Part shown: piece after piece, positions 1 through 64,000 of the stretch
How the letters are laid out: every line of letters starts with the position of its first letter
Position numbering within the stretch: position 1 is the first letter of the stretch
DNA from: Candidatus Magasanikiibacteriota bacterium
Lineage (GTDB): Bacteria > Patescibacteriota > Patescibacteriia > Magasanikbacterales > UBA922
NCBI GenBank assembly: GCA_003510435.1
Contig: DOMK01000020.1
Span: 59,523-123,522, forward strand
Length of the DNA stretch: 64,000 nt
Reading direction: 5' to 3'
Program-made: the position numbers and the translations under genes
Notes under the pieces: generated by a model
Database searches by the model: none
Told to the model about the DNA's origin: nothing
Seen by the model: only the letters and a program-made list of their open reading frames with translations

Positions 1-495
1 AAAGATGCCGTAAAAGTTCTAGGTTTTTTGGGAGTTGTTGGTGGTGCAGGGGAAGTTTCTGCTCAACCAAAACAATTTCATGATGTTAAGGCACGTGCTG
101 AGGCTTCTTTTGATGAGTTAGATGGAGAAGATGTTGGCGGAGATGTTGTTGAAGAAAGTGGTACTGGGCAGAAAACAAAACCAGAAGTAGGGAAAAAAGA
201 GCCTGTACAGACAGGAATAGACGCTAGATCTGGAGCTTTAGAGAAGGAAATGGAAGATGCTATAACAGGTTTTGATGCATTTTTTAGTAGTGGTGTGAAT
301 TATAAACAAGCCATGGAAGCCCTAACGGCAGTGGTAAAAGATGGTGAGACTGTAGAATTTAATGGAATGAAATTTTGGAAAAAGGGTGATAAGTTTTATA
401 TGATGGGAACAGAAATAACAGAGAAAACTAGACCAATACTTCTTAGCGATTTTCAACGGGCTCAAGAAGAAGTAATGAAAAAATTAGGACAATAA
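1..495 (+). CDS. hypothetical protein, 5'-truncated at the window edge (the frame is open from nt 1)
   Basis: The ORF reads without a stop from position 1 in frame 1. It has an acidic/Gly-rich region and no recognisable motifs. Confidence 0.4.
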   Translation, partial: KDAVKVLGFLGVVGGAGEVSAQPKQFHDVKARAEASFDELDGEDVGGDVVEESGTGQKTKPEVGKKEPVQTGIDARSGALEKEMEDAITGFDAFFSSGVNYKQAMEALTAVVKDGETVEFNGMKFWKKGDKFYMMGTEITEKTRPILLSDFQRAQEEVMKKLGQ

Positions 496-506
496 TAAAA
501 AATTAT

Positions 507-545
507 TAAAAATCCGAGGTAAAATCTCGGATTTTTATTTTTCTG
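507..545. terminator. bidirectional rho-independent terminator (aatccgag/ctcggatt hairpin flanked by A- and T-runs)
   Basis: An 8-bp stem with loop gtaaaat is followed by tttttattttt. It lies between convergent genes. Confidence 0.7.
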
Positions 546-563
546 TGTGTGTCGTTGTTCTGT

Positions 564-1235
564 TTATTTGTTTAAATGTAACGGATTAAAATTTGTATCC
601 CTATCAAAATAATCTTCATTTTCTTTTTTCTTTAAAAATGCAACTACACGGTAGGTAATTGGTAAAAAAATAATCTCAATGCCAACTTTGAAAATATAAT
701 TGGAAATCCAGATTATCCAGATTAAGTTCCACGGTAAGACGCCAGCAAAAGCGATTAATAAAAATACCGTGGTATCAAAAAATTCTCCGACCAATGTGGA
801 ACCAATGGCGCGGAGCCAGAAATATTTACCAGCGGTTTTGACTTTCAATTTTGCTAAAATATAACTGTTCAAAAATTCACCGATTAAATAAGCACACAAA
901 CTACCAAGTACTATTCGTGGTACTACACCAAGAATAGCATCATAAGCGCCTTGGTTACCCCAGTCCATGGCAGGTGGAAGTTTTCCTACTACGAAAAAAA
1001 CTATAACCATTAAAATATTCATAATAAAGCCCGTCCAAATGACGCGACGGGAATTGGCATAGCCATAGACTTCAGTTAAGACATCGCCAAAAATATAAGC
1101 CAACGGAAATAAAATTGTGCCACCGTCAAAACTAAACCAACCAAGTGATAGTATTTTACTGCTAGCAATGTTAGAGAGAATTAAAACGACGGAGAATAAT
1201 GTGGTGATGAAGGCGAGATAGCGATATTGTTTCAT
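564..1235 (-). CDS. yhhQ: queuosine-precursor transporter, YhhQ/QueT (DUF165) family membrane protein
   Basis: The protein is polytopic and carries a 'FPLAYIFGDVLTEVYGY' motif typical of YhhQ. It sits directly downstream of tgt. Confidence 0.7.
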   Translation of the reverse strand: MKQYRYLAFITTLFSVVLILSNIASSKILSLGWFSFDGGTILFPLAYIFGDVLTEVYGYANSRRVIWTGFIMNILMVIVFFVVGKLPPAMDWGNQGAYDAILGVVPRIVLGSLCAYLIGEFLNSYILAKLKVKTAGKYFWLRAIGSTLVGEFFDTTVFLLIAFAGVLPWNLIWIIWISNYIFKVGIEIIFLPITYRVVAFLKKKENEDYFDRDTNFNPLHLNK

Positions 1236-1408
1236 ATTGTTAAATGATATTGTACCCGCCTTCGCTAAAGCTTCGGCGTGGTTCGTCCTTTGCTAAAAAT
1301 AGCAAAGGCGAATAAAAAAAAGATGAGCACCTGGCCATCTAATGTCACCTTGATGGGGTAAATAAATTATGGAAGTATTATATTAGAATATTTTGGTTTT
1401 GTCAATAA

Positions 1409-2605
<1,197 letters not shown>

Positions 2606-2746
2606 TTACACAGATTAAGTATTGATTTCACCGATATAGACTCAGTGTAATTCGATAAAATCAGTGAAATCAGTGTTTAGTTTATCCTATTTTGCAATAA
2701 ATTTCAAGGTGTGGTAAGATTTGTTTATTATAATATTTATATTTAT

Positions 2747-3019
2747 ATGGAAAGAAAAGGTGATTTTCGAATCAGTTTGTCTAGTTTAGGTAAATTAGAT
2801 AGTAAAGTTCAAAAAAATAAAGAGAGAACGACTGGTGCCAGAAGAATAGATTTAAATGAACTAAGAAAAAAAGGTAGACCGGCTAGTCGACAGGAGGATG
2901 CTTTAACAAAGATTTTAGATAGACACCGAGAAAGACAGGAACATCTGAAAGCATTTGGAGATCCATCAGCTGATTCTGTGGATGGTGATGTAGATGATGA
3001 AAAAGAAAAGGGCGAATAG
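2747..3019 (+). CDS. small highly charged hypothetical protein (the start is probably the internal Met)
   Basis: The ORF is Lys/Arg/Glu-rich. A -10-like TATAAT at about 2728 lies inside the longer annotated ORF, which favours the internal start. Confidence 0.35.
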   Translation: MERKGDFRISLSSLGKLDSKVQKNKERTTGARRIDLNELRKKGRPASRQEDALTKILDRHRERQEHLKAFGDPSADSVDGDVDDEKEKGE

Positions 3020-3058
3020 ACCCTTTTTTTATTATCTTTTTTAGTCTACAATATAAGA

Positions 3059-3943
3059 ATGAAAGAATACTTTTGGTTTAATATAATGTGTTTATCAATC
3101 TCAGTGTTTTGTGGACTGGGAACTTTTTATGTTATAAATGTTCAAAATGTTGTAAATGATATAAATGAATTGAATATTGCGTTATCAATTAATGAAGAAA
3201 ATATAGAGATTGTCCCGATGAAATACGGGATCCCGTACTCTGTCGGGAAAAAATTTAAAGATTATTCGACTACAACAGTTAAAAATCTTTCAGTTATTCA
3301 ATCTTCTACACCTGACATTGTGAGTACGACAAAAAATGAAAAAATTATTGAACTTCCTAAACAATATAACCTCGCTGTCCCATTCACTTCTCAAGCGCCA
3401 GAAAAAAATTGGGATGAACCATGGCAAGATGCTTGTGAGGAAGCCTCACTTTTGATGCTAGATGCTTATTATAAAAATTATAAATTAAGTCCATTGTTTG
3501 CTAAAGATGAAATTTTAAAAATGGTAAAGTGGGAAGAAAATAAAGGCTGGGGGAATAGTATTGAAATAGAAAAAGTAAAACTGATGGCGGAAGAGTATTT
3601 TCACTTGAGCACTCTAGCACTTGAGCACTCTAGCAGTCGACAAATTAAAATAATTGAAAATCCAACAGTTGATGATATTAAAAAATCGATTGCCAATGAT
3701 AATCCAGTGTTAGTTGTGGCTGATGGAAAAGTTTTACCTAATTCTCATTTTCAGAATGGCGGGCCAGATTATCATGCTTTGATTATTCGTGGATATACGG
3801 AAAGTAAATTTATTACCAATGATCCTGGAACACAATTTGGCGAAGCGTTTGAATATGAATACAGTGATTTGATGAATGCAATAAGAGACTGGAATAATGG
3901 AGATGTGAAGAATGGACGCAGAGTAGTTTTGGTGATAGAATAG
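3059..3943 (+). CDS. membrane-anchored peptidase C39-like (papain-fold) domain protein
   Basis: It has an N-terminal TM helix, a Cys motif 'WQDACEEASLLML' and a downstream 'DYHALIIRGY...NDPG' His region typical of Peptidase_C39_2. Confidence 0.55.
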   Translation: MKEYFWFNIMCLSISVFCGLGTFYVINVQNVVNDINELNIALSINEENIEIVPMKYGIPYSVGKKFKDYSTTTVKNLSVIQSSTPDIVSTTKNEKIIELPKQYNLAVPFTSQAPEKNWDEPWQDACEEASLLMLDAYYKNYKLSPLFAKDEILKMVKWEENKGWGNSIEIEKVKLMAEEYFHLSTLALEHSSSRQIKIIENPTVDDIKKSIANDNPVLVVADGKVLPNSHFQNGGPDYHALIIRGYTESKFITNDPGTQFGEAFEYEYSDLMNAIRDWNNGDVKNGRRVVLVIE

Positions 3944-3950
3944 TGCAACT

Positions 3951-6062
3951 ATGATTGATTTTCAAAAAGAATTAAATTCAGAACAACTCAAAGTAGTACA
4001 AGACGGCAACGGCCCATGTTTAGTTTTGGCTGGAGCAGGAAGCGGAAAAACTAGAACAATTACTTATCGCGTGGCTTATTTATTAGAACAGGGTATAAAG
4101 TCAGAAAATATTTTACTAGTAACATTTACTAATAAAGCGGCGAGAGAGATGTTGGAAAGAGTGGAAAAATTAACAAGCAACCCACCCTCTGATCCCTCCC
4201 TTATAAAGGGAGGGAGGACTGTGTTACCGTGGGCGGGAACGTTTCACCATATTGGTTATAGATTATTAAAAAAGTACGCCACTTTAATTGGCCTGCCTGC
4301 GCAGGCAGGCTATAAAAATAATTTTTCTGTATTAGACAGTGAAGATAGTTTGGATTTAATTAAACTTTGTCTGAAAAGCGAAGGGATTGATCGGAAAGAA
4401 AAAAGATTTCCTTCTCCAGCCGTAGTCCAGGCAATTATTTCTTATGCCCGAAATTCTGAGACTACGATTGCTGATGTTTTGGATTTGAAGTATGAACATT
4501 TTTTATATATCAGTGAAATAATTGTCAGGATTGCTGAAGATTATCAAAAAAGAAAATTGGCGGCCAATGTTATGGATTTTGATGATTTGCTCGTGAATTG
4601 GTATATGTTACTTATTAAGGAACAAGGAGTAAGGAATAAGTTAAGTGAACAATTTGAGTATATTTTAGTTGACGAATATCAAGACACAAATAAAATTCAA
4701 GCTTCAATAATTAATTTACTAGCTTCTAAGCATAATAATTTATTGGTCGTAGGTGATGATGCTCAGAGTATTTATTCTTTTCGGGCAGCTGATATTCAAA
4801 ATATTTTAGCGTTTGAAAAAAAATACAGTCAAGCAAAAATTTTTAAACTGGAAACCAATTATCGATCTACGCCAGATATTTTAAATTTGGCCAATGATAT
4901 TATTGCTAATAATTTAAAACAATATGAAAAGAATTTAAAAGCCATTAACACTAATTTTACCAAGCCAGAATTGATTGCCTTTGCTAGCCAAGCCGAAGAA
5001 GCTCAATTTATTGTTCAGAGAATCAAAGAATTGGAAAGTGAAGGAATAGACCTAAATAAAATTGCCGTGTTATTTCGCGCGGCTTATCATTCCCAGGCTT
5101 TGGAAATGGAATTGGTGAAGCGAGGGATTGATTATGATTATCGCGGGGGAGTAAGATTTTTTGATCGGGCCCATGTCAAAGATGTTCTAGCCTATTTGCG
5201 GATTATAAATAATATTGCCGACGAGATAGCTTGGCGTCGAGTGCTTAATATGCAGATTGGAATTGGGCCAGCGAATGCGGATAAAATAATTGAAGGGATA
5301 CGAAATACGAAAAATTACGAAATTACGAACTACGAAAATATTTTTGATGGGATTGGCGCGCAATTGCCAGCCAAAGCGCAGGTGGGGTGGAATGATTTTT
5401 TACAAATCTATTCCGCCGTCGCTAAAGCTATGGCGGATAAAGAAAATATAGGAGATTTGATTTTATCACTATTGGATTCAAAATATGTAGAATATATAGA
5501 AAATGAATATCCAGATTATCGTGAACGTTTGGAAGATATAAAACAATTAGCACAATTTGCGAAAAATGAAACAGAGCTGGATAAATTTTTGGCTGAAGCT
5601 ACACTACAAGATAGTTTTAGGAATCCCGCACTTCAAATCAACTCCACATTAGAAAGTAGAAGGGGGAAGTTAATTTTATCTACGATTCATCAAGCAAAAG
5701 GACTTGAATGGGAAGCAGTGTTTGTATTGGGTTTGTCGGCCGGACAATTTCCGAATGATAGAGCTTTGCGTGAGCGTGATGGTGTAGAAGAAGAAAGGCG
5801 TTTGTTTTATGTAGCAGTCACTCGCGCTAAAAAATATTTATATCTTACATATTCATTTGGTGGTGGGTGGGGAGATTCTTTGGCTGGACCAAGTATGTTT
5901 ATTGATGAACTTAATAAAAAATTAGTGTCAGCTGAAGGTATGGGTGGTGGAAGTGTATTTGAAGATTTAGATAACGAAGCAGAATATATTGATGAAGATT
6001 CTCAAATTATAGATAGTAAAAAGTTTCCTGGGAGTTTTTTGAAAGATTTGGGTGAACTGTAA
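3951..6062 (+). CDS. uvrD: ATP-dependent DNA helicase, UvrD/PcrA family
   Basis: It has the Walker A motif 'GAGSGKT' and 'VDEYQDTN' (motif II). The C-terminal 'TIHQAKGLEW...YVAVTRA' completes the helicase motifs. Confidence 0.92.
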   Translation: MIDFQKELNSEQLKVVQDGNGPCLVLAGAGSGKTRTITYRVAYLLEQGIKSENILLVTFTNKAAREMLERVEKLTSNPPSDPSLIKGGRTVLPWAGTFHHIGYRLLKKYATLIGLPAQAGYKNNFSVLDSEDSLDLIKLCLKSEGIDRKEKRFPSPAVVQAIISYARNSETTIADVLDLKYEHFLYISEIIVRIAEDYQKRKLAANVMDFDDLLVNWYMLLIKEQGVRNKLSEQFEYILVDEYQDTNKIQASIINLLASKHNNLLVVGDDAQSIYSFRAADIQNILAFEKKYSQAKIFKLETNYRSTPDILNLANDIIANNLKQYEKNLKAINTNFTKPELIAFASQAEEAQFIVQRIKELESEGIDLNKIAVLFRAAYHSQALEMELVKRGIDYDYRGGVRFFDRAHVKDVLAYLRIINNIADEIAWRRVLNMQIGIGPANADKIIEGIRNTKNYEITNYENIFDGIGAQLPAKAQVGWNDFLQIYSAVAKAMADKENIGDLILSLLDSKYVEYIENEYPDYRERLEDIKQLAQFAKNETELDKFLAEATLQDSFRNPALQINSTLESRRGKLILSTIHQAKGLEWEAVFVLGLSAGQFPNDRALRERDGVEEERRLFYVAVTRAKKYLYLTYSFGGGWGDSLAGPSMFIDELNKKLVSAEGMGGGSVFEDLDNEAEYIDEDSQIIDSKKFPGSFLKDLGEL

Positions 6063-6090
6063 ATTTTTGGCTTTCTTAAGCCAAAAATTC

Positions 6091-6119
6091 TTGACAAAAG
6101 TAATTTTTTGTGCTACTAT
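6091..6119 (+). promoter_or_regulatory. sigma70-type promoter: TTGACA, 17-bp spacer, TACTAT
   Basis: The -35 and -10 elements are near-consensus, 25 nt upstream of the ATG at 6145. Confidence 0.6.
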
Positions 6120-6144
6120 TCTCTATATTAATGACAAAATAAGT

Positions 6145-7926
6145 ATGGATGATTCCGAAATAGAACAATCACAATTAGTACAACCAGAGTCTGAGGAACT
6201 TTCTAACGGGACTAAGTCAGAAAGTCCTCTTTTAAGGTTAAAAAAAATTATTGCGAGTGAAAGTAAGCCTTTTGAGGCAATTAGTGTAGTAATTGACTTA
6301 ATGGAAACTACCAGTTTAGAATTGGCAGAAATGCCAGGGGCAGATCATGATGAATTTATCAAAATTGTTTTGCTTTATGCTCCCTATTTATATAGTTCGC
6401 TAGAAAATGAATATAATAATCTACCAGAGGAAATTAAAAAAACAGTTTTTAAAAGATTTGTGGAAAAGGTACCAGGCTCGGTGATGATTTATATGTGGGA
6501 AAAAATGCCTGAAGCAGAAAAAAAAGCTCTTGCTTTACATCTTTGGGAAAATCTTGTAGAAGAAGGTAATGATGATGAACATCTAATCAGAGAAGAATTT
6601 CCTGACTTATTTGTTGATTATCAACCAACAGAATTGGATTTAAATGAGTATAATAGGGATAGAGAAAAAATATTTAATTTTTCTGGAGATAAAATGCAGG
6701 AGGGCTATAGGTTTGTTGCTACCGATCAACAAAAATCAGAAGGGGAAGTAGGTTCGGCAGCTCGTAGTGGTTTAAAGAATTTTTTACATCAAGATTGGTG
6801 GAGCATCGAGGATTTTTCTTATGAAAGAATAAAAAGTAATTCGGAATTATTGAAAGACGATGATCCAGAAATGGCTGGAATTTATAAACATAGCATGCTT
6901 ACGTTGTCACATTTTTTGCATGAAAATGCTATACATGGAGAAGAAAGTCTAGAACAGCAATTTGCTAGATTTAGTCAGGAGATTAAACGACAGGATGAAT
7001 ATATGGGGAAGCATTTTCGAGTAAAGTTATCTGAGCCAGAAAAAAAGTTTTTAAAAGGATTTGATCCAGAAAATTTTAAATTTGCTTTACAGGCTATTGC
7101 CAACTTAGAAGAGCACGATGTCTTAGTTCCAGATATGGCCGATAAAATGCGAGCAATGGTGGCCTTTGCAGAAGAGTATTTTTTTTATAATCTCTCTCTT
7201 AAAGACAAAACTGATGAGGGTTCGCAAGTTCTTGCGGCTGCTCTTGGACCTGTGGTAGATTTAGTGGTAAAGGAAAAAAGTCAGGAACTTAACGCAAGTT
7301 ACAAAAAAAATATAACCACGGAATTAATACCAGATTTGGTAAAAAGATTCCCCAGTCTTAAGGGGTTACCTTTGGCCGAACGAATGGCCGGTGTAGAGGT
7401 TGGTTTTATTTCAACTTTGCGAAAAAATTTATCGGACTGGACTCATACATTGGGAGCTTATTCTCACTTAGGACGATCCATAAGTTTGCCGGTTTTTTCT
7501 GAACTTCCGGCATTTGTTTCTACTCATGAATCTATTCATGCTTTTTCTCATGGTCAATCCGATGACCTAGAAATGTTACCTAGGGACACGGAAAATACCA
7601 TGCTTAACAAAGTTTTGGTTGAAGGTATAACTCAGGCCATGACAGTGCGTTTAAATCCAGAATATGGTAAACAAGTAATGTATGCTGAGCATATGAGGGT
7701 ACTTCGTCGTTTGCGTGCTTGGGATGTGGATGAATCTTGGGGTATCCCTAAGCCGGCGAATATGCCAGAAGAAATTCCATTTGATTTTTTTGTGGATTTA
7801 ATGTGTGCCGATAAAAAAGATTTAAAAGAAGCTTTGCAAAGGGATTATAGGTTTTCAGATATTGAAGTGGAAAATTTTATTAAAGCCGGGCGTAAATTAG
7901 CAGAAACGATTAGCAGAAACGATTAA
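6145..7926 (+). CDS. hypothetical protein with an HExxH (HESIH) zinc-metalloprotease-like motif
   Basis: The start is chosen at 'MDDSEIEQ', downstream of the promoter. The 'VSTHESIHAFSHG' motif is the only recognisable feature; there is no other recognisable family. Confidence 0.5.
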   Translation: MDDSEIEQSQLVQPESEELSNGTKSESPLLRLKKIIASESKPFEAISVVIDLMETTSLELAEMPGADHDEFIKIVLLYAPYLYSSLENEYNNLPEEIKKTVFKRFVEKVPGSVMIYMWEKMPEAEKKALALHLWENLVEEGNDDEHLIREEFPDLFVDYQPTELDLNEYNRDREKIFNFSGDKMQEGYRFVATDQQKSEGEVGSAARSGLKNFLHQDWWSIEDFSYERIKSNSELLKDDDPEMAGIYKHSMLTLSHFLHENAIHGEESLEQQFARFSQEIKRQDEYMGKHFRVKLSEPEKKFLKGFDPENFKFALQAIANLEEHDVLVPDMADKMRAMVAFAEEYFFYNLSLKDKTDEGSQVLAAALGPVVDLVVKEKSQELNASYKKNITTELIPDLVKRFPSLKGLPLAERMAGVEVGFISTLRKNLSDWTHTLGAYSHLGRSISLPVFSELPAFVSTHESIHAFSHGQSDDLEMLPRDTENTMLNKVLVEGITQAMTVRLNPEYGKQVMYAEHMRVLRRLRAWDVDESWGIPKPANMPEEIPFDFFVDLMCADKKDLKEALQRDYRFSDIEVENFIKAGRKLAETISRND

Positions 7927-8338
7927 GTGAAGAGAAAATAATTTTTTAAATAAAAACAGCCTTTGTTAGGTTGTTTTTAAAATATAATTTTATTTATAGG
8001 GCGCAGAGATGGAGTGCTGCGCGTTATCACGACGCCGTGCAGGCCGGTAGCACAGCCTTAGCTGAGCTAGTCGGTTTGCATTGCAACACTCCATCGGACG
8101 CTTTCACGTCCTTGCCCTCCTTTGCGCGTCTAGTGCAGCTAAAAAGTATTGAAAGACGAGTGGGGGCGGTCAGACCCTCCTCATCTTTGTAACTTTTTAT
8201 TTGCATGCGCAATTTTTCATTTTCCCCCGTTCAGAAAAACTTGAGTCGGTGTTGCGTGAACTGGGTACTTGACTGCAAGTTTTTCGTTGGTTAACGAATG
8301 TTTGAGATATACCATTGTTTATGAATTTTGTCAATAGT

Positions 8339-8367
8339 CTTGACTTTATAATAATTTTATACTATAA
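8339..8367 (+). promoter_or_regulatory. promoter of ndk: TTGACT, 17-bp spacer, TATAAT
   Basis: The hexamers are consensus and lie 30 nt upstream of the ndk ATG. Confidence 0.6.
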
Positions 8368-8397
8368 TGTAGCCAATAAATTTTAACGTATATTTAT

Positions 8398-8877
8398 ATG
8401 AATTTTGAAGGAATTTTTGAAAAAACAATTTTGATTGTCAAGCCAGATGGCGTGCAAAGAAGCTTGGTTGGTGAAGTATTGCGTCGCTTAGAACTTAAGG
8501 GTCTTAAGATCGTTGGTTTGAAAATGATGCAATTAGACGAATTAAAACTTCGTGAACACTATGCCCATCATGTAGAAAAACCATTTTATTCTGGTTTGGA
8601 AAATTTTATGAAGTCTAGCCCGGTGGTGTGTATTTGTGCCGAAGGTAAAGGGGCAGTCGAAGCTGTGCGTTTGATCGCTGGTACTACCAATGCGGCCAAA
8701 GCTGACGGTGGTACTATTCGTGGTGACCTTGCTATGGGTATGTGCAATGTAGTACATTGTAGTGATAGCGTAGAGACTGCCAAAGCAGAAGTGGATAGAT
8801 TTTTTAAAGAAGGAGAAATTTTTGATTATGATAAGACTGAATATCTACATGTATATATGGATGATGAAAGAGTGTAA
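8398..8877 (+). CDS. ndk: nucleoside diphosphate kinase
   Basis: It reads 'ILIVKPDGVQRSLVGEV...' and has the active-site region 'NVVHCSDS'. Confidence 0.93.
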   Translation: MNFEGIFEKTILIVKPDGVQRSLVGEVLRRLELKGLKIVGLKMMQLDELKLREHYAHHVEKPFYSGLENFMKSSPVVCICAEGKGAVEAVRLIAGTTNAAKADGGTIRGDLAMGMCNVVHCSDSVETAKAEVDRFFKEGEIFDYDKTEYLHVYMDDERV

Positions 8878-8905
8878 GATTACAGTATCTAAGTTTTATA
8901 AGTTT

Positions 8906-8933
8906 AAAAGCGTCTAATGTAGGCGCTTTTTTG
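8906..8933 (+). terminator. rho-independent terminator after ndk
   Basis: Stem aaaagcg/cgctttt is followed by a T-run. Confidence 0.55.
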
Positions 8934-9153
8934 TATAAGAAGTTATCCACATCTCGTCTTGCTTATTTTTTAGCGTTTTAGTAAGATAAAACAGATAGAA
9001 ACAATATGAATTTACAAAATAACAATCAAAATATATATAAGAACTGGAGTATCAAGTTGTCTGTTGTCGTACGCAATCTTTTTGTGTACGTTTTGTATTC
9101 TAGGGTGCTATATATAAATGGTTGTTATAATGATTAAAAAGATATTTATATAA

Positions 9154-9190
9154 TAAAAAAGCACTCTAGAAAACTAGAGTGTTTTAATTT
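9154..9190. terminator. bidirectional terminator hairpin (gcactctag aaaa ctagagtg)
   Basis: A 9-bp perfect stem is flanked by an A-run on the 5' side and a T-run on the 3' side. Confidence 0.6.
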
Positions 9191-9361
9191 GAAACACGGA
9201 TTATACGGATTGAAAAGGATTGTACGGAGGGTAAGTAAAATTGTTCTTTATATAAGGAGTAAATAGGGTAGCGAAAATAGAATGTTTTGGGGCTAGAATT
9301 TTTTCTAAGTAATTGGAAAATATTTTGGCCCCAGAACGACTGGGGTTTTGTAGGAGGCGGC

Positions 9362-9484
9362 CATGTCGGCTGTCGTTAATGGAGAACTCAGGGCGCACGT
9401 GGACATGCTCGCGGCACAGAACGAGGGACTGCGGTTTCTCATGAGCCAGTTTCACTGGCTGACCGCGTTCGAGCTCTGGCTCGC
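9362..9484 (+). CDS. GC-rich 40-aa ORF with a strong Shine-Dalgarno site (candidate foreign small gene)
   Basis: AGGAGG lies 6 nt upstream of the ATG. It encodes 'MSAVVNGELRAHVDMLAAQNEGLRFLMSQFHWLTAFELWLADR', and the codon third positions are GC-rich, unlike the host. Confidence 0.3.
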
Positions 9485-9611
9485 CGACCGGTGAGTCAGA
9501 AGCAGCGCGAGCTGCACGTGCGGGAGGGCTTCGCTACCCAACCCACGTATTATTTATTTTATAAAAAGTAAATAGTACGTGTGTGGGATGTTATCTTTGG
9601 AGGGAAAATGA

Positions 9612-9800
9612 ATGGGTAAACAGGAATGGGTGTGCCCGAGCTGTGGTTGCGATGTCAAGAAGAAGAATACTCGGGTTTGTCCCGAGTGTGGAGCTGGTCG
9701 GTACGACAGAAAGCGCATACCTCAGATAGGTGTGTCGCAGGCGATCACGAGCTTTTTCGAGATTGCCTATCCTCCTGAAGCTAGGAGGAAGAAGTCGTGA
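9612..9800 (+). CDS. small zinc-ribbon protein (CPSCG...CPECG) in a GC-rich segment
   Basis: A GGAGGG Shine-Dalgarno site is present. Two CxxC pairs are present and codon usage is GC-rich. Confidence 0.4.
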   Translation: MGKQEWVCPSCGCDVKKKNTRVCPECGAGRYDRKRIPQIGVSQAITSFFEIAYPPEARRKKS

Positions 9801-9931
9801 CGACAGCCAAGGGACGGCGGGAATACAGACTTGTGGTCTTTCCCGCCGTCCCAGATGAAAACAAAACCGCCAAGAACTTGAGAGAAAAAAATATTGTTCT
9901 TTCAAGGAGGTAATGGCGGTTTTGTTTTAAA

Positions 9932-9960
9932 TTTGACAAACGTTTTTTATAATCGTATAA
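9932..9960 (+). promoter_or_regulatory. strong orphan promoter TTGACA, 17 bp, TATAAT
   Basis: Both hexamers are perfect consensus. No CDS follows; the tRNA-Val promoter lies about 190 nt downstream. Confidence 0.6.
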
Positions 9961-9966
9961 TATATT

Positions 9967-10145
9967 TGATCCTGATAGCTGTGGCAGTTCATATCATATC
10001 CGCAAATATTCATACTTGGGAGATCTATATTTCTCCAGCCTGTGGGCTAGAGGTGCGATCACCCACCTGATTTTCAGGGGTATGGATATGTCCTGCCTCG
10101 GGCTGATGGATCCAAAAAGACAATCTTAAACAGGTTGTTTTTTTA
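9967..10145 (+). ncRNA. candidate small RNA (about 180 nt) between the orphan promoter and a T-run
   Basis: A consensus promoter lies upstream. The segment is mixed-GC with several short hairpins (gtggg...cccac, cctga ttt tcagg) and ends in gttgttttttt. Confidence 0.3.
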
Positions 10146-10146
10146 A

Positions 10147-10175
10147 CTTGACTTTTGGAATTAATTAGTGTATTA
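10147..10175 (+). promoter_or_regulatory. tRNA-Val promoter TTGACTTTTGG...TAGTGTATTAT
   Basis: TTGACT, a 17-bp spacer and TATTAT are present. The same extended motif recurs at the rpsU promoter. Confidence 0.55.
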
Positions 10176-10191
10176 TATTTTTGCTTTTTAT

Positions 10192-10265
10192 GGACCCGTA
10201 GCTCAGTTGGTTAGAGCGCTACATTGACATTGTAGAGGTCAGAAGTTCAACTCTTCTCGGGTCTA
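10192..10265 (+). tRNA. tRNA-Val (anticodon GAC)
   Basis: It folds as a cloverleaf: GGACCCG acceptor, GCTC/GAGC D-stem, anticodon loop TTGACAT, T-loop TTCAACT. CCA is not encoded. Confidence 0.85.
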
Positions 10266-10306
10266 CTAGGGCTTCGCTACGCTACGCCCTATAAATAATT
10301 TACTAC

Positions 10307-10335
10307 TTGAAAAAAAAATGGAAGTGTAGTATAAT
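10307..10335 (+). promoter_or_regulatory. tRNA-Ile promoter TTGAAA, 17 bp, TATAAT
   Basis: The hexamers lie directly upstream of tRNA-Ile. Confidence 0.5.
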
Positions 10336-10351
10336 CGTTTTACTTTTTTAT

Positions 10352-10428
10352 GGGCAATTAGCTCAGTTGGCTAGAGCGCAACACTGATAATGTTGAGGTC
10401 CCAGGTTCGATTCCTGGATTGCCCACCA
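10352..10428 (+). tRNA. tRNA-Ile (anticodon GAT), CCA encoded
   Basis: It has acceptor GGGCAAT/ATTGCCC, anticodon loop CTGATAA and T-loop TTCGATT, and ends ACCA. Confidence 0.85.
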
Positions 10429-10539
10429 AACACAGTTGGACAAGACTGTGTTTTAATTTACAAAAAAGATGCTTAGTAATGAGATTCTCGGAGCGAAGCG
10501 AAGATCCCGATTTATATCGGGGCTGGATTGCCCACCAAG

Positions 10540-10577
10540 CCGTCCAAAATAGGACGGTTTTAAATTTGATTTTTTTG
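10540..10577 (+). terminator. rho-independent terminator (ccgtcc aaaata ggacgg plus a long T-run)
   Basis: A 6-bp GC-rich stem is followed by ttttaaatttgattttttt. Confidence 0.6.
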
Positions 10578-10618
10578 GAAAATAGGTATATAATTGATTT
10601 TACATAATTTTATTTTTT

Positions 10619-11266
10619 ATGATACCTAACACTGTTGAAGAGCAGACAGAGGAACAAGAAAAAATTGAATCCTTACCAGAAAAAGAAGAAGTGGTAAGCG
10701 AAGTAGAAAAAGGTTTTTTGGCCAAGACTAGCCTTTTCTTTTTGGAATTAATCAAGATTGTTATTTTGGCGGCGATTACGATTGGCCTGGTACGTTATTT
10801 TTTGTTCAAACCATTTTATGTAAAAGGTCAATCAATGGAACCAAATTTTTATGAAAGTGATTACCTTATTATAGATGAATTATCTTATCGTTTTCGTGAA
10901 CCCGAGCGGGGGGAGGTTGTGGTTTTTCGCGCTCCGGTTGATAAAAAAGAATTTTATCTAAAACGAATCTTAGGTTTACCAGGAGAGAGAGTGAAAGTTG
11001 GTGAGGGAAAAGTGGTTGTTTATAATGATAATTACCCACAAGGAATTTTGGTAGAAGAAAATTATTTAACCGAAACTACGCCTGGTTCTACTATTACTAC
11101 TCTTGGTTCTGATCAATATTTTGTCATGGGTGACAATCGTGATGCTAGCTATGATTCTCGTCGGTTTGGACCAATTGAAAAAACAGATTTTGTTGGTCGA
11201 GCTTGGGTAAGAGGTTGGCCATTTAGTCGCTTGAGTGCGTTTGAAGTCCCAAAATATAATTTTTAA
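10619..11266 (+). CDS. lepB: signal peptidase I
   Basis: It has 'GQSMEPNF' (catalytic Ser), 'LKRILGLPGE' and 'YFVMGDNRDASYDSR' (GDNR box). Confidence 0.9.
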   Translation: MIPNTVEEQTEEQEKIESLPEKEEVVSEVEKGFLAKTSLFFLELIKIVILAAITIGLVRYFLFKPFYVKGQSMEPNFYESDYLIIDELSYRFREPERGEVVVFRAPVDKKEFYLKRILGLPGERVKVGEGKVVVYNDNYPQGILVEENYLTETTPGSTITTLGSDQYFVMGDNRDASYDSRRFGPIEKTDFVGRAWVRGWPFSRLSAFEVPKYNF

Positions 11267-11423
11267 TATTAATCACTAATTTTGACTCGCCCAGGGTAGG
11301 GAGAAATCCCTTTTCTAAGCAACACAAGATGCTTATATAATACACAAACTTTAATGTTAATCACATTGATTTTAAAAGGGATCCCTCTCCGCCCTGGGCG
11401 GATCGGGATTAACAAAAAAATTT

Positions 11424-12881
11424 ATGCCAACAAAAAATAAAAAAACTTTTAATAAGAAAAGTCCAGACAAAAAGATTAAAAAGAAAAATGTAGAAAAGAA
11501 AGTAGTGGCGCCAAAAAAGATTGAAAATAGAACAGAAAATCATGCTGAAGAAAAAAATAATGATGAAGTAGTGGAAGGTATTAAAACCGGTAAAGGTAAA
11601 GTCTTATCTCTGCTCAGAGGTTTTAAAGATATTTTGCCAAAAGAAGATAATTTTTGGAAAGTCATTCGTCATTCAGCAGAAAATTTGGCTGATGCTTACA
11701 ATTACAAATGGATTGAAACCCCAATATTAGAAGAAGCAAGCTTGTTCATCAGATCAATTGGTAAGGGGACAGACGTGGTGGATAAAGAAATGTATGTATT
11801 TGAAGATGCTGATGGTGATAAAATTTGTCTTCGTCCAGAGAGCACTGCTTCAATAGCCCGTGCTTATGTTTTACACGGGATGCATACCATGCCTCAGCCA
11901 GTAAAAGTTTGGTATTTGGGACCAATGTTTCGTCATGATCGACCACAGGCTGGACGATATAGAGAGTTTCATCAATTTGGTTGTGAAAGTTTGGGAGTAA
12001 AAGATCCAGTCGTGGATGCCGAATTGATTGCGGTGGCGTATTATTTTTTGAAAGATTTGAATATTAATTCGATTGTTTATATTAATAGTATTGGTACTGT
12101 AGCTGATAGACAAAATTATATTGTAGAATTAGTTGGTTATTTACGAGCCAAGAGAAGTTATTTGTGTGAGGAATGTAAAAAAAGAATAAACAAAAATCCT
12201 TTACGAGTTTTGGATTGTAAAAATCCAGATTGCAAAACTATTTTGGAAGAGGTACCTCAGATTATTGATTGGCTAAGTGATGAATCGAGAAATTTTTTCA
12301 TGAAAGTTTTGGAATATTTGGATGATCTTAATATTCCATATGAATTGAAACCAACTTTGGTGCGTGGATTGGATTATTATACTGATACCGTTTTTGAACT
12401 TTACAAAGAAAATGGTGAAGAAGGAGCCCAAAGTGCTCTTGGTGGTGGTGGTAGATATGATGGTTTGGTGGCAGAGTTAGGTAGCAAAGAAATTGTTCCG
12501 GGCTGTGGTTTTTCTTTAGGCCTTGAAAGAGTGGTAAATGTTTTGAAAGAACAACAACAAGCCAGTGGCACAGAATATCAAGAAACCAATAAATTTTTCT
12601 TTGCTCAATTGGGTGAGCAGGCAAGACGTAAGACCTTGAAAGTATTAGAAGAATTACGTTTGAATGGAATAATTGTAAAACACAATTTGGCCAAATCAGC
12701 CTTAAAGGCACAGTTGGAATTGGCTAATAAATATAAAGCCGATTACACCTTGATTTTGGGTCAAAAAGAAGTTCAAGATGGTACAATTATTATTCGGGAT
12801 ATGGAGTCTGGTATTCAGGAAATTATTGATCAAAAAAAATTGGTACCAGCTCTAAAAAAGAAATTGGAGAAAATGAACTAG
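11424..12881 (+). CDS. hisS: histidine--tRNA ligase with a Lys-rich N-terminal extension of about 55 aa
   Basis: Class II aaRS motifs are present ('LRPESTASIARAY', 'FRHDRPQAGRYREFHQ', 'GGGRYDGL'). The N-terminus is K-rich. Confidence 0.9.
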   Translation: MPTKNKKTFNKKSPDKKIKKKNVEKKVVAPKKIENRTENHAEEKNNDEVVEGIKTGKGKVLSLLRGFKDILPKEDNFWKVIRHSAENLADAYNYKWIETPILEEASLFIRSIGKGTDVVDKEMYVFEDADGDKICLRPESTASIARAYVLHGMHTMPQPVKVWYLGPMFRHDRPQAGRYREFHQFGCESLGVKDPVVDAELIAVAYYFLKDLNINSIVYINSIGTVADRQNYIVELVGYLRAKRSYLCEECKKRINKNPLRVLDCKNPDCKTILEEVPQIIDWLSDESRNFFMKVLEYLDDLNIPYELKPTLVRGLDYYTDTVFELYKENGEEGAQSALGGGGRYDGLVAELGSKEIVPGCGFSLGLERVVNVLKEQQQASGTEYQETNKFFFAQLGEQARRKTLKVLEELRLNGIIVKHNLAKSALKAQLELANKYKADYTLILGQKEVQDGTIIIRDMESGIQEIIDQKKLVPALKKKLEKMN

Positions 12882-12886
12882 TTTAT

Positions 12887-12915
12887 TTGACTTTTGGCTA
12901 GAACTAGTGTATTAT
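12887..12915 (+). promoter_or_regulatory. rpsU promoter TTGACTTTTGG...TAGTGTATTAT
   Basis: It is near-identical to the tRNA-Val promoter over about 29 nt. Confidence 0.55.
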
Positions 12916-12963
12916 TAAAACAAGATTAATTTATCTAATTTTATTCACAGGAGGTGAATAAGT

Positions 12964-13209
12964 ATGTCAGAAATAAAACGTAAAAAAGGTGAATCCTTTG
13001 AAGCTTTTATGCGCCGAATCAAACGGCGTTGGCAACAGTCCGGTAAGTTGTTACAGGCTCGCAAAATTCAATATGTCCAGCCTACCTTGAGCAAGAACAT
13101 GCAAAAGAAACATACCGTCAAAAAGTTGCAAATGGTTTCAAAAATGAATTATCTGCGTAAAATTGGTCGTTTACCAGAAGAAGAAGAAAAATTCACTAAA
13201 AGAAAATAA
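12964..13209 (+). CDS. rpsU: 30S ribosomal protein S21
   Basis: GGAGG Shine-Dalgarno site upstream. The protein is basic and matches the S21 pattern 'ESFEAFMRRIKRRWQQSGKL'. Confidence 0.75.
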   Translation: MSEIKRKKGESFEAFMRRIKRRWQQSGKLLQARKIQYVQPTLSKNMQKKHTVKKLQMVSKMNYLRKIGRLPEEEEKFTKRK

Positions 13210-13214
13210 ACTTT

Positions 13215-13658
13215 ATGTCTTTGCGTGATGAAATTCAGGAGGCGCAAAAACAAGCTATGAAAGAACGCAAAGAGAAAACCTTATCTACTTTGCGTCTTTT
13301 GTGGTCACAAATTAGAAATACAGAAATTGATAAAAAAGGTGATTTGACTGATAGCGAAATTTTGGATGTGGTCAAGCGTCAAGTTAAACAACTAAAGGAT
13401 TCATTAAAAGATTTTGAACGTGGTGGTCGACAAGATTTGATCACTGGTGTAAATGAAGAAGTGGGTTTGTTAGAAAGTTATTTGCCAGCGCAAATGGGAG
13501 ACGAAGATCTCAAAAAAATAACTGAAGAAGTTTTGCAAAAAAATAATATTACGGAAACAAAAGATATGGGAAAAGCGATTGGCCTCGTGATGAAAGAAAT
13601 TAATGGTGGGGCAGATGGTAATCGAGTGCGCGAACTGATCAGTCAAATTCTAAAGTAA
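13215..13658 (+). CDS. yqeY: GatB/YqeY domain protein
   Basis: It is a YqeY-like sequence in conserved rpsU–yqeY synteny. Confidence 0.75.
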   Translation: MSLRDEIQEAQKQAMKERKEKTLSTLRLLWSQIRNTEIDKKGDLTDSEILDVVKRQVKQLKDSLKDFERGGRQDLITGVNEEVGLLESYLPAQMGDEDLKKITEEVLQKNNITETKDMGKAIGLVMKEINGGADGNRVRELISQILK

Positions 13659-13675
13659 ATAAATAAAATTAATTC

Positions 13676-15904
13676 TTGTCCCTGGTTTCCATGCTGACTA
13701 GGACTGACAAAAAATTAAATTGGTTGAAAAAGACTACCACACTGTTTGCGGTTATTTTTGTGGTAGTTTTTTTGTTTTATCCAGTAGCCAATTCATTGGC
13801 AGCTGATCCTGTTTTTCAAGGACCGCAAGAACAGACTGATATCTATGGTTTACAGCCAGTAGCTGATACGATTGCTCTTACCCAGATGGATATCAGACTG
13901 GTAATTGCCCGAATTATAAGAGCAGTTTTGGGTTTATTGGGAATAATTGCCATTTGTATTGTACTTTATGCTGGCTTTATTATAATGACATCTGGTGGCA
14001 ATGAAGAAAAAGTAACTTATGGCAAGAGAATACTAATTAATGGTGTAATTGGTCTTATTATTATTTTGTCAGCTTTTGCGATTGTAAGTTTTGTGATAAA
14101 TGCTTTAGCTAAAATCTATGGCCTTAATATGGGTGGTAGAGTTAGTCGTACGCCAATCATTAGAACTTTTGATGGTAGTGGTGCCCTAGGTAGAGTGGTA
14201 AAAGATCATTATCCATTCCGTGATCAAAAAGATGTAGCAAGAAATACGAGCATCGTCGTGACTTTTGCTCAGCCAATATCTCCAGCTAGTGTGATTATAA
14301 ATAGTAATAATACTTGTTGGCGAGATGACGGTAGTAGTGAACCATTAAAAATAGTTGGTGGCGGAACCGGTTGTCTAAAAGTAGACAATGTGGCTGTACC
14401 ATATTATGGTGATTGTTTTACACCAGATGGTCAGGTATTTAATCAAAATACTGATTGTGATACTTTGGTAACTTCCTCAGTGCAAATATATGAAACATTG
14501 AAAGGGGAATTAGATCCTATTCCAGTGATTGAAGCCGTAGCTCTGGCTAGTTATGAAGATGGGGCACAAAAAAATGTTTATTCTTTAGTTTTCAAACCAA
14601 TTAATTTCTTGGGTAGTGACACTACTAATATAAGTTATACAGTTGTTTTGTCTGATAATATAATGAAGAAACCAATAGCTGGTGATGATGAAATAAGTGT
14701 TTTTGATGGTTATTTGGAAAATTATTATGAATGGTTGTTTGAAACTGGGACAGAATTTGATTTTGATCCACCATATGTAGAAAGGGTTTATCCTTCCTCT
14801 GATCCTAATAAACCAGGTTATCGCAATTCTGTTTTACAAATTTATTTTAATGAACCCATTGACCCCACTGTGGCTCAAGGATATTTTAGCTCCACTAGCA
14901 TTTTTAATAATATAGTGGTGGATAGTTCATCTACCTTGGATATAAAAGGTGAGTGGAAATTATCCAATGGTTATACTATAGCCGAATTTTTATCAGCCGA
15001 TGAATGCGGACTAAATAGTTGTGGTGAAATTATGTTTTGTTTGCCAGTAGGTTGTCCTGAAGAAGATGAAACGTGTAGTGAATCATATGAGGTTTTGGCG
15101 AGAACGGCTGAATTACTCAATAATCCTGATGTACCATTTGGTGCACGATTGTTTACTGGTATATATGATTTGGCTGGCAATGCTTTGAATGGTAACGAAG
15201 ACACTGAAACTGTCCGAACCGCTGAAGGTCAACCAACTAGCACTGTGGCTAATGAAATTAGAAATGATGATGAAGCACCAGACAATTATTGGTGGAATTT
15301 TTTAATTGGTAATAAAAAGGATAAGAGTGCGCCATATATAGAGTATATTACCCCGAGTATTGATCAGGGTAATATTAGTGAATTAGCTCTGGTCAATATT
15401 AGATTCAGTGAATTGATGTGGGCTAGAACTGTGCGTGATTATGTTGGTTTGGATGAATATGAAGCCAACCATTGTTATCAAATAAAAGGTAATGATGTTT
15501 GTTTGAAAGATTTATGGTTTGCTTCTAGGATAACGGTTTCTAGTACCAGTGGAGAAGAAAAGACTATTATAGATGTAAACCATCGTGAATTTGGGCCAAA
15601 TGATACTGATCTTTATTATTTTCCCAAGATTTTTAGCCAGATAAAAGATGCTAATCAGAATTGTTTTTATCCAGGAAGAGGGCCAGGATTGAATGAAGAT
15701 AGTGAGACTACAGAATGTAATGTGGTTTATGATAAGGACGGAATAATGTTGAGTCAGACTGGTTGTGTGGCTGATATGCCAAATTCTGATGCTACGCGCG
15801 ATACTGGTTGTATGACCACTTATCCAGTATCAACTACGGTGGGTAATATTCCAGAGTGTATTAATGAAATAAAAAATAATATAGTTAGCCCAATGAGTGA
15901 ATAA
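13676..15904 (+). CDS. large secreted protein with an N-terminal VirB2/TrbC-like (T4SS pilin-like) two-TM module and a Cys-rich extracellular region
   Basis: A signal peptide is followed by 'IRLVIARIIRAVLGLLGIIAICIVLYAGFIIMTSGGNEEKVTYGKRILINGVIGLIIILSAFAIVSFVINALA'. This module is paralogous to the N-terminus of the next gene. Confidence 0.6.
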   Translation: MSLVSMLTRTDKKLNWLKKTTTLFAVIFVVVFLFYPVANSLAADPVFQGPQEQTDIYGLQPVADTIALTQMDIRLVIARIIRAVLGLLGIIAICIVLYAGFIIMTSGGNEEKVTYGKRILINGVIGLIIILSAFAIVSFVINALAKIYGLNMGGRVSRTPIIRTFDGSGALGRVVKDHYPFRDQKDVARNTSIVVTFAQPISPASVIINSNNTCWRDDGSSEPLKIVGGGTGCLKVDNVAVPYYGDCFTPDGQVFNQNTDCDTLVTSSVQIYETLKGELDPIPVIEAVALASYEDGAQKNVYSLVFKPINFLGSDTTNISYTVVLSDNIMKKPIAGDDEISVFDGYLENYYEWLFETGTEFDFDPPYVERVYPSSDPNKPGYRNSVLQIYFNEPIDPTVAQGYFSSTSIFNNIVVDSSSTLDIKGEWKLSNGYTIAEFLSADECGLNSCGEIMFCLPVGCPEEDETCSESYEVLARTAELLNNPDVPFGARLFTGIYDLAGNALNGNEDTETVRTAEGQPTSTVANEIRNDDEAPDNYWWNFLIGNKKDKSAPYIEYITPSIDQGNISELALVNIRFSELMWARTVRDYVGLDEYEANHCYQIKGNDVCLKDLWFASRITVSSTSGEEKTIIDVNHREFGPNDTDLYYFPKIFSQIKDANQNCFYPGRGPGLNEDSETTECNVVYDKDGIMLSQTGCVADMPNSDATRDTGCMTTYPVSTTVGNIPECINEIKNNIVSPMSE

Positions 15905-15907
15905 AAT

Positions 15908-18900
15908 ATGTTTAATTTTAAGAAAAAATTAATTTTTATATTATTTTCTCTAATTATAGTGATGGGTACTTTTGTTTTTGTTTCCAATGTTTTTGCCCAA
16001 TCAGCTGATGTTTTTGGTTTGAAGCCGGTAGGTGATTCGATTGCCCTCGGTGGACAGGATATAAGAATAACAATTGCAAAGATAATAAGAGTGATTCTAG
16101 GTTTATTGGGTATAATCGCCATGGGAATTGTTTTGTATGGCGGTTTTGTATATATGACATCTGGTGGTAATGAAGAAAAGGTTGCTCAGGCAAAAAAAAT
16201 TATTATTAATGGCATAATTGGCTTAGCGATTATTCTTTCAGCCTTTTCTATTGCGAGTTTTATTATTAATAGTTTGGCTGGGGCAACTATAAATAAAAAT
16301 CCTCCTAATGACAACTTGTCGTGTTTGGATTCTACTTATCGTGAGGAACATCCTGCTAAGTGTGATAAATGTATTAAATGGCCACAGACATGTTGTGAAG
16401 AGTATTTTATTGTCAAAAGTATTACACCTGTCACAAATGCCACCAACATGAATAATGTGGTGATTAGGGTTTTGTTTAGCAAAAAATTGAGTAGTGACTA
16501 TACGAGTAATACAAAGTTACGTGAAGTCGTTCAGGTGTTTGGTTCATCAGGAACTAATATTACTAATAAATTTGATTTTGTTTTAAAAGATGGCTTGTTG
16601 GTAGAATTGACACCAAATAATAATTCTGGTCTGAAATGTGAAGGTACGACTAATTGTTTAGCTGATGGCAATTACACTATAAAAGTAAATGAAAATACCA
16701 AATCTATAAATAATGAACCTCTTACTACGGATGTGGAATTTTGTGGTGAGTATCCTTTGGAAGGAAAATTTATTACTAATCACGAAACTAAGGGTTTTTA
16801 TTTTGATGGGGTAAATGATTATATTGAAGTGACTAGTACAGACATGAATATTACGACGGGTGATTTTACTGTGGCAGTTTGGGCAAAATCAGTTAAGTTT
16901 ATACAAAGATCCTCAATAATTAATAAAGGAGCATATTTTCCAGAAAAAAATATTGGTTATAATATTGGTTTTATAAGTAATCCCAAAAATGTTTGGTTTG
17001 TAGTGAGTGACGGTCCAGCCTCTAGTCCGGCTAACACTCTATCTAGAACATATGATACTTCTACGAGTAGTCGAAGTGGAGTTTTTGATTGGGCACATTT
17101 TGTTCTAGTTAAAACTGGTAATCAAATAAAAGCTTACACAAATGGCGTTTTGGTTGGTACAGCTGGTGGGGTAGATAGTTCAATTTCAAATGTATCTAAT
17201 TTTTTAATTGGGAAAAGTATTGTTAGTAATAAATTTTTTAATGGTTATATTGATGATGTTTATTTTTATAGAAGAGCTTTGAATGATACAGAAATAACTA
17301 GTCTTTTTCAAAAAAATGCTAGTATCCCTAGAGATACAGCTTTGGTAGGTGAATGGAAGTTTGATAATGTCGTGGGTAATAAAGTAATAGATAGTTCTGG
17401 TAGAAATAACAATGCCGTAGTCTATGGCGCGACTTGGGTAGAGGGTACCTCAGGTGGCACATCAGCCCAGACGACTTATAATTTAGGTTTTGATGGAATA
17501 GATGATTATATAGAAGTGTCAGATAATAGTGTTTTAGATTTGACAGATGCCATCTCGGTTTCTACTTGGGTAAAATCTCGTGCTGAAGGGTATATCGTGG
17601 CCAAGGATCCCTATGTGTGGCAGACAGTGGCAAACAATTATATTCCTTTTATGGGGCCTTGGAATTGGGTACAAAATGAAATGCAAGGTACCAGATTTAC
17701 TCCAAAAAAAGATGGTACTGTTGATAAATTATGCAAATATTCAAAGGGCAACCAGACTTTAAAATTGTGGGATAGTTCATTTAATGAATTAGCTTCAGTC
17801 CAATCTTTAAATACTGTTGATGAGTGGAAATGTGAGACAATAACTTCACCTGTTTTAGTTCAAGCAAATAAACTTTATTATGTAGGCATTTGTTGTAATG
17901 ATGGTATCAATTGTATTCGTAGGGCAGAGTCTGGTAATGTGGTTTACCCACTATTAGTTGGAGATGTTGAAATGGGGCGGTCGTTTTCTGTTTCTAATAA
18001 TTCTGGCTGTGCCCTGTCTGGTTTACCAGGGACTTCAGCTAATGCTTTTTTTGTAGATATTAATTTTGTGCCAAGTGGTAGTACACCAGTGGCAGAAATT
18101 TGTAATGATAATCTTGATAATGATGGCGATGGTAAGCTTGACTGTTCAGATCCAGATTGTGTTGGTAATTCGGCCTGTCAAACTACAAAAACCAATGTGC
18201 CCTTTGCCCTTAGTACAATTGGTAAAGGACAATTTTTAATTAAAAAAGATGGGGTAGACCATGTGGTAAATTCCTCAGTAAATATAAATGATAATTTATG
18301 GCATCATGTGGTGGCTACTTATAGTAAGAGCGGTAGCGGTGAAATGAAAATTTATGTGGATGGAAATTTGACTGGCACGGCGACTGGTTATACTGGTGGT
18401 ATGCCCACAAACAATGACCCATTATTTATTGGTCGATCTTATGATCCAGCCCAAACGACAAATTATTTTAAAGGTAATATCCAAGATCTAAAAATTTACA
18501 ATCGAGCCTTGTCTTTGTCTGAGGTTGGTCAACTTTTTAATAAACAAACAGTTCCAACCGGTTTGATTTCCAGTTGGGACTTTAATCTTGGTAGTGGCAC
18601 CAGTCTTTCTGATAATGAAAGAAGAAATATTGGTACATTTAAAGGTGGGGTACAGTGGTCATCAGTGACAATTCCGGCTTCTGGCCCAAGTTCTAATGTT
18701 GGGGTCAAAGATTCTCAATCACCAGAAGTTAGTAGTTTAGCTGTAGACAACCTTATTACTACTAGTACTTATCGTTTGCGAGGGGGCAAGGATTATGATC
18801 TTACTACCCAGATTGCTGATGAAAGTGGTTTTGGTTATTTGCATATAGAAGTAGAAAAAACTAAAGATCATGAAGGCAAAATTGTTTCTCCAGCGCAAAA

Positions 18901-21900
18901 AATGATGGCCACTGATTATTATTATGGTCCGTCAGTAGCTCAGGGTTCAAATGCGCCATTTTCTGCACCATACCAATTTAGTCATCCTTTAAATTTTAAA
19001 AATAGTAGTACCACTATTTATACAGCTGGTCTTTATACTGTAAGAGTAACGGTTTATGATATTGATAATAATAGAACTATAAAGACATTAATAGTTAGTT
19101 TAATTCCAGAAAGTTGTACCAATGGTCAATTGGATCCAGGTGAAGTGACTTCTGATGAGGGTGGAGTATGTGGTCGTGGAGAAGGTGAAAGTTGTGATAC
19201 AGATAATGATTGTAGTTATAGTCTTAGATGTATTGATCACTTGGGTGATGGAAATAAAGTCTGTACAGCTTATCCAATGATAGAAGGAGTTAGTCCAATG
19301 ATGTCTGGAGCTGGCGGTAATTGGATCACTGTCTATGGTAAGCATTTTGGTGAAGAATCGGGTAATATTCAATTTGCGGTTGGTAATCACCCTACTACTT
19401 CTACGGGAAGCTGGGCAAATGCCAATTTGGCGGATTGTGAACAAGATGTGTGGCATGATAAGTGGGTGATTGTGCAGGTGCCAGAAGATAATACTACTTT
19501 ACCTCTATATAGTACTAGTACAATTAAATTGCAAACCACCTCAACTATTCAAGTTGGTGGTGTGTATATAAAACCTTATGATACAACGGTAGATGATTGG
19601 GGATTGGACAGTGGCCAACCTGGTTTATTTACAAAAAATACTGAAGTTTATCCTGGTTTGTGTAGTGTTGGTATAATCAATCCAATTATTGACCCAGAGA
19701 CAGAACTAGTTGTTGTAGAAGCTGGTGAAAATCGTGGTTTGCCTGGAGATGAAATTGAGGCGATTGGGCAAAATCTTGGTGATGATAGAAATGGGGGAAA
19801 ATTATTATTTGGTGGCGACAATGTAAATACCCAAGTTTCAGATTGGAATGATACTAACATTTTAAGCGTAGTGCCAGAATTAACAGCCGAGTGGTATGGA
19901 GTTTATGCTCAGATGGGTTCAACTGGAGGATCGAAAAAAAGTAATGCAGTGCCGTTTCATGTTTTGGATGAGGGCTTTTTGCGAGCACCAATTATAGAAA
20001 GTATTGATCCACCAACAACTACACCAGGCAGTTATATTACAATTTATGGTAAAAGATTTGGTAAACAAGTTGGTCAATATAAAGGCCGGGTATTTTTGTC
20101 AGTCTCTAAAACAGAAGCCAAAAATTGTTTGGATGGTACACCAGAGGTAGATAAATGTTTAGAATTATCTGATGCTGGTTTTCCACAAGAATGCAGTGAG
20201 ACTTGGTTTAATGATCACGTAATTGTTGGCATTCCAAAAATTATTCCCCAGATATTTAGAGATAATTATCAAAATACTTTATTGACTCAAGGTGAAGTGG
20301 CAACTGATCTTTTGTCTTCGGCTGGTTTGGGTAGTGAACATATAGTTAATTCGTATCATAATTATGTAAAAATAAATGATTCTGAAACGTTTTTATTAAT
20401 GGGTAGAAGTTTAGAAGTTGATGTTGTTTTGGATGATTTAGCGACAAGTACAGGTCAATTTTCTAAAAATTCAACACAATGGAAAAAAAATAGGTATGTG
20501 TTGATCAAATCACCTACTAGTACTGATACGTATGCTGATTTTAAAATGAGAATAGAACACACAGTGGACGTGGCAGATGGTGCTGTAAAAAGAACATTGT
20601 ATGTTGAAAGTGATACCGTAAGAGTTTATAGCATGATTCAACCTAATTATTCAGTGTCTTTTCCTCTTCAAAATGATGTAAAAAGATTTAAATTTAAAAT
20701 AAAACCAGGTTATGATGGTGCTGATAAAAAACTTTTTAGTTATTTATCCACCTCCACTGATCCAAATGTGGAACCGGGTACCCCTTCTTTAGCTAATACT
20801 AGTGATAGATTATTTACAGCATTGGTTAGTAGTACCAAACCATTATTTTTAGGTTACAATACTGTCATTGGTTCCAATAATGTCTATACTTTATTTGGTA
20901 TAATAAAAAGTTTAAAAATAAATAATGATGCTTTGGTGGATGATCCCAATGCTTATTTCCGTCCCTACATTATATTAGAGAGCAGTGCCGAAGAACCTCT
21001 AAATACTTCTGGCAATGATCAATATACCATTATTAATGGTGATCCAGCACCAGGGATTTGTCTTATTAGTCCAGCTAGTGGCCCAGCCCCTTTGCCTGTC
21101 GGAGAATTTTTAACACTCTATGGTAATAATTTTCCTTTAGATCCTTTTGTTTATTTTAGAGGTCCAAATTCTGATCCAAATAATGTTAGTAGTACTGGTG
21201 GTTGGTTGGAAGCAGAAGACGTTAGTTTAATTCCTTTGGCTGGTGGTGGACAGATGATAACCACTACTATTCCTTATAGTGAAACTATTTTATTAGGTGA
21301 AGGTCCACACACTGTAAAAGTTAAGAAAAATACTACCCCAATTGCTGTAAGTAATGGTTTGGATTATTTGGTGATAGATTGTACCAAAGCTAGTAAAGAA
21401 GAATCCACTAGAATGGAATCTCGTTATCAATGTTGTACAGCTGGTAAAGATCTTGGTAAATGGAAATTGGATAGTAGTGTTTGCGATGGTCAAGTACGCG
21501 AGGCTGGCTATGTATGGCGGTTTACGACTGGTATTATAAAATTACCTCCTTATGTAGTAGAACAGTGTGATCAAGAACATTGGAATGATCCAGGTGTGAC
21601 TTTGAAATTTCCTTCGCCAGTGCCATGGATAGGTTGGAAGAGTGGAGACTCAGTTTGTCTCAATGCCTCAGTGGCAGTTTATTTTAGCCGGTCAATGGAT
21701 GAAAATACTATAAATTCTAGTACAGTAAAAATGTACAAGTGTACGGCCACAGAAGACAATACGACTGGTTGTACAACTGCAATTCCTCTGGAAGATGATG
21801 AAATTATTCTTAGTTCACAAGTTTTGTATATTAGACAAAATCCACCTTCTAGTGATTTAACTTCTAGCACCTGGTATCAAGTTAAATTGTCCAAGGACAT

Positions 21901-24900
21901 TACTTCTTATGAAGAACAACAGCAAGTTGGAACAACCACTATAATAAGAGAACTATTAAAACCAACCGAACCTTGTGATAACGGTGATTATGCTTATTGT
22001 TATTATTTCAAAACTGGTACTGGTCAGTGTAATTTAGAGGGTGTCTATATCAATCCTTTGTATCATAGAGCGCGGTTGCTTGGAATTGTCCAAAGTCCTT
22101 TCTTCCCCTATATAATGACTTTGGAAGGTATAAATAATCCACCTCATCCTTATTATTATTTATTATGGGGCAAGGCTAATCAGCCGTGTACTATCATAAA
22201 TGTGGATGGTTTGGGTTGGGTTTGGGATTCTATAGATGATACCAAAGCTGTGTCAATAAATGCACCAAAGTCAGGTCAATACACAGACAGTAGAGCTAAA
22301 ATTAGAGCTTTACAAAATACTGCTCCAGGCACAGTTGATATTACAGCTGAAGCTACAACTACAGTGACAATTGATATTGATGGACAGACTGTGACAAGTA
22401 CAGAACACTTTTTGGCCTCTACAACTTTAAAGGTAGATTTGTATGATCCACAAGTGATTGAATGGTGGCCAGATTGTATTAATTCTTGTGCCAACGGTAC
22501 TGTTGGGGTACGGTTTAATATGCCGATGGTGACTAATACTTATCCTGGTGGTTTAATTTTAGAAAAATGTAGTGATGAATTTTGTGATACGATTGTTAAT
22601 AGTATTCCGGTGACGACCACAATCGCCAGTATAGAGATTTATGAAGTAGCACCAATAAATAATTTATTACCAAATACCTGGTATCGGGTGACGGTGACAG
22701 GGACTATTTTTTCTATTGGCAGAATTGACGCCAGTGGTAATGTGTTAGCCAATGGTGATCCTTTGATTCCGCATGTTTGGCGGTTTAGAACAAAGATGGT
22801 TGATGAAATTTGTATTTTGGACAAAGCTAGTTTATATCCAGATCCTTTTGTGGCGCATTTTATAGATGAAAAAACTATATATAATGTTATGCCGATTAGT
22901 GCACCAAACCAGTGCAATCCAAATGGACAAAAATTAAATCCTTGGAATTATGGTTGGCAATGGGACGTGGTGGCAACTTCAACCTTAACTTCAAATTACG
23001 ACGTGGCTACCTCAACTCATTTTGAAGAAGCCGGTACTTTTAAACCTTATTGTGATTTTGCTTGTTTATTGGCTGGTAGTAATTATCGCGACGATGTTCG
23101 TCAGCCATTTATTTGTGGCAATGGTGTTATAGAGCCAGGTGAAGATTGTGATATTGCCACTACGACCACATCGACTGATTCCAATCCTGCCCAGGTTCAT
23201 GAAATTGCTGGACAGAGTTGTAATTTGTCTTGTCTGCGTCCAGGTAATCCTGATATTGGTACTGGCACAAATCAATGTGGCAATGGTACTACAGAATATA
23301 TTTATGGCGAAGAATGCGATACAGCCAAACCAAGTGAAATAAATTATTGTAAGCCAAATTGTACTTGGGAAGGCTCAAGTCAATTGGTACAAAATCGGTC
23401 TAACTTGGTATCCCAGTGTGGTAGTGGTAGTGTGACCAAGGGTGAAGATTGTGATTTGGGTATTACTAGTACTACCATCCCAGAAGGAAAAATTGGTTGC
23501 TCAGACAAATGTCTTCACACCGGTACAATTTTGTCACAAATGTGGTGTGATGTTAGTACCAATACTATGCAGGTGGGGACTACCACTCGGTCAATAAATG
23601 AAATTGGCGAATGTAATCATGCGGCCAGTATTTGTGGTAATAGTGTTTTGGAATCAGGTGAAGAGTGTGAATTTGTTTATAATAGTAATGTTTGGCAACA
23701 AGAAAGAATTAAAATTTTTGGTGAGGCGGGTGATTTCCAAATTGTGACCAGTACAGTCGTGACATCAACCAAGAATATTTGTTCAAATAAATGTTTATTA
23801 GAAAATATTTGTGGACAGAATTATATTGACTTGAACACCGCCTTTACTACGAGTTCTTTCCGTTGTGCTTATCCGGGTGAAGGTTGTAGAAATGATTGTC
23901 ATATTCGTGGAGCGTCTGTGGCTTATACCTTACCTTCTATGTGTGGAGACACTGTAGATGGCGTAGGTGAATATCCAATGTGTGAGTTAAGGACTTCTAC
24001 AGCTTTGGGACAAAAGCCTTTACAAATAGTGACTGCGATTGGTGAAGGAGCAGTTGATCCAGAAACCAATTCACAAAATGCGCGGATCAAAGCTACAGCG
24101 ATAAATTATAAGAATAGTGATGGGAGTGTAGAAACTTTAATTATTCCAGTTGACGGCTTTGGTACTTATGGTTTGTATTGTGGTTATACAGAATATACTA
24201 CGGCCGATGCTAATGGTAATTATAATGATTGTCCAGGTGATAGTGTCATGGTTGGGGCTGGTTCTGATATGTGTTGTCGACCACGTCTGTATCGTCAAGA
24301 AGCTTACCCAGCCGATGGGACTGGCCTGCTTGGTGCTAGTGAAGAAGGGGTTTGTCGCAATACTTATATTGAGGCCAAATTTAGGGGTGAGATTGATCCA
24401 GATACTATTGAGAATAATGCCTACATCGTTAGTGGTCATGCTAGCGGGCACACTTGTTTGTCTACAGAAATTCTTTTTTCTAATCAAATTACTTCTACTT
24501 TGTTGGCTTATGAACCAGGTGAACAAATACCAGGTGGTTTTTGGTCCAAATTGTGGTATCACATAAAAACTTTCTTTGTTCGTTTATTTGCTGGCAATGT
24601 TTATGCTAGTCTTTTTACTGTATCAGATCCAGTTTGGTGTGCTTCTCCATTAAAATACCAAACAAATTATGAATATAATCAAGTGGGTGATGCCAAAGCT
24701 TCTACTACCACTATTTCTTTTTATATAAATAATTTACTTGAACCAGAAACTAATTATGTTGTATTTTTACGTGGAGGAGCCGAAGGCATAAAGGACACTA
24801 ATGGAGTTGGTATTAGAGGAGCGGATGATATTGATTCTGGGGCTGGTACTCTATATCAATTAAAAGATTCTTGGTTATTCAAAACTAACACTGAAATTTG

Positions 24901-27900
24901 TACGATTGATAATTTGTTAGTTTTGCCTAGTGACTATTTATTCCAAACACCAAATACTACTAGTACTTTTCATGTTTTGGCTTTGACTGATACCTTACAA
25001 AAAATAGTCCCAACAAATGAATATAATTGGGAATGGGTTTGGGGTCCACAAAATAATGAACTATTTTCTATTCCAGCGGTGGGCTATCCAGGTGATTCAG
25101 ACTATGCAGTTTTGGCTTCCACCAATTTGGAAGGTCATGTTTATGCTGTAGTGCAGGCTGAGATAGAAGATCTTACTAGACAAGCACCAGTTGATGGATT
25201 AGATCCATTACCAGTGGATCCAGATTTTGGTACGCAAAATCATACGACAGCTTATTTCAATCTTACCTCTAGTTTTTGTGAAAATCCTTGGCCACCAGTG
25301 GTTGGTGGTGTTTGGACACCTTTTGAAGATTCAGATTATAATTTTAGTTTCAATTATTGTGCTGATGCTGGTTTGACTGATAATACAACTGATGATTTGC
25401 CATATTTAGATGTGGTAGAAATGGAAAACAAAGTGTGTAATGGTAGTAATATTAGTTGTAATACTGACGCTGATTGTCCAGGTTTATTATATACTGATCA
25501 AAATTGGAATGCGCGTTTTTATGCTGTACCAGATCCAGATAAGACTGGTTTTTGTGGTTTTGTCGTTCCTGTTTCTTCTCCAGATTCACAAATCTATATT
25601 GGTCAAACTGGACCAGTGGCTTGTGCTGGTGATGCTATGTGTAAAAGTAATAGTACTTTGGTGACTTGGGCTAATGCTAAAATTGTTAGCTTACCAGCAG
25701 GGTACAATCTTTCAGTAGCCAATCATTTGCTTTGTGCTGGTATAGCCAATTCTTCACCAGCCCAGTGTGTGGTAGATCCTAATAAAGAAGTATTAAAAAA
25801 ATATTTATTTGTCGCTGATAAAAATGATGATGCGATCGGTCTCCAGATTTTACGCAATCCAGATAGATTGTCGGCTTTGAATTGGTTTAGAGACAAATTT
25901 AAACTAGCCACTACCAATCCACAAGTCATAGAGCTAAATGGTTATGATGCGATTACTGATGGAGAAAATTATTATGTCAATGCTTTGAATGCTGATACAG
26001 CCAATCATCATGTTTATAATAATATTTATCAGATTAGTTTGAACAAAGGCATGCAAGCCAATACTAAAAATGTTTTTGATCAGATTTTTAATAATTTTAA
26101 ATTTAATGCTAATTTATTAGATGTTCGCATGTGTGGTTATGCTGATGGGTCAATTGATTTGAGTCGAAATACAAAATGTAGTAGTGATCTGGATTGTTAT
26201 AATGCTGTAAATGTTGGTCATTGTGGAATAGGTAGTGGCGACTGGAATGGAGTGAATTTTGTTGGTAGCAATTTAAATAGTCTTTCTGTTTTATCAGATA
26301 ATGAACTCTGGGTTTCTGATTATAATGGCAAACTGTATTATACTAATAATGGTGGAAATACTTGGATAAATGAGGCTACTTCAACAGCTATTTTATCTGG
26401 GAAATATTTTAAAAAGGTTGATTTTGTGGATAGTAGCCATGGTTGGGCAGTGGACAATAATGGAATTGTTTTTAAGAAAACCGTAGATACTTGGCAAAAT
26501 TTAGGTTCAGTGACTAGTACGTCTGGTTTTGAATATAGAGATGCATTTTTTATTAATACTAATAATGCTTGGGTGGTGGCTGGTAAATCTGGTAATGCTA
26601 AAAGTAGAGTGTTTAAAACTTTAGATGGTGGTAGTGTTTGGCAAGAAGAACCTGTGTATTATTATCATTCCAATGGTGTAACTTTGCTGGACGCAACCAC
26701 CTTTGGGCCTAGTAAAATATTCTTCACCCCAGATAGTCAAGGGTGGGGTATTGGTTCGAGAATGGCCGGATCTGGTACTGATGTTTATGGTATAATTTTT
26801 AAGAGAGATAATGATCAAAATCGTTGGTTGGTAGTTTCTACAACCAACTACCTAGCTCTTGTAAACCAATTTAATGACATATATTTTGCCAATGACAGTA
26901 TTGGCTTTATAGTAGGTAATAATGGTTTGGTTTTAAAAACAACTGATGCTGGTAATAACTGGCTAGATATTAGCACTAGTAGTTTTAGTGATATTAATTT
27001 AACAGCAGTTCATTTTTATGATGCCAATAAAGGTGTAATGGTTGGTAATAAGACTGGTGATACAAAAGGTTATGTTTTAAAAACTCTAGATGGCGGAGCG
27101 ACTTGGGAAAAATATCATTTACCAGTCAATACTGGTGAAATGAGGGATGCCTTTATTAATAGCAGTACCAGCATGACTGTTTTAGGTGCTAATTATATTT
27201 TAAACAATGACACGGAAGAACGAATTTGTCGAAGTGATAGTGATTGCTTCAATGGCAATACTTGTTATGGTTATGAAGAAAAATTTTGCGTGGCACCAAA
27301 AGCCAAATTATTAAACGATTGGACTAGAGTACGCGATGTGGCTGACATTCAAAAAGGGATTGAAGCTTATAATTTTGTCAAAGGCTATTATCCAGATCTG
27401 AAAAAAATTCATACGTCACCATCAGATCCAAATGAAGCGCAATTTTCTTCGTATTTGCCTGGCTATGTGACCTCACGCTGGTCATCTTGGGGTGCTTTTG
27501 GTTCTAAGGTGCTTGGTTTGTCTGGGATTGCCTCTGATCCATTAAATATTTGGCAAAATTGTCCAGCGAATTTTGAACAGACTACTTGTTGGGATGAAAC
27601 TAATCTTAGTTATTATTGTGCCTATCCGTCCAGTGTTTATGAATATAAGTTTGTGTCAACTAGTCCCGGTTATTCTCTCAATATTCCCTTTGAATATCTG
27701 ACAGTTGTTGATAATGGTGAAGACGGAGATATTCTGGGTGATATGTTGCCAAATACCTCTACCATTCAGACTAATCGGGCTTGTACACCAGGCCAGATAG
27801 AGAGTCTGCTTGGTGATCATTGTGGAGATGGTATGGTCACTCCTAGCAACAATGAACAGTGTGATCCAGTTGGGTCTCTTGGTGCTTTGGTTGTTAGTAG

Positions 27901-30900
27901 CACCCACAATCGTTATTCTGCACGACAAAAATGCAATTTACAGTGCCAATGGGAATTAGGAGAGTGGGCTGTGGGTGATGTGTGTGGTAATGGTGATACA
28001 GAAGGTAATGAGGCTTGTGATGATGGAGATAAAAATGGTACCTATGGTATGTGTGCTGGCCCAAATAGTAGATATAAAACTAATATTGTGGATGCAAATG
28101 GTAATGTTATCCATACTATTAATAGTCTAGTCGGAGAGTGTCAGGGTTTACACCAAGAATATTGTGGTGATAATGTTTTACAAAGTCAGGAATTGTGTGA
28201 AAAGAAAGATGATGTACTGGTATCTTACAGTTTAAATTTGGGGACATGTGGCAAAGACGCTAGTAGGAGTTGTTCTTTAGATGATCAATGTTTTAGTGCT
28301 TTGTCTTTTGATGGTAATAACGATTCGCTGTCTTCAGAACAAGACATTCCGCTTGGTAATGGTCCATTTACTATGGAATTTTGGTTTAAACAAAGTGAAG
28401 TTTTGAGAACAGATTCAGAGCCGATTGTAGCTTTTCATAGAGGTAATAGTCCAGAAGATCCTGATAATATGAAGGCTTATTTTGCTCTAGAAATTGGTAG
28501 AAATAAAAATATTGGTTTTGGGCAAGCTGGTTTTATGAATAGAACTGGTAAATATTCTTATGTAAAGACTAATGATAATGTTTTTTATTTAAACAATTGG
28601 TTTCATATTGCTTTAATGAGTGATGGAACTGGTAAAGTTAGTATTTTTGTTAATGGAGTAGAATTGGCTTCAGTAAGTAATTTTGTCACTAGCGATAATT
28701 TGGCAGTAGATAAAATATATATTGGCAATCCACCTTATTTTTTACAATATGGTTTGACCGGAGTAGTGGATGAATTTAAAATTCATAATCAAGTGATAGA
28801 TCCTGCTCTTTTTAGAACTTATTATGATAATACAGATCTTATTAGTGAGTATCTCGATTCAGCGGTTGGCTGGCATCTTGATGAAGGTATGGGTAGTGAT
28901 ATTTATAATTATAAAAATAGTACTTTTGACGCTTCAATAAGTGGGGCAAAATGGGTGACGCCAGATATTTTTACTGATACTTGTGGTAATATTTCAAAAA
29001 AATATACTTATTTGCGTTATGGCGACCAGTGGAGAGGTGTGGCTGTTTCAGCCACTCAATGCAGTAGTGGCAGTCCGGCTGTAAAAGCTATTTGTAAAAT
29101 TCTTAGAACGGCAATTCATCTTGGTGTAACATCTTTGGTAAATGGCGGTGATTATAAAGATAATTATTGTAGTAATAGTCTAGATAATTTGGTTTTGTGT
29201 AAACAAAGTAGTGATTGTGTTGTGCCGACCACCACTGCATATATATTTACAGAAAATGAATTTTTGAATAGTGATTTGACTGGTATGATGACGTCTTTTA
29301 CCAATGCCACTACCTCTCTGGGCACTTGTGCTCCTTTCCCAACCGGAAAGAAATATGGCGCACCATATAATTTTTATAAAGATTTATCTTGCGCTTGGAA
29401 CTGTCAAAACTATGGTTCATACTGTGGTGATGGTATGAGAGATGCTGGCTATGGTGAGGAGTGTGATGATACCAATACTGTAAATGATGATGGTTGCAAT
29501 ATTTATTGTAAAACACAAGGTACTGTTCCACCTACCACTACTATTGTTACGGAGCCAGAGTCTGATTTGACTTGTGGAAATAATATAAAAGATAAAGGCG
29601 AAGAATGTGACGAGGGGGTTAATAATGGTATTGAATGTAGTATTTCTTATGGCAAGGGTTGTACTTATTGTGCATCTGATTGTAAAAAGAAAATTGTTAA
29701 AGATCCAATTAATTTTTGTGGTAATGGACAGATTGATTTAATAGGTTATGACAAGACTGCTAATGAACCAATATATGAAGCTTGTGATGTAAAAAATGGT
29801 GTTGTCCAGACTAGTAGTAGTGGCCATATTGTAGATGCTTATTGTTACAATTCACAAATGCCTGGCAAAAATAAATTTTTCGCTGGTAGTTTTAGTTGTG
29901 AAAGTAGTTGTACCAAGTTAGTAGATAAGTGTTTTGATTGTGGGGCATTTAATAGAAAATTAGAGGACAATGGTACTGCTGTGCCTAGATTTGACATTTT
30001 TAGTGTTTTGACACCGACTACGACTGCTAAAATTACTTTTAATAATCACACTGATGATAGAAAATTGAAGTTTGGTTATTTTGTCCCTGGTACCAATGTG
30101 TCTAGTAATGGTACCTCTACTCTAAATTATTCTCATGATTTAGATGTTAGTTCTACCAATCCTATTAGTTTGGGAGATGTTAATATAGAAACCAATCCAA
30201 TTTGTAATAATTATTCTAATCCTACGCCACTAGCCACCAGTTCTTATTATTGGTTTGAAGGTGATAATACTTATTCAAGTGCTGCAAATTTTGCACTTAT
30301 TCCTAATAATCGTTTATTCTATTACCCAGTTAATAATGAAGCTGATATAGTAAAAAATCAGTATATAGTAGCACCTAATCCACCCGAAGGTAGTTTCCGG
30401 GTGGTGGTGAAGTGGTCTGATAAATATGTTCCAGATACGGAAGTCAAATTTCAAGGTATAGTTTATAATTCAGGTTTGGACGAAAAGCAGACTATAAACT
30501 ATGTGGATGCCAATTTATCAACAAGTAAAGATTTGGCTGATATTACTGGTAGCGCTAATAGGGTGTGTAATAGTAATAATTATGAAGTAGATTGTATTGG
30601 TAAACAATATGATGGGGTCTATGTTCATGGGCAGGGTGATTTTAATGGTACTCATGTTCAGTCATTCACCATTGATACCTATGCTCGCGGTTTTGATACC
30701 AAGAATTATGCTTTTGTAGTTGACCAGTGGGGTAAAGTAAAACGTATTTCAGGTCAGACAGATTCTAGCCCAATTTCGCCATATATGAATAGTGATTTGA
30801 CAGTAGAAGTCTATGAACACAAGAGCGATGGTGGCAATATTTATCATCCCGATCATACGTATACAATCAAGAATGAAACCACTGCTGATCCTAAGGCTGA

Positions 30901-31735
30901 ATATTGGCATGTGTTTAATTTGGAATATAATTCTAGTCTAGACAAATATGAAGTGAAAGAAATTGGGGGTATTAGTTATGATGAGACACCGATCATTCAT
31001 GCTGTACCAGCCGTAGGTCAGGTAGCAGTGGATTATACACCGATGACAGTAGATAATAGTGGTTCAGGTCTTTATTTGGGACCAGGTACTTTTCCAACCA
31101 GCTTTTCTGATTCAGATTTGGCAATAGTTTTGGAATATCCAACAGACGTTATACAAAATTTTTGGAAGTATCAGTCATCTCTTTATGGATTGATAGCAGA
31201 TGATAACGGGTTAGTAGAAACGAATGATTGTAATCCTAGCGGAATATATGATTATCCAGATTATTATACACCAAAAGTGTGTTATAATAGTTTAAATAGT
31301 AGTAATAAAGTTGTGCGAACTATTGTATCTGGAGCTTGTAATTATGATAATGGAAGTGGAAATTACGAGTGTGAACGCCATTTTATCTTCGCAAAATTAC
31401 CCACAGCTCCAAATTATTATCGTCTAATAAACAGAAGCACTTTTCAATCGTTTAGACCAAATCTATTTTTGAATGGTAATGATAAAATACCAAGTGCTTA
31501 TTTTGACGGTTTGAAAGTTTATGTAGGATTTAATGTTAATGGTCATTTACGATTTTATAAATTTCCACTTTCATTCCTACGTCTAAATTACAGTGGTGAC
31601 TACAGTCGTTTAAACACTCAATCAGAGTGGTATGTTATGAAATTTGCCAATCTCAATGGCGATTTAAACCTTAATTTTGTGAATAAATTTTTACCTAATA
31701 TTATATATGAAGAAGACTATAAAAATTATGATTAG
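15908..31735 (+). CDS. giant (5275 aa) multidomain surface protein: pilin-like N-terminal anchor, LamG/ConA-like lectin domains, IPT/TIG repeats, Myxococcus-type Cys-rich repeats, BNR/Asp-box beta-propeller
   Basis: The ORF is uninterrupted. LamG motifs include 'GFYFDGVNDYIEVT...NGYIDDVYFYRRAL' and 'DNLWHHVVATY...FKGNIQDLKIYNRAL'. IPT-like segments include 'PMIEGVSPMMSGAGGNWITVYGKHFG'. Repeated 'CGNGxxExGEECD' units and 'DGGxxW' beta-propeller repeats are present. Confidence 0.85.
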   Translation: MFNFKKKLIFILFSLIIVMGTFVFVSNVFAQSADVFGLKPVGDSIALGGQDIRITIAKIIRVILGLLGIIAMGIVLYGGFVYMTSGGNEEKVAQAKKIIINGIIGLAIILSAFSIASFIINSLAGATINKNPPNDNLSCLDSTYREEHPAKCDKCIKWPQTCCEEYFIVKSITPVTNATNMNNVVIRVLFSKKLSSDYTSNTKLREVVQVFGSSGTNITNKFDFVLKDGLLVELTPNNNSGLKCEGTTNCLADGNYTIKVNENTKSINNEPLTTDVEFCGEYPLEGKFITNHETKGFYFDGVNDYIEVTSTDMNITTGDFTVAVWAKSVKFIQRSSIINKGAYFPEKNIGYNIGFISNPKNVWFVVSDGPASSPANTLSRTYDTSTSSRSGVFDWAHFVLVKTGNQIKAYTNGVLVGTAGGVDSSISNVSNFLIGKSIVSNKFFNGYIDDVYFYRRALNDTEITSLFQKNASIPRDTALVGEWKFDNVVGNKVIDSSGRNNNAVVYGATWVEGTSGGTSAQTTYNLGFDGIDDYIEVSDNSVLDLTDAISVSTWVKSRAEGYIVAKDPYVWQTVANNYIPFMGPWNWVQNEMQGTRFTPKKDGTVDKLCKYSKGNQTLKLWDSSFNELASVQSLNTVDEWKCETITSPVLVQANKLYYVGICCNDGINCIRRAESGNVVYPLLVGDVEMGRSFSVSNNSGCALSGLPGTSANAFFVDINFVPSGSTPVAEICNDNLDNDGDGKLDCSDPDCVGNSACQTTKTNVPFALSTIGKGQFLIKKDGVDHVVNSSVNINDNLWHHVVATYSKSGSGEMKIYVDGNLTGTATGYTGGMPTNNDPLFIGRSYDPAQTTNYFKGNIQDLKIYNRALSLSEVGQLFNKQTVPTGLISSWDFNLGSGTSLSDNERRNIGTFKGGVQWSSVTIPASGPSSNVGVKDSQSPEVSSLAVDNLITTSTYRLRGGKDYDLTTQIADESGFGYLHIEVEKTKDHEGKIVSPAQKMMATDYYYGPSVAQGSNAPFSAPYQFSHPLNFKNSSTTIYTAGLYTVRVTVYDIDNNRTIKTLIVSLIPESCTNGQLDPGEVTSDEGGVCGRGEGESCDTDNDCSYSLRCIDHLGDGNKVCTAYPMIEGVSPMMSGAGGNWITVYGKHFGEESGNIQFAVGNHPTTSTGSWANANLADCEQDVWHDKWVIVQVPEDNTTLPLYSTSTIKLQTTSTIQVGGVYIKPYDTTVDDWGLDSGQPGLFTKNTEVYPGLCSVGIINPIIDPETELVVVEAGENRGLPGDEIEAIGQNLGDDRNGGKLLFGGDNVNTQVSDWNDTNILSVVPELTAEWYGVYAQMGSTGGSKKSNAVPFHVLDEGFLRAPIIESIDPPTTTPGSYITIYGKRFGKQVGQYKGRVFLSVSKTEAKNCLDGTPEVDKCLELSDAGFPQECSETWFNDHVIVGIPKIIPQIFRDNYQNTLLTQGEVATDLLSSAGLGSEHIVNSYHNYVKINDSETFLLMGRSLEVDVVLDDLATSTGQFSKNSTQWKKNRYVLIKSPTSTDTYADFKMRIEHTVDVADGAVKRTLYVESDTVRVYSMIQPNYSVSFPLQNDVKRFKFKIKPGYDGADKKLFSYLSTSTDPNVEPGTPSLANTSDRLFTALVSSTKPLFLGYNTVIGSNNVYTLFGIIKSLKINNDALVDDPNAYFRPYIILESSAEEPLNTSGNDQYTIINGDPAPGICLISPASGPAPLPVGEFLTLYGNNFPLDPFVYFRGPNSDPNNVSSTGGWLEAEDVSLIPLAGGGQMITTTIPYSETILLGEGPHTVKVKKNTTPIAVSNGLDYLVIDCTKASKEESTRMESRYQCCTAGKDLGKWKLDSSVCDGQVREAGYVWRFTTGIIKLPPYVVEQCDQEHWNDPGVTLKFPSPVPWIGWKSGDSVCLNASVAVYFSRSMDENTINSSTVKMYKCTATEDNTTGCTTAIPLEDDEIILSSQVLYIRQNPPSSDLTSSTWYQVKLSKDITSYEEQQQVGTTTIIRELLKPTEPCDNGDYAYCYYFKTGTGQCNLEGVYINPLYHRARLLGIVQSPFFPYIMTLEGINNPPHPYYYLLWGKANQPCTIINVDGLGWVWDSIDDTKAVSINAPKSGQYTDSRAKIRALQNTAPGTVDITAEATTTVTIDIDGQTVTSTEHFLASTTLKVDLYDPQVIEWWPDCINSCANGTVGVRFNMPMVTNTYPGGLILEKCSDEFCDTIVNSIPVTTTIASIEIYEVAPINNLLPNTWYRVTVTGTIFSIGRIDASGNVLANGDPLIPHVWRFRTKMVDEICILDKASLYPDPFVAHFIDEKTIYNVMPISAPNQCNPNGQKLNPWNYGWQWDVVATSTLTSNYDVATSTHFEEAGTFKPYCDFACLLAGSNYRDDVRQPFICGNGVIEPGEDCDIATTTTSTDSNPAQVHEIAGQSCNLSCLRPGNPDIGTGTNQCGNGTTEYIYGEECDTAKPSEINYCKPNCTWEGSSQLVQNRSNLVSQCGSGSVTKGEDCDLGITSTTIPEGKIGCSDKCLHTGTILSQMWCDVSTNTMQVGTTTRSINEIGECNHAASICGNSVLESGEECEFVYNSNVWQQERIKIFGEAGDFQIVTSTVVTSTKNICSNKCLLENICGQNYIDLNTAFTTSSFRCAYPGEGCRNDCHIRGASVAYTLPSMCGDTVDGVGEYPMCELRTSTALGQKPLQIVTAIGEGAVDPETNSQNARIKATAINYKNSDGSVETLIIPVDGFGTYGLYCGYTEYTTADANGNYNDCPGDSVMVGAGSDMCCRPRLYRQEAYPADGTGLLGASEEGVCRNTYIEAKFRGEIDPDTIENNAYIVSGHASGHTCLSTEILFSNQITSTLLAYEPGEQIPGGFWSKLWYHIKTFFVRLFAGNVYASLFTVSDPVWCASPLKYQTNYEYNQVGDAKASTTTISFYINNLLEPETNYVVFLRGGAEGIKDTNGVGIRGADDIDSGAGTLYQLKDSWLFKTNTEICTIDNLLVLPSDYLFQTPNTTSTFHVLALTDTLQKIVPTNEYNWEWVWGPQNNELFSIPAVGYPGDSDYAVLASTNLEGHVYAVVQAEIEDLTRQAPVDGLDPLPVDPDFGTQNHTTAYFNLTSSFCENPWPPVVGGVWTPFEDSDYNFSFNYCADAGLTDNTTDDLPYLDVVEMENKVCNGSNISCNTDADCPGLLYTDQNWNARFYAVPDPDKTGFCGFVVPVSSPDSQIYIGQTGPVACAGDAMCKSNSTLVTWANAKIVSLPAGYNLSVANHLLCAGIANSSPAQCVVDPNKEVLKKYLFVADKNDDAIGLQILRNPDRLSALNWFRDKFKLATTNPQVIELNGYDAITDGENYYVNALNADTANHHVYNNIYQISLNKGMQANTKNVFDQIFNNFKFNANLLDVRMCGYADGSIDLSRNTKCSSDLDCYNAVNVGHCGIGSGDWNGVNFVGSNLNSLSVLSDNELWVSDYNGKLYYTNNGGNTWINEATSTAILSGKYFKKVDFVDSSHGWAVDNNGIVFKKTVDTWQNLGSVTSTSGFEYRDAFFINTNNAWVVAGKSGNAKSRVFKTLDGGSVWQEEPVYYYHSNGVTLLDATTFGPSKIFFTPDSQGWGIGSRMAGSGTDVYGIIFKRDNDQNRWLVVSTTNYLALVNQFNDIYFANDSIGFIVGNNGLVLKTTDAGNNWLDISTSSFSDINLTAVHFYDANKGVMVGNKTGDTKGYVLKTLDGGATWEKYHLPVNTGEMRDAFINSSTSMTVLGANYILNNDTEERICRSDSDCFNGNTCYGYEEKFCVAPKAKLLNDWTRVRDVADIQKGIEAYNFVKGYYPDLKKIHTSPSDPNEAQFSSYLPGYVTSRWSSWGAFGSKVLGLSGIASDPLNIWQNCPANFEQTTCWDETNLSYYCAYPSSVYEYKFVSTSPGYSLNIPFEYLTVVDNGEDGDILGDMLPNTSTIQTNRACTPGQIESLLGDHCGDGMVTPSNNEQCDPVGSLGALVVSSTHNRYSARQKCNLQCQWELGEWAVGDVCGNGDTEGNEACDDGDKNGTYGMCAGPNSRYKTNIVDANGNVIHTINSLVGECQGLHQEYCGDNVLQSQELCEKKDDVLVSYSLNLGTCGKDASRSCSLDDQCFSALSFDGNNDSLSSEQDIPLGNGPFTMEFWFKQSEVLRTDSEPIVAFHRGNSPEDPDNMKAYFALEIGRNKNIGFGQAGFMNRTGKYSYVKTNDNVFYLNNWFHIALMSDGTGKVSIFVNGVELASVSNFVTSDNLAVDKIYIGNPPYFLQYGLTGVVDEFKIHNQVIDPALFRTYYDNTDLISEYLDSAVGWHLDEGMGSDIYNYKNSTFDASISGAKWVTPDIFTDTCGNISKKYTYLRYGDQWRGVAVSATQCSSGSPAVKAICKILRTAIHLGVTSLVNGGDYKDNYCSNSLDNLVLCKQSSDCVVPTTTAYIFTENEFLNSDLTGMMTSFTNATTSLGTCAPFPTGKKYGAPYNFYKDLSCAWNCQNYGSYCGDGMRDAGYGEECDDTNTVNDDGCNIYCKTQGTVPPTTTIVTEPESDLTCGNNIKDKGEECDEGVNNGIECSISYGKGCTYCASDCKKKIVKDPINFCGNGQIDLIGYDKTANEPIYEACDVKNGVVQTSSSGHIVDAYCYNSQMPGKNKFFAGSFSCESSCTKLVDKCFDCGAFNRKLEDNGTAVPRFDIFSVLTPTTTAKITFNNHTDDRKLKFGYFVPGTNVSSNGTSTLNYSHDLDVSSTNPISLGDVNIETNPICNNYSNPTPLATSSYYWFEGDNTYSSAANFALIPNNRLFYYPVNNEADIVKNQYIVAPNPPEGSFRVVVKWSDKYVPDTEVKFQGIVYNSGLDEKQTINYVDANLSTSKDLADITGSANRVCNSNNYEVDCIGKQYDGVYVHGQGDFNGTHVQSFTIDTYARGFDTKNYAFVVDQWGKVKRISGQTDSSPISPYMNSDLTVEVYEHKSDGGNIYHPDHTYTIKNETTADPKAEYWHVFNLEYNSSLDKYEVKEIGGISYDETPIIHAVPAVGQVAVDYTPMTVDNSGSGLYLGPGTFPTSFSDSDLAIVLEYPTDVIQNFWKYQSSLYGLIADDNGLVETNDCNPSGIYDYPDYYTPKVCYNSLNSSNKVVRTIVSGACNYDNGSGNYECERHFIFAKLPTAPNYYRLINRSTFQSFRPNLFLNGNDKIPSAYFDGLKVYVGFNVNGHLRFYKFPLSFLRLNYSGDYSRLNTQSEWYVMKFANLNGDLNLNFVNKFLPNIIYEEDYKNYD

Positions 31736-31741
31736 TGTTTT

Positions 31742-32155
31742 ATGAAAAAAAATATTTTTATTGCATTGATAATTATATCAATTTTAACAATCATTGGATT
31801 GGTATATTTTTTCTTTTTTCGTAATATTAAAAATAATTTGATTCAGCAAGATAAAGATAATACACAAAAAGTTTCTGATGTGGTAGATGTAAAAGAACCA
31901 GAAGTTAAACAAAATATTGTAATAAGTAATCCTCAGGGTTTGCCAGATAGTGATTTTGATGGTGTGTCTGACGAAGATGAAGCCAAATTAGGTTTGAATA
32001 ATGCTGACTATGACACTGACCATGATGGTATTAGCGACAAAGCCGAGATTGATTATGGAACTGACCCAAAGAAATTTGATACAGATGGTGATGGTTATTC
32101 TGATGCTGTAGAAATTATGGGCGGTTATAATCCGTTGGGAGAAGGGAAGTTGTAA
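31742..32155 (+). CDS. membrane-anchored small protein with three dockerin/EF-hand-like Ca-binding loops and a C-terminal GYNPLGEGKL motif
   Basis: It has an N-terminal TM helix, then 'DSDFDGVSDEDE', 'DYDTDHDGISDKAE' and 'DTDGDGYSDAVE'. Confidence 0.6.
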   Translation: MKKNIFIALIIISILTIIGLVYFFFFRNIKNNLIQQDKDNTQKVSDVVDVKEPEVKQNIVISNPQGLPDSDFDGVSDEDEAKLGLNNADYDTDHDGISDKAEIDYGTDPKKFDTDGDGYSDAVEIMGGYNPLGEGKL

Positions 32156-32358
32156 ACTAATACACCACATTAAATTGTAGTTTTGATATTGTATACGTGT
32201 TTGTAAGTCTAGATAGAAACACAGATTAAACTGATGAAACTGATTTTAACGGATTTGTGTACGCGGATAAGTATGATCAGTTTTTATCTGTTAGATCTGT
32301 TAAATCCGTGTATCTATCTAATCTATTTTAATAAAAAATAATTTATAATTTATTTAAT

Positions 32359-33273
32359 ATGTTTGATGATCAACAAAACAATCCAGTCGGAGGTGTGCCA
32401 AATAATTTACCAATTGGTGAACCTGTTCCACTAGGTCAAGGCGAGCCAGATGATATTTTTTCTGGTGTAGAAAAAGTTGTACCAGAGCCACCACAAATGG
32501 GCGGTAGTGTTATTAGTGAAACACCAGTCGTTGGAGCATCATCGGCTTTGGGGGCAGGAATATTACGTCCAAAAGTCCAACCAGTAGATTCTTTTGCTTC
32601 GGATATGAGTGGTGATTTGCCACCTGTATTATCACAACAACCATCAACTAGAATTGAACAAAATATTGTTCAGCCTAGTAATATGGGTAATTATAATTTA
32701 GATCAACAACTACCAAGTCAGATGGCACCACAGCAAGATATTTATAAAATAAAAGAACCAGCCTTGGGTAGTGGATTAGTAAAATTATTTGTCACTGTAG
32801 TAGTATTGGGAATTCTGGGTGGTGGTAGTTGGTGGATTTATAATTCTTTTATTAAAAGTGATAATGTTTCTAATGATACTGTAGTTGATAATGGAGGAGA
32901 AGCATCTGATGTTGTTGATACATTGCCGGCCGAAGGTAAGGCTGTCAAAGTAGCGGAAGATACAGTACCAAGTGATTCCAATGTAGTTGACACTGGATTG
33001 GCTGGTGATATTAAAGATGACCAAATTTTATTTGGCGAACCAATTGATAAAGATTCTGATGGTTTGGACGATGATAGAGAATTAAGTATTGGTACTGATC
33101 CGAATAATTGGGACACTGATATTGATGATCTTGGTGACGGGGATGAAGTGACAATTTGGAAGACTGATCCTTTAAATCCTGATACTGATGGTGATACTTT
33201 TTTGGATGGAGCAGAAATAAAAAATGGTTATAATCCAGCGGGCCCGGGAAAGCTTTTTGAACCACCTAAATAA
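32359..33273 (+). CDS. paralogous membrane-anchored protein with a Pro/Gln-rich region and a C-terminal D-x-D-x-D-G / GYNPAGPGKL module
   Basis: It has an internal TM helix. The C-terminus reads 'DKDSDGLDDDRE...DTDIDDLGDGDE...DTDGDTFLDGAEIKNGYNPAGPGKL'. Confidence 0.6.
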   Translation: MFDDQQNNPVGGVPNNLPIGEPVPLGQGEPDDIFSGVEKVVPEPPQMGGSVISETPVVGASSALGAGILRPKVQPVDSFASDMSGDLPPVLSQQPSTRIEQNIVQPSNMGNYNLDQQLPSQMAPQQDIYKIKEPALGSGLVKLFVTVVVLGILGGGSWWIYNSFIKSDNVSNDTVVDNGGEASDVVDTLPAEGKAVKVAEDTVPSDSNVVDTGLAGDIKDDQILFGEPIDKDSDGLDDDRELSIGTDPNNWDTDIDDLGDGDEVTIWKTDPLNPDTDGDTFLDGAEIKNGYNPAGPGKLFEPPK

Positions 33274-33380
33274 ACAAACATTTAAACAGCACAACACATA
33301 AACATTTAAACATTTCGTTGTCTAGGGATAAAAATTGTAGGGTGTTGCTCTGTTGTTATGTTTAGTGTTTAAATGATAAT

Positions 33381-34550
33381 ATGTTTGGTAGAAATAAAAA
33401 AGAAAATAAAAATGATCAACTATTGGCAAATAATAACATTCAGGTAATACCGAATGAATTTTATGGTACAGCTGATCCTGTAATTCACTATGAAAAAAGT
33501 TCAACTGGTGCGAGTGGTGATAACCTGAAAAATGTTAATATAATGGATAATAATACAAAAATTCCTAATGCTTTTTTTGCTAGTTTAGGAAAAAATAAAA
33601 GAATTATTTTTATCGTTCTCACTAGTATTATTTTTTTATTAGCTGTAGTGGGGATTGTTTGGTATTATCTAGGTCAGGCGGGAATCATTGGTAAAACACC
33701 AGCCGATGTAGTTGTAGAAAAAACAGAAGATAATAATATTGAGACTACTAATCCTGTCAATGAAGATAACAATATTAACTCTGAAGATTCTCAAATAACA
33801 ACCGGGACTTTAGATCTCGCTATTGTTAGTACCACGATTGATAATAATGTCAATCCACAAACTCCAGATTCTTTGTTAGAACAACCAATAGATTTTCCTG
33901 GTGTAATTTTGACTAATAGTGCTGATGTAGATAGTGATTCGCTAACTGATACTGAAGAAGAACTTTTTGATACGGATAGTGGCGTGTGGGATACAGATAG
34001 TGATGGCTATTATGATGGTCAAGAAATGGTTAATTTGTATAACCCAAAAGGGATTGCTCCAGTGAAATTAATTGACTCTGGTTTAGTTCAGGATTATATC
34101 AATCCGATTTGGCAATATCGCGTTTATTATCCAATTGCTTGGCAACAGGGTGAAGTTGACAAAGGTTTAAAACAAAGTTTATTTAGTGCTATTACTGGAG
34201 ATTTTGTGGAGATCTTGGTTGATAATTTACAACCAGGGGAAAGTTTTAATAGTTGGTTTGCCAGGCGGGCTCAAGGTCAGAAGTATGAAGATTTATTGTC
34301 ATTTATTAATTTATTTAAAGAAAACGGCTATAAAAGAAAAGATGGTTTGGTAGCTTATTTTGTACAAAATAATAATGTTTACATCATGATTTATCATCCT
34401 GGTGTAACCGGCTTTATACCATTTAGACATGTGATGGAAATGATGGTAACTAGTTTTCGTCCGAGTAAGACTATAGTTGAAATACCAGACCAAGTGGCTT
34501 TGCCACCCGTACCTTCTTATGAAGATGTTAGTACCGGAACACAATTTTAG
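33381..34550 (+). CDS. paralogous membrane-anchored protein with the D-x-D-x-D-G / 'LYNPKGIAPVKL' module followed by an unknown C-terminal domain
   Basis: It has a TM helix, then 'DVDSDSLTDTEEELFDTDSGVWDTDSDGYYDGQEMVNLYNPKG'. Confidence 0.55.
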   Translation: MFGRNKKENKNDQLLANNNIQVIPNEFYGTADPVIHYEKSSTGASGDNLKNVNIMDNNTKIPNAFFASLGKNKRIIFIVLTSIIFLLAVVGIVWYYLGQAGIIGKTPADVVVEKTEDNNIETTNPVNEDNNINSEDSQITTGTLDLAIVSTTIDNNVNPQTPDSLLEQPIDFPGVILTNSADVDSDSLTDTEEELFDTDSGVWDTDSDGYYDGQEMVNLYNPKGIAPVKLIDSGLVQDYINPIWQYRVYYPIAWQQGEVDKGLKQSLFSAITGDFVEILVDNLQPGESFNSWFARRAQGQKYEDLLSFINLFKENGYKRKDGLVAYFVQNNNVYIMIYHPGVTGFIPFRHVMEMMVTSFRPSKTIVEIPDQVALPPVPSYEDVSTGTQF

Positions 34551-34555
34551 TTTTT

Positions 34556-34987
34556 ATGTTAGATATTGTTATTAATCAATCAGTAAAAAAGATAGATTTT
34601 GATCGTGCCAAATTAGTAGTAATTGTAAAAAATATTTTGAAAAAAGTTAAGAAAGAAAGATATTCTCTTAGTATAAATTTTGTTGGTGAAAAAACCATTA
34701 AAAAAATTAACTATGAGTACCGCGGTCATAATCAGGTGACGGATGTTATATCATTTGCTCTTCAAGAAGGGGAGACACAAGTAATAAATTATGACCTGGG
34801 TGATTTGTTTGTTTGTGTACCGCAGATAAAAAAACAGGCTAAATTTAACAACATATCATATAAAGAAGAACTAATTAGAATGATAGCCCATGGTATTTTA
34901 CATCTTTGTGGATATGATCACCAAAAATTACCTGATGAAAAAGTCATGTTTAAATTACAAGAAAAAATAGTGGTAGAATTTTTATGA
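34556..34987 (+). CDS. ybeY: rRNA maturation endoribonuclease YbeY
   Basis: The zinc-binding motif 'HGILHLCGYDH' is present. Confidence 0.85.
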   Translation: MLDIVINQSVKKIDFDRAKLVVIVKNILKKVKKERYSLSINFVGEKTIKKINYEYRGHNQVTDVISFALQEGETQVINYDLGDLFVCVPQIKKQAKFNNISYKEELIRMIAHGILHLCGYDHQKLPDEKVMFKLQEKIVVEFL

Positions 34988-35358
34988 ATTTTTTACGTTT
35001 AATAAAAAGTTTTAAGGAAGCTATCCAGGGGGTAGCTTATGTATTTAAGCACGAACAAAATTTTAGAATACAAGTCGTGATTTCTTTGTTAGTTTTGATA
35101 TTTGTTTGGTTTTTTGAATTGTCAAAAGCGGAAATGATTGTAATTTTTTTATTAATTATATTGGTTTTAATTTTGGAATTATTAAATAGTGCCGTAGAAA
35201 AGTTGTCTGATGTCTTGAAACCCAGATTATCTTTGCAGATTGGTGTAGTCAAAGATATCATGGCTGGTATGGTGTTTTTGTCTTCACTTGGGGCGGTAGT
35301 AATTGGCTTAATAATTTTTTGGCCACATTTGTTTGAATTTATAGAAAGAATTTGGTAA
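34984..35358 (+). CDS. dgkA: diacylglycerol/undecaprenol kinase (DgkA family)
   Basis: It has three TM helices and 'ELLNSAVEKLSD', and overlaps the ybeY stop (conserved ybeY–dgkA arrangement). Confidence 0.75.
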   Translation: MNFLRLIKSFKEAIQGVAYVFKHEQNFRIQVVISLLVLIFVWFFELSKAEMIVIFLLIILVLILELLNSAVEKLSDVLKPRLSLQIGVVKDIMAGMVFLSSLGAVVIGLIIFWPHLFEFIERIW

Positions 35359-35379
35359 AATAGAGTTCACAATTATATT

Positions 35380-36636
35380 ATGAATAGAACAAAGAATAAA
35401 ATCGAATTAATTACTGGCTTGGACATTGGTTCAACTGCTGTTAGAATTGCCATTGGCCAGCAGTCTTTTGGTGAAAAAGGAGTGGAATTGCAAATAGTGG
35501 GTGCAGTTGAAGTGCCGGCCGAGGGTATAAATCGAGGTTCTATCTCTAGTATTGAAGAATGCGTGTCTTCAATTTCCAATGCTTTGGAACAGGCTGAACG
35601 TTTGGTTGGCGTGCCTATAGAGCATGCTTGGGTAGGAATTTCTGGTACGCACATAGAATCACAGGAAAGCCGGGGAGTAGTCGCTGTAGCCAAGTCTAAT
35701 GGTGAAATAGCCGAAGAAGACGTGGCGAGGGCTGTAGAGGCCTCTAGAACAGTGGCTACACCATTAAATTACGAGATTTTGCATGTATTACCACGGAGTT
35801 TCACTGTTGATGGCCAAACTGGTATAAAAGATCCAGTAGGTATGACAGGGATAAGATTAGAAGTGGAAACCAAGATAATCCAAGGCGTCACTCAACATAT
35901 TAAAAACCTTACTAAAGCGGTTTATCGTACGGGCATTGATATCGATGATTTGGTATTATCAATTTTGGCGGTTGGTGATACGGTGGTGACATCAAGACAA
36001 AAAGATTTGGGTGTGGCAGTGGTAAATATTGGTGGATCAACTACCAGCATGATAGTTTATGAAGAAGGGGATATTATTCATACAGCAGTTTTTCCCATTG
36101 GCTCAGAACACATTACTAATGATTTGGCCATTGGACTGCGTAGTCCAATTGATGTGGCCGAAAGAATAAAAATAGAATATGGCGCTTGTATCCCAAAAAA
36201 TATTTCCAAAAAAGAAATGGTTGATTTATCATCAGTTGGTGGTGGTGTTAATGAAACAGTAGAATTAAAATATATTGCCGAAATAATCGGTGCCAGAATG
36301 GAAGAAATTTTAGAAAGAATAAATACTGAATTAATGAAAATTGGCCGGAGTGGTTTATTGCCAGCCGGGATAGTGTTTACTGGTGGGGGTGCAAAATTGT
36401 CTGGTCTGATTGATTTGTCAAAAGAAAAAAATCGTTTGCCAGCATCTTTGGGTTATCCAATTGATTTAGTTAGTATTACTGATAAAGTAAATAATTTATC
36501 TTTTGCCACTGCGATTGGTCTTGTAAAATGGGGAGCTAATATCAATCAACGGGGTAGAGGCAGGCAGAGTAGAATTAAAAGTGTGGAGCGGGTTTCTGGA
36601 CAAGTAAAAAATTGGTTTAAATCTCTTGTCCCATAG
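35380..36636 (+). CDS. ftsA: cell division protein FtsA
   Basis: It has the actin-fold phosphate motif 'LDIGSTAVRIAIG' and lies directly upstream of ftsZ. Confidence 0.9.
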   Translation: MNRTKNKIELITGLDIGSTAVRIAIGQQSFGEKGVELQIVGAVEVPAEGINRGSISSIEECVSSISNALEQAERLVGVPIEHAWVGISGTHIESQESRGVVAVAKSNGEIAEEDVARAVEASRTVATPLNYEILHVLPRSFTVDGQTGIKDPVGMTGIRLEVETKIIQGVTQHIKNLTKAVYRTGIDIDDLVLSILAVGDTVVTSRQKDLGVAVVNIGGSTTSMIVYEEGDIIHTAVFPIGSEHITNDLAIGLRSPIDVAERIKIEYGACIPKNISKKEMVDLSSVGGGVNETVELKYIAEIIGARMEEILERINTELMKIGRSGLLPAGIVFTGGGAKLSGLIDLSKEKNRLPASLGYPIDLVSITDKVNNLSFATAIGLVKWGANINQRGRGRQSRIKSVERVSGQVKNWFKSLVP

Positions 36637-36692
36637 ACAAAACTTATACACAGTCTTATTTTGACGGAAGGGCATAAAAAATATAAAATACT

Positions 36693-36721
36693 AAGTGGAG
36701 ACCTCTCCACTTATTTTATTT
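36693..36721 (+). terminator. rho-independent terminator after ftsA (aagtggag acct ctccactt plus a T-run)
   Basis: An 8-bp stem is followed by attttattt. Confidence 0.6.
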
Positions 36722-36891
36722 ACAAGTATTTGAATACAAATTGTACTCAATCATTTGTTTTAACTAGGGTAAATATTTTAAATTTTAATTCTTTTTTTGA
36801 ATAATAATTTGGTTATCAAGCTCACAAGGCCTACAAAGCTCACACAAGCCTTTTAAGCCTTGTTAGCCTTGTTAGCCTTTTAAGCTTTTAT

Positions 36892-38124
36892 ATGCCTCAA
36901 GTAAAACCAGAAATTGAAACCTTTGCAAAAATTAAAGTGATTGGTGTTGGCGGATCAGGTGGGGCGGCTGTTGACCGCATGGTAAGGACCGGTATCAGAG
37001 GGGTGGATTTTGTAGTTATGAATACTGATGTGCAAGCTCTTCATCATAATAGCGCTGCTCATAAAATTCATATTGGTAAAACAGTTACTCGGGGTTTGGG
37101 AGCAGGCATGGACCCAGAATTGGGTAAACGCAGTGCCGAAGAAGCGCAAAATGAAATTAGAGAAGCCGTGGCTGGCAGTGATATGGTTTTTCTTACTTGT
37201 GGTTTGGGTGGTGGTACTGGCTCTGGGGCTACGCCAGTGATTGCAGAAATTGCGCGGGAAGCTGGAGCTTTGACTGTCGCCGTTGTGACCAAGCCGTTTT
37301 CTTTTGAAGGTCCACAAAGAAAAAATATTGCTGACAAGGCTCATGAAGCTTTGATTCGCAATGTTGATACTATTATTACAATTCCCAATGACCGAGTTTT
37401 ACAAATTATTGATAAGAAAACCAGTCTATTAGATGCTTTTAAAATTGTGGATGATGTTTTGCGTCAAGGAGTTCAAGGGATTTCAGAAATGATTACTGTT
37501 CCAGGATTAATCAATGTGGACTTTGCTGATGTAAAAGCTATTATGCGCGATACTGGTTCGGCTCTTATGGGAATTGGACAAGCTGGTGGAGAAAATAGAG
37601 CAGTTGAGGCCGCTAAGTTGGCTATTTCTAGTCCATTATTAGATGTATCAATTGACGGCGCCAGAGGAATTTTATTTACTGTTACAGGTGGTAAAGATTT
37701 GGGCATGCAAGAAGTGGCCGAAGCTGCCAAGGTTATTACTGCTTCAGCCGATGATAATGCCAAAGTAATTTTTGGAGCAGTAATAGATGATGCTTTGGGA
37801 GAAGAGATTAGAATTACAGTTGTAGCGACTGGTTTTGATGATGATAATCGTAGTACTCTAACCGCTTCGGAAGATGAACCAAGAGCATTTTTTGGTTCAG
37901 GAAGAAATTTTTATGGCAATACTTTTTTAAAGAAAAAAGTTGAGGAAGAAAAGGAAGAAGAACCAGAAGTAAAAAGACCAGTTTTTATTAGTAAATCAGT
38001 TTCTACCAATATTAATAATGCTTTAGAAGATATTCAAAAGCCAATAATAAAAAAAGAAGAACCAAAAGATGAAGATGAAGATTTGGAAATTCCAGCTTTT
38101 ATTCGAAAGAAAATGGGTATGTAG
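36892..38124 (+). CDS. ftsZ: cell division protein FtsZ
   Basis: It has 'IGVGGSGGAAV' and the tubulin signature 'GLGGGTGSGATPVIAEIARE'. Confidence 0.95.
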   Translation: MPQVKPEIETFAKIKVIGVGGSGGAAVDRMVRTGIRGVDFVVMNTDVQALHHNSAAHKIHIGKTVTRGLGAGMDPELGKRSAEEAQNEIREAVAGSDMVFLTCGLGGGTGSGATPVIAEIAREAGALTVAVVTKPFSFEGPQRKNIADKAHEALIRNVDTIITIPNDRVLQIIDKKTSLLDAFKIVDDVLRQGVQGISEMITVPGLINVDFADVKAIMRDTGSALMGIGQAGGENRAVEAAKLAISSPLLDVSIDGARGILFTVTGGKDLGMQEVAEAAKVITASADDNAKVIFGAVIDDALGEEIRITVVATGFDDDNRSTLTASEDEPRAFFGSGRNFYGNTFLKKKVEEEKEEEPEVKRPVFISKSVSTNINNALEDIQKPIIKKEEPKDEDEDLEIPAFIRKKMGM

Positions 38125-38162
38125 TTACACTTGAGCACCTAAACACTTTAGCACTTGAACAC

Positions 38163-38189
38163 AAACCCTTAAACAGGGTTTGTTTTTTT
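38163..38189 (+). terminator. rho-independent terminator after ftsZ (aaaccct taaac agggttt gttttttt)
   Basis: A 7-bp stem is followed by a T-run. Confidence 0.7.
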
Positions 38190-38269
38190 AGTATAACTTG
38201 GTATAATATAAATAATTTGAATTTATAATTGTGCTTTTGTGCTTCGGTGCCAAAGTGCTAAAGTGTATT

Positions 38270-38731
38270 ATGTTTTGTCCAGTTTGCAAATCAAAAGAAA
38301 CCAAAGTAGTTGATTCACGTTTGACCCAAGATGGGATGGCCATTAGACGTCGCCGGGAATGTATTCTTTGTACATATCGTTTTTCCACAGTTGAAGAAAT
38401 GGAATTACTTGATATTACAGTGGTCAAGAATAATGGCAATCGCGAGTCATATTCACGCAACAAATTAGAACGAGGGATTTTACATTCCTTGACTAAACGT
38501 CCATATACTCAGGACAAGTTTGATCGGATGATCCACGCCATTGAAACTGACATCCAAAAAAAGAAAAAACGCGAAGTGACTAGTAAAGAGATTGGTGAGT
38601 TAGTCATGAAACATTTACGCAAGTTTGATAAAGTAGCATATATTCGGTTTGCTTCCATCTATCGAGCATTTGAAGATGTAAACAAATTTCAAACAGAAAT
38701 TAAGTCATTACAAGCTAATAAAAAATCTTAG
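38270..38731 (+). CDS. nrdR: transcriptional repressor NrdR
   Basis: It has the zinc ribbon 'MFCPVCKSKETKVVDSRLTQDGMAIRRRRECILCTYRFST' and an ATP-cone. The start is taken at the internal Met. Confidence 0.88.
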   Translation: MFCPVCKSKETKVVDSRLTQDGMAIRRRRECILCTYRFSTVEEMELLDITVVKNNGNRESYSRNKLERGILHSLTKRPYTQDKFDRMIHAIETDIQKKKKREVTSKEIGELVMKHLRKFDKVAYIRFASIYRAFEDVNKFQTEIKSLQANKKS

Positions 38732-38740
38732 TTATTTTTT

Positions 38741-39148
38741 ATGAACAAAAAAGATGAACAATTAATCAATCAAGAAAAAAATATCCCTGAGGTAAAGGAA
38801 GATACAAAAGTAAATATTCACGTCAATTCCAATGATGGCCTAAAAGAACTAATAGAAAAGAATATAAAATGGTCACAGGTTATTTATGAACAAAATAAAA
38901 AAATAAAACATCGTTTAACCATGATGTTGGTGGCTAGTTATTTAAAAATATTATTTATTTTAGTACCACTGATTTTGGCTTTTATTTTCTTATCTCCAAT
39001 GTTAAAAGGCGCACTAGATCAATATTCTAATTTATTAGGGGTTGTTAATAATGGTGGTGCAAAAGAAGCTCAGATTAATAATGTTTTATCACAAGTGTCT
39101 GGTGATCAAATAAATGAAGTTTTGAAAATGCTTGGGAATAATAAATAA
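38741..39148 (+). CDS. hypothetical membrane protein
   Basis: It has one TM segment and no recognisable motifs. Confidence 0.45.
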   Translation: MNKKDEQLINQEKNIPEVKEDTKVNIHVNSNDGLKELIEKNIKWSQVIYEQNKKIKHRLTMMLVASYLKILFILVPLILAFIFLSPMLKGALDQYSNLLGVVNNGGAKEAQINNVLSQVSGDQINEVLKMLGNNK

Positions 39149-39151
39149 TTT

Positions 39152-39448
39152 ATGCCAGATTTTACTGCCAAAGTTTATAAAATAGTCAAAAAAATTGCCA
39201 AAGGCAAAGTAATGACTTATAAACAAGTGGCTAGTTTGGCTGGTAATAAGAAAGCCTTTCGGGCAGTAGGAAATGCTTTGAACAAAAATAAAGATTTCCA
39301 CAACATACCTTGCCATAGAGTAGTTAGATCAGATGGTAAAGTAGGTGGTTATGCTTTTGGAAACCAATGTAAAAGGAAAAAATTGGCTTTAGAGGGGGTT
39401 ATAATTACAAAAGGTAAGATAGACTTAAAACAATATAAAACAGCCTAA
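39152..39448 (+). CDS. ogt: MGMT-family protein (methylated-DNA-protein-cysteine methyltransferase DNA-binding/active-site domain)
   Basis: The 'PCHRVV' active-site motif is present; there is a single domain of about 98 aa. Confidence 0.8.
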   Translation: MPDFTAKVYKIVKKIAKGKVMTYKQVASLAGNKKAFRAVGNALNKNKDFHNIPCHRVVRSDGKVGGYAFGNQCKRKKLALEGVIITKGKIDLKQYKTA

Positions 39449-39552
39449 AAAGCTGTTTTATTGTAACATCTAGGTTGTTTATACGTCTTCTATAATAGAA
39501 ATAGGAAATTCAATAAATATCCCAGGGAGAGGATATTTTGTTGTATGTTTTT

Positions 39553-41313
39553 ATGAAAAACAATACCAAATTGACAATTAAATATTATTTTAGACATTTG
39601 TGGAAATATAAATGGGCTTTTTTGGTAACTACGTTTGCGATTGTTGGGGCTTCTATTTTTTCAATAATTATTCCTTTATATTTTAAACATTTTTTTGATA
39701 TCCTAAGCGGGGATACAGTCGTAGATTCTATTCGTCAGAGTTTGATTAGTGTTTTGATCATAGTGGCTTTTTTGGAACTTGGTCAATGGGCTCTGTGGCG
39801 GACTTCTGGTTTTGTGGCTAGTTATTTTTATTCTCGAGTTATGGTTGATTTATCCAATTATTGTTTCAATTATCTTCATCGGCATTCTTTTAATTTTTTT
39901 AATGATAATTTTGTCGGCTCTCTAGTCAAACGGGCTAATCGGTTTGTGTGGTCATTTGAAAGTATTTTGGATAATGTCTTGTGGTTTTTGTTGCAATTGG
40001 CGGTTGAAATTACAGTAATTTTGATTATTTTGTTTCAAAGAAGATGGGAATTAGGTTTGGCAGTTTTAATTTGGGTAATTGTGTTTTTAGTTGTTAATGC
40101 TTTTTTGACTCGTTACAAATTACAATTTGATATCAAACGTAATGCAGCTGAAACCAAATCTAGCGGAGTATTGGCTGACACGATCACTAATCATCTCAAT
40201 ATAAAGTTATTCAATGCTTTTAAACGGGAGACTCGTGGTTATGCTAATCTAAATGAAGAAGTGCGGAAATTACGTTTTTTTACTTGGACATTAGACAACG
40301 TTTTTGAAGCTGGACAGACTTTACTCATGATTGGATTGGAAATTGGAATTTTTTATTTTGCAATTGATTTTTGGAAGCAAGGTTTTTTAACGATTGGGGA
40401 CTTTGTTCTAATTCAAGCTTATCTTTTAGTGATTTTTCGTCAAGTCTGGAATTTTGGTCGGACGATTCGTCATATTTATCAGAGCTTGGCCGATGCAGAA
40501 GATATGACACAGATTTTAGAAACACCCCATGAAATAGTTGACATTGCAAATGCTAAAAAATTAAAAATTGAAACTGGTAAAATAGAATTTAAGCAAGTTG
40601 ATTTTAATTATCGTCAAACTAGAAAAGTATTAAATCAATTTAATTTAATAATTAAACCCCAAGAAAAAATTGCTTTGGTTGGACCTTCTGGCGCCGGGAA
40701 GAGTACAATTGTTCGTTTGCTATTGCGTCTGCATGATATCAATGCCGGAAATATTTTTATTGATAACCAAAACATTGCCAAAGTGACTCAGGAAAGTTTG
40801 TGGTCCACAATTAGTCTCGTGCCCCAGGATCCAATTTTATTTCATCGCACTTTATTAGAAAATATTCGTTATGGTAAATCAAGTGCGAGTGATAAAGAAG
40901 TGACTAAGGCGGCTAAATTGGCTCATTGTCATGAATTTATTTCTCAATTGCCAGATAAATATAATACTTATGTTGGTGAACGAGGAATAAAATTATCTGG
41001 TGGGGAAAGACAAAGGGTGGCGATTGCTCGAGCAATTTTGCGCAATGCTCCAATCTTGGTTTTGGACGAAGCGACTTCTAGTCTTGATTCAGAATCAGAA
41101 CATTATATTCAAGATGCTTTGGATAGTTTGATGAAACAAAAAACCGTAATTGTCATTGCTCACCGTTTGTCCACCATTATGAAAATGGATAGAATTATTG
41201 TAATTGATAAAGGTGGAGTAATAGAAGAGGGTACGCATCAAGATTTGTTAACGAAGCCAGATGGCATATATAGAAAACTATGGAAAATTCAGGCTGGGGG
41301 GTTTATTGATTGA
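39553..41313 (+). CDS. ABC transporter permease/ATP-binding protein (type I exporter, MsbA-like)
   Basis: A 6-TM N-terminal domain is followed by Walker A 'GPSGAGKST', signature 'LSGGERQR' and Walker B 'ILVLDEATS'. Confidence 0.9.
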   Translation: MKNNTKLTIKYYFRHLWKYKWAFLVTTFAIVGASIFSIIIPLYFKHFFDILSGDTVVDSIRQSLISVLIIVAFLELGQWALWRTSGFVASYFYSRVMVDLSNYCFNYLHRHSFNFFNDNFVGSLVKRANRFVWSFESILDNVLWFLLQLAVEITVILIILFQRRWELGLAVLIWVIVFLVVNAFLTRYKLQFDIKRNAAETKSSGVLADTITNHLNIKLFNAFKRETRGYANLNEEVRKLRFFTWTLDNVFEAGQTLLMIGLEIGIFYFAIDFWKQGFLTIGDFVLIQAYLLVIFRQVWNFGRTIRHIYQSLADAEDMTQILETPHEIVDIANAKKLKIETGKIEFKQVDFNYRQTRKVLNQFNLIIKPQEKIALVGPSGAGKSTIVRLLLRLHDINAGNIFIDNQNIAKVTQESLWSTISLVPQDPILFHRTLLENIRYGKSSASDKEVTKAAKLAHCHEFISQLPDKYNTYVGERGIKLSGGERQRVAIARAILRNAPILVLDEATSSLDSESEHYIQDALDSLMKQKTVIVIAHRLSTIMKMDRIIVIDKGGVIEEGTHQDLLTKPDGIYRKLWKIQAGGFID

Positions 41314-41357
41314 CACGAATCACGAAACACACAACACGAGACAAAACCCCACCCCAA

Positions 41358-41389
41358 CCCCTCCCCTTAAAAATGGGAGGGGCTTTTTA
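41358..41389 (+). terminator. rho-independent terminator after the ABC exporter
   Basis: A C-rich/G-rich 8-bp stem (ccccTcccc...ggggAgggg) is followed by cttttt. Confidence 0.6.
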
Positions 41390-41491
41390 ATTTAAGAGTA
41401 AAATGTTATAATATTTATATTATTCTTTATTCCCCGCCTGCAACGCTATCGCTTGCATTGCGGGCAGGCTTACTCCTTATTCCTTTTTATT

Positions 41492-42931
41492 ATGCAAAAA
41501 CGCACGAAAATTGTTTGTACGATTGGTCCGGCTTGTGAGTCAGAAGTTACTCTAACAAAAATGATCAAAGCCGGTATGAATGTGGCTCGGCTTAATTTTT
41601 CTCATGGCATTTGGGAGTGGCATTTGGCTACCTTAAAAAAAATTAGAAAAATTTCTAAAAAACTTAATGAACCAATTGCGATTATTCAAGATTTGCAAGG
41701 ACCAAAAATTCGCGTTGGAGCTTTACCAGAAAAAGGGGTTATTTTAAAAGAAGGAAAGAAAATTTGTTTTGACACTAGTCTGTCTACTTATAAAAATGAA
41801 ACCATTCCAATTGATTACAAAGATTTGCATTTGTATACAAAAAAAGGTGAACGAATGATGTTGGATGATGGGCGCATGGAAGTTGAAATATCAAAAGTTG
41901 CCGGTAATGTTATTACTGCCGAAGTAGTAGTTGGTGGCATACTTACTTCGCACAAGGGGATTAATTTACCAGATTCCAAGTTGGCGATTCGGGCTTTGAC
42001 AGATAAAGATAAAGAAGATGCATTATTTGGAGTAAAAAATGAAGTCGACATGATGGCTTTGTCTTTTGTGAGTAGTGCTCAAGATGTTTTTGATTTAAGG
42101 TTTTTAATAGAGGAGTACGAAAGAAAATTTAAAATAAAAAGAAGTCAACCAATTAAGATTATTGTAAAGATTGAACGTTATCAAGCAGTAAAAAATATTA
42201 AAGAAATATTAGACGTCGCTGATGCTGTGATGGTAGCAAGAGGGGATTTGGGAGTAGAGATTCCACCGCAAAATGTTCCTTTAGTCCAGAAGCAATTGAT
42301 TGACGAATGTTTATTAATTGCTAAACCGGTTATAGTAGCCACGCAAATGCTTGATTCCATGCAAAATAACCCTCGGCCAACCAGAGCTGAAGTGTCTGAT
42401 GTGGCTAACGCAGTCGTGGATCATACTGACGCTGTCATGCTTTCCAATGAAACTGCGACTGGTAAGTATCCAGTTGAGACTGTGGCCATGATGACAAGTA
42501 TTATTCAAGAAACAGAAAAGTCTGTTTATGATGATTTGGAAGTAATGCAATATGTAAAGAAAAAGAAAAAAATTGATGAAGTGGTAAGTGAGATGTCCAG
42601 ACTTCTGGCCGAAAAAGTTGATGCCAAAATAATTTTAGCGGCTTCCATTACTGGTGAAACTGGCAGATTAATTTCTCGTCATCGTCCAGAGCTCCCTATA
42701 GTTGTAGCGACAGACAATGAAAGAACTATGCGCCAGCTCAATTTGTCTTGGGGAGTAAAATCATTTATTTTAAAACCTTGTCGCACAATTGAAGAATTGA
42801 TTGCCAGATCAATGGTCTATGTCAAAAAAGAAAAATTAGCTAAAAAGGGTGATAAAATAATCGTTGTGTCTGGCGAACCAGTAGGTCAAGCCGGACATGT
42901 TAATTTGTTGGAAGTGAGGGAAGTCATTTAG
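41492..42931 (+). CDS. pyk: pyruvate kinase
   Basis: It reads 'TKIVCTIGPA...MNVARLNFSHG' and has 'MVARGDLGVEIP'. Confidence 0.92.
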   Translation: MQKRTKIVCTIGPACESEVTLTKMIKAGMNVARLNFSHGIWEWHLATLKKIRKISKKLNEPIAIIQDLQGPKIRVGALPEKGVILKEGKKICFDTSLSTYKNETIPIDYKDLHLYTKKGERMMLDDGRMEVEISKVAGNVITAEVVVGGILTSHKGINLPDSKLAIRALTDKDKEDALFGVKNEVDMMALSFVSSAQDVFDLRFLIEEYERKFKIKRSQPIKIIVKIERYQAVKNIKEILDVADAVMVARGDLGVEIPPQNVPLVQKQLIDECLLIAKPVIVATQMLDSMQNNPRPTRAEVSDVANAVVDHTDAVMLSNETATGKYPVETVAMMTSIIQETEKSVYDDLEVMQYVKKKKKIDEVVSEMSRLLAEKVDAKIILAASITGETGRLISRHRPELPIVVATDNERTMRQLNLSWGVKSFILKPCRTIEELIARSMVYVKKEKLAKKGDKIIVVSGEPVGQAGHVNLLEVREVI

Positions 42932-43056
42932 GCACATAACACATAACACGAATCATATATCACATACCAACTATGAAATTTGTTATGTGATATTTGTTGT
43001 GTGGTACGTGAAAAAGTGCTATAATATATCTACTTCGTTTTAGGTAAAAAATAGAT

Positions 43057-46000
43057 ATGGAGAGAAAACAAAAAAATATTTTATGGTTTTCTGAGATTGG
43101 AATTACTGATGTGCCACTCGTGGGTGGTAAGAATGCTTCACTCGGAGAAATGTATTCCAAACTAACGCAAAAGGGAATTAGAGTTCCCAATGGTTTTGCT
43201 ATTACTGCTAGTGCTTATTGGTCGTTTTTGAAATTTGCTAAGCTAGAAGACAAAATGAAAAAGGAATTAAAGGGTTTGGATATTTCTAACATGAAAGAAC
43301 TGTCTAGGGTGGGCAAGAGTATTAGAAATTATATTTTGAATTCCCATTTTCCGAAAAGTTTAGAACAAGAAATTATTGTTGAATACAAAAAATTATCTGA
43401 GCTTGCAAAAACCAAAAATATTTCTGTTGCAGTACGTTCATCAGCTACAGCCGAAGATTTACCCGATGCTAGTTTTGCTGGTCAGCAAGAAACTTATCTA
43501 AATGTAAAAGGGGAAGCGGATTTACTTTTGGCTGTAAAAAAATGTATTTCATCACTATTTACTGATCGAGCGATTTCTTATCGTGAGACCAAGGGTTTTG
43601 AACATATGGCTGTGGCTTTGTCTGTCACAGTGCAAGAAATGGTGCGGTCAGATGTTGGTGCGAGTGGAGTTATGTTTACGCTTGATACTGAGTCTGGTTT
43701 CAAAGGTGTCGTTCTGATCAACGCGGCTTATGGCTTGGGTGAATATGTCGTAAAAGGCCGAGTGACACCCGACCAATTTTATGTTTTTAAAGAAGGGGTA
43801 AAACAAGGAAAAAAGGCTATAATTAGCAAAATTTTGGGTAGTAAAGAAGTAAAATTGGTTTATGGTAAGACTGTAGGAACAAAACAGGCCAATGTAAAAC
43901 ATGTTGATAGAAATAAATTTGCCGTTACTCCAGACGAAGTTATTCAATTATCAAAATGGGGTGTGATGATTGAGGAACATTATGGCAAGTCTCAAGATAT
44001 TGAATGGGCGAAAGATGGTATTACTGGCAAATTATATATTGTTCAGGCCAGACCAGAAACAGTCAAAGCCAGGTCAAGTCACTCAGTGATTGAAAGATAC
44101 GAACTCAAGAAAAAAGGAAAATTATTATTGCGTGGTACTGCAGTTGGTCAGAAAATTGGCGCAGGCAAAGCCAGAGTAATTGAAAATCCTAAACAAATGA
44201 AATCTTTTAAAAAAGGCGAAATTTTAGTAACACGCATTACTGATCCAGACTGGGAACCAATCATGCGCATTGCTTCGGCCATTATTACTGAACAAGGTGG
44301 TAAAACAAGTCACGCCGCGATTGTGTCGCGCGAATTGGGTGTGCCGTGTATTGTTGGTGCCAGTGGAGCGAGAAAAATGTTAAAAACTGGTAAACCAATT
44401 ACTGTTAGCTGTGCCGAAGGTGATGAGGGTTTTGTCTATTCTGGAGTTTTGCCATTTGAAGTCAAGAAAACAGAAATAAAAGATGTAGCCAAAACCAAAA
44501 CTAAGATTATGATGAATGTGGGTGATCCTGACAATGCCTTTGCTTTATCATTTTTACCCAATGACGGGATTGGTCTCGCGCGAGAAGAATTTATTTTTTC
44601 AAATTTTATTCGGATTCATCCTTTGGCTTTAATAAATTATGATAAACTGAAAGATAAAAAAGCCAAAAAAATAATTGCGGACATGACTCATGGTTACAAA
44701 AAGAAATCAGATTATTGTGTAGATAAGTTGGCCGAAGGGATTGCTAGAATTGCCGTTGCATCATACAAAAATGATGTGATTGTTCGTTTGTCAGATTTCA
44801 AAACTAATGAATATGCTACACTGATTGGTGGTAAAGAATTTGAACCAAAAGAAGAAAACCCAATGATTGGTTGGCGGGGAGCGAGTCGGTATTATTCCAA
44901 AGAATATAAAGCGGGCTTTAAACTTGAATGTGAAGCTTTGAAAAAAGTGCGCAATGAATGGGGGCTAACTAATGTCATTGTCATGGTGCCGTTTTGTCGC
45001 ACACCAGAAGAAGGAGAACAAGTAATCAAAACAATGGAAGAATTTGGTCTCAAACGCGGGGAAAATGGTCTACAGGTCTATGTTATGTGTGAAATTCCAT
45101 CCAATGTTATATTGGCCGAAGAATTTGCCAAAATTTTTGATGGCTTCAGTATTGGTTCCAATGATCTTACCCAATTAACTCTAGGAGTAGATCGTGATTC
45201 AGCTTTAGTAGCTCATATTTATAATGAAAAAAATAAAGCCGTGACAACTTTGATTCGTGATGTGATTCGTGTGGCTCACAAACACAAAAGAAAAGTAGGT
45301 ATTTGTGGCCAAGCACCGAGTGACTATCCAGAATTCGCGGAAATGTTAGTGCGTGAGGGAATTGATAGTATTTCACTCAATCCTGATACAGTAATATCAA
45401 CGCGAGAACGGATTGCCTATGTAGAAAAAACTTTGGGCAAAAAAGGTAGAAAAACTAGTCTTAAATTTTTGAGTCTAGTGGCCGTGTTTGGAATTTTGGG
45501 TGCTAGTTTAATCAGTTTAGGTGCTGGTTGTACCAAGACCACGATTGAAAAAACTATGCCAACTGTCCAAAAAAATGAATTGAGTCCAGCTCAGTTGCGC
45601 TTAAAAATTTTGGAAAATCAAAAACAAGCTCTGACCCAAAGTTTAAAAATTAACACCTTTGCTAATTTTGAAATGAAATATCCCGCCACTTGGCAAGTGG
45701 AAGAATGGACTGGTGGCGTCACTCTGCGTAATTTGGCTACGGGTGAATACGTTAGCATTTTTAAACAATTGGTTTCTCCCCCAGTAAAAGAAGTGAGTTC
45801 TTCCACCACTGTGTCTGGTATTCCGGTATTGATTTATTCCGATACGCCCAGTATTACAAGTTCTATGATGTATCTAATGGCAGAAATTCCTTATCAGGAT
45901 GAAATTATTCAGTTTGATACCAATGCTCTTGGTTTGGGAATTGAAATGATGGAAACAATGAAATTTAATAAACCAGAAGTTGGTTTGCCAGATAAGACCA

Positions 46001-46149
46001 CTAGTCATTGGGATGTTCGTGAGCGCAAAGTCTGTGTCCAAATGATTACTTACGCCAGACAAAACAAAGATAGTGATTGCCAGATGTTTTCTACCCCTTG
46101 TGAAGTCCCAGATAATTGGCAAGTATGTGATCGGGGTACTATAAATTAA
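43057..46149 (+). CDS. ppsA: phosphoenolpyruvate synthase (pyruvate, water dikinase) fused in frame to a C-terminal extension of about 240 aa carrying a signal-peptide/lipobox-like hydrophobic segment
   Basis: The N-terminal 'VPLVGGKNASLGEMY' and PEP-utilising domain are present. After about 790 aa comes 'GKKGRKTSLKFLSLVAVFGILGASLISLGAGC', then an unknown domain. Confidence 0.85.
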   Translation: MERKQKNILWFSEIGITDVPLVGGKNASLGEMYSKLTQKGIRVPNGFAITASAYWSFLKFAKLEDKMKKELKGLDISNMKELSRVGKSIRNYILNSHFPKSLEQEIIVEYKKLSELAKTKNISVAVRSSATAEDLPDASFAGQQETYLNVKGEADLLLAVKKCISSLFTDRAISYRETKGFEHMAVALSVTVQEMVRSDVGASGVMFTLDTESGFKGVVLINAAYGLGEYVVKGRVTPDQFYVFKEGVKQGKKAIISKILGSKEVKLVYGKTVGTKQANVKHVDRNKFAVTPDEVIQLSKWGVMIEEHYGKSQDIEWAKDGITGKLYIVQARPETVKARSSHSVIERYELKKKGKLLLRGTAVGQKIGAGKARVIENPKQMKSFKKGEILVTRITDPDWEPIMRIASAIITEQGGKTSHAAIVSRELGVPCIVGASGARKMLKTGKPITVSCAEGDEGFVYSGVLPFEVKKTEIKDVAKTKTKIMMNVGDPDNAFALSFLPNDGIGLAREEFIFSNFIRIHPLALINYDKLKDKKAKKIIADMTHGYKKKSDYCVDKLAEGIARIAVASYKNDVIVRLSDFKTNEYATLIGGKEFEPKEENPMIGWRGASRYYSKEYKAGFKLECEALKKVRNEWGLTNVIVMVPFCRTPEEGEQVIKTMEEFGLKRGENGLQVYVMCEIPSNVILAEEFAKIFDGFSIGSNDLTQLTLGVDRDSALVAHIYNEKNKAVTTLIRDVIRVAHKHKRKVGICGQAPSDYPEFAEMLVREGIDSISLNPDTVISTRERIAYVEKTLGKKGRKTSLKFLSLVAVFGILGASLISLGAGCTKTTIEKTMPTVQKNELSPAQLRLKILENQKQALTQSLKINTFANFEMKYPATWQVEEWTGGVTLRNLATGEYVSIFKQLVSPPVKEVSSSTTVSGIPVLIYSDTPSITSSMMYLMAEIPYQDEIIQFDTNALGLGIEMMETMKFNKPEVGLPDKTTSHWDVRERKVCVQMITYARQNKDSDCQMFSTPCEVPDNWQVCDRGTIN

Positions 46150-46171
46150 TAGTAATATTATTTAAAATCAT

Positions 46172-46200
46172 AAAACTCCTTGGTAAAAAGGAGTTTTATT
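46172..46200. terminator. bidirectional terminator (aaaactcctt ggtaaa aaggagtttt)
   Basis: A 10-bp stem is followed by a T-run. Confidence 0.65.
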
Positions 46201-46248
46201 ATAGATAAAATTGACCAGATGAAGATTTTTTAGTATTATTATATAAGT

Positions 46249-46995
46249 ATGAATAAAAGAAATAAAATTATTATATTAATTTTAGTGCTAGGCTTTATTA
46301 GTATTTATCTCAACCGAGCTTATGCTTATTTTTATAATCATATTGGCAAGGTCAATTTGGCGAGCCAGTTTTTTGATTATGAAGAGCCATTGTTAATTGG
46401 AGAGACTAAAGGAACAACCATAGATTATGTCGCTTTGGGTGATAGTCTTACTTATGGTGTGGGTGCGAGCAAAATAGAAAATAGCTTTCCCTATATTTTG
46501 GCTAATGATTTATTTCTTGATGCGGACAAGTCTTTAAAATTGTATAATCTTGGTATTCCTGGTGCCAAGATACAAGATGTGATTGATTATCAATTGGACA
46601 AAACAATCGCTCTAAACCCAGATTATATTACTGTATTTATTGGAATAAATGATATTCATGGTTTAGTTGGACCACAAGTTTTTGCCAGTGACTTAGCTTA
46701 TTTATTAGAGCGTCTAACAAAAGAAACCGAAGCCAAAATTGTTATAATAAATTTGCCATATTTAGGAAGTAAAGATTTGGTTTTATTTCCATATAATTAT
46801 ATTTTAGATTGGCGGACGGTGGAGTATAACAAATATATTGAAAAAGTGTCTAAGTTTTATGGTTTAGAATTGGTTGATTTGTATAGTTATACCAAGAGAG
46901 AATTAAAAACAAATCAGTCTTTTTATTCAGCCGATTTATTTCACCCGTCAGATGTTGGCTATAAATTGTGGGCAGATTACATTTATGCAAATTGA
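46249..46995 (+). CDS. SGNH/GDSL hydrolase family protein, membrane-anchored
   Basis: It has an N-terminal TM helix, 'YVALGDSLTYGVG' (GDS block I) and 'DLFHPSDVGY' (DxxH block V). Confidence 0.8.
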   Translation: MNKRNKIIILILVLGFISIYLNRAYAYFYNHIGKVNLASQFFDYEEPLLIGETKGTTIDYVALGDSLTYGVGASKIENSFPYILANDLFLDADKSLKLYNLGIPGAKIQDVIDYQLDKTIALNPDYITVFIGINDIHGLVGPQVFASDLAYLLERLTKETEAKIVIINLPYLGSKDLVLFPYNYILDWRTVEYNKYIEKVSKFYGLELVDLYSYTKRELKTNQSFYSADLFHPSDVGYKLWADYIYAN

Positions 46996-48103
46996 AATTT
47001 TAAATCCAATCTTACAAACCCAGATTTTTTCATTGATTTTTGTCATGGCTATTTTAATTTCTATTAGAAAGAAACCAGATAAAGAATTTTTTCCGATTTC
47101 TCTTACCAATGAATTGAAAGGGGTGGCAATTTTGGCTGTGGTTTTTTCTCATATTGGTTATTTTTTGGCGACTGACACAAGATTTTTATTTCCTTTATCA
47201 ATTTTGGCTGGAGTCGGGGTGGATATGTTTTTATTTTTATCTGGTTATGGTTTAGCCGTGTCAGCTATCAAAAAAACTTTATCGCCAGTCCAATTTTATT
47301 TGAAGCGGGTAATAAAAATTTTTATTCCCATGTGGTTTGTTCTAATTGCCTTTTTTTCTTTGGATTGGTTCATATTACATCAGACTTACCCAATTGCAGA
47401 AGTAGCGCAGAGTTTTATTGGTTTTTTCAAAGAAGCTGATTTATTTGGTGATGTTAATTCGCCTTTGTGGTTTATTACTTTGCTATTATTTTATTATTTA
47501 GTTTTTCCTCTGGTTTTTAAAAAAGATCACCCAATTTTATCCGCCCTGGTATTGTTTTTTGGTGGCTATTTTTTAATTGATTTTAATTTTGAGACAGTGT
47601 GGCGAGTAAATCATTTACATCGTTTACATTTTATGGCTTTTCCTCTAGGTGTAGTTTTTGCCGGTTTAGTAGTCGCACCAAAAGTAAAAAATTATATCCA
47701 AGTGCTAAGGAATTATTTGTCTAATAAAGAATGGTTAGTAGTTTTAAGTAAGTTATTATTAGCTAGCATAGCTTTTGCTGGATTTTTATATTTTGGGATT
47801 AATTCTGGCGTAGGTCAAGAGCCGTGGTTAGAACAGAATATTAAAATTATAACGGTGTTATCAATTGTAATATTATTTTTACTCAAACCGTTCAGTTTAA
47901 GATTTTTTAGTTTGGTTGGGATTTATTCTTACGAGATTTATCTTTTGCATTGGCCAATAATGTATCGGTATGACATCTTTTATGCCTGGCTTCCGGCTGG
48001 GGTAGCGACGGCTTGTTATATTGGTTTGTTTGTTTTACTCGGGTTTGGTTTACAAAAGTTGACTGGTTTAATAACCAAGTATTTGCCTTTTACTAAGGGG
48101 TAA
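46985..48103 (+). CDS. acyltransferase-3 (OatA/OafA-like) family membrane acyltransferase
   Basis: It has 'LKGVAILAVVFSHIGYF' and about 10 TM helices. It overlaps the SGNH gene stop by about 11 nt. Confidence 0.75.
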   Translation: MQIEILNPILQTQIFSLIFVMAILISIRKKPDKEFFPISLTNELKGVAILAVVFSHIGYFLATDTRFLFPLSILAGVGVDMFLFLSGYGLAVSAIKKTLSPVQFYLKRVIKIFIPMWFVLIAFFSLDWFILHQTYPIAEVAQSFIGFFKEADLFGDVNSPLWFITLLLFYYLVFPLVFKKDHPILSALVLFFGGYFLIDFNFETVWRVNHLHRLHFMAFPLGVVFAGLVVAPKVKNYIQVLRNYLSNKEWLVVLSKLLLASIAFAGFLYFGINSGVGQEPWLEQNIKIITVLSIVILFLLKPFSLRFFSLVGIYSYEIYLLHWPIMYRYDIFYAWLPAGVATACYIGLFVLLGFGLQKLTGLITKYLPFTKG

Positions 48104-48418
48104 AATAAAAATAATTAACAGCAGAAATAGCTAATATTAGCTATTTTTTTATTTTTAAACATGTTTAACTATTGACCCCACAGAATGTCATGCCTGGTTC
48201 GCTTCGCTTCACCATGGCTGACATCAGCGGGGCGAGATCAGGTTTTGCATTTTTTTGTCTATTATCATTATTTTGAGTTTTGCCATTATCTGGGGATAAT
48301 AACATTGACAAAGTCCTCGAAATATGGTATTTTTGTATGTTCAAAAAAGTTGGTTGGCAACTAGGTGTTCGTATAAAATGAATACCAAGGTGCCTATCAA
48401 CCCAAAGAAGGAGGTCCC

Positions 48419-48616
48419 ATGAAGGGATTCCTGCTGCGGTTTCTAGCCCTTCTGGCGATGATGTTCGTCGTCAGCGCCTGCGAGTCGGAGACGGGTTACA
48501 CCGTCTGCGAACAGCAGTGCGAGTCCAAGGGCGTGTCGTCCGAGGACTGGGACGAATGCATCGGAGGATGCGAGGCTGAGGCTGAGGTCGAAGCCAAGCG
48601 TTTTTCGGACATGTAG
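48419..48616 (+). CDS. GC-rich small Cys-rich lipoprotein-like peptide (65 aa)
   Basis: A perfect GAAGGAGG Shine-Dalgarno site is present. The signal peptide ends in lipobox 'VVSAC', followed by six further Cys. The GC-rich codon usage is foreign to the host. Confidence 0.45.
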   Translation: MKGFLLRFLALLAMMFVVSACESETGYTVCEQQCESKGVSSEDWDECIGGCEAEAEVEAKRFSDM

Positions 48617-48775
48617 TCCCAGATACGGCACGACAGGCCACATTCCCGTCGACTATTAAGAGAGGTCGACAGCGCTGGGAGCAAACATCTCTTTTCTGAA
48701 GGAGGGCTGGAGTCAATAAGCGCAATTGATTCCGTCCGATTATTATTTCTATTTTAATAGAAGTTATTGAGGAAT

Positions 48776-48810
48776 AAAAACCCCAGGCTTTGTCTGAGGG
48801 TTTTTATTTG
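48776..48810 (+). terminator. rho-independent terminator (aaacccc...gggttttt)
   Basis: A bulged hairpin is followed by a T-run. Confidence 0.55.
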
Positions 48811-48831
48811 AAGCTTGGAAAAACCCTGATA

Positions 48832-48860
48832 TTGACATAATTTGTTAAATCGTGTATTAT
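48832..48860 (+). promoter_or_regulatory. promoter TTGACA, 17 bp, TATTAT
   Basis: The spacing is consensus, about 30 nt upstream of the small basic ORF. Confidence 0.55.
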
Positions 48861-48889
48861 ATTATCACTTATATTTAAACATACTTTAT

Positions 48890-49003
48890 ATGGGAGTTAG
48901 AAAGAGTAATAATCAAAAAGCTAAATTGGAACGAGCTGTTGCCAAGATTAGACGTGACAAAAATAAACTTAAAAGATTGAGAAAAGCTGAGGCAACAAAA
49001 TAA
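48890..49003 (+). CDS. very small highly basic protein (37 aa, MGVRKSNNQKAKLERAVAKIRRDKNKLKRLRKAEATK)
   Basis: It is not in the ORF track because it is under 60 aa. It has its own consensus promoter and lies upstream of tRNA-Asp. Confidence 0.35.
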   Translation: MGVRKSNNQKAKLERAVAKIRRDKNKLKRLRKAEATK

Positions 49004-49060
49004 TCTTGTCAAAATAAATTGATTGTGATAAAATTATTTCGTCCTTTTTAGGACGTTTAC

Positions 49061-49137
49061 GGACTGGTAGTTCAACTGGTTAGAGCACCGCCCTGTCACG
49101 GCGGAAGTTGCGGGTTCGAGTCCCGTCCAGTCCGCCA
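49061..49137 (+). tRNA. tRNA-Asp (anticodon GTC), CCA encoded
   Basis: It has acceptor GGACTGG/CCAGTCC, anticodon loop CTGTCAC, T-loop TTCGAGT and discriminator G plus CCA. Confidence 0.8.
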
Positions 49138-49143
49138 ACAAAA

Positions 49144-49170
49144 ATAGAGCCAAGAGCTCTTTTTTTGTTT
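49144..49170 (+). terminator. terminator after tRNA-Asp (agagc caaga gctct plus T8)
   Basis: A short stem is followed by a T-run. Confidence 0.45.
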
Positions 49171-49411
49171 TGATTTTAGGTATTAGAAATTAGAATAATT
49201 TGATAATAATATAAAAACACACTGATGTGTGTTTAAAAGAGACTACTTGTCGTTATATCGGACTTTTCGGAATTATGATCAGACCCACTAGGTGTTCAGC
49301 GTAGGCATTGGGACCAAAGGAGGGGGTGGTCCCGCCGTACACCGAACACTCAGCAGGCCTTATGTATGCCTCATCTTAGCATGGATAAAATCATTTGTCA
49401 ATATTGGCTTG

Positions 49412-49460
49412 TGGAAAAATAAATCCGCCTCGAGTACTCGGGGCGGATTTTGTGTTTTGG
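49412..49460. terminator. strong bidirectional terminator (14-bp stem aaatccgcctcgag/ctcggggcggattt) ending the infC–rpmI–rplT operon
   Basis: The long GC-containing stem has A/T runs on both sides and lies immediately 3' of rplT on the minus strand. Confidence 0.75.
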
Positions 49461-49490
49461 TGTTTTTGTGCGGAAGTGTTTAGGTGATTA

Positions 49491-49835
49491 TTATTTTACG
49501 AACTCTACGATCTTAGCAAAAACTTTTGGTTCTTTGTCAGCAATTTGGGACAAAACTTTTCTATCTAATAAGATTTGTTTTGTCTTTAGGGCTCCCATGA
49601 ATTTGCTATAGCTTAGATCAAATAATCTGACAGCGGCATTGATTCGAACTTGCCATAAACCACGCATAGTTCTCTTTTTAACGCGACGATCGCGGTAAGC
49701 ATGAGCACCAGCTTTGGTATCAGCAGTTTGAGCCAAGGCAATAAGATTTTTTCTACCAGCTTCAAAACCTTTTACTCTTTTCATTAGTCCTCGACGTCTT
49801 TTTAAGTGTAGGACTCCACGTTTAACTCTAGGCAT
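49491..49835 (-). CDS. rplT: 50S ribosomal protein L20
   Basis: It reads 'MPRVKRGVLHLKRRRGLMKRVKGF...' and is basic. Confidence 0.92.
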   Translation of the reverse strand: MPRVKRGVLHLKRRRGLMKRVKGFEAGRKNLIALAQTADTKAGAHAYRDRRVKKRTMRGLWQVRINAAVRLFDLSYSKFMGALKTKQILLDRKVLSQIADKEPKVFAKIVEFVK

Positions 49836-49857
49836 AAAATTTTTTGTTTATAATTGA

Positions 49858-50064
49858 TTAGAAATTTTTAATCGCGCGACTGATAGTATCTCTCATGGTA
49901 TTGGACATGGTTTTATCAGAGCGTTTATTGCGTCTGGTTTTACCAGTTTCGCGAGAATTAAAATGATCTTGTCCATTGGTGCGTTTGATAAATTTTACAC
50001 CGGAAGAACTTTTCTTTACAGCAAATCTTTTTGCAGTCGCTTTGTGTGTCTTAGCTTTTGGCAT
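49858..50064 (-). CDS. rpmI: 50S ribosomal protein L35
   Basis: It reads 'MPKAKTHKATAKRF...' and is 68 aa. Confidence 0.9.
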   Translation of the reverse strand: MPKAKTHKATAKRFAVKKSSSGVKFIKRTNGQDHFNSRETGKTRRNKRSDKTMSNTMRDTISRAIKNF

Positions 50065-50161
50065 ATAAATAACTTAGATATTTTATAAAGGGATTAACGT
50101 GTTAAAAAGTGGTGAGATTATACCTTAATCTTGGTTTTAAGTCAAGATTTGTCCCTGTTGA

Positions 50162-50710
50162 TTATTTTTTAGCAATAATAGCGGTCACTTTGTTGCCTTG
50201 TTTGGTTGGCTCTTGTTCAGTTCTAATCTCCATTTTTTCCTTTATTAGAGCCAAATATTTCTTCAGAACTTCAAAAGCGAGCTGTGGTTTGGTGTTTTCT
50301 CGGCCTTTTAAAATGATTTCTACTTTTACTTTATCACCGCGATCTAGGAATTTTTCAGATTGCTCTACTCTTATTTCCAAATCGTGCTCACCAATCCGGA
50401 CAGATAGCCTTACGCCCTTAGTTTCAGTCTCATGAGTTTGAACTTTTTGTTTGCGAGCTTCTTTTTCTTTTTGATATTTAAAATGAGAAAAGTCAACTAT
50501 TTTGCAAACTGGTGGAGTGACTGTAGGGTTGATTTCAACCAAATCCATTTCTTTTTCTTCAGCCAAATGCAGAGCTTGTTCCAAAGTCATGACACCGAGA
50601 TTTTCATTATTATCACCAATCACGCGTACTTCTGGTACACGAATTCTATCATTCAGTTGATAGTGGGGGATAAGTGGTTTGTCTGGTCTTTTTTTACGAC
50701 TAATACGCAT
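50162..50710 (-). CDS. infC: translation initiation factor IF-3
   Basis: It reads 'IRVPEVRVIGDNNENLGVM...' and 'DLVEINPTVTPPVCKIVDF', and heads the infC–rpmI–rplT operon. Confidence 0.9.
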   Translation of the reverse strand: MRISRKKRPDKPLIPHYQLNDRIRVPEVRVIGDNNENLGVMTLEQALHLAEEKEMDLVEINPTVTPPVCKIVDFSHFKYQKEKEARKQKVQTHETETKGVRLSVRIGEHDLEIRVEQSEKFLDRGDKVKVEIILKGRENTKPQLAFEVLKKYLALIKEKMEIRTEQEPTKQGNKVTAIIAKK

Positions 50711-50837
50711 AATAAATAGTTATAAAGTTATAATAATGTTTGCGATGCTAATATACTAATTCATACTAATAATACTAATGTCGTATATTTCGTAATTAGT
50801 ATTATTAGTACCATTCGTATATTGGTATCGTGTTTCG

Positions 50838-51237
50838 TGGAGATGCCGGGAATTGAACCCGGGTCTAGGCGGGCTACCCCTACAGTCTACATGTGTAGCT
50901 GATTTGGTATTTCACTCGTGGCTAGAAAATCAGCAAAATAACTACGAGCTGAAGCTTGGATTACTTTCGGAAAAAAATCTCAAGCGAAATTTTTGACCTA
51001 CACTCAATAATTTACACCGCCTAACCCCTATTGAGTATCAGAGGGGCGATGGTAGAAGCACTTAAGCGACTACAGAAGCAAATGTAGGAACACTAAAGGC
51101 AGAAGCCAAAGCATTCTTTACTTTGCTAACAAAGTTTGCATTTATAATTTGTACTTTGGTATTTACGAGGAAAAAGTACAACCTCGACATGCTTGTAAAA
51201 GATAACATGGGTCCACCCATCGAACCCTGTCATCCCC
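50838..51237 (-). ncRNA. ssrA: tmRNA (ssrA)
   Basis: On the minus strand the 5' end reads GGGGAUGACAGGGUUCGAUGGG. The 3' end has the T-arm GGGUUCAAUUCCCGG plus CAUCUCCA pairing with the 5' GGGGAUG. An internal 'CCUCGUAAAU' is followed by a tag ORF ...ALASAFSVPTFASVVA then UAA. It is adjacent to smpB. Confidence 0.8.
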
Positions 51238-51328
51238 TTTATTCACTTAACCACTTTATCACTCAATCACTTCATCACTTTTGGTAAAGTGTTTAGGTGG
51301 TCAAGTGGTCAGGTGAAAGATTGAATTG

Positions 51329-51778
51329 TTAAAGATCTCCTTTTAAGGTTCTTCTCGTTTCTCTTTCAGTATCGCGTTTTTTAATACTTTCTCTTTTGTC
51401 ATACTTCTTTTTACCTTTGGCAAGGCCAATGGCCAATTTGATATGACGGCTCTTATTATACAGGGAAAGAGGAACAATTGTCAAGCCTTTTTCTAGCATT
51501 TTTCCTCTTAAATAAGAGATTTCTTTTACTTTTAAAAGTAGTTTTCGGCTTCTTTCTGGATCATAATTTTCTTCATTACCAGCAAATTTGTATTTTGGGA
51601 TATGGACATTGCTCAAAAGAACACTATCATTGTGAAAATTTACAAAGCCACCTTTTAGGTTCGCACTGCCTTTTCTGACTGATTTTACCTCTGACCCAGT
51701 CAGCACCAAACCAGCCTCAAAGGTCTCAAGGATTTCATAATCAAACTTAGCTTTTTTGTTTTCCGCGTAATAGTCCAT
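51329..51778 (-). CDS. smpB: SsrA-binding protein SmpB
   Basis: It reads 'NKKAKFDYEILETFEAGLVLTGSEVKSVR' and has a basic C-terminal tail. Confidence 0.9.
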   Translation of the reverse strand: MDYYAENKKAKFDYEILETFEAGLVLTGSEVKSVRKGSANLKGGFVNFHNDSVLLSNVHIPKYKFAGNEENYDPERSRKLLLKVKEISYLRGKMLEKGLTIVPLSLYNKSRHIKLAIGLAKGKKKYDKRESIKKRDTERETRRTLKGDL

Positions 51779-51894
51779 ATTTTTGCTTTATTAACATAAT
51801 TAGTGTATAATAAAACGTAGTTTTTTTCAAGTTTATACACTAAAACTTGAATTTAGTCGTTTTGGCTCCAAAGAAAAAATTAAACTTATAAAAT

Positions 51895-52329
51895 ATGTTT
51901 TGGCAAAAAAATAACAAAATTAATTTGGTTTTTGTGGTTTTTGGTATAGTTGCTTTGGGGATAATTTTAGCGACCGCGATTTTACTTATAAAATTATCTA
52001 TTAAAATTAAACAAGTTGACTTGAACAAACCAACTAATATGGTAGGTGTAGAAGATGTTTATCAAAGAGTTTTCCAAATCAAGGCAAACTACCAAAAGGG
52101 GATAGAGGATTTGTTGATTAGTACAACATCCACGACTGATAATAATACGATTTATGAAAATGTAGATAAAGTATTTTTTGCGATTAGAGTTCCTCAAGAG
52201 TTGCGCGAAATACACCTAAATACTCTAATGAATATTTATAAAATAAAAGAAACAAAATTGTCTGATTTAGAAAAAAGAGAAAAAGTTATGGATGAATTAA
52301 ATAAATTGCTTGTAGAAATTAAAAAATAA
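51895..52329 (+). CDS. hypothetical membrane-anchored protein
   Basis: It has an N-terminal TM helix and no motifs. Confidence 0.45.
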   Translation: MFWQKNNKINLVFVVFGIVALGIILATAILLIKLSIKIKQVDLNKPTNMVGVEDVYQRVFQIKANYQKGIEDLLISTTSTTDNNTIYENVDKVFFAIRVPQELREIHLNTLMNIYKIKETKLSDLEKREKVMDELNKLLVEIKK

Positions 52330-52331
52330 TT

Positions 52332-53102
52332 ATGCTTTGGAAACAGTATTTAATTAGTTTTTTTGTCGGGTTGATCACCATACCGAGTTTGATTTTGCTG
52401 ATATTTTTTCCTATCCCATGGATATTTTTTTCTACCATAATAGTTTGGATTGGTTTGTCTAGTTTTTTCTATTGGTATCTATATCATACAAAAGAAAATT
52501 TTTTTCTTGATTTTATTTTGCTGATTGCTACCCAGTTGAGTGTGATTGGTTTGATTTTACTAATTGAATGGCCGATTTTAAATTGGTTTTTGATTATTTT
52601 TTGTACGGGATTCATGGCATTGTTTTTTATAAAGTCTCAACTTCAAGAAAATCAGCTCTCTCACGAACAAAAACCAGTACGCAGAATGAAGATGATGCTC
52701 TGGATATTTAATATGTATGCTTTTTTTACTTTGATTTTTGCTTTTGATTTATTTTTTCCTAATTTACCTTTTTGGTTATGGATGTCATTGGCCGGAATTT
52801 TATCAGCTTTTGTGTCGGTTATGATTTGGAGAATGTATTTTGTGATTGAGTATAAAAAAATATTATTATGGGCACTGCTTATGGCCCTTTTAGTTTTGGA
52901 AATGGTGTGGGTCATTAATCTTTTGCCTATGGGGTATTTGATTTTGGGCGCCATGATTACTTGGTTATGGTTTTTATTTCAATTATTTGTCCGTTTTCAT
53001 CTTGCTCCTCAGGGTATAGATTGGAAAAGACAGACTTGGTTTTTATTGAGTAATGTAATTCTATTTTTTATATTTTTATTTTATATTGTTCGTTGGATAT
53101 GA
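52332..53102 (+). CDS. hypothetical polytopic membrane protein
   Basis: It has about 8 hydrophobic helices and no recognisable family. Confidence 0.45.
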   Translation: MLWKQYLISFFVGLITIPSLILLIFFPIPWIFFSTIIVWIGLSSFFYWYLYHTKENFFLDFILLIATQLSVIGLILLIEWPILNWFLIIFCTGFMALFFIKSQLQENQLSHEQKPVRRMKMMLWIFNMYAFFTLIFAFDLFFPNLPFWLWMSLAGILSAFVSVMIWRMYFVIEYKKILLWALLMALLVLEMVWVINLLPMGYLILGAMITWLWFLFQLFVRFHLAPQGIDWKRQTWFLLSNVILFFIFLFYIVRWI

Positions 53103-54187
53103 CCCCAAAAGCTCCTCACCTCCCAAACAAGACCTGTCGCGTAGATACTTATTATCGTTTACAAAATGTTAAGTGGTTGTTGTTGTTTGCTGGTTTAGCT
53201 TTTGTGGCGGGTGTAAGTGCCACCATGATTGTTAACGCCTGGGTTTTGCCACATTATGAATCAATTCAATTTGTCCAGAGTAATGACTTGGACGGAAAAA
53301 GATTAAATAACAATACACCCGATTTACTCGTAAAAAGCCAAGCCGAACAGAGACTAATGAATGTTTATGATAAAAAGAAAAAAGTTGAAGGCCAATATTA
53401 TAATAAAAATTCTTTTGTAGCTCAGTCTGCTGTCGTGAGTTCTGATGGTTGGTGTGTATTGTTTTCTTCAAATTATTTTTTGGGTCAAGAAAAAAATTGG
53501 GAAATAATTGACTATGTGGGTAATAGTTATGTGATAGAAAAAACTGTTTATGACAAAACAAATAAATTATTATTTTTAAAAATTCAAGCCAATGGTTTGC
53601 GAGTTATGTCGTTTGCCAATTGGCAAAATTTTGGTCTAAATACCAATGTTTGGTCAATTGATTTTGGTAATGAATGGAAAAATAATTTAGTGGCAGATTT
53701 TGTACCATTGGCCGATCCAGTAGTTGGCTATTATGCGGACAGACAATATAATTTTGGTTTATTGAATTTAACCACTCCTGGCAGTGTTTTGCTAGATGGC
53801 AATGGCCAGTTATTAGCTTTTGTAAATGTGGGTGGTCAAAATTTACTACCAAGCTGGTTAGTGGAGAGGGGAATTAATTCTATTTTGGAAACTGGCAAAT
53901 TGCAATATTTGGACGTGGGTTGGCAAGGATCCCTAGTTTATGGAGTTTTTGGTAATAATAATTCGCAACCTGAGACTGGTTTGTATATAAATATTTTGGG
54001 TGAGAAGTCAGTTGACTCAGCCGTGCAAATTGGTGATGTGGTTTTGGAAATAGAGAATCAACCAATTGATAAATTTACCTTGGCCGAGCAAATCTGGTTT
54101 GCGCCAAAAGAATTTAAAATAACTATTTGGCGAGATGGTGTTAGACAAGAAGTGTTTGCAAAAAAACATTATATTTTAGCCAAATAA
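53093..54187 (+). CDS. hypothetical membrane-anchored protein with a C-terminal PDZ-like segment
   Basis: It has an N-terminal TM helix. 'GDVVLEIENQPIDKFTLAEQIW...ITIWRDGVRQEVF' resembles a PDZ domain. No protease triad is recognisable. Confidence 0.4.
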   Translation: MDMTPKAPHLPNKTCRVDTYYRLQNVKWLLLFAGLAFVAGVSATMIVNAWVLPHYESIQFVQSNDLDGKRLNNNTPDLLVKSQAEQRLMNVYDKKKKVEGQYYNKNSFVAQSAVVSSDGWCVLFSSNYFLGQEKNWEIIDYVGNSYVIEKTVYDKTNKLLFLKIQANGLRVMSFANWQNFGLNTNVWSIDFGNEWKNNLVADFVPLADPVVGYYADRQYNFGLLNLTTPGSVLLDGNGQLLAFVNVGGQNLLPSWLVERGINSILETGKLQYLDVGWQGSLVYGVFGNNNSQPETGLYINILGEKSVDSAVQIGDVVLEIENQPIDKFTLAEQIWFAPKEFKITIWRDGVRQEVFAKKHYILAK

Positions 54188-54229
54188 TCTGTATATTTTG
54201 CAAAATTGACCTAGTTTTCCTTTTTACCT

Positions 54230-54258
54230 TGACAAAACTGCCATTTTATAGTATAATT
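54230..54258 (+). promoter_or_regulatory. promoter TTGACA, 17 bp, TATAAT
   Basis: The hexamers are consensus, upstream of the 54400 gene. Confidence 0.5.
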
Positions 54259-54399
54259 ATCTGTTTATTCTTGATTGTGATAAATTACAAAATCCTTTCA
54301 AAAAGATGAGAACTGATTATATTTGTCTATAAGATAATAATTTACAATCTTATCCTCACTATTTAAAATTTATAATTTAAAATTTAAAATTAATTTAAT

Positions 54400-55008
54400 A
54401 TGTTTGAAGAAAAAAGAATGTTTCATATTATACAAAAAAATTGGAAATTGATTGGTTTAATCGGTATTATTTTTGCTGGTTTAACAATCCTGATTAGTTT
54501 TTTATTTCATCTACAATATCGCGCTGATGCCCAGGTAATGATTATATCAAAATCACGTTATGGAGTAGATCCATATACCGTGGTAAAATCTGCCGAGCAA
54601 GTTGGTGGAAATTTGGTCCAAGTGGTAAAAAGTAATGATTTTTACAACAAGGTTATTGCTCAGCCTGGATTTAATTTGGACAAAACAATATTTGATAAAT
54701 TATCTGAACAAGACAAGCGAAAATTGTGGCAGAAAAATATTATTGTGTCTGTGGTTTATGGTACTGGGGTTTTGAATGTTAGTGCTTATCATGAAAACAA
54801 GGATCAAGCCAAAGAATATGCTGGCGCTGTGGCCAACACCTTGGTCTCCCAAGCTTGGCAATATGTGGGCGGAGATATTACTCTCAAAGTTATCAATGAT
54901 CCAGTTGTGACTTCTTGGCCAGTCAGGCCAAACCTAGTTGTTAACGCTCTAGTGGCTTTTATTTTTGGCATTTTATTATCAACTATTATTTTTGTTAAAC
55001 GTGGATAA
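54400..55008 (+). CDS. Wzz/polysaccharide co-polymerase-like protein (two TM helices flanking an extracytoplasmic domain)
   Basis: The TM-loop-TM topology and size fit chain-length-determinant proteins. Sequence similarity is only weak. Confidence 0.4.
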   Translation: MFEEKRMFHIIQKNWKLIGLIGIIFAGLTILISFLFHLQYRADAQVMIISKSRYGVDPYTVVKSAEQVGGNLVQVVKSNDFYNKVIAQPGFNLDKTIFDKLSEQDKRKLWQKNIIVSVVYGTGVLNVSAYHENKDQAKEYAGAVANTLVSQAWQYVGGDITLKVINDPVVTSWPVRPNLVVNALVAFIFGILLSTIIFVKRG

Positions 55009-55026
55009 TCAAAAAGGGTAATCCCT

Positions 55027-55227
55027 ATGACCAAAACTTCTGTCAAAAAAAATGATAGTAGTGAGGAGGAGAACTTGAAAAAAGAAATTGCTAAATATCG
55101 TAAGTATCATCGTGAACTAGATGAAATAGAAAAGAAAATAAAAGACCTGCGTGTTCGCTTGCAGTCTGTTTTGGATAAACAAAATGTAAAAAATACTTTG
55201 GAAAAAATTATTAGTCATAAAGATTAA
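55027..55227 (+). CDS. small coiled-coil hypothetical protein
   Basis: It is charged and heptad-like, and lies immediately upstream of the giant gene. Confidence 0.4.
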   Translation: MTKTSVKKNDSSEEENLKKEIAKYRKYHRELDEIEKKIKDLRVRLQSVLDKQNVKNTLEKIISHKD

Positions 55228-55230
55228 TTT

Positions 55231-58200
55231 ATGTCTGAAGAAGACAAAAAACGTGGTAAAGTTAGAAGAGATGGTAAGGTAATAGATGTTAAACCAACTC
55301 CGGGTGGTGATTTTGAATTATCTGCAGATAGAGAATCTGAGCTGCGAGTTGAATTGGAAAAATTGAAAAATGATCTGAAAGATAGAATCCCTGATATTGA
55401 CAGTGAAATATTAAAATTGCATGGTTCGTTAAATAGAGTAAAAACAGAAAAAAGTTTGGACTTATTTACTCAATTTAGTACTGCATTAAATGTATTAAGA
55501 CAGGAATTACGAAAGTTAGAACAAGAAATTTATGCAAATGAAATGATTGCAACTTATGAAAAAGATATTATTGCTTTGGATAAGAAATTAAAAAAACTAG
55601 CTAAACAAGTTGGCGTTAGTGCTTCTGAACTCATACTCAAATTAGCCAATACTAGTATTTCAGAACTAAAAAATGCTTTATTTCAAGTCGGTGATAAACC
55701 CGATGATCCTGATGTTGCAGGCCAGTTTGATGCCCTGCTTAGAAAAGCCAAAGAGTCAGTAAATGAAGCTATAAAGAAACAAAAGGAAAAAGGTGAATGG
55801 AAAGTAAATACTGATGAAGAAGTGAAAGCTATTTGGGAACAAGCTGAAACTAGAGATGCAAAGCAGGTTATAGCTTTGATCGGAGAAACTCAACAAACTT
55901 TGGAGAGAAATAAAAAAGACGGCGAAGGCAGACTAAATGGTGCAGAAAAAATTTCTGATATACAAGAAACCGTCATGACTCATGACGGTGATTTGGTTTA
56001 TCTACCAGAAAAAGGTCATGCCATTATTGTGGGTGACACCCATGGAGATGAAAGTTCTATTCAATCAATCTTAGTGGAAACAGATTTTATTGCGCGCGTA
56101 GAAAGACATGAACCAGTGTATTTAGTCTTTACTGGGGACTATGTTGATCGCGGGCCAAAGCAATTGGAAAATATTCAAGCGTTAATGGAATTGTATAATG
56201 AATATCCTGAGAATGTAATTTTGTTAAGAGGGAATCATGAACATGCTGGCTCACCTCAAATGCAAGATCCGGATTTATTTAATATAAAGGCCATGGATGC
56301 CTATGGCACTTTTGCAACAGAAATTAGAGATAAATACAACGAATTTTATGATAATTTGCCAATTAATTTAGTGACAAAGAAAGGCTTGTTGATCACCCAC
56401 GGCGGGATAGCAGAAGATCCTGAAGTAAAAAGAGCCGGAGATTTGACGAGATTAAGTAATGACCAGAAAATGCAAATGATGTGGACAGATCCAACAGAAA
56501 TTTCTGATGATTTTGTTTACATTCCCAAAAATAAAGATGGTGAGACAAAAAGTAGAGGTAGTTATGGTCAAGGCGATGATGAGAAAAAAGTTAAAAAATT
56601 TGGTAAAGGTGTTTTTGAAAAATCTTTACAAGCTGTTGGTGCCAAGGCTATGATGCGTTCACATCAGGCTGACGATAGTTTTAAAGATAATGGTTTTAAA
56701 AGACAATTTGGTGACAAATTAGTGACAGTATTTTCTACTACATCTGGACAGCGTGGTTACAAACCAGCCTATATGGAGGTAGATTTGAGTGCAGAATTAA
56801 CAGATTTTTCTACAGCTGATACGGCAGTGAACGGTCCAGTGCAACTAAGAAATGTTGGTGATACTAGACCACATTTGTTAAAAGATGAAGATTTGATAGA
56901 GTTGGAAGAAAGTGATGGAGTTTTGGGTGAAGATGACGAACCTCCAATAGTTAATACTCCACCAACTGAAGATGATCCAAAAAAATGGTGGAGATGGTTG
57001 TCTTTACATTATCATGTGGCTAAAACAAATAGTCATGAATTAAATTCAGCCATAAATACTTGTGGTGATAAAAATTTGGCTGGATTGAAAAGAATTTACG
57101 AAATAATTTTGGCTTGTGGAGACGATTTTGCCGAAGCTGGCAGACAAGCTTTGGAGTTTGCGCACAGCCTGCCTAAACCAGGTGTAGGTGAGAGTGGTGC
57201 AGATTCTTCTGATCATTTATCAGAGGATGACCAAAGTAAGTGGCAAGAAATAAAAGCTGTAAGTGGAGATGTAAAAATTGTAGATTGTTTACGCTTGTTT
57301 TCTAGTATAGAAAAAACTTATAAATTATTTACTTTATTTAAAAAAGATGGAAAAAGATTTTCTGATTTTGTGATCCAATGGGATAATCTTCCAGATCGTT
57401 CAGATATTAGTTTGGTAGTTGAAATGCTAGACAGTCATACAAAAAATCCTAAACTTTATTATGATGATCCTGATTCTAGATTAGAGATAGATGTTAGTAA
57501 TTTACAAGAGATGTTTGGTTCAATGGTTTTGTTTACTGAGTTTGCCCCGAGTGATTTGGACAGTCGGAAGAGATTTTGTGAAGAAATACCAAAAAAAGTA
57601 AATGATCTATATGAAAAAATATTTAGTCAGGCAGTAATTGATATACACGAAGTTGATTATGGTGTTCATGCTGTATCCGATCCAGCAGGAAATCTTAGAG
57701 TAAAAAATCAAGTCTTGCAAGAATTGAGTGCTGACATACTAAAAATTGATATAATTACTATTACATTTTTACATCAATTTCTTCTTCAGATGAATGAAAA
57801 GATTGGAAAAAATATTCAAGATGAGGGTGTTTATTATATGGAGGCAAACAAAAGAATTGAAGAGATTTTTAAAGATAAACGAGCAGATTTAGAGAAACTG
57901 AGGAAAAAAGTTGGAGGTGAGGAAGATGAAGCTGAAGCAAGATTGACAAAGCGAAAAGCTGAACTAGCCACGGCTTTGGGGGTGAGTTTCCCTAATCCAG
58001 CTGAAGTAAAACTTTTAGAAGATTTTCCTGATGATCGGGTTGATATTTTGGCACTGTTTTCTAAGGCTCTGGAAAGAGATTATACACAAATAAGAGCCTG
58101 GACAGAATTAAAAAATCATGAAAAGGTGAAAGATTTTTTTGCCTTAGGACAACTTATAGAAATCACTAAGGTTTGTGATGTTACCGCTGGTACAGCCCAT

Positions 58201-61200
58201 GCAAAAAAAGGCGCAGAATTTGCCAAAGTTTTTTTGAAAAGTTTTAAATCAGCGCAGAGTGCCTATGATGTTTTTATTTCTTTGAAAAAAAATGGAAATA
58301 GATTTATTGCCTTGGATTCACGTTGGCGTCATACTGATATTAGCAAAGAATCGCCAGATGATTGTGTAAAGACTATCGCTGATCTGAGTGAAGAATATCC
58401 TGGAGTGATGTCTAATTTGGAATTGATAAAGAAATTGCCTAGCAAAAAAAATCCAAAAGATTATATAGCCGAGATGATGGCTAGTATTGAAGCTAGATCA
58501 GTGGCATTTGTTGGTGATATAAAATCCAAGGTAGAAACAGAAGCTGACACTAATGCAAAGAGACGGTTGATTCATGATGCCTTGTCTAGATTTGAACGAG
58601 AAGGTTCTGACCTCATCTTGTTCATTACCAATTTGTCTGGACAGGTTAGAGAATTAATGGCTACGGCTGGAAGTGATGCTGGTAAGATAGAAGAGATTGA
58701 ACAATTGTCCACTGCTTTTTCAGATGAACAGAGGTTAAAATACCAGGCTAGAAAAAAAGAATTAGAACAAATGCTGGAGGATGTAAAAACTGAAGAAAAA
58801 ATTATTAGAGACTTTGGTACGGTGGAAGAATATAAGCGTTGGTCTGCTCTGCCGTTTGCTCATGGCAATTTTGATGATGCATTATTATTAAGAACCTGGA
58901 CCGGTGGAGATGCTGATGTGGCACAGGATTGGCAAGACAGATTTGGCGCAAAACTTGGTAATGACAGGCTTTTGTTTAGTGAAGCGCGTACTCTAGTCGG
59001 AAATGATATGACTGTTTTGGAACAATTGGTTGATGCTGTACCGGGAATAGAGAGTATGGCGCGGGTACCAGCTTTTGATGCTCTAAAAGCAGCTAAAGAA
59101 ACAAAAGATAGAGTAGCTTCAGCCGAAGTTTTACCCGGTCCAGAATTAGGAAAAAAATTAATAGAATATTTTAAGACACTTGCAGATGGCAGATTTTGTA
59201 ATTTTGGTTATAAAGAATTTGATGATGGCAATTTAACTGAATTGAAACAGCGGGTGGATTTTGTAGTTCAAAAAGTAGGGGTAATACCAGTAGACATAAT
59301 TTCTAAATTTGGTTTTGTGTGCAAAAAGTATCCTACTATTGTTGCAGATAGTGACAAGACTATTTTTCAAATCAGTATTCAAATAGATAATTGGAAAGAA
59401 GAATTTTTGAGGGTGTTAACTGTATATGAACAAGAAAATGAATATAAAGAAAAAAGAGAAGGGTTGGAAAATTTATGTATGAATATTTCCGAATATTCTG
59501 GTGGTCTTCACGTGTTAGGTGTTAAGGATGACGATGGCTATGTTGCTAGATTTAAATTACCTCTGGTTGAATTAGAGAGGAGAGCTAAACTTGTTAATGA
59601 TTTGTATCGTGCCAGCAGTTATAGTGGTTTTGTTCGTTTTACTAGTGATGATAGTAAACCAATTTGTCGTGATTGGATTCAGTTAAATATTGAGAGAAAT
59701 GACCTGGAGACAGAATTTTTGCGTTTGTTAAAAATTCAGGAACAAAGAGAACCGTTGAAAAGAGTTTGTGGAGATCATAGAATGGGAACACGAGGCGCTG
59801 GTGATTCACTTGGTCTGGATGATGATTTTGTACCAACTAAAAATCCAGATGAACAGGTAGCTGACTTTGGGCCTAAATTAGAAAAAATCCAGGCATATTT
59901 AAACGAAGCAAGAAGTGATCATATTGAAATAAGAATTTCTCGGGAATCAAAGGTGGTTGAAACTTTTGATCCAAAAGATGATTGGAGTGTTACTGTTATA
60001 AATCTAAATCTAGAAGATCCTAACTGGGAAAGGCAATTTTTTGCCTTGACTGGAATTGACCCAAAGATCAAAGAGAGTAAAGAAATTAAAAAACAAGAAT
60101 TAAAAATAAAGTATAGAGAAGATTATAGAAATGATAAACCAATATCACCGCCCACTACTGATCTAGAAAAAGAAGCCATGATAGAATTTTTATCTGCGCC
60201 AGATGTTGATGTTAGTGTAGTAATTAATCAGTCAATTCAAGACTGTAGGCAAATTCCAAATGAATTTTTTGATAGAACAAAAAAATGGTTTGAGTTTGGT
60301 AATGAAGAATATAGAAATATTCTGGTAAGTGCTGTTAGATATTGTTTATCCCCTGCAGAAGATGGTCATACAAAGCCAGAAAATTTTCTTTCGCCAACAG
60401 CATATCAGGATTTTTTTGTTAGTTTGAGTAAACTGTTGGGTGTGCCAGTAACGGGTGAATTTGAACTCAAGAATGATGATGGTTGGCGTGATCTAGATTA
60501 TTTGCTTCAACATCATGTTGATTGGAGCGAAAATAATGCTAAGACAAAATTGCTTTCTGTTTATGATGCACAGGGGTTTTTTAAAACAAGCAAAAAAGAA
60601 AGAAAGCAATTGTTAGATGGTTTACATAGTCGTCATGAGTCTTTGATTGCTACAGCGAAAAAAATAGATAGTACCAAATTTTTATATATCAGATTGAGAA
60701 AGATAGTAGATAATTTTACTTCTCACACTACTGGCAATCTCGATCTAAATGTTAATAAACTTGCAAAAGAAGAGTATAGCTTGAATTATGATTTGAGAGA
60801 TTTTTTTAATAAAAAATTACCTAAGGCTGGTAATACTGACGGACTTACTTTTTTGTTAACTAGCGGATGGAAAGGTTTTCAAGATAGGGCTGATGGAATA
60901 TCAATGGGTTTGGAAACAACACTTGCTTTCATGATTGAGGCAATGGAAGATAATGGTTTTTTGCCTCGCACTGGCAAACCTTATAAAAAAGAAGATTATA
61001 ATCCAGAATTATTATTGTTATATGAAAAATATCAAGAACTAAAAACTACTGGCAAAGTAGAAGATTTGGGTATGGCAGAAGCCGGCGCTGGTGGAGCATT
61101 AGAAGTTTTGGGTGGTGGTGATTCTGTTGACGACGCAGTTGGAGACGGAAGTGGAGCTAGAGAACCTGGACCAGATACACCCCGAGCTTCAGAATTTCAT

Positions 61201-63171
61201 GCAGTTCAAGGAGAGGGTTTGGAACAATTGTTCTCCCAATATGATTTTTCTATTTTAAAAGAAGTGATGACTGCTGACGCACAGAGAGGTAATGCTAAGA
61301 TGTATTTGTGGAGAAATAAAGGAAGTTTAGAACAGATGGTTCCTGGTGTACGCAATGCTTACAGAATTGGTGCCAAATTTAAACAGGCTTTTTTGTTTGC
61401 TAGACAATACGTAGAAAATCCTGACATTGATAGGGATTTTAATATTGTTATGCAAGAAGAGTTTGTTTTGGCCGGTGAAGTAAAAAGCATTATAGATAAT
61501 TTTGCTAATCATGTTAAGGACGAACCAAATGCGAAAAATTTAGTTGAAACTTTATTACCCCAGTTATATAAAAAGGCAAATAACATAATGGAAAAATTTA
61601 AAGTTTTAGCTCAAGAGATGGAAACTCTAATGGCGCAAGTAAATCTTACTGTGCCAGAAAATTTTCGAGTGGCTTCGGGAGATGGTATAGTGCCACCAGC
61701 AGATGGTAGTGATACTAGTGGTGATGATTTGCTAGGAGAAAATAAAAAAGCTAAAGGTGGCTTTAAGTGGTTCAAACGTATTGCTATTCCTTTAGGTCTT
61801 TTAGCTTCTGCATTTATGATAGACAAAGGAATTTCTACTGACAAAGAACCAGCTGAACCAGAAGGTACCCATCTAACTTCTACTGATTCTGATGAAAATA
61901 GTCAAGATATAATAGAGAGAGAAAAAAGAGCTGATGAATATAGAAATGCTGGCTTGTCGTCTGATGGTGAACCAACTAAGACAGAAGTACGAAAATATTC
62001 AGATTCAGATAAAATAAAAATAAAAGGATTTGAAAATTTGAAAGTAGTAAAAATTGAAAGTGGTCATTTTGAAGAAGATGGCTTGCCAGATGGTCAAAAA
62101 AATTATGTTGAGTTTGTAGATGGGGCTTATTTTAATGGCTCTATGGAACACGGACAATTTGTTTTTGGTACTTTTCGGGATTCTGGCCCAGAAGGTAAAT
62201 CACGTGAGTATTTTGGTGGTTTCAAAGATGGATTTTTTCATGGAAAAGCGAAAATAATTAATGAAGAAACAAAAGAAATAGAATATACTAGTTTTGATCA
62301 TGGTGTGAGAATGAAAGATTATGAGGATGAAAAAGAACAAAAAAGAGATAAAAATCCTGAATTATCAAAATATCAAACGCGAGAATATTCTGATTCAGAT
62401 GAAATAAAAATAAAAAGATTTGAAAATTGGAAAGTGACAAAAATTACTGGTACTTTTGACAAAGATGGTTTACCTCATGGCAGACCTACTAGGGTTGATT
62501 TTGAAGGTGGAGGTCAATTTTATGGTGAAATGGATCATGGTCAAATTGTCGGTGGTGGTGAACTCTGGTATCCTACTAATTCAGAAGGCAAAACAATTAG
62601 GTACTTGGGTGGTTTTACAGATGGACTACCACATGGAAAGGCAACTATTATTTATGAAGAAACACACACATCAGAATTGAGCCACTACACTCATGGTGTA
62701 AGAGATAAAGTTTATAAAAGTGAAGCTGAACAAGACGCTGATGATACTGATTATGACAATGAAAAAAAAGAAGATGGTGTGTTTAGAGCTGTGAAGACAT
62801 ACAAAGAATCTGTGCCAGTTTTTAAAGGTTTGCCAAAACATTTCCCCAAAGAAATATCTGGTTCATTTGATAAAGAAAATTTGCCTCATGGTCAGATTAA
62901 AATTATTTTTGAAAATGGTGATAGTTTTGATGGCATGGCAGAACATGGTAATTTAAAAAATGGCGAATGGAAATGGGCTGATGATACTGTATACAATGGT
63001 CCATTCAATAAAAATAACAAACCACATGGAGAAGGAAAATTAACTTTACCTCCCAATGGAATAGTAAAAGATGTGGTATTTGATAATGGTATTGTGATAA
63101 AGATTGGTGGCGTGGAAAAAAAACCAGTAAAAGAAAAAAAACCTAAACCAGGTAAAAAATGGACAAGATAG
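55231..63171 (+). CDS. giant (2646 aa) protein: N-terminal coiled coil, PPP-family calcineurin-like metallophosphatase domain, long alpha-helical region, predicted TM helix and three C-terminal MORN-like repeat modules
   Basis: Phosphatase motifs 'GDTHGD', 'GDYVDRG', 'RGNHE', 'THGG' and 'WTDP' are present. A TM helix reads 'IAIPLGLLASAFMI'. MORN-like units such as 'YFNGSMEHGQFVFG' and 'FDGMAEHGNLKNGEWKW' are tandemly triplicated. Confidence 0.85.
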   Translation: MSEEDKKRGKVRRDGKVIDVKPTPGGDFELSADRESELRVELEKLKNDLKDRIPDIDSEILKLHGSLNRVKTEKSLDLFTQFSTALNVLRQELRKLEQEIYANEMIATYEKDIIALDKKLKKLAKQVGVSASELILKLANTSISELKNALFQVGDKPDDPDVAGQFDALLRKAKESVNEAIKKQKEKGEWKVNTDEEVKAIWEQAETRDAKQVIALIGETQQTLERNKKDGEGRLNGAEKISDIQETVMTHDGDLVYLPEKGHAIIVGDTHGDESSIQSILVETDFIARVERHEPVYLVFTGDYVDRGPKQLENIQALMELYNEYPENVILLRGNHEHAGSPQMQDPDLFNIKAMDAYGTFATEIRDKYNEFYDNLPINLVTKKGLLITHGGIAEDPEVKRAGDLTRLSNDQKMQMMWTDPTEISDDFVYIPKNKDGETKSRGSYGQGDDEKKVKKFGKGVFEKSLQAVGAKAMMRSHQADDSFKDNGFKRQFGDKLVTVFSTTSGQRGYKPAYMEVDLSAELTDFSTADTAVNGPVQLRNVGDTRPHLLKDEDLIELEESDGVLGEDDEPPIVNTPPTEDDPKKWWRWLSLHYHVAKTNSHELNSAINTCGDKNLAGLKRIYEIILACGDDFAEAGRQALEFAHSLPKPGVGESGADSSDHLSEDDQSKWQEIKAVSGDVKIVDCLRLFSSIEKTYKLFTLFKKDGKRFSDFVIQWDNLPDRSDISLVVEMLDSHTKNPKLYYDDPDSRLEIDVSNLQEMFGSMVLFTEFAPSDLDSRKRFCEEIPKKVNDLYEKIFSQAVIDIHEVDYGVHAVSDPAGNLRVKNQVLQELSADILKIDIITITFLHQFLLQMNEKIGKNIQDEGVYYMEANKRIEEIFKDKRADLEKLRKKVGGEEDEAEARLTKRKAELATALGVSFPNPAEVKLLEDFPDDRVDILALFSKALERDYTQIRAWTELKNHEKVKDFFALGQLIEITKVCDVTAGTAHAKKGAEFAKVFLKSFKSAQSAYDVFISLKKNGNRFIALDSRWRHTDISKESPDDCVKTIADLSEEYPGVMSNLELIKKLPSKKNPKDYIAEMMASIEARSVAFVGDIKSKVETEADTNAKRRLIHDALSRFEREGSDLILFITNLSGQVRELMATAGSDAGKIEEIEQLSTAFSDEQRLKYQARKKELEQMLEDVKTEEKIIRDFGTVEEYKRWSALPFAHGNFDDALLLRTWTGGDADVAQDWQDRFGAKLGNDRLLFSEARTLVGNDMTVLEQLVDAVPGIESMARVPAFDALKAAKETKDRVASAEVLPGPELGKKLIEYFKTLADGRFCNFGYKEFDDGNLTELKQRVDFVVQKVGVIPVDIISKFGFVCKKYPTIVADSDKTIFQISIQIDNWKEEFLRVLTVYEQENEYKEKREGLENLCMNISEYSGGLHVLGVKDDDGYVARFKLPLVELERRAKLVNDLYRASSYSGFVRFTSDDSKPICRDWIQLNIERNDLETEFLRLLKIQEQREPLKRVCGDHRMGTRGAGDSLGLDDDFVPTKNPDEQVADFGPKLEKIQAYLNEARSDHIEIRISRESKVVETFDPKDDWSVTVINLNLEDPNWERQFFALTGIDPKIKESKEIKKQELKIKYREDYRNDKPISPPTTDLEKEAMIEFLSAPDVDVSVVINQSIQDCRQIPNEFFDRTKKWFEFGNEEYRNILVSAVRYCLSPAEDGHTKPENFLSPTAYQDFFVSLSKLLGVPVTGEFELKNDDGWRDLDYLLQHHVDWSENNAKTKLLSVYDAQGFFKTSKKERKQLLDGLHSRHESLIATAKKIDSTKFLYIRLRKIVDNFTSHTTGNLDLNVNKLAKEEYSLNYDLRDFFNKKLPKAGNTDGLTFLLTSGWKGFQDRADGISMGLETTLAFMIEAMEDNGFLPRTGKPYKKEDYNPELLLLYEKYQELKTTGKVEDLGMAEAGAGGALEVLGGGDSVDDAVGDGSGAREPGPDTPRASEFHAVQGEGLEQLFSQYDFSILKEVMTADAQRGNAKMYLWRNKGSLEQMVPGVRNAYRIGAKFKQAFLFARQYVENPDIDRDFNIVMQEEFVLAGEVKSIIDNFANHVKDEPNAKNLVETLLPQLYKKANNIMEKFKVLAQEMETLMAQVNLTVPENFRVASGDGIVPPADGSDTSGDDLLGENKKAKGGFKWFKRIAIPLGLLASAFMIDKGISTDKEPAEPEGTHLTSTDSDENSQDIIEREKRADEYRNAGLSSDGEPTKTEVRKYSDSDKIKIKGFENLKVVKIESGHFEEDGLPDGQKNYVEFVDGAYFNGSMEHGQFVFGTFRDSGPEGKSREYFGGFKDGFFHGKAKIINEETKEIEYTSFDHGVRMKDYEDEKEQKRDKNPELSKYQTREYSDSDEIKIKRFENWKVTKITGTFDKDGLPHGRPTRVDFEGGGQFYGEMDHGQIVGGGELWYPTNSEGKTIRYLGGFTDGLPHGKATIIYEETHTSELSHYTHGVRDKVYKSEAEQDADDTDYDNEKKEDGVFRAVKTYKESVPVFKGLPKHFPKEISGSFDKENLPHGQIKIIFENGDSFDGMAEHGNLKNGEWKWADDTVYNGPFNKNNKPHGEGKLTLPPNGIVKDVVFDNGIVIKIGGVEKKPVKEKKPKPGKKWTR

Positions 63172-63187
63172 AATATAATTAAATCTT

Positions 63188-63220
63188 AAAAAATGGCTTA
63201 TCTAAGCCATTTTTTGTTTG
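63188..63220 (+). terminator. terminator after the giant gene (aatggctta tc taagccatt plus T-run)
   Basis: A 9-bp stem is followed by ttttttg. Confidence 0.65.
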
Positions 63221-63257
63221 ATTTATAGGCTGTTAATAAACAATGCTGTCTAAGGTC

Positions 63258-63287
63258 TTGACATATTAGCAAAAATATGGTATATTA
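63258..63287 (+). promoter_or_regulatory. promoter TTGACA, 17 bp, TATATT facing the GC-rich structured segment at the window end
   Basis: The -35 is consensus with a reasonable -10. No CDS follows. Confidence 0.45.
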
Positions 63288-64000
63288 CTCTGTCATATTT
63301 GATATATGATTAAGATGGGTAAAGTGTGCCCAATTTGGCTAAAACTAGCGGATAAGTGTGAATAAGAACAATAAAAGTGCTAACTTTTGCGATCTGTATA
63401 TATAAATATATAACAAGTCTTTCTCAGAGATTGTCATGATATGGAAAAATGATGATTTGTGAAAGAAGATTTGTGGCTAGATCATTACAATTCAAAAACA
63501 TAAAAATAAAAGTATAAATATTATTCTTTCCTTTTGCTGTGCAAAAGCGAGTCTTTGGCTCGGTAGGTATTGTTTTTACTCATCCCCCTAACCCCTTCTC
63601 TACAAAGTAGAGAAGGGGAGAATAGATTAAAACGTTTCCCCCTCTCTTACTGAAAGAGAGGGGGAACAAGGGGGTGAGTTAAGAAACAAAACCCGCCGAG
63701 CCATACCTGTGGCTCGCGAGACAATGTTTCCCTTTCTCGATGACTAGTGGTCGTTGAGCGAGGGTAGAGATATGGTACCGGTTTTCTGTATCGTTTCTCA
63801 GCAACCCGTCTTCGGGCGGGTGAAAGGTTGGTGAGCCGTGAAGACGGCTCGGAAGTTGGCCACGAGCTTGTTCGTGGTATTGCTGGGTCTCGCTCACGAG
63901 ACGAATGCTTTCGGGCAGGAGTCCTTCGTGAGTGCCCCGCGCGGAGGGATGCCGTCTGAGGCGGATCTTCGCGGGGGGGCCATTGAAGCCCTCGAGGCTT

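What the first reader, a model, noticed from the sequence alone, without database searches (positions are those of the whole stretch)
13676..34550. Locus of giant pilin-anchored surface proteins with dockerin-like partner genes
Two adjacent genes (742 aa and 5275 aa) begin with the same signal peptide plus two-TM hairpin module (…LGLLGIIA…IVLY.GF..MTSGGNEEKV…IINGxIGLxIILSAF.I.SF.IN.LA). This module resembles VirB2/TrbC-type T4SS pilins. It is followed by very large extracellular regions, which in the 5275-aa protein are built from LamG lectin, IPT/TIG, Cys-rich 'CGNGxxExGEECD' and BNR beta-propeller repeats. Three co-oriented genes follow. Each encodes a TM-anchored protein carrying Ca-binding D-x-D-x-D-G loops (positions 1, 3, 5, 9 and 12 are acidic, as in dockerin/EF-hand loops) and a conserved 'GYNPxGxGKL' motif. 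This architecture could be a surface adhesion/attachment apparatus, for example a cell-surface nanofibre with Ca-dependent docking partners, as expected for an episymbiont. To my knowledge it is not a described system.
Basis: partly seen in the sequence, partly recalled or inferred. Interest (0 to 1): 0.85.

Follow-up and report, generated by a model that had tools for sequence, protein, structure and literature searches.

The report
Giant adhesins anchored by secretion-system pilin modules
An uncultured ultrasmall bacterium (Candidatus Magasanikbacteria) has two adjacent surface proteins, one 5275 residues long, whose membrane anchor is a complete VirB2-like conjugative-pilus subunit; three calcium-binding membrane proteins always follow them, and I found no published description of this pilin-plus-giant-adhesin arrangement.

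Summary
Two adjacent + strand genes (737/742 aa and 5275 aa) start with the same module: a signal peptide plus a two-helix hairpin. Both modules pass Pfam's threshold for PF18895 (T4SS_pilin) and keep every invariant residue of free-standing 120-140 aa Patescibacteria pilins.

The ectodomains are a rod of Ig-like domains in the 737-aa protein. In the giant they are LamG, DUF4082, TIG, Big_5, Cys-rich repeat and Ycf48-like propeller domains.

The three downstream genes encode single-pass membrane proteins. Their Ca-binding loops are bacterial thrombospondin type 3 repeats (PF18884), not dockerins. The third also has a PsbP/Mog1-like C-terminal domain.

The five-gene block recurs in every related Magasanikbacteria locus examined, always between yqeY and ybeY-(dgkA)-ftsA-ftsZ. 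No T4SS ATPase lies nearby.

The pilin modules are more conserved than the ectodomains. The two modules of one genome resemble each other more than modules from different genomes do.

Best reading: these are modular VirB2-type pilins that display adhesins. They probably dock to, or join, the pilin/T4SS apparatus encoded elsewhere. The link to the TSP3 genes rests on adjacency only.

I rate it a new variant of a known kind, with moderate to high interest.

The parts
13691..15904 (+). Gene 1: a 737-aa modular pilin (742 aa if read from the TTG at 13676). It consists of a signal peptide, a VirB2-like pilin hairpin and a rod of Ig-like domains.
13888..14110 (+). Pilin module of gene 1: two hydrophobic helices joined by the loop MTSGGNEEK.
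   Evidence: It is direct repeat D1, 71% identical in DNA to 16057-16279. The Pfam stretch covers aa 76-140. AF2 helices span 68-99 and 105-143.
14198..15901 (+). Ectodomain of gene 1: all-beta, several Ig-like (Big_5-type) domains, with conserved cysteines.
   Evidence: AF2 secondary structure with pLDDT above 90 over most of the region. Invariant Cys columns appear in alignment A2.
15908..31735 (+). Gene 2: a 5275-aa giant modular pilin/adhesin. Its only hydrophobic segments are N-terminal, and the ectodomain holds 150 cysteines.
   Evidence: The ORF is intact at 5275 aa in the independent JGI assembly (5257 aa as called in Logan).
16057..16279 (+). Pilin module of gene 2.
   Evidence: Pfam T4SS_pilin scores 38.3-44.6 bits. 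TrbC/VirB2 matches at E=0.0015 over profile positions 4-98 of 98. NCBIfam Mbov_0395 pilin-like conjugal transfer protein scores 33 bits, below its cut-off of 40. The module is 46-69% identical to free-standing 111-240 aa pilins.
16805..18526 (+). Variable lectin cassette: Laminin_G_3 (aa 300-463), DUF4082 (594-671), acidic double-disulfide repeat (728-757), Laminin_G_3 (762-873).
   Evidence: This segment is mostly absent from orthologous giants.
19274..19960 (+). Two IPT/TIG domains (aa 1123-1195 and 1277-1351), part of the conserved core.
   Evidence: The segment is conserved in 22-30 of 36 related giants.
21650..22792 (+). Big_5 Ig-like domains (aa 1915-2005 and 2192-2295), within the conserved core spanning aa 1700-3400.
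23114..23671 (+). First cluster of Cys-rich acidic repeats of the form CGNGxxExGEECD (4 copies).
   Evidence: Regex positions. The family call (TIGR02232/DUF4215) comes.
26852..27121 (+). Best-scoring stretch of the Ycf48-like (PSII_BNR) beta-propeller; further blades follow. This is a variable insert.
   Evidence: PSII_BNR scores 54.9-61.3 bits against a cut-off of 27. It is present in only a few orthologues.
28310..28804 (+). Third Laminin_G_3 domain (aa 4135-4299), a variable insert.
29423..29611 (+). Second cluster of Cys-rich acidic repeats (2 copies).
   Evidence: TIGR02232 scores 28.2 bits against a cut-off of 20.8.
31742..32155 (+). Partner 1: a 137-aa protein with an N-terminal TM helix, three TSP3 Ca-binding repeats and a C-terminal GYNPLGEGKL.
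   Evidence: TSP3_bac scores 50.3 bits against a cut-off of 25, in 3 stretches. The TM helix is at aa 1-29. It is conserved in L009, L010, L012 and L013 and missing in some loci.
32359..33273 (+). Partner 2: a 304-aa bitopic protein. It has a conserved cytoplasmic N-terminus (MFDDQ...NLPxGEPEDxF...SALGAGILRPK), a TM helix at aa 134-161, TSP3 repeats and a C-terminal GYNPAGPGKLFEPPK.
   Evidence: TSP3_bac scores 26.1 bits against a cut-off of 25. See alignment A6. There are 652 homologues, and every named hit among the best 120 is labelled Magasanikbacteria or unclassified Patescibacteria.
33381..34550 (+). Partner 3: a 389-aa bitopic protein. It has a conserved cytoplasmic motif IPxxFYGGKDPVIY, a TM helix at aa 71-104, a variable spacer, two TSP3-like loops plus NLYNPxGxAPVKLIDSGL, and a PsbP/Mog1-like C-terminal domain (about 34053-34475).

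Best explanation
The locus encodes two 'modular VirB2-type pilins'.

Proposed mechanism:
1. Each protein is exported by Sec and its signal peptide is cleaved.
2. The pilin hairpin then sits in the membrane with both ends outside. The C-terminal ectodomain is therefore displayed on the surface of this wall-bearing, single-membrane ultrasmall cell.
3. The 737-aa protein displays a rod of Ig-like domains. The 5275-aa protein displays a conserved scaffold (TIG, Big_5, Cys-rich repeats) carrying exchangeable ligand-binding cassettes. These cassettes are LamG lectins and a propeller here, and VWA, CBM or LamG in relatives.
4. Together they act as an adhesin for a host or partner cell surface.
5. The pilin module is not a passive anchor. 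Through it the two proteins pack with each other and with the small pilins encoded in tandem arrays elsewhere in the genome. This docks the adhesins to, or incorporates them sparsely (tip or base) into, the VirB2-type pilus/T4SS apparatus whose VirB4 ATPase is also encoded elsewhere.
6. The three downstream bitopic proteins place Ca-binding TSP3 repeats, and one PsbP-like domain, just outside the membrane, and have conserved cytoplasmic motifs. They are most simply read as a Ca-dependent membrane-proximal platform that belongs to the same surface structure.

Shown here: the domain content, the topology, the conservation, the synteny and the co-evolution of the two modules.

Inferred: adhesion, incorporation into a pilus, and any contact with the TSP3 proteins.
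For: Pilin identity:
- PF18895 is above threshold in both proteins.
- All 36 aligned modules hit PF18895, and 35 of 36 also hit TrbC/VirB2 at E<1.
- The fusions keep every invariant column of free pilins.
- The best database relatives of the module are 111-240 aa stand-alone pilins, 46-69% identical.

Topology:
- Only N-terminal hydrophobic segments are present, and the ectodomain holds 150 cysteines.
- AF2 predicts the helical hairpin.

Conservation of the arrangement:
- The mid-then-giant pair is adjacent in 43 of 45 loci where both genes are visible.
- Wherever sequence downstream of the giant (or of its second part) could be read, TSP3 genes follow: nine loci via the 389-aa/304-aa homologues plus five complete giants in the metagenome loci.

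Selection on the module:
- Module identity among orthologues is 57-59%. The ectodomains are 39% and 27% identical, and array pilins 38%.
- The mid and giant modules are 66.5% identical within a genome and 55.2% between genomes, n=32. The DNA is only about 68-71% identical with many synonymous differences, so this is not recent gene conversion.

Adhesin character:
- LamG, TIG, Big_5, the propeller and the Cys-rich repeats are present.
- Variable cassettes sit on a conserved core. Relatives carry VWA, CBM or LamG.

Machinery elsewhere:
- The same contigs carry the pair and a pilin array: FLOH01000043.1 holds L020 and L069, and Ga0210019_1000020 holds L037 and L095.
- Magasanikbacteria GW2011_GWC2_37_14 has the orthologous locus (P0191, P0421). 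It is listed as VirB4-positive in Table S1 of PMC12102498.

Literature context:
- No PrgB-like adhesin was detected for the Patescibacteria T4SS (PMC12102498). These proteins could fill that role.
Against: - No T4SS or T4P ATPase, VirB6 or VirB3 lies within 64 kb.
- In Magasanikbacteria even the small-pilin arrays are not next to VirB4. The T4SS link therefore rests on homology of the pilin module only.
- A 5000-residue ectodomain cannot sit on every subunit of a packed pilus. Incorporation could only be sparse, at the tip or at the base, and none of this is tested.
- The TSP3 genes are as tightly linked to ybeY-dgkA-ftsA-ftsZ as to the giant. The gaps are 204 and 108 nt upstream of partners 2 and 3, but only 5 nt between partner 3 and ybeY.
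- The whole neighbourhood is syntenic across the order, so adjacency is not independent evidence of function.
- No expression or localisation data exist.
Confidence: 0.5

Rival explanations
1. The pilin hairpin has been co-opted purely as a membrane anchor. The two proteins are ordinary surface adhesins or fibrils of an episymbiont and have no relation to a pilus or a T4SS.
For: No T4SS genes lie nearby. Giant membrane-anchored surface proteins are common in CPR bacteria (PMC8080830). The size of the ectodomain is incompatible with dense pilus packing. The locus lies among core housekeeping genes.
Against: A generic anchor should drift, yet the module is the best-conserved part of both proteins. 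It keeps all invariant pilin residues, including the loop motif MT(A/S)GGNEE. The two modules co-vary within genomes without recent gene conversion.
Confidence: 0.3
2. The three TSP3 membrane proteins are not partners of the adhesins. They belong to the envelope or cell-division block that follows (ybeY-dgkA-ftsA-ftsZ). For example, they could link a cytoplasmic partner through their conserved N-terminal motifs to the wall or surface layer.
For: Partner 3 is 5 nt from ybeY, and no terminator was found before ftsA. Partners 2 and 3 have conserved cytoplasmic motifs. Gaps of 204 and 108 nt separate partners 2 and 3 from the genes before them. The small partner 1 is dispensable in some loci.
Against: The fold of partner 3 is PsbP/Mog1-like, not FtsQ/POTRA-like. 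The five genes are exactly the lineage-specific content between yqeY and ybeY, two genes that are neighbours in other bacteria (from my memory of the Bacillus subtilis rpsU-yqeY...ybeY-dgkA region; not tested here). Partner 1 starts 6 nt after the giant's stop codon.
Confidence: 0.35
3. One reading: the partners carry dockerin-type modules that plug into cohesin-like domains of the giant, as in a cellulosome.
For: The loops are EF-hand-like D-x-D-x-D-G motifs with acidic residues at positions 1, 3, 5, 9 and 12. One orthologous giant has a faint Dockerin_1 hit of its own.
Against: No Dockerin_1 match appears in any partner at E<=10, whereas TSP3_bac is above threshold. No cohesin domain was found in the giant or in the 737-aa protein. 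The partners are membrane-anchored, with the repeats next to the membrane.
Confidence: 0.07
4. The pair is a structural envelope component, such as an S-layer-like coat or spacer, needed by every Magasanikbacteria cell rather than a host-binding adhesin.
Confidence: 0.15

Closest known systems
VirB2-like pilin arrays of the Patescibacteria T4SS (Southlakia epibionticum ML1, Nanosynbacter lyticus TM7x; PMC10633639, PMC12102498, PMC12857230)
   Same: The pilin family is the same (PF18895/PF04956), with the same signal peptide plus hairpin architecture, in the same phylum. Multiple divergent paralogues occur per genome.
   Different: The described pilins are small (about 120-200 aa), lie in tandem arrays, and are often inside the T4SS cluster. 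Here a complete pilin carries a 600-aa or 5150-aa C-terminal ectodomain. The two genes form a fixed pair far from any T4SS gene. Their modules are more conserved than array pilins (57-59% against 38%).
Modular type IV pilins, such as PilB (vWA) and PilC (ConA-like lectin) of Streptococcus sanguinis (PMC8179133)
   Same: The design principle is the same: a small pilin 'carrier' module with a bulky adhesive 'effector' module grafted on the C-terminus. Lectin and vWA modules recur.
   Different: The pilin superfamily is unrelated. Type IV pilins have a class III signal peptide and a single N-terminal helix and are assembled by PilB/PilC ATPase machinery. No N_methyl signature is present here. The published extreme is 860 residues, against 5275 here.
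T4SS-associated adhesins: VirB5 tip protein (Gram-negative) and PrgB (enterococcal pCF10)
   Same: The proposed role is the same: attaching a T4SS-bearing cell to its target cell.
   Different: VirB5 and PrgB are not pilin fusions, and PrgB is sortase-anchored to the wall. No homology was detected here.
Giant surface proteins of ultrasmall episymbionts or predators: Vampirococcus membrane proteins of 1392-4163 aa (PMC8080830), and the 'dockerin-type' giants of Omnitrophota that carry TSP3 repeats (bioRxiv 10.1101/2023.11.21.568195)
   Same: They are very large, extracellular, multi-domain proteins with attachment-type domains. Ca-binding TSP3 and dockerin-type repeats occur in the same functional context.
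   Different: Those proteins are anchored by ordinary or C-terminal TM segments. Their TSP3 repeats are inside the giant itself rather than in separate small membrane proteins.
Myxococcus TSP3 proteins CglD (gliding adhesion complex) and MtsD (cell-cell cohesion)
   Same: Partners 1 and 2 match the TSP3 regions of these NCBIfam models. They are Ca-binding repeats in surface adhesion machinery.
   Different: The matches are to the repeats only (21.9-29.5 bits against cut-offs of 400-800). CglD is a 1124-aa lipoprotein with a VWA domain. The partners here are short bitopic proteins.

Membership tests
VirB2/TrbC-type T4SS pilin (Pfam PF18895 T4SS_pilin, PF04956 TrbC) | HMM match to PF18895 above the gathering score | tested here: met
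   31.7 bits (737/742-aa protein) and 38.3 bits (giant) against a cut-off of 26.6. The isolated module scores 44.6 bits.
VirB2/TrbC-type T4SS pilin (Pfam PF18895 T4SS_pilin, PF04956 TrbC) | HMM match to the classical TrbC/VirB2 model PF04956 | tested here: inconclusive
   The giant's module gives E=0.0015 and 19.1 bits (cut-off 27.9), but it aligns over profile positions 4-98 of 98. Of 36 related modules, 35 match at E<1, the best at 3e-6.
VirB2/TrbC-type T4SS pilin (Pfam PF18895 T4SS_pilin, PF04956 TrbC) | Cleavable signal peptide followed by two hydrophobic helices joined by a short polar loop | tested here: met
   Hydropathy segments, AF2 helices at 4-29, 68-99 and 105-143, and alignment A4.
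VirB2/TrbC-type T4SS pilin (Pfam PF18895 T4SS_pilin, PF04956 TrbC) | Small stand-alone subunit (precursor about 100-150 aa) | tested here: not met
   The proteins are 737 and 5275 aa, with the ectodomain continuing directly after helix 2.
VirB2/TrbC-type T4SS pilin (Pfam PF18895 T4SS_pilin, PF04956 TrbC) | Encoded with T4SS machinery (VirB4, VirB3, VirB6) | tested here: not met
   None is present in the 64-kb window or within +/-10 kb in related loci. VirB4 is reported elsewhere in a genome that has the orthologous locus.
VirB2/TrbC-type T4SS pilin (Pfam PF18895 T4SS_pilin, PF04956 TrbC) | Structural similarity to solved conjugative pilins; polymerisation into a lipid-containing pilus | tested here: inconclusive
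Dockerin (Pfam PF00404 Dockerin_1) with a cohesin partner | HMM match to Dockerin_1 in the partner proteins | tested here: not met
   No hit at E<=10 in any of the three proteins.
Dockerin (Pfam PF00404 Dockerin_1) with a cohesin partner | A cohesin domain in the proposed receptor | tested here: not met
   No cohesin family appears among the Pfam hits of the giant (scanned whole and in 10 overlapping pieces) or of the 737-aa protein.
Bacterial thrombospondin type 3 repeat (Pfam PF18884 TSP3_bac) | HMM match above the gathering score | tested here: met
   The 137-aa protein scores 50.3 bits and the 304-aa protein 26.1 bits, against a cut-off of 25. The 389-aa protein is not detected by the HMM. 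It shows one regex loop, and alignment A3 shows two conserved acidic loops across 50 homologues.
Bacterial thrombospondin type 3 repeat (Pfam PF18884 TSP3_bac) | Ca2+ binding by the D-x-D-x-D-G-x-x-D-x-x-E loops | not testable with these tools
   The motif is present and conserved. Metal binding was not measured.
Modular type IV pilins (IPR012902 prepilin-type N-terminal domain) | Class III signal peptide / N-methylation motif and a single N-terminal hydrophobic helix | tested here: not met
   No N_methyl hit. The architecture is a Sec-type signal peptide plus a two-helix hairpin. It works like a modular pilin but is not a member of this family.
PsbP/Mog1-like fold (C-terminal domain of the 389-aa protein) | Fold similarity to PsbP, Mog1, LpqN, DcrB | tested here: inconclusive

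The most novel reading that the evidence does not exclude
Magasanikbacteria build a previously unseen surface organelle. It would be a VirB2-type filament or membrane platform whose dedicated subunits are two co-evolving pilins, fused to an Ig-like rod and to a megadalton multi-lectin adhesin. It would be held or gated at the membrane by three Ca-binding TSP3 proteins. It would be assembled independently of the classical T4SS gene cluster. In effect this would be a new class of pilus-anchored adhesion apparatus for episymbiosis.
Probability: 0.15. Interest if true: 0.85.

Novelty: new variant of a known kind. Interest (0 to 1): 0.6.

Why it matters
Patescibacteria make up a large share of bacterial diversity. 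They depend on attachment to host cells, yet their attachment machinery is largely unknown outside a few cultured Saccharibacteria.

Their T4SS is essential in the one system tested and unusually has pilins, but no adhesin has been found for it.

A conserved pair of pilin-fused adhesins would give a concrete, testable candidate for how an uncultured class recognises its partner. It would also extend the 'modular pilin' principle from type IV pili to the unrelated VirB2 pilin family. The variable lectin cassettes are candidate determinants of host range.

Tried and rejected
The 5000-aa version timed out. Orthologues were reached through the neighbouring genes instead.
- I considered that the 389-aa protein was an FtsQ/DivIB-like divisome protein because it sits upstream of ftsA. 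Its C-terminal domain is PsbP/Mog1-like, so I rejected this.
- I looked for a diversity-generating retroelement target (template/variable repeat pair) in the giant. Only the pilin-module repeat and short chance repeats were found.
- Promoter and terminator scans did not define transcription units. The only convincing hairpin lies between ftsA and ftsZ.
- I tested for recent gene conversion between the two modules. I rejected it because the DNA is only about 68-71% identical with many synonymous differences.
- The newly described Pam pilus of CPR bacteria (bioRxiv 10.64898/2026.03.03.709456) has Ig-like pilins joined by donor-strand exchange. It is a different system found in other classes.
- I tried to find the TSP3 trio without the pilin pair, or the reverse, in more distant relatives. 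Every locus reached had both, so the functional link could not be separated from shared ancestry.

Full report
**What is in the sequence**

The window is about 35% G+C. It comes from a Candidatus Magasanikbacteria metagenome-assembled genome (Patescibacteria, class ABY1 in the classification used by PMC12102498). The 389-aa and 304-aa proteins are 100% identical to NCBI proteins DEB09_05765 and DEB09_05760 on a 125-kb contig.

- 13676/13691-15904
- 15908-31735
- 31742-32155
- 32359-33273
- 33381-34550

The first gene probably starts at the ATG at 13691. The identical database entry P0241 is 737 aa.

The giant ORF is recovered intact in independent JGI and Logan assemblies, so it is not an assembly artefact.

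The surrounding genes are housekeeping genes:
- Upstream: signal peptidase I, HisRS, a bS21-like ORF and YqeY.
- Downstream: YbeY, diacylglycerol kinase, FtsA, FtsZ and NrdR.

Nothing in the 64-kb window resembles a T4SS or type IV pilus ATPase or channel protein.

**The shared N-terminal module**

The two N-termini align at 44% identity over about 200 residues and 68% over the 82-residue core. They are the only long direct DNA repeat in the region (13888-14110 and 16057-16279, 71% identical).

Both pass Pfam's curated threshold for PF18895 T4SS_pilin, at 31.7 and 38.3 bits against a cut-off of 26.6.

The giant's module also aligns end to end with the classical TrbC/VirB2 model, below threshold (E=0.0015). 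Of 36 related modules, 35 hit that model at E<1.

NCBIfam gives a sub-threshold match to the mycoplasma ICE 'pilin-like conjugal transfer protein'.

The closest database relatives of the module are stand-alone pilins of 111-240 aa from Patescibacteria, 46-69% identical. In the alignment these free pilins end about ten residues after helix 2. That is exactly where the ectodomains of the two window proteins begin.

Hydropathy finds hydrophobic segments only at the N-terminus of the giant. An AlphaFold2 model of the 737-aa protein (pLDDT 87.6) shows a signal helix, a disordered spacer, a helical hairpin and then an all-beta ectodomain.

A cleaved signal peptide followed by two membrane helices places the C-terminus outside the cell. 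This fits the 150 cysteines and the lectin and Ig domains that follow.

**The ectodomains**

The giant contains, in order:
- Laminin_G_3
- DUF4082
- an acidic disulfide repeat
- Laminin_G_3
- two TIG domains
- Big_5 domains
- four CGNGxxExGEECD repeats
- a Ycf48-like BNR propeller
- a third Laminin_G_3
- two more Cys-rich repeats, with TIGR02232 above its cut-off
- a C-terminal stretch of about 700 residues with no family match

Comparison with 36 related giants shows a conserved core at aa 1-300, 1000-1450, 1700-3400 and 3800-4100. The LamG/DUF4082 block, the propeller and the third LamG are variable inserts. Orthologues carry VWA, CBM_4_9 or other combinations instead. In three loci the giant is split into two genes, and the second has its own signal peptide.

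**The three downstream genes**

Each has a single TM helix. The motif D-x-D-x-D-G-x-x-D-x-x-E occurs in the window only in these three ORFs.

The family is the bacterial thrombospondin type 3 repeat, PF18884. It scores 50.3 and 26.1 bits against a cut-off of 25. No Dockerin_1 match appears even at E<=10, and the giant has no cohesin domain.

GYNPxGxGKL aligns with the 'GTDPxxx' half of the preceding repeats, so it is the terminal, degenerate half-repeat.

The 304-aa and 389-aa families also have conserved cytoplasmic N-terminal motifs: MFDDQ...GEPEDxF...SALGAGILRPK and IPxxFYGGKDPVIY.

**Conservation elsewhere**

The 737-aa family is large, with 602 representative clusters at E<=1e-30, nearly all 600-780 aa.

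Eight loci from species-representative genomes were found, most of them named Magasanikbacteria. The order is lepB-hisS-yqeY, then the roughly 700-aa pilin fusion, then the giant pilin fusion; the last, L005, ends before the giant gene.

A metagenome scan with the pilin profile returned 80 loci. Of these, 44 are of this fusion type and 31 are tandem arrays of 5-14 small pilins. In 43 of 45 loci where both genes are visible, the order is mid-sized gene then giant, adjacent.

In the nine loci reached through homologues of the 389-aa or 304-aa proteins, and in the five complete giants of the metagenome loci with readable sequence beyond them, TSP3 genes follow. The loci that extend far enough then show YbeY, usually DAGK, FtsA and FtsZ. 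The small 137-aa gene is sometimes absent.

However, the housekeeping genes on both sides are equally syntenic, so adjacency is not independent evidence that the TSP3 proteins work with the adhesins. I could not find a lineage in which the two are separated.

**Is the pilin module more than an anchor?**

Three results bear on this:
- Among orthologues the module is 57-59% identical. The first 500 ectodomain residues are 39% identical (737-aa family) and 27% (giant). Small pilins in arrays are 38% identical to one another.
- The modules of the two fusion families form one subclass. They are 55% identical to each other and 42-43% identical to array pilins.
- Within a genome the two modules are 66.5% identical, against 55.2% between genomes (n=32). 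The DNA of the window pair is only about 68-71% identical with many synonymous differences. Recent gene conversion does not explain this.

This is what would be expected if the two modules contact each other or a shared, co-evolving partner.

Contigs that carry the pair also carry a pilin array. In Magasanikbacteria the arrays lie next to an SBP gene, a nucleotidyl transferase and glycosyltransferases. They do not lie next to VirB4.

According to Table S1 of PMC12102498, Magasanikbacteria genomes encode VirB4. These include GW2011_GWC2_37_14, which has the orthologous locus.

**Mechanism proposed**

Shown:
- Two Sec-exported proteins are anchored by a complete VirB2-like pilin hairpin and display large extracellular adhesin-type domains.
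- They form a fixed, co-evolving pair, followed by three bitopic Ca-binding-repeat proteins.

Inferred:
- The ectodomains bind a host or partner surface, and the variable lectin cassettes set specificity.
- The pilin modules dock the adhesins to, or insert them sparsely into, the pilin/T4SS apparatus encoded elsewhere.
- The TSP3 proteins form a Ca-dependent, membrane-proximal part of the same structure.

From established knowledge, not tested here: C-terminal extensions of F-pilin are displayed on the pilus exterior. A C-terminal graft is therefore geometrically plausible, but a 5000-residue domain cannot decorate every subunit.

The main rivals are:
- a pure membrane-anchor role for the hairpin;
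- a separate envelope or division role for the TSP3 trio;
- a structural, S-layer-like role for the pair;
- the cohesin-dockerin docking model, which the HMM results weaken.

**Comparison with what is known**

- VirB2-like pilins in Patescibacteria, including essential pilin series in the Southlakia T4SS cluster and arrays of 2-11 pilins, are published (PMC10633639, PMC12102498, PMC12857230). Those papers treat them as small proteins. They report that no PrgB-like adhesin was detected.
- Modular type IV pilins follow the same 'carrier plus effector' design in an unrelated pilin family (PMC8179133).
- Giant surface proteins of CPR and Omnitrophota are known.
- Five full-text searches found no description of VirB2-type pilins fused to large or giant ectodomains, or of this five-gene block.
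- Public databases already carry the Pfam annotation on these proteins.

I therefore classify it as a new variant of a known kind.

**Verdict**

- Observation: confirmed.
- Interpretation: partly supported. The pilin call, the adhesin reading and the conserved partners hold. The dockerin call does not, and docking is untested.
- Interest: 0.6.
- The most novel reading not excluded is a dedicated pilus-anchored adhesion organelle with Ca-binding platform proteins. I give it a probability of about 0.15.

Noticed in passing
window 55231-63171 (+): A second giant ORF of 2646 aa. Its only Pfam hit is a calcineurin-like phosphoesterase (Metallophos) domain at aa 265-479.
   Followed up: no
window 12964-13209 (+): An 81-aa very basic ORF (MSEIKRKKGESFEAFMRRIKRRW...) upstream of yqeY. 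It looks like ribosomal protein bS21 but has no Pfam hit. The order rpsU-yqeY ... ybeY-dgkA recalls a conserved Firmicutes neighbourhood. If so, the five surface-protein genes would be one lineage-specific insert.
   Followed up: no
L069 1-20000; L096 2376-16623; L097 3719-14178: In Magasanikbacteria-type contigs, the tandem arrays of 9-14 small PF18895 pilins lie directly downstream of an NTP_transferase gene and an SBP_bac_1 solute-binding protein gene. They lie near glycosyltransferases, not next to VirB4. In L096, type IV pilin-like (N_methyl) genes lie just upstream.
   Followed up: partly
L097 4628-4996: A bAvd / 23S_rRNA_IVP-type gene, which resembles the accessory protein of diversity-generating retroelements. 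It sits between the NTP_transferase gene and the SBP gene at the head of a pilin array.
   Followed up: no
L069 3404-4780, 7341-8465, 8484-9446: Some array members have the pilin module at the C-terminus, after an N-terminal region of 230-390 aa. One has a Cys-rich DUF4215 repeat. Ectodomains can therefore be grafted on either end of the hairpin.
   Followed up: partly
L007 12243-22662; L025 9977-20375; L042 4444-12836: The giant gene is split into two genes. The second starts with its own signal peptide at the position homologous to about aa 3880 of the window giant (SSYLPGYVTSRWSSWG).
   Followed up: partly
window 13888-14110 and 16057-16279, and 32 related loci: The two pilin modules of one genome are more alike (66.5%) than modules from different genomes (55.2%). 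They are also more alike than orthologues are (57-59%). This holds despite many synonymous DNA differences.
   Followed up: yes
window 32359-32780 and 33381-33590: The 304-aa and 389-aa TSP3 proteins have conserved cytoplasmic N-terminal peptide motifs: MFDDQ..NLPxGEPEDxF..SALGAGILRPK..YxIKEP and IPxxFYGGKDPVIY. Their binding partner is unknown.
   Followed up: no
window 36692-36713: A strong terminator-like palindrome (9-bp stem, readable on both strands) between ftsA and ftsZ. It is the only convincing hairpin in the 31.5-37 kb stretch.
   Followed up: no
window 6052-7926, 51895-54187: Four ORFs (624, 144, 256 and 364 aa) have no Pfam family even at E<=1.
   Followed up: no

Follow-up and report, generated by a model that had tools for sequence, protein, structure and literature searches.

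A VirB2-like pilin module shared by a conserved pair of large, predicted surface-protein genes in Magasanikbacteria

Two adjacent genes in a 64,000-nucleotide stretch of the genome of an uncultured, ultra-small member of the Magasanikbacteria (hereafter the window) encode proteins of very different length, A and B, that share one N-terminal module, a complete VirB2-like pilin of the Patescibacteria family PF18895. The explanation that best accounts for the whole, and that we hold with fair confidence, is that A and B are pilin-anchored surface proteins, the giant one probably adhesive, and that they are possibly displayed on a T4SS pilus. The small T4SS pilin domain was already known; its fusion to a giant surface protein in a conserved gene pair is not treated in the literature searched.

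The gene pair and its common module

Both open reading frames lie on the + strand, with the start of B 3 nt past the stop codon of A. Gene A encodes 742 aa from a TTG at 13676 or 737 aa from the ATG at 13691 that gene callers choose, and its product is identical to recorded protein P0121 (NCBI 'Candidatus Magasanikbacteria' DEB09_05745). The features of the pair are as follows.

13691..15904 (from 13676 if the TTG start is used), + strand: gene A, predicted pilin-anchored protein with tandem Ig-like domains (ORF list and translation; PF18895 and PF13205 in Pfam)
13691..13801, + strand: signal peptide of A, M6-A42 in 742-aa numbering (sequence, hydropathy, AF2 helix and then a disordered stretch)
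13802..14119, + strand: pilin module of A, acidic mature N-segment and helix-loop-helix hairpin (PF18895, hydropathy, AF2)
14120..15901, + strand: ectodomain of A, a linker and then tandem beta-sandwich (Ig-like/Big_5) domains (PF13205, AF2, Foldseek)
15908..31735, + strand: gene B, predicted giant pilin-anchored protein, 5275 aa (ORF list, translation, Pfam)
15908..15997, + strand: signal peptide of B, M1-A30 (sequence, hydropathy, AF2 helix 4-28)
15998..16291, + strand: pilin module of B, N-segment 31-51 and helices 52-83 and 89-128 (PF18895, AF2)
16292..31732, + strand: ectodomain of B, Cys-rich and multi-domain, lectin-like and Ig-like (Pfam, full-length hydropathy)

The initial annotation had described a duplicated N-terminal module in the two large proteins, and pairwise alignment confirmed it. 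BLASTP with composition-adjusted statistics aligned A 14-216 with B 2-187 (E=1e-28), and the ungapped core (A 55-147, B 34-126) holds 62 identical residues out of 93, at 68% nucleotide identity. This core contains FGLxPV, DIR, IIRxxLGLLGIIA and MTSGGNEEKV, and charged or polar positions (D..DIR, MTSGGNEEKV, KK..NG) are kept between the copies. When either module was searched with phmmer against the six-frame translation of the window, only the other copy was matched (E about 5e-35; next best E>0.2), and there are therefore exactly two copies in the window, those of A and B. Since the module is 60-70% hydrophobic, with three hydrophobic stretches in the hydropathy profile, one could suppose that the resemblance is only that of signal peptides or transmembrane segments in general. 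The probability of this is negligible: the similarity goes far beyond chance or signal-peptide hydrophobicity in the composition-adjusted statistics, polar residues are conserved, both copies score above the Pfam threshold, and other hydrophobic ORFs of the window did no better than E 0.2 with phmmer.

The resemblance of the two proteins has a sharp end. An HMM of the A family matched B only at residues 4-131 and found nothing significant in the remaining 5,100 residues (best further domain i-E 0.003, 1.8 bits), no homology to the ectodomain of A being detectable in that of B, and BLASTP gave no second significant segment. At the level of sequence, homology between A and B thus ends with the hairpin, and only the pilin module is common, joined to two unrelated ectodomains.

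The ectodomain of A, roughly 590 aa with 16 cysteines, is beta-rich between residues 170 and 700 of the AF2 model (pLDDT 84.7, pTM 0.77), and a Foldseek search matched the model to LdtMt2 in the bacterial Ig-like domains (E 7.5e-5) and to the ectodomains of cadherins. That of B comprises about 5,150 aa with 150 Cys. Besides T4SS_pilin at 55-119, Pfam placed DUF4082 (594-671), Laminin_G_3 in two stretches (best 762-873), TIG (1277-1351), Big_5 (about 2192-2295) and BNR-type repeats (about 3649-3738) on this protein; beyond the module, full-length hydropathy and inspection of the C-terminus revealed neither another hydrophobic segment nor an anchor at the C-terminal end.

The module is a complete pilin of family PF18895

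PF18895 (T4SS_pilin) was detected in A at residues 76-140 with 31.7 bits and in B at residues 55-119 with 43.4 bits (38.3 bits in a scan of a 2500-aa piece), against a Pfam gathering score of 26.6. The best 120 homologues of B 1-130 are all PF18895 proteins of 111-219 aa (46-70% identity), and the nearest relatives of the module are free-standing pilins of about 110-220 aa with 50-65% identity. The module is therefore a whole pilin, with signal peptide, acidic N-segment and two-helix membrane hairpin. The initial annotation had offered a dedicated secretion or anchoring cassette as its second choice, and this came close, the cassette being more precisely a complete VirB2-like T4SS pilin.

In both proteins, hydropathy and AF2 give a signal helix and, after it, a pair of hydrophobic helices with a short polar loop between them. 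In the signal peptide of A, a K-rich n-region precedes a hydrophobic core, and a signal peptidase I site is predicted between VANSLA and AD; the predicted cleavage in B falls between SNVFA and QS. The hairpin of A (about 13892-14119, loop MTSGGNEEKV) shows hydrophobic segments at 72-109 and 116-150, and AF2 places its helices at 68-99 and 105-143 of the 737-aa form (pLDDT about 80-90); that of B is modelled with pLDDT >90 and a loop at 84-88 (motif MTSGGNEEKV) between its helices. Membrane topology and signal-peptide cleavage are predictions from hydropathy and family knowledge. The class III signal peptide family PF07963 (N_methyl) had no match in A or B, whose N-termini are of the classical Sec/SPase I type.

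Matches to other pilin families stayed below threshold, at 16.1 (A) and 17.9 (B) bits for PF04956 (TrbC/VirB2; cut-off 27.9) and 32.3 (A) and 38.2 (B) bits for NF045849 (Mbov_0395 family pilin-like conjugal transfer protein; cut-off 40). Some homologues carry both PF18895 and PF04956 in precomputed annotation, and NCBI gives the NF045849 name to some A homologues all the same. Against the PDB, Foldseek with the model of B 1-135 returned generic helical hairpins only (best E 0.28), and a sequence profile had no match. Because no report of a PF18895 protein forming a filament was found in the literature searched, the name 'pilin' is a prediction.

At 737/742 and 5275 aa, A and B lie outside the size range of free-standing pilins. 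Of the 307 complete ORFs with the module that were sampled, 187 had <30 aa after the module and 11 had >1000 aa; the module occurs with passengers of many sizes and at either end of the protein. VirB2 arrays of Patescibacteria are defined by at least two PF18895 genes in tandem or one gene apart, and A and B, with their 3-nt gap, form such an array.

Age, setting and concerted evolution of the pair

A-like and giant B-like neighbours, each with the module, were found in 8 of 8 genome loci and in about 26 metagenome loci. In these 34 loci, which belong to distantly related genomes, the pair occupies the same chromosomal position, in the order signal peptidase (S26), HisRS, S21-like orf81, (YqeY), A, B, (TSP3, YbeY, DAGK, FtsA/Z), and this synteny persists down to 41-54% HisRS identity. 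The duplication is therefore ancient, and A and B constitute an old, vertically inherited cassette of the core chromosome of Magasanikbacteria and their relatives. Orthologues of A measure about 700 aa in all 34 loci and those of B are giant in all of them (complete ones have about 2,100-3,450 aa after the module, and B of the window 5,275 aa in total), so any expansion predates the whole clade.

These observations bear on the origin favoured by the initial annotation, a tandem duplication of the whole gene followed by expansion of one copy. The genes are indeed adjacent on the same strand, 3 nt apart, with their N-terminal 130 residues in common and Big_5-type Ig-like domains downstream in both. 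However, homology that is confined to the module in both the HMM and BLASTP comparisons, together with a size contrast that holds in every locus and is older than the clade, argues against such a history, which we regard as improbable.

The neighbours of A and B in the window are all housekeeping genes. A Pfam scan of its annotated ORFs found no genes for VirB4, VirB6, TrsD or coupling proteins, and the free-standing pilin arrays of related genomes likewise had no VirB4 within 10 kb. Related Magasanikbacteria genomes are entered as VirB4-positive (Table S1, PMC12102498), and proximity of pilins to T4SS components has been reported in the literature for only 1135 of 1948 assemblies. The sub-threshold matches to TrbC/VirB2 and to NF045849, a pilin-like family of mycoplasma conjugative elements, could suggest that A and B are part of an integrated conjugative element and provide pilins for DNA transfer. 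This is very hard to credit given a housekeeping position conserved across deep divergence, no match to relaxase, integrase, VirB4 or coupling-protein families in the ORFs scanned with Pfam (most of those of at least 80 aa in the window), a base composition that is even throughout the 64 kb, and the rarity of relaxases in the phylum (PMC12102498).

Within the A family, mean pairwise identity is 58% in the hairpin module and 42% in the ectodomain; the module is the best-conserved part, and the hairpin retains every signature residue of free-standing pilins. Between close relatives the sequences of A and B diverge fast, with ectodomains replaced or rapidly diverging. When the window was compared with its close relative L001, flanking proteins were 85-100% identical, A was 42% and B about 31% identical, and DNA identity dropped from 93-100% to 55-70% at about 13760.

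The two modules of one genome also resemble each other more than they resemble their orthologues. Identity between A and B modules averaged 64.2% within loci and 52.3% between loci, compared with 53.8% for A-A and 56.1% for B-B pairs (permutation test on the within-locus excess, p<=0.0002); in 17 of 31 cases the B module most similar to an A module was that of its own locus, and synonymous codon identity was 0.50 within loci against 0.39-0.40 between them. Consequently, concerted evolution of the two modules of one genome is indicated by these sequence comparisons. The same excess, synonymous sharing included, would be expected had the module been duplicated or converted recently in this genome, but the window contradicts so late an event: 25 of the 62 identical residues are encoded by different codons, nucleotide identity is only 68%, and no identical stretch exceeds 14 nt. 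Across loci the longest identical stretches span 14-26 nt, less than the 32 nt attained by unrelated pairs from different loci. We therefore give a recent event very little credence, and attribute the excess similarity to old or episodic conversion or to co-evolution.

A candidate attachment device and its relation to known systems

In the explanation that we prefer, A and B would leave the cytoplasm by the Sec route and lose their signal peptides to signal peptidase I, and the pilin hairpin, spanning the cytoplasmic membrane twice, would hold them there. Fused to the pilin C-terminus would be the extracellular part, an Ig-like stalk in A and a lectin-like and Ig-like chain in B, and these large parts would be displayed at the surface of the cell and serve in attachment to the host. 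The Ig-like folds of A and the LamG, TIG, Big_5 and BNR domains of B give the pair its surface or adhesin character. The C-terminus of VirB2/TraA-type pilins is extracellular. In solved conjugative pili the loop between the helices points towards the lumen (PMC12037004); the termini therefore face outward, which is compatible with a C-terminal passenger.

Whether the hairpin does more than anchor is a question on which the evidence divides. It may have been co-opted as a plain membrane anchor in a cell without sortase or lipoprotein anchoring, with no tie to a T4SS or pilus. The window without T4SS genes, the core-chromosome housekeeping position, the occurrence of the module on passengers of many sizes at either protein end, as befits a general-purpose anchor, and the lack of any other anchor in B all agree with this, and we treat it as a tentative possibility. 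A plain anchor, however, needs neither 58% conservation nor an invariant loop (MT.GGNEE) nor 50-65% identity to free-standing pilins, and the co-evolution of the two modules of one genome would be left unexplained. Since the hairpin keeps its signature residues and co-evolves with its neighbour, it is probably more than an anchor. Most likely it serves to dock A and B, whether to one another, to further pilin paralogues of the cell or to assembly machinery, and the two may enter a T4SS pilus as rare adhesin-bearing subunits at tip or base. The role would be at most a minor or tip one, since a pilus could not accommodate a 5,150-aa passenger on each of its subunits.

VirB2-like pilins and pilin arrays (2-11 tandem genes; PMC12102498) are widespread in Patescibacteria, and Southlakia epibionticum ML1 depends on an essential six-pilin array, an array being present also in TM7x (PMC12102498, PMC10633639, PMC12857230). 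In Paceibacterales, genes for T4SS-pilin proteins rank with the most highly expressed (PMC10936435). A and B share with these PF18895 pilins the family, the signal peptide with two-helix hairpin, the tandem paralogues and the phylum. The described members are small and often lie beside virB4, whereas A and B carry C-terminal passengers of 590 and 5,150 aa and sit amid housekeeping genes, with no T4SS gene found in the 64-kb window; their module identity of 64-67% also exceeds the 54% maximum reported for array members. With canonical VirB2/TrbC/TraA pilins they have in common a signal peptide followed by a hydrophobic helix-loop-helix and a weak sequence match (16-18 bits, below the 27.9 threshold), but the searches linked neither their sequence nor, with significance, their fold to any solved pilin. 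Canonical pilins come from diderm systems and have 60-80 aa when mature, and some are cyclised head-to-tail, which the C-terminal fusion excludes here.

Modular T4P pilins with bulky C-terminal domains, such as PilB and PilC of Streptococcus sanguinis, present an adhesive domain as a minor adhesin subunit of a filament. The principle of an adhesive domain on a filament pilin is shared with A and B, as an analogy of mechanism only. T4P pilins, a family unrelated to A and B, carry a signal peptide of class III, are methylated at the N-terminus and have one helix at that end; the N_methyl motif is absent from A and B. PrgB-type adhesins and giant CPR surface proteins such as those of Vampirococcus (PMC8080830) are likewise large, multi-domain, Ig-like or lectin-like and putatively involved in cell-cell contact. 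Anchoring of the PrgB type employs a C-terminal LPXTG and sortase, in contrast to the N-terminal pilin hairpin of A and B, and no PrgB-type adhesin or homologue was found in Patescibacteria (PMC12102498).

Patescibacteria depend on contact with host cells, and their unusual T4SS, with its VirB2-like pilins, proved essential in the only species where this was examined. A T4SS-linked adhesin has not yet been identified in the phylum, and the literature searched contained no discussion of a PF18895 domain fused to giant proteins as a conserved gene pair; A and B provide a concrete candidate attachment device. The pair offers testable handles in a hairpin that is its most conserved part, in the co-evolution indicated for the hairpins of one genome, and in ectodomains replaced or diverging between close relatives. 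It also carries a warning for annotation, since 'VirB2' proteins of Patescibacteria span 110 to >5,000 residues. A bolder proposal, which we think rather doubtful, sees in the two proteins 'modular T4SS pilins' of a monoderm episymbiont, which would be extracted from the membrane and built as a pair into its T4SS pilus, at tip or base. On this view their modules would co-evolve because they are in contact within the filament, and their ectodomains would diverge fast in tracking host surfaces. If that reading were true, the pair would account for the host-recognition adhesins so far missing from the T4SS of Patescibacteria.

Identity and reach of the shared module

The paired surface proteins are encoded by two adjacent open reading frames (ORFs), here called A and B:

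13676..15904, + strand: gene A, ORF of 742 aa with a TTG start, or 737 aa in public gene calls, which begin it with the ATG at 13691
15908..31735, + strand: gene B, giant ORF of 5275 aa, beginning 3 bases past the end of A

The duplicated N-terminal module that the initial annotation had noticed in these proteins proved to be real. Pairwise alignment matched A 14-216 to B 2-187 (BLASTP with composition-adjusted statistics, E=1e-28), and the core of the module was gap-free, with 62 of 93 residues identical and 68% nucleotide identity. The window carries exactly two copies: when either module was compared with all six-frame stop-to-stop segments, phmmer recovered the other copy at E about 5e-35 and no third copy better than E 0.2. 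Hydropathy revealed a signal-peptide core and two transmembrane-length segments in both A and B, and no further hydrophobic segment beyond the module along the whole of B. The AlphaFold2 model of B 1-135 (63 homologues as input) places a signal helix at 4-28, followed by a disordered stretch and a hairpin of helices 52-83 and 89-128 with pLDDT above 90. The full-length A model follows the same pattern.

[quoted passage not shown] A known domain family explains the module, and the earlier suggestion of a dedicated anchoring cassette was essentially right. Of 282 homologues retrieved from 5.8 billion proteins with B 1-130 as query, the best 120 were all PF18895 proteins of 111-219 aa with 46-70% identity, from Magasanikbacteria, Uhrbacteria and other Patescibacteria. 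Because these closest relatives are all proteins of that size and family, the module corresponds to an entire free-standing pilin and not to a pilin fragment. Searched against the PDB, the hairpin model recovered generic helical hairpins only, the fold being too simple to inform membership, and the sequence profile of the module had no match among PDB chains.

The other reading initially offered, gene duplication followed by expansion of one copy, was not borne out. A hidden Markov model (HMM) of about 150 A-family proteins gave a single match in B, to residues 4-131 (E 1e-52), so that no homology extends beyond the hairpin. Whole-gene duplication was therefore rejected; the duplicated unit is the pilin module instead of the gene. 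In A the hairpin is followed by a linker and tandem beta-sandwich domains with a Big_5 match (AF2 model of A: pLDDT 84.7, pTM 0.77), an ectodomain whose Foldseek matches were the bacterial Ig-like domains of LdtMt2 and cadherin repeats. In B it is followed by Laminin_G_3, DUF4082, TIG, Big_5 and BNR-type domains; the protein has 150 cysteines, and sequence and hydropathy analysis found no C-terminal anchor in it.

Conservation and genomic setting of the pair

A protein identical to A is on record in a Candidatus Magasanikbacteria MAG from groundwater metagenomes. The genes of the window are housekeeping only, with TGT, UvrD, NDK, signal peptidase I, HisRS, the S21-like 81-aa protein (orf81), YqeY, YbeY, DAGK, FtsA, FtsZ, NrdR, pyruvate kinase, PPDK, IF3 and SmpB, together with tmRNA and tRNAs. 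Features that bear on the pair or its surroundings are:

10192-10265, 10352-10425 and 49061-49134: three tRNA genes, ordinary
10619-11266: signal peptidase gene, kept upstream of the pair in 29 metagenome loci
31742-32155: first gene after B, 137-aa TSP3 protein with an N-terminal transmembrane helix and calcium-binding bacterial TSP3 repeats
32359-33273: second after B, 304-aa protein with one TSP3 repeat and one hydrophobic segment
33381-34550: third after B, 389-aa single-pass protein without family match
50835-51237 and 51329-51778, - strand: tmRNA and adjoining smpB, ordinary

Family scans of the ORFs in the 64-kb window found no VirB4, VirB6 or coupling protein. A conjugative-element context was rejected given the uniform base composition, the lack of any mobility or T4SS family match in the window ORFs scanned, and the conserved synteny. 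Promoter and terminator signals scanned around A and B were at background level only, and the gap between the genes is 3 nt. The conserved upstream S26 peptidase was considered as a TraF-like pilin-maturation enzyme and rejected (TIGR02227 141.5 bits; TraF 37 against a cut-off of 100); by these scores it is an ordinary signal peptidase I. The small genes after B may be part of the same surface apparatus as the pair, since relatives of the TSP3 genes among them are also found downstream of B at L040, L043, L054 and L093.

Two other ORFs of the window deserve mention. A second giant ORF (55231-63171, 2646 aa) has a calcineurin-like phosphoesterase domain at 265-479 and a charged, coiled-coil-like N-terminus, with no hydrophobic segment or signal peptide found; it is unrelated to A and B, and its product is probably a cytoplasmic protein. 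A 624-aa ORF at 6052-7926 has no Pfam or NCBIfam match. The segment 6066-7939 is missing from the close relative L001/L015, where NDK directly follows UvrD, and is a strain-variable insertion.

Among 185,579 species genomes scanned, eight loci were found. The order S26 peptidase-HisRS-orf81-YqeY-A was present in all eight, a large or giant B followed A in seven (the contig of the remaining locus, L005, stops at A), and every A and B found in them had the module. A profile of the module brought in 80 more loci from metagenomes. Across window, genomes and metagenomes, 34 loci have an A-like gene (450-900 aa past the module) and, immediately after it, a giant B-like gene in the same synteny, which is retained down to 41-54% HisRS identity; TSP3-repeat genes, YbeY, DAGK and FtsA lie downstream in some. 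These patterns show that the A-B pair is old and conserved. Two of the loci, L007 and L008 (CAZMEW010000008.1 and CAYMVY010000003.1), are public MAG contigs titled 'uncultured Gammaproteobacteria', yet they show Magasanikbacteria-type synteny and the A-B pair, and the label is therefore probably wrong.

At E<1e-30 the A family accounts for 602 of 1.84 billion cluster representatives, and among the matches listed almost all homologues carry PF13205 and PF18895. Sizes of B relatives were taken from the ORF structure of retrieved loci; a homologue search with B 1-330 was unusable for this purpose because it returned fragments and mid-sized pilin fusions only, with no giants and not even B itself. 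Among 307 complete module-bearing ORFs, a sample picked by similarity to the module of B so that proportions are indicative only, the residues past the module numbered <30 in 187, 30-100 in 57, 100-300 in 16, 300-1000 in 36 and >1000 in 11.

Some genomes harbor, in addition to the pair, a separate tandem array of 12-14 PF18895 genes:

L081, 3404-9446: array on the same contig as pair locus L032
L106, 4248-9764: array on the same contig as pair locus L050

Both arrays adjoin a gene for a solute-binding protein. Several of their members have the hairpin at the C-terminal end, behind a 200-380-aa N-terminal domain (with DUF4215 in one), so that the pilin hairpin accepts passengers at either end.

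Concerted evolution and rates of change

If the duplication merely predated the clade, the module of A should be no closer to that of its own B than to those of other B proteins. Comparison of 31 non-redundant A-B pairs revealed otherwise:

Mean identity of modules
A-B, same locus: 64.2%
A-B, different loci: 52.3%
A-A, orthologous: 53.8%
B-B, orthologous: 56.1%

The within-locus excess was significant by permutation (p<=0.0002), and the best-matching B was the own partner for 17 of the 31 A modules. In the neighbour-joining tree, the modules from both proteins of the L007/L008 lineage clustered together with 99% bootstrap, even though the ectodomains of these proteins have their orthologues in other genomes. 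Synonymous codons at identical residues were shared at 0.50 within loci versus 0.39-0.40 between loci, GC-matched pairs included; genome-specific codon usage may contribute to this signal. No long identical DNA tracts were found between modules (the longest was 14 nt in the window and at most 26 nt elsewhere). Recent gene conversion in this window was rejected on that tract length and on the different codons used at 25 of 62 identical residues. Given the raised within-locus identity and codon sharing, and the tree grouping without long identical tracts, the A and B modules of one genome evolve in concert, by old or episodic conversion, by co-evolution under common constraint, or both.

Within the A family, mean pairwise identity is highest in the hairpin (58%), lower in the ectodomain (42%) and lowest in the signal peptide (33%), which makes the hairpin its best-conserved part. 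The window and its close relative L001 share 85-100% identity in the flanking proteins but 42% in A and about 31% in B. At the DNA level, orf81, YqeY and the first ~85 nt of A match at 93-100%, after which identity falls to 55-70%, with a sharp breakpoint at about 13760 (about 10070 in L001), inside the signal peptide of A. An exact look-up of the window YbeY recovered same-population contigs only, and hence provided no marker for the downstream end of the divergent segment. The A-B cassette diverges or is replaced far more rapidly than the sequence around it, a behaviour expected of exposed surface proteins.

Proposed topology and significance

A and B would be exported by Sec and then cleaved by signal peptidase I, likely between VANSLA and AD in A and between SNVFA and QS in B. 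In VirB2/TraA pilins the hairpin spans the cytoplasmic membrane and has its two ends on the outside. By analogy, the hairpin of A and B would adopt this topology. Solved pili, in which the loop between the helices points into the lumen, are consistent with it (PMC12037004). Since both ends would be outside, the C-terminal passengers would be extracellular. The hairpin keeps the invariant residues of the family, polar loop included; because it is also the best-conserved part and co-evolves with its neighbour, we think that it does more than anchor and probably serves as a docking element, either between A and B themselves or from them to other pilin paralogues or the assembly machinery.

VirB2-like pilins were described in 1,948 Patescibacteria assemblies and 441 arrays, with within-array identity of at most 54%; the same study listed Magasanikbacteria genomes as VirB4-positive and found no PrgB-type adhesin in Patescibacteria (PMC12102498). 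Pilin array and T4SS are essential in Southlakia (PMC10633639, PMC12857230), and in Paceibacterales that grow on methanogens the genes for T4SS-pilin proteins rank among those with the highest expression (PMC10936435). Our limited literature search found no mention of pilin domains fused to giant ectodomains or of the A-B pair; the architecture itself is visible in public annotation. Relative to the descriptions found, the joining of very large passengers to a VirB2-like pilin, the two-gene core cassette fixed across a whole order-level clade and the concerted evolution of its modules are new. It is possible that A and B are built into the T4SS pilus as rare adhesin-bearing subunits.

Follow-up and report, generated by a model that had tools for sequence, protein, structure and literature searches.

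A compositionally foreign gene for a predicted small acidic lipoprotein at a variable tRNA-Asp locus of a Patescibacterium

How did a short GC-rich segment with one small open reading frame come to lie among the housekeeping genes of an AT-rich bacterium, and is it a gene, a mobile unit, or an artefact of assembly? Because Patescibacteria combine very small genomes with dependence on other cells, the genes which they acquire and keep are informative. The DNA analysed here (the window) is a 64,000-nucleotide stretch of contig DOMK01000020.1 of Candidatus Magasanikiibacteriota bacterium, in which an initial annotation had described positions 48160-48760 as a GC-rich cassette encoding a Cys-rich lipoprotein-like peptide. 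In our reading, the 65-aa pre-lipoprotein ORF at 48419..48616 (ORF65) is probably a gene from a GC-rich donor which was inserted at a variable spot beside an sRNA-K37-tRNA-Asp module and now forms a stand-alone unit for a surface lipoprotein. All features given below with coordinates are on the + strand unless stated otherwise.

Assembly and anatomy of the insert

The mean GC content of the window is 35.5%, and that of the compositionally foreign core of the insert (48395..48725, comprising the Shine-Dalgarno (SD) site, the ORF and ~110 nt of 3' sequence) is 56.5%, with 100-nt windows peaking at 0.62-0.63 and core flanks of 17-32% GC. Only 5 of the 6367 windows of 331 nt in the 64 kb match the core in GC content. 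A segment of about 60% GC, as described at first, can be recognized at 48400-48700; the whole of 48160-48760 is not of this kind, being a mosaic of a 54% GC hairpin (48170-48245), a 32% GC promoter/leader (48246-48394) and the GC-rich core. This 0.65-kb mosaic lies, by reading of the sequence, between the stop codon of an acyltransferase gene (46952..48103) and a Lys-rich 37-aa gene, K37 (48890..49003), which forms a conserved host module with tRNA-Asp (49061-49137) beside the insert.

A sharp switch in composition is a classic symptom of an assembly chimera or of a contaminant read on a CPR contig. However, contigs from different samples, runs and pipelines (Logan, ENA/MEGAHIT, JGI) span both junctions. 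For example, 47840-48898 is matched at 100% identity by a Logan contig from SRR5855242, and one of 9.3 kb from SRR6487867 is identical to 41440-50769. An ENA contig from SRR2177986 (112 kb) and a contig from JGI 3300009031 (53 kb) are identical to the window across 42890-55003, and over 48070-50098 the 2-kb contig of SRR2177951 shows a single mismatch, which is in rplT. Since at least five independent assemblies reproduce the same sequence across the two junctions, the segment is no chimera; we consider a mis-assembly next to impossible. The insert is invariant and fixed across every sample containing the organism, and with zero population variation it provides no measure of selection on ORF65.

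On the left, an AT-rich hairpin with a T-run at 48127..48157 (inverted repeat I12, AAATAGCTAAT/ATTAGCTATTT) is the terminator of the acyltransferase gene and marks the host boundary. It is followed by the GC-rich palindrome, which had been placed at 48185–48230; the palindrome exists, is better placed at 48192-48242, and was found to be a terminator-like hairpin in which no recombination site was seen. This stem, within the element at 48192..48256 (-31.7 kcal/mol, z -2.5), reads as a terminator because TTTTGCATTTTTTT comes after it, and a terminator scan gave a match at 48227-48248, inside the same region. It looks like an intrinsic terminator, the second such element after the acyltransferase gene, and it may be the remnant of an older foreign GC-rich insert. 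Short GC-rich scraps with no ORF are present at 48170-48245 in the window and beside the tRNA-Asp of a related locus (L105).

Downstream, a sigma-70-type promoter-like site (TTGACA-17-TATTTT, 48305..48333) agrees with the consensus at 10 of 12 positions as a pattern match. It lies in AT-rich (32% GC), host-like DNA, and shares its form with promoters of neighbouring host genes (48832-48860 and 9933-9961). Promoter-like sites are commonplace in AT-rich DNA, and 10 were found in the region against 3.3 expected. A long 5' leader hairpin (48349..48401) straddles the AT/GC composition boundary, and the fold of 48338-48440 (-39.9 kcal/mol, z -5.4) was equalled in stability by 0 of 200 shuffles. The intrinsic terminator AAUAAAAACCCCAGG...CUGAGGGUUUUUAUU at 48773..48812 (terminator scan; inverted repeat I11) closes the unit and is its right boundary. 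An AT-rich spacer separates it from the GC-rich core, and a contig from another sample (L090, SRR2177956) begins exactly at 48805. Predicted from these patterns, the unit would be autonomous, with a host-type promoter, a structured 5'UTR, an SD, ORF65, a structured 3'UTR and a terminator.

ORF65 and its predicted product

Compared with the genes of the host, ORF65 has a foreign composition. Its GC1/2/3 values are 0.58/0.41/0.79, against 0.47/0.34/0.27 for 24 host genes (GC3 standard deviation 0.04), and the amino acids it favours (Ala, Glu, Cys, Gly) are those of a GC-rich donor. In addition, the SD site (GAAGGAGG, 48407..48414), located 4 nt 5' of the ATG, is foreign to the host as well. The claims of an SD-led 65-aa ORF and of foreign base composition and codon usage were therefore borne out. 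The three-base periodicity of ORF65 is significant (chi-square 19.7, p = 5e-5) and is therefore a coding signature rather than chance: the block is, or recently was, coding DNA of a GC-rich genome in this frame.

The lipoprotein-type signal peptide that had been proposed was also recovered. A PROSITE PS51257-type test requires Lys/Arg within residues 1-7, an uncharged hydrophobic core, a Cys at 15-35 and the lipobox pattern [LIVMFWSTAG]2-[LIVMFYSTAGCQ]-[AGS]-C. The N-terminus of ORF65, MKGFLLRFLALLAMMFVVSA followed by C, matches it (FVVSA before C21), with K2, R7, LLAMMF and VV-S-A-C21 in the required places; signal peptide and lipobox are encoded by 48419-48481, and the Cys21 codon is 48479-48481. 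The peptide is mostly acidic and soluble past residue 21, and the mature part of 45 residues has a pI of 4.05 and a net charge of -10. As described at first, it is Cys-rich, with the twin CX3C arrangement C30-x3-C34-x12-C47-x3-C51. AlphaFold2 run without an alignment predicted a signal helix followed by helices at residues 29-36 and 41-63, with pLDDT of 82-90 over residues 31-60; in this model the helix-loop-helix would juxtapose the two CX3C motifs. Foldseek with the model against the PDB gave nothing significant (best E-values ~7-9), the closest shapes, also non-significant, being plant CX3C alpha-hairpinins (VBP-8 and the Jug r 2 leader). Twin-CX3C hairpins such as the plant alpha-hairpinins/vicilin-buried peptides and the small Tim proteins likewise carry C-x3-C...C-x3-C on two antiparallel helices, as predicted for ORF65. 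However, they share no sequence homology with it, and ORF65 is bacterial, predicted to be lipid-anchored, and its disulfides are putative.

Taken together, the features of the peptide suggest the following path. The pre-lipoprotein would be exported via Sec, then lipidated and cleaved at Cys21, and the strongly acidic 45-residue peptide would stay anchored at the membrane's outer face, where it may fold as a two-helix hairpin, presumably clamped by two twin-CX3C disulfides. Neither lgt nor lspA was observed in the 64-kb window or its retrieved flanks.

Searches for relatives found nothing beyond ORF65 itself. The peptide retrieved only itself from a word-indexed set of 5.8 billion proteins, full HMMER against 1.84 billion cluster representatives gave no credible homologue, and back-translated scans of JGI metagenome contigs and IMG/VR again returned only ORF65. 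Neither blastn nor tblastn gave a match among plasmids and phages (50,697 phage records), and comparison with Pfam, NCBIfam, PHROGs, PADLOC and PDB sequences gave the peptide itself or sub-threshold signal-peptide similarity. In none of the collections searched was there a relative bearing ORF65. Two HMMER matches were rejected: P0002 was a repeat-summed match to 'SETGYT', and P0003 a Cys/Gly-rich beta-type repeat of a 1209-aa surface protein without a CX3C pair. ORF65 is skipped by gene callers in several contigs, and such under-calling of small ORFs may conceal relatives; the scans at the DNA level argue against close ones. No homologue or donor was found, so the case for a foreign origin of ORF65 is purely compositional.

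These results bear on a second explanation, namely that the segment arrived as a donor gene and persists as unexpressed debris, with a promoter, frame and terminator that are fortuitous or belong to the neighbours. The lack of homologues and of variation for a selection test fits this explanation, and so do several other observations. First, a stop-free frame of 65 codons has a chance of about 12% in DNA of 59% GC and is not improbable, and three antisense ORFs of 62-84 aa are equally long. Second, promoter-like sites are over-abundant in the region, and GC-rich scraps with no ORF occur nearby (48170-48245) and beside the tRNA-Asp of L105. Third, the genes of the host appear to make no use of SD sites, and none of the host proteins of the window (0/38) has a lipobox. 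On the other hand, the unameliorated GC3 of 0.79 requires either a very recent arrival or constraint, and the insert is fixed and identical in every sample with the organism. The unit is also complete, having a promoter at a sensible distance, a leader hairpin across the AT/GC boundary and a dedicated terminator, and analogous promoter-leader-SD-lipoprotein units exist in relatives, as shown below. We therefore regard inert debris as unlikely, and the reading of ORF65 as a foreign lipoprotein gene as supported.

A variable spot beside tRNA-Asp

The L20 protein of the window is 75-81% identical to that of Magasanikbacteria-type Patescibacteria, and its acyltransferase shows ~50% identity to those of other CPR MAGs. 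The neighbours of the insert are PPDK, a GDSL lipase, the acyltransferase, tRNA-Asp, L20/L35/IF3, tmRNA and SmpB, and relatives keep the order SmpB-tmRNA-IF3-L35-L20-[sRNA]-K37-tRNA-Asp ... PPDK. The K37/tRNA-Asp pair was found at 13 of 14 related JGI loci. The K37-tRNA-Asp module of the window is inverted relative to L20 and the sRNA, an arrangement that no relative shares, and the insert occupies the K37-proximal edge of this inversion, on the 5' side of K37-tRNA-Asp.

The content of this spot varies among the relatives, the closest genomes being 78-81% identical in L20 so that the comparison of empty sites is one of gene order only. Two loci, L091 and L105, have the sRNA-K37-tRNA-Asp arrangement and no GC-rich ORF. 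In L098/L099/L100, a block of 70% GC lies between L20 and the sRNA, and tRNA-Asp is directly followed by a promoter, an AT-rich leader hairpin, GGAGG and a GC-rich ORF of 100 aa with a lipobox (ORF100). In L113, a block of 67% GC after tRNA-Asp encodes an acidic, Cys-rich lipoprotein of 211 aa (ORF211) with a GC3 of 0.79. The cargo proteins ORF65, ORF100 and ORF211 are mutually unrelated. Since some relatives are free of an insert and others carry different GC-rich lipoprotein genes, the spot is a hot spot for foreign surface-protein genes. ORF100 of L098 has more than 200 homologues, some of them annotated Acidimicrobiia, Rhodothermales, Poribacteria and Uhrbacteria; one homologue sits in a 62% GC locus (L101) of a 5.2-Mb contig, and ORF100 matches phrog_30702 with E = 9e-14. 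Its homologues in GC-rich bacteria thus document the transfer of a small lipoprotein gene into the spot in at least one case. In three independent lineages, the tRNA-Asp locus has taken up small GC-rich genes whose products are Cys-rich surface proteins, lipid-anchored or secreted, which points to surface remodelling through horizontal transfer as an adaptive route.

The same genome holds other GC-rich islands. One, at 9300-9880, has two small SD-led ORFs, and another, of 3.2 kb and 62% GC, begins at 63540 and encodes a TSP3-repeat lipoprotein as well as a secreted protein whose C-terminus (...LLFRF) resembles that of an outer-membrane protein. The islands of the window share no similarity and are not copies of one element, and ORF65 has no homology to ORF211 of L113 or to the 520-aa TSP3 protein.

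How the segment came to this spot was pursued through the signatures of known mobile elements. One candidate is an integron-type cassette, or a single cassette bearing attC, at a secondary site, and some features recall it: the foreign core is about 330 bp long, with an SD, an ORF and 3' hairpins, it looks promoterless and lies downstream of a resident promoter, and the same genome has several unrelated small GC-rich ORFs. However, no RYYYAAC...GTTRRRY pair lies near either cassette; with this regular expression none was found within 48 kb of the insert, and the window has 2 matches where 15.6 would be expected, both of them at 61-123. No consensus is common to the 3' hairpins of the various islands, the islands are scattered and not arrayed, and the Pfam annotations of called genes (42890-55003 and 45231-73171) include no recombinase or integrase within ~6 kb. 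An integron origin is accordingly highly improbable. Searches for inverted or direct repeats at the borders gave AT-rich low-complexity matches only. A blastn-short search with tRNA-Asp against flanks of ±2-3 kb found no repeat of at least 10 nt in the window, L098 or L113; only L105 has a shorter repeat of the tRNA end, of 9 nt, around a GC palindrome. The initial annotation had called the segment a cassette, and as a defined mobile unit this did not hold up, given the lack of flanking repeats, attC, a tRNA-derived repeat, a recombinase within ~6 kb and similarity between islands; the word fits only if taken loosely, for an insert that is self-contained. As a default guess, we infer insertion by illegitimate recombination after DNA uptake.

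Among known systems, ORF65 resembles the morons of phages, which are defined by their own promoter and terminator and a deviant GC content (PMC3594210). Like ORF65, phage morons such as HK97 gene 15 and the lambda bor lipoprotein are single genes with a promoter and a factor-independent terminator (pattern matches in the case of ORF65), differ in GC content from their neighbours, are absent between the same neighbours in relatives (here L091 and L105), and often carry a small membrane protein or lipoprotein as cargo. Unlike them, ORF65 is found in a chromosomal housekeeping locus (the rplT operon and tRNA-Asp) rather than inside a phage or prophage genome; its neighbourhood is free of phage genes, and PHROGs gave nothing past signal-peptide similarity. 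The insert also resembles tRNA-linked genomic islets and islands in its place beside a tRNA, its variable content among relatives and its foreign composition, but it measures only ~0.65 kb and lacks both an integrase and a direct repeat of the tRNA 3' end. Integron gene cassettes share with the ORF65 core a promoterless single ORF with its own SD, 3' hairpins and an upstream promoter of the resident type, but ORF65 is without an attC consensus, intI or an array. ORF65 is best described as a moron-like orphan gene which was acquired horizontally, encodes a small acidic lipoprotein with twin CX3C motifs and lies in a recurrent insertion spot. As an orphan it is valuable as a clean, reproducibly assembled example, and is not in itself a new kind of system.

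Under this description, a GC-rich donor would have supplied a short DNA fragment with one small gene, its own SD and 3' hairpins included, and the fragment would have entered a variable intergenic site in an AT-rich Patescibacterium that resembles Magasanikbacteria. Transcription would then run from the promoter at 48305-48333 through the leader, the ORF (48419-48616) and the 3'UTR to the terminator at 48773-48812. By analogy with moron lipoproteins, the product would most likely serve as an accessory protein of the cell surface, with a part in exclusion, for instance, or in interactions with phages or with partner cells.

Folded mRNA and Shine-Dalgarno use

The mRNA of ORF65 is predicted to be much more structured than expected by chance, and this excess is not predicted by a plain gene-transfer explanation. 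The z-scores range from -3.4 to -7.8 overall, the strongest being that of 48395-48810 (-180 kcal/mol against -132±6 for shuffles, z -7.8). A 110-nt hairpin at 48530..48639, which runs from the 3' half of the ORF across the stop codon into the first part of the 3'UTR, has -60.2 kcal/mol (z -6.0), and is weaker on the opposite strand (-44.4 kcal/mol, z -3.6). When synonymous codons of ORF65 were shuffled, none of 300 sequences reached the native stability (z -4.3). In the predicted fold, the SD and the start codon lie in a small hairpin in which GAAGGAGG pairs with codons 4-6. Equally strong structure is predicted for the window's other small GC-rich ORFs (z -3.1 and -6.6), as compared with host genes (-0.3 to -2.3), ORF100 (-0.8), its homologue in L101 (-0.9) and ORF211 of L113 (about -1.9).

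This structure raises the possibility of an RNA-centred element, that is, a dual-function structured RNA or a module like a type I toxin, with a small membrane peptide that folding of the mRNA would hold silent; the GC content would then come partly from selection for stems at synonymous sites and not from a foreign origin. Type I toxin mRNAs (hok-like) and entericidin-type small bacteriolytic lipoproteins are small peptide genes that are hard to find by homology. They have in common with ORF65 an N-terminal hydrophobic helix, reminiscent of Hok-type toxins, and a highly structured mRNA with an occluded SD (predicted for ORF65). In favour of the RNA-centred explanation are also the sense-strand bias of the 48530-48639 fold, the outcome of the synonymous-codon shuffle, and the fact that the structure is shared by the other GC-rich ORFs of the window and not by host genes or ORF100. 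However, ORF65 differs from type I toxins in its canonical lipobox and its long, acidic, Cys-rich extracytoplasmic part, and no antisense RNA gene accompanies it: no minus-strand promoter or antitoxin RNA was found in 48160-48810. Rfam 15 gave zero matches at the gathering score over the same interval, with only chance-level ones, far below gathering, at E <= 10, and there is no second copy or homologous RNA for covariation. In addition, GC1 and GC2 are raised along with GC3, and the amino-acid usage is that of a GC-rich donor. An RNA-centred element is thus rather improbable, and we keep to a transferred lipoprotein gene as the reading of ORF65.

The SD site sets the foreign ORFs apart from the host in another way. 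Of 38 host genes, a single one carries an SD-like motif, even when GAGG at -18..-3 is accepted, whereas all three small GC-rich ORFs have an SD of the GGAGG type (Fisher p = 4e-4). Furthermore, the neighbouring hairpin sRNA (49268-49362, minus strand), which is conserved in the lineage, has an invariant loop, CCCCCUCCUU, that mimics the anti-SD of 16S rRNA and is complementary to the SD of ORF65. In a duplex scan of the sRNA against all 60-nt segments of the window, GC-rich targets dominated and the initiation region of ORF65 was not prominent. A distinctly improbable proposal is that the ORF65 unit belongs to a class of foreign, SD-led, highly structured mini-genes in a host whose own genes are SD-free, and that their translation could depend on how many ribosomes have their anti-SD free, on the adjacent sRNA, or on both. 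If true, such gating would give CPR bacteria a built-in layer of control over genes acquired horizontally. ORF65 also offers a handle on how SD-led foreign mRNAs are read in a non-SD host, and on the strong folding of the inserts.

In Bacteroidia, sequestration of the anti-SD by bS21 makes the ribosomes SD-blind (PMC7797042, PMC9976891), and by analogy the SD pattern of the window matches that described for Bacteroidia. If Bacteroidia-like SD-blindness holds here, the SD of ORF65 would be a relic of the donor, with an uncertain effect on translation. Among the AT-rich host genes, a strong SD (AGGAGGTG) is present at 12964..13209 alone, and this gene is bS21-like: its product matches E. coli S21 with a BLASTP E of 5e-8, and TIGR00030 with an E of 4e-4, which is below the family cutoff.

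Conserved hairpin sRNA with an anti-SD-like loop

Between rplT and the module formed by tRNA-Asp and its upstream Lys-rich gene K37, we found a hairpin sRNA gene of about 90 nt on the minus strand (49268-49362), which is conserved across relatives. The same sRNA is present in the related loci L091 (7470-7560) and L098 (8020-8108) and also in L105-L117. It has its own upstream promoter (TTGACA...TAAGAT) and a U-tail at its end. Compensatory changes occur in 12 of its 27 base pairs, the apical loop CCCCCUCCUU is unchanged in 11 lineages, and no Rfam match was obtained. This loop is similar to the anti-SD of the 16S rRNA. It is also complementary to AAGGAGG(G), and sites of this type are found both in the SD of ORF65, the GC-rich orphan ORF for the predicted 65-aa Cys-rich lipoprotein, and in the ORF65 3'UTR (48699-48706). 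In addition, the 11-nt sequence ACTAGGTGTTC occurs on the same strand in the leader hairpin of ORF65 (48360-48370) and inside the sRNA gene (49287-49297), and the sRNA, being encoded on the minus strand, is therefore complementary to the ORF65 mRNA over 11-12 nt. As a sharing of this kind has a chance expectation of about 0.1, this complementarity is suggestive only.

The host genes of the window lack SD sites, which were detected at one of 38 gene starts. Among the AT-rich genes, only one has a strong SD (AGGAGGTG), and this gene, on the plus strand (12964-13209), encodes a bS21-like protein. Such an arrangement is the basis of SD-blind ribosomes and of rpsU autoregulation in Bacteroidia (PMC9976891, PMC7797042), and it may hold for this CPR lineage as well.

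The K37/tRNA-Asp module and contig ends near it

The K37 ORF encodes 37 aa (MGVRKSNNQKAKLERAVAKIRRDKNKLKRLRKAEATK) on the plus strand at 48890-49003, directly upstream of tRNA-Asp (49061-49137), and was kept in 13 of 14 related loci. It matched no family. Unlike in all relatives, the K37/tRNA-Asp pair is inverted here relative to the sRNA and rplT. Several contigs begin or break at this locus. L090, a contig from SRR2177956, aligned to 48805-49784 with a single SNP, starting at the exact end of the terminator of the ORF65 insert, and its identity falls to about 65% past 49784; L084 and L085 break within tRNA-Asp, at 49103 and 49099. The pattern of L090, like that of L084 and L085, could be due to recombination here or to differences between strains. 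In L105 (1618-1655), the closest K37 relative, the 3' end of tRNA-Asp (GCCCGCCAC) recurs immediately behind a 17-nt GC palindrome, and this repeat may be an att-like scar of an earlier integration or excision.

Other GC-rich regions, candidate 6S RNA and repeats

Another GC-rich region, presumably that of the 'first' GC-rich cassette, lies at 9300-9880 and carries two SD-led small ORFs, one of 43 aa (9363..9494) and one of 62 aa with a CPxCG...CPECG zinc ribbon (9612..9800). Each has GC-rich hairpins on its 3' side, and both are strongly structured as RNA (z of -3.1 and -6.6/-8.5). Immediately downstream are tRNA-Val and a candidate 6S RNA on the plus strand (9966-10116), whose match is below threshold (38.9 bits, E = 8e-6; gathering score, 46.4) and which is preceded by a perfect TTGACA-17-TATAAT promoter (9933-9961). 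The GC block at 7990-8200 (about 53% GC) showed no codon periodicity in any frame and no Rfam match, and is probably an unclassified structured RNA and not a gene.

At the window end, a 3.2-kb island of 62% GC has its first part (63540-64000) and continues in L119 (18400-21600). It encodes a secreted protein of 352 aa, whose C-terminus (...LLFRF) resembles those of outer-membrane proteins, and a Cys/Asp-rich lipoprotein of 520 aa in which Pfam recognizes a thrombospondin type 3 repeat (TSP_3, E = 2e-7). Both features point to a donor that was GC-rich and diderm.

Direct and inverted repeats resembling CACTTGAGCACT also form clusters in intergenic regions (3595-3645, 38121-38163 and 51237-51307). 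One of these clusters lies just ahead of the tmRNA gene. The repeats may represent a regulatory or promoter-associated motif.

Follow-up and report, generated by a model that had tools for sequence, protein, structure and literature searches.

The plus strand of a 64-kb window, the whole stretch of DNA that we analysed, contains at 55231..63171 a complete open reading frame that starts with ATG and encodes a 2,646-aa protein; its NCBI entry, HBU07577.1, is annotated as hypothetical and assigned to Candidatus Magasanikbacteria (CPR). The frame and protein length agree with a preliminary description of this DNA, and the frame is intact; an alternative genetic code was rejected, since the frame is open under table 11. 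From its N-terminus the protein consists of a charged helical region, an archaeal/eukaryotic-type PPP phosphatase domain with an intact active site, an orphan middle, and three C-terminal modules predicted to have the MORN fold. Sequence searches indicate that this combination of PPP domain, orphan middle and three MORN-fold modules is very unusual and found only in this lineage, and we know of no fusion of MORN repeats to a PPP domain. Our tentative prediction, which falls a little short of an even chance, is that the product is a cytoplasmic, envelope-associated scaffold phosphatase.

The phosphatase region, delimited by Pfam, PDB searches, alignment and a structural model, occupies residues 190-545 (55798..56865, plus strand), with an N-terminal helical lead-in and the PPP domain proper at residues ~255-545. 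It contains the PPP motifs GDTHGD (268-273), GDYVDRG (302-308), GNHE (334-337), HGG (390-392), WTDP (418-421) and RSHQ (476-479), and all motifs that the preliminary description had assigned to a complete calcineurin-like catalytic core lie where it placed them. All six metal ligands (D269, H271, D303, N335, H390 and H478) and the catalytic His (H336) are present, together with the clamp arginine R307 and probably a second, R442. Loss of the ligands was looked for in a 67-sequence alignment, in which the columns of D269, H271, D303, N335, H336 and H390 were invariant and that of H478, in RSHQ, nearly so. H390 and H478 also align with BSU1 and PP1, where their equivalents are PP1 His173 and His248. 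Pfam Metallophos (PF00149) matched residues 265-479 (E 8.6e-18) and PHROG 246 (NinI-like) matched the domain at E 1.7e-14, while a PDB sequence search returned BSU1, PP1 and PP5 as top matches. An AlphaFold2 model of the domain, proposed earlier together with Pfam annotation as a check on the metal ligands, had the PPP fold (pLDDT 85.7, pTM 0.88). Foldseek placed the model closest to PP5, PP1 and PP2A in the PDB (E 4e-19 to 1e-17), with a target-normalised TM of up to 0.82.

The PP1-arch enzymes of Sulfolobus and Methanosarcina are archaeal members of the EukaryoticPPP-Like type of PPP. Kerk et al. 2021 (PMC8249667) define this type by a Domain-3 Asp (PP1 Asp208) that replaces the bacterial second Arg, and by a Domain-3 loop that ends in a second clamp Arg (PP1 Arg221). 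In our protein, D420 of MMWTDP stands in an invariant column (W229/D231 of the alignment) and corresponds to PP1 Asp208. MAFFT aligned R442-G443 with the archaeal RG, present in 59/67 sequences; this placement is alignment-dependent, as pairwise alignments with BSU1 and with the orthologue P0001 put R442-G443 elsewhere, and the loop has a pLDDT of only ~65-70. Because its nearest sequence relatives are small archaeal PPPs (260-300 aa, ~30% identity), and D420, the Domain-3 loop and R442 agree with the definition, the domain appears to fit the EukaryoticPPP-Like type, with R442 as second clamp Arg subject to the alignment. It shares with EukaryoticPPP-Like PPPs of Archaea and a few Bacteria the six PPP motifs, the WxDP Asp, archaeal best relatives, the fold of PP1, PP2A and PP5 and, on the MAFFT alignment, the Domain-3 loop with RG. 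It differs from them in its CPR host and in its own insertions, two of which flank the RG (433-441 and 445-452) and a third of which lies at ~341-368; moreover, those enzymes stand alone at ~270 aa, whereas here the domain is embedded in 2,646 aa. With the bacterial PPPs (PrpA/PrpB, lambda phosphatase/NinI, PrpE/ApaH) it has in common the metallophosphoesterase fold and the first four motifs, but it carries the eukaryotic-type Domain-3 Asp and, as aligned by MAFFT, the loop instead of the bacterial second Arg, and NCBIfam matches to PrpA/B, PrpE and ApaH reached only 18-24 bits against cut-offs of 176-340.

Conservation along the protein is very uneven. A search with the full-length protein among 5.8 billion proteins returned only P0001 and P0002. 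P0001 is a syntenic orthologue of 2,405 aa from another sample, which has no MORN modules. It is 52% identical to our protein over the PPP region (residues 190-560) and 46% over the BLAST alignment of residues 142-568, while other regions are at most 28% identical or undetectable, a pattern that points to purifying selection on the PPP region. Conservation with P0001 does not extend to the first ~140 residues, which belong to a charged helical region (residues 1-189; 55231..55797, plus strand) recognised by weak coiled-coil-type Pfam matches and a heptad test; the N-terminal coiled coil proposed in the preliminary description is supported by the signal that this crude test gave at residues 71-129.

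The middle region, residues 546-2175 (56866..61755, plus strand), had no Pfam, PDB or sequence relatives. Exhaustive HMMER searching of 1.84 billion representative proteins with residues 580-1779 recovered only a fragment of the giant protein itself, PDB sequence searches with residues 561-1400 and 1401-2200 returned no matches, and a relaxed Pfam scan gave noise only. Internally, there is a weak duplication of 687-717 with 1002-1032, and 1332-1398, 1437-1502 and 1557-1610 are weak duplications of one another. Outside the N-terminal part, the only stretch detectably conserved with P0001 in a BLAST-type comparison was residues 1986-2131 (61186..61623, plus strand; 28% identity), and the heptad test marked a heptad-like segment at residues 2103-2143. 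Most of the protein, some 1,600 residues, thus appears to evolve fast and to lack detectable relatives. The preliminary description had read more than 1,500 residues after the catalytic core as helical; in hydrophobic-moment and Chou-Fasman profiles, alpha and beta regions of the protein could not be told apart.

Self-comparison confirmed the three tandem MORN-like repeats described earlier and delimited them as residues 2250-2379 (module 1; 61978..62367), 2380-2514 (module 2; 62368..62772) and 2515-2646 (module 3; 62773..63168), all on the plus strand. Modules 1 and 2 are 52% identical (E 8e-38) and modules 2 and 3 are 29% identical (E 6e-9), with a DNA period of 390-393 nt. The best Pfam MORN unit, YNGPFNKNNKPHGEGKLTL, sits in module 3, whose last residues (2628-2646) form a basic tail rich in Lys and Pro. 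Pfam MORN (PF02493) scored 14.8 bits on the full-length protein against a cut-off of 22.5, 23.0 bits on the isolated C-terminal 446 aa against the same cut-off, and 11.7-17.4 bits on single modules. A model of module 1, for which the alignment had just 3 rows, all of them repeats of this protein, reached a pLDDT of 81.8 with 9 strands in hairpins, and Foldseek returned MORN repeat proteins as its best matches, at an E of only about 1e-2. On this modelling the C-terminus is predicted to have the MORN fold. Like MORN1, RSP1/RSP10, MORN4, junctophilin and the SETD7 N-terminus, it would form beta-hairpin arrays of [YF]xGx[FMW]...HGxG units. Its units have however diverged strongly, HGQ or HGK standing in for several GxG, and they are grouped into three super-repeats of ~130 aa, each with about four hairpins and set apart by charged linkers. 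The membrane-binding role first given to this array was an assumption; TbMORN1 bound neither membranes nor vesicles, and MORN repeats were described as protein-protein interaction modules (PMC7725318). A word-based search with the C-terminal 446 aa among 5.8 billion proteins found no relative. Since the modules are absent from the only orthologue, P0001, they are not essential to the core function of the family.

Just upstream of these modules is a short hydrophobic segment, IAIPLGLLASAFMI (residues 2184-2197; 61780..61821, plus strand), which the preliminary description had taken for a transmembrane (TM) helix. It comprises only 14 hydrophobic residues, Pro and Gly included. The best window around it, 2184-2202, had a 19-residue Kyte-Doolittle maximum of 1.48, below the usual 1.6. 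On a crude hydrophobicity scale, which is not a trained predictor, the same window had a summed biological-hydrophobicity score of +7.5, compared with -4.1 to +0.2 for real TM helices of neighbouring proteins and +7.3 for the most hydrophobic segment of a soluble protein of the same genome, pyruvate kinase. By this crude measure no segment of the protein was as hydrophobic as real TM helices of the same genome, so the predicted helix did not hold up. No signal peptide was found. Because the N-terminus is hydrophilic and without a signal peptide, and no segment is of TM grade, the protein is probably cytoplasmic.

A host-attached life is assumed for CPR bacteria and gives some appeal to a single-pass topology in which the phosphatase part of ~2,180 residues is cytoplasmic and the MORN-fold modules lie outside, binding cell wall, S-layer or host surface. 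KKAKGGFKWFKR, with its Lys/Arg, precedes the segment and an acidic linker follows it, a charge asymmetry that is that of an N-in/C-out anchor and fits the positive-inside rule. P0001 likewise has mildly hydrophobic segments near its C-terminus, and the upstream operon partners are all membrane proteins. However, the short core with its Pro and Gly and both hydrophobicity measures speak against a membrane span, and the solved MORN proteins matched are all intracellular and eukaryotic. We therefore consider this topology unlikely.

The neighbourhood of the gene suggests where a cytoplasmic phosphatase might act. Directly upstream are genes for a Wzz/CpsC-like polysaccharide co-polymerase protein (54400..55008, plus strand; 202 aa, two TM helices; recognised by NCBIfam and hydrophobicity) and for p66, a charged coiled-coil-like protein of 66 aa (55027..55227, plus strand), the stop codon of which lies only 3 nt before the ATG of the giant frame. 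A perfect match to the sigma-70 consensus (TTGACA, 17 nt, TATAAT) at 54229..54257 on the plus strand, in the 212-nt gap before the Wzz-like gene, is a putative promoter of the three-gene unit, and a terminator-like hairpin with a T-run (63187..63216, plus strand) begins 16 nt past the stop codon of the giant frame. The giant gene thus appears to be co-transcribed with the Wzz-like gene and p66. Further upstream, at 51895..54187 on the plus strand, are genes for p144 (one TM helix), p256 (polytopic) and p364 (one TM helix), syntenic with the locus of the relative (L004). A relaxed Pfam scan gave a sub-threshold PDZ match in p364 and noise only in the other operon proteins, and a PDB sequence search with p364 returned no match.

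This cluster, SmpB / p144 / p256 / p364 / Wzz-like / p66 / giant, lies beside smpB and tmRNA in the chromosome and is kept gene for gene in the relative that encodes P0001, with 69% identity for SmpB, 56% for the Wzz-like protein and 38% for p66. Downstream the two loci diverge: in the relative TrmD follows P0001, and the polysaccharide genes found downstream here are not conserved. Acyltransferase, Wzy_C and glycosyltransferase genes are among the neighbours of the giant gene here. The window also encodes tmRNA, SmpB, IF3, FtsA, FtsZ and HisRS, and nearby giant surface proteins bear the PF18895 domain; these genes, the PF18895 neighbours and the NCBI organism name identify the source genome as bacterial and CPR.

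A Wzz protein gene directly upstream of a phosphatase gene, probably co-transcribed with it, recalls the capsule modules of Gram-positive bacteria (CpsC/CapA, CpsD/CapB, CpsB/CapC). However, this locus has no BY-kinase, and its phosphatase is a PPP, not a PHP or LMW-PTP. The Wzz-like protein, at 42 bits, is a long way short of the 296-bit cut-off for the CpsC family (TIGR01006-like) and has no cytoplasmic tail of the BY-kinase-activating kind. The search for neighbouring kinase genes that had been suggested came back empty: no protein kinase gene was found in the 64-kb window or 10 kb downstream, the cluster contained no kinase or P-loop protein, and its five upstream proteins matched no kinase family. 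We therefore rejected a BY-kinase/capsule module, as no kinase is present, and would treat the likeness to capsule phospho-regulation as resemblance only. For the same reason, no phospho-signalling partner was identified.

In the reading that we infer for the activity, substrate class, location and partners of the giant protein, the PPP domain, its only recognisable catalytic part, would most likely dephosphorylate Ser/Thr, and possibly Tyr, residues of proteins, because it is an archaeal/eukaryotic-type PPP with a complete two-metal active site. The remainder would be scaffold. The N-terminal coiled coil may serve oligomerisation or partner binding, the ~1,600 fast-evolving residues may be a spacer or platform, and the three MORN-fold modules with the basic tail may act as protein-binding, at most membrane-proximal, adaptors. 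The enzyme would probably sit on the cytoplasmic side of a complex associated with the envelope, acting on phosphorylated components there, a placement suggested by its apparent co-transcription with the Wzz-like gene and p66 and by the three adjoining conserved membrane-protein genes.

The substrate might instead be something other than protein, for example a nucleotide, polyphosphate, or a phosphate carried by a sugar or lipid in the synthesis of envelope polysaccharide. ApaH, PrpE and Pnkp, members of the calcineurin-like superfamily, gave weak NCBIfam matches (E 1e-5 to 7e-4, far below cut-offs), and the Wzz-like neighbour, the polysaccharide genes nearby and the missing kinase are all compatible with such a role. 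Yet every PPP-specific motif is present (GDxHG, GDxVDRG, GNHE, HGG, WxDP and, as aligned by MAFFT, the RG loop), protein phosphatases (BSU1, PP1, PP5, PP2A) rather than nucleotidases head both the sequence and the fold matches, and the polysaccharide genes are not conserved next to P0001. A non-protein substrate is therefore improbable. A more elaborate form of the protein phosphatase reading, which we offer as a speculation of low probability, is that the giant PPP protein joins the Wzz-like protein and p66, and perhaps also the three membrane proteins encoded upstream, in a previously undescribed phospho-signalling or host-contact complex that spans the envelope and is specific to Magasanikbacteria-type CPR. 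In such a complex a laterally acquired archaeal-type phosphatase would be positioned by the 1,600-residue orphan scaffold, with the MORN-fold modules coupling it to a surface or host-derived partner in this species.

Only two of 5.8 billion proteins resemble the giant protein beyond a generic PPP domain, which bears out the view that it is unusual for a bacterial PPP phosphatase. One is P0001. The other, P0002, is a metagenomic protein of 3,883 aa with VWA, AAA_5 and PPP domains. It too carries a PPP of the same sub-type within a giant protein, with a similar lead-in (27% identity over residues 239-502). There the PPP is C-terminal, however, and its ATPase and VWA domains are missing from our protein; its gene adjoins that of a serine recombinase, and the surroundings resemble a mobile element. 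A genome-contig scan with a family-specific alignment found small archaeal PPPs only, and a metagenome-contig scan found one weak small-PPP locus (L010) without a giant frame. No relative emerged from two viral-contig pattern scans, and PADLOC gave no match for the giant protein or P0001. An origin in a phage or defence island was set aside, as PHROG and PADLOC gave no match apart from the generic PPP domain and the gene is flanked by housekeeping genes.

The preliminary description had suggested a signalling or host-interaction effector. Signalling stands as the most reasonable general reading; the effector part found no positive support. PPP-fold effectors do exist, for example Legionella WipA. 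A secreted or translocated phosphatase that rewrites phospho-signalling in the host of this episymbiont, targeted there by its MORN modules, would agree with a mostly very fast-evolving protein without relatives and with a lineage-specific MORN addition that resembles effector modularity. It would also agree with a PPP type that has archaeal nearest relatives and is rare in bacteria: Kerk et al. count only 59 bacterial EukaryoticPPP-Like sequences in UniProt, and the only bacterial taxa named in the main text are Deltaproteobacteria (27/59) and Firmicutes (7), Patescibacteria/Parcubacteria going unmentioned there, supplementary table aside (PMC8249667). Against this, the protein has no signal peptide or recognisable secretion signal and no adjacent secretion-system genes, and it matched no PADLOC family and had no relative in the viral-contig scans. 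Its gene lies in a conserved chromosomal cluster beside smpB that is common to a diverged relative and is not a variable island, and its composition is uniform with flanking DNA. We regard such an effector as very unlikely.

That the frame is an assembly chimera or an erroneous fusion of separate genes, as the absence of the MORN-bearing C-terminus from the sole orthologue might suggest and as the preliminary description had named as grounds for refutation, has a negligible chance of being true: the identical 2,646-aa product was called on 5 contigs from separate JGI, ENA (SPAdes) and Logan assemblies and the NCBI MAG, GC content and GC skew are uniform along the whole frame and base composition matches the flanking DNA, a 7.9-kb open frame in 35% GC DNA is impossible by chance, and P0001, from its different sample, is colinear with the giant protein from the PPP domain to about residue 2131. 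Because the same protein recurs across these assemblies, the frame is a genuine chromosomal gene of Candidatus Magasanikbacteria (CPR/Patescibacteria).

Much of bacterial diversity belongs to the CPR, yet very little is known of how these bacteria signal and interact with hosts. The giant gene alone settles no long-standing question; its domain types are known and its function is a proposal. The gene would put an archaeal/eukaryotic-type PPP phosphatase into a CPR genome, where the taxa named in the main text of PMC8249667 are non-CPR, and it ties a conserved envelope gene cluster to an orphan giant phosphatase protein. It offers a testable case of how orphan giant proteins are assembled in reduced genomes, with a building pattern in which the catalytic core is conserved, the scaffold evolves fast and just one lineage gains repeat modules.

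The giant open reading frame (ORF) at 55231..63171 (+) starts with ATG and runs uninterrupted for 2,646 aa, encoding a complete PPP active site in a catalytic core that is the most conserved part of the protein. Pfam Metallophos matched residues 265-479 (E 8.6e-18) and PHROG 246 (NinI-like Ser/Thr phosphatase) matched with E 1.7e-14. A PDB sequence search returned BSU1 (5.9e-17), PP1 and PP5 as top hits, with GDTHG, GDYVDRG, RGNHE, HGG, WTDP and RSHQ aligned to their equivalents in these enzymes. In an alignment of 67 sequences, the columns of D269, H271, D303, N335, H336, H390 and D420 were invariant, and those of R307 and H478 were at least 90% conserved. The AlphaFold2 model of residues 190-560 (pLDDT 85.7, pTM 0.88) matched PP5, PP1 and PP2A structures with E ~1e-18 and TM scores of at most 0.82. 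This confirmed the calcineurin-like core proposed in the preliminary description, with no loss of metal ligands.

Besides P0001 (a 2,405-aa orthologue) and P0002 (a 3,883-aa metagenomic protein with a related PPP domain), the closest sequence relatives were archaeal PPPs of 260-300 aa with ~30% identity, from Nitrososphaerota, Thermofilaceae, Korarchaeota and Asgard lineages. Given this archaeal affinity of the PPP domain, an ancient lateral transfer is plausible. Kerk et al. (PMC8249667) distinguish 'EukaryoticPPP-Like' from bacterial PPPs by the PP1 Asp208 equivalent, the Domain-3 loop and the Arg221 equivalent. The giant protein resembles the EukaryoticPPP-Like group in having an Asp208 equivalent (D420) and the Domain-3 loop. 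R442, which lines up with the archaeal RG, is only probably the Arg221 equivalent, because two insertions flank it and pairwise alignments place it elsewhere. The same source counts just 59 EukaryoticPPP-Like sequences in bacterial UniProt, and its main text names mainly Deltaproteobacteria and Firmicutes, without mention of Patescibacteria (PMC8249667).

The C-terminus consists of three tandem modules, M1 (residues 2250-2379), M2 (2380-2514) and M3 (2515-2646), with 52% identity between M1 and M2 (E 8e-38), 29% between M2 and M3 (E 6e-9) and a DNA-level period of 390-393 nt, in agreement with the triplication described earlier. Pfam MORN scored a sub-threshold 14.8 bits on the full-length protein and narrowly passed on the isolated C-terminus (23.0 bits, threshold 22.5). 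The M1 model, built from the three-module alignment (pLDDT 81.8), contained nine strands in hairpins. With this score and an all-hairpin model, the term 'MORN-like' is justified at the level of predicted fold, and the fold assignments hold at both ends of the protein. Calling the array membrane-binding was unjustified: TbMORN1 bound neither membrane nor vesicles, and MORN repeats were described as protein-protein interaction and dimerisation modules (Sajko et al., PMC7725318). A word-based search found no sequence relatives of the modules, and a scan of viral contigs found none either.

The architecture is extremely rare: among 5.8 billion proteins, only P0001 and P0002 matched beyond the generic PPP domain. 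In BLAST, P0001 shared 46% identity across residues 142-568 (52% between phosphatase regions in a direct alignment) and 28% across residues 1986-2131, with similarity undetectable elsewhere. Its locus has the gene order of the window, SmpB(-), p143, p256, p358, Wzz-like, p65 and giant gene, with identities to the window counterparts of 69% (SmpB), 31% (p143), 42% (p256), 44% (p358), 56% (Wzz-like) and 38% (p65), and is followed by trmD. The giant gene is a member of a conserved cluster encoding mostly membrane proteins. As P0001 lacks MORN modules, the triplicated array is an addition specific to one lineage. P0002 (locus L011, 1805-13456) carries VWA_2, AAA_22 and AAA_5 (dynein/MoxR-like) domains and a C-terminal PPP of the same sub-type, and is a second giant architecture around this sub-type, unrelated to that of the giant protein. 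Its neighbours are a serine recombinase and an S24 peptidase-like gene, and it is possibly on a mobile element.

Between the two ends, residues 580-1779 matched only a fragment of the giant protein itself among 1.84 billion representatives, and the middle region had no PDB relatives or Pfam family. It contains weak internal duplications and heptad-like segments. Residues 1332-1610 (59224-60060) comprise three weakly similar units of ~65-70 aa, each closing with a motif like I-x-L-N-[IL]-E-x-x-[ND]-[WFL]-E-x-x-F, and P0001 has faint counterparts around 1523-1539 and 1624-1677; the units may represent a small repeat domain not described before.

The TM helix predicted earlier did not hold up. 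The candidate stretch, IAIPLGLLASAFMI (2184-2197), has 14 residues, a Kyte-Doolittle maximum of 1.48 (19-residue window) and a biological-hydrophobicity sum of +7.5, near the top window of soluble pyruvate kinase (+7.3), whereas the demonstrable TM helices of p144, p256, p364, the Wzz-like protein and signal peptidase score -4.1 to +0.2; we therefore rejected it as a membrane span. Charge asymmetry around the segment and mildly hydrophobic C-terminal segments in P0001 leave a low probability for a membrane span, and a protein that crosses the membrane and carries its MORN modules outside the cell is unlikely. Since a signal peptide is absent and the TM helix unconvincing, we infer a cytoplasmic location. 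Apart from this helix and the helical character ascribed to the middle region, the anatomy in the preliminary description was largely right; its functional suggestions are only weakly supported.

Ahead of the Wzz-like gene lies a perfect TTGACA-17-TATAAT match (54229-54257), the giant ORF starts only 3 nt after p66, and a putative terminator-like hairpin follows at 63187-63216; these features, in which promoter and terminator are consensus-based predictions, fit one transcription unit of the three genes. The conserved p364 (53093-54187 (+), 364 aa) has one N-terminal TM helix, a sub-threshold C-terminal PDZ match (E 0.09) and no PDB relatives by sequence; it is possibly an envelope protein of a degenerate HtrA-like or PDZ type. 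Protein kinase families matched none of the window ORFs, and no kinase was recorded among genes predicted over the next 10 kb downstream, so the search for neighbouring kinases came back empty. We propose that the giant protein is an active phosphoprotein phosphatase whose coiled coil, orphan scaffold and MORN modules would anchor it to a complex associated with the envelope, of which the Wzz-like protein and p66 would also be part. That the phosphatase domain acts instead on a non-protein substrate seems improbable, and that the protein is a translocated effector more improbable still.

The window is ordinary bacterial chromosome, with genes for tmRNA, SmpB, IF3, tRNAs, pyruvate kinase, a PEP-utilising enzyme, FtsA, FtsZ, HisRS, UvrD, Tgt, NDK and signal peptidase. 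Its name at NCBI and an N-terminal PF18895 domain on a 5,275-aa surface protein nearby point to a Candidate Phyla Radiation (CPR) origin. This ORF (15908-31735 (+)) has PF18895 ('T4SS_pilin') with TM helices, then Laminin_G_3, DUF4082, TIG, Big_5 and BNR-like domains; the preceding 742-aa ORF (13676-15904 (+)) likewise begins with PF18895, and two TSP3-repeat proteins (31742-33273 (+)) follow. Taken together, the 742-aa, 5,275-aa and TSP3-repeat ORFs resemble the giant cell-surface or adhesin loci that are typical of CPR bacteria. A 1,030-aa PPDK_N/PEP-utilizers protein (43057-46149 (+); annotated by NCBI as phosphoenolpyruvate synthase) contains a TM-like segment, FLSLVAVFGILGASLISLG (residues 804-822, score -0.3), and a ~240-aa C-terminal extension past its Pfam domains; its fellows in the 90% cluster have 980-994 aa. 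At 25 residues, the tag peptide predicted for the tmRNA (50835-51237 (-)), ANFVSKVKNALASAFSVPTFASVVA, is unusually long. A 624-aa ORF without Pfam match (6052-7926 (+)) overlaps the UvrD-like helicase gene at that gene's end. Across the window the GC skew is strongly positive and uniform, between +0.11 and +0.31 in nearly all 2-kb bins, dipping only at 50-52 kb, where minus-strand genes lie; nearly all large genes are on the plus strand. A similar strand disparity is reportedly the topic of a Microgenomates genome paper (PMC7143001).

The giant gene is intact, and its GC content (0.32-0.37) and GC skew are those of the remaining window. An artefactual ORF is highly improbable, and an assembly chimera very unlikely, because the exact protein occurs on five contigs of several assemblies (JGI 3300009031, ENA SPAdes ERZ5996431 and Logan SRR6487867 among the matches listed) and in the NCBI entry HBU07577.1, titled 'hypothetical protein DEB09_05890 [Candidatus Magasanikbacteria bacterium]'. 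All of its recognised domains are of known kinds; what sets it apart are the architecture, the EukaryoticPPP-Like domain in a CPR host and the ~1,600-residue orphan scaffold.
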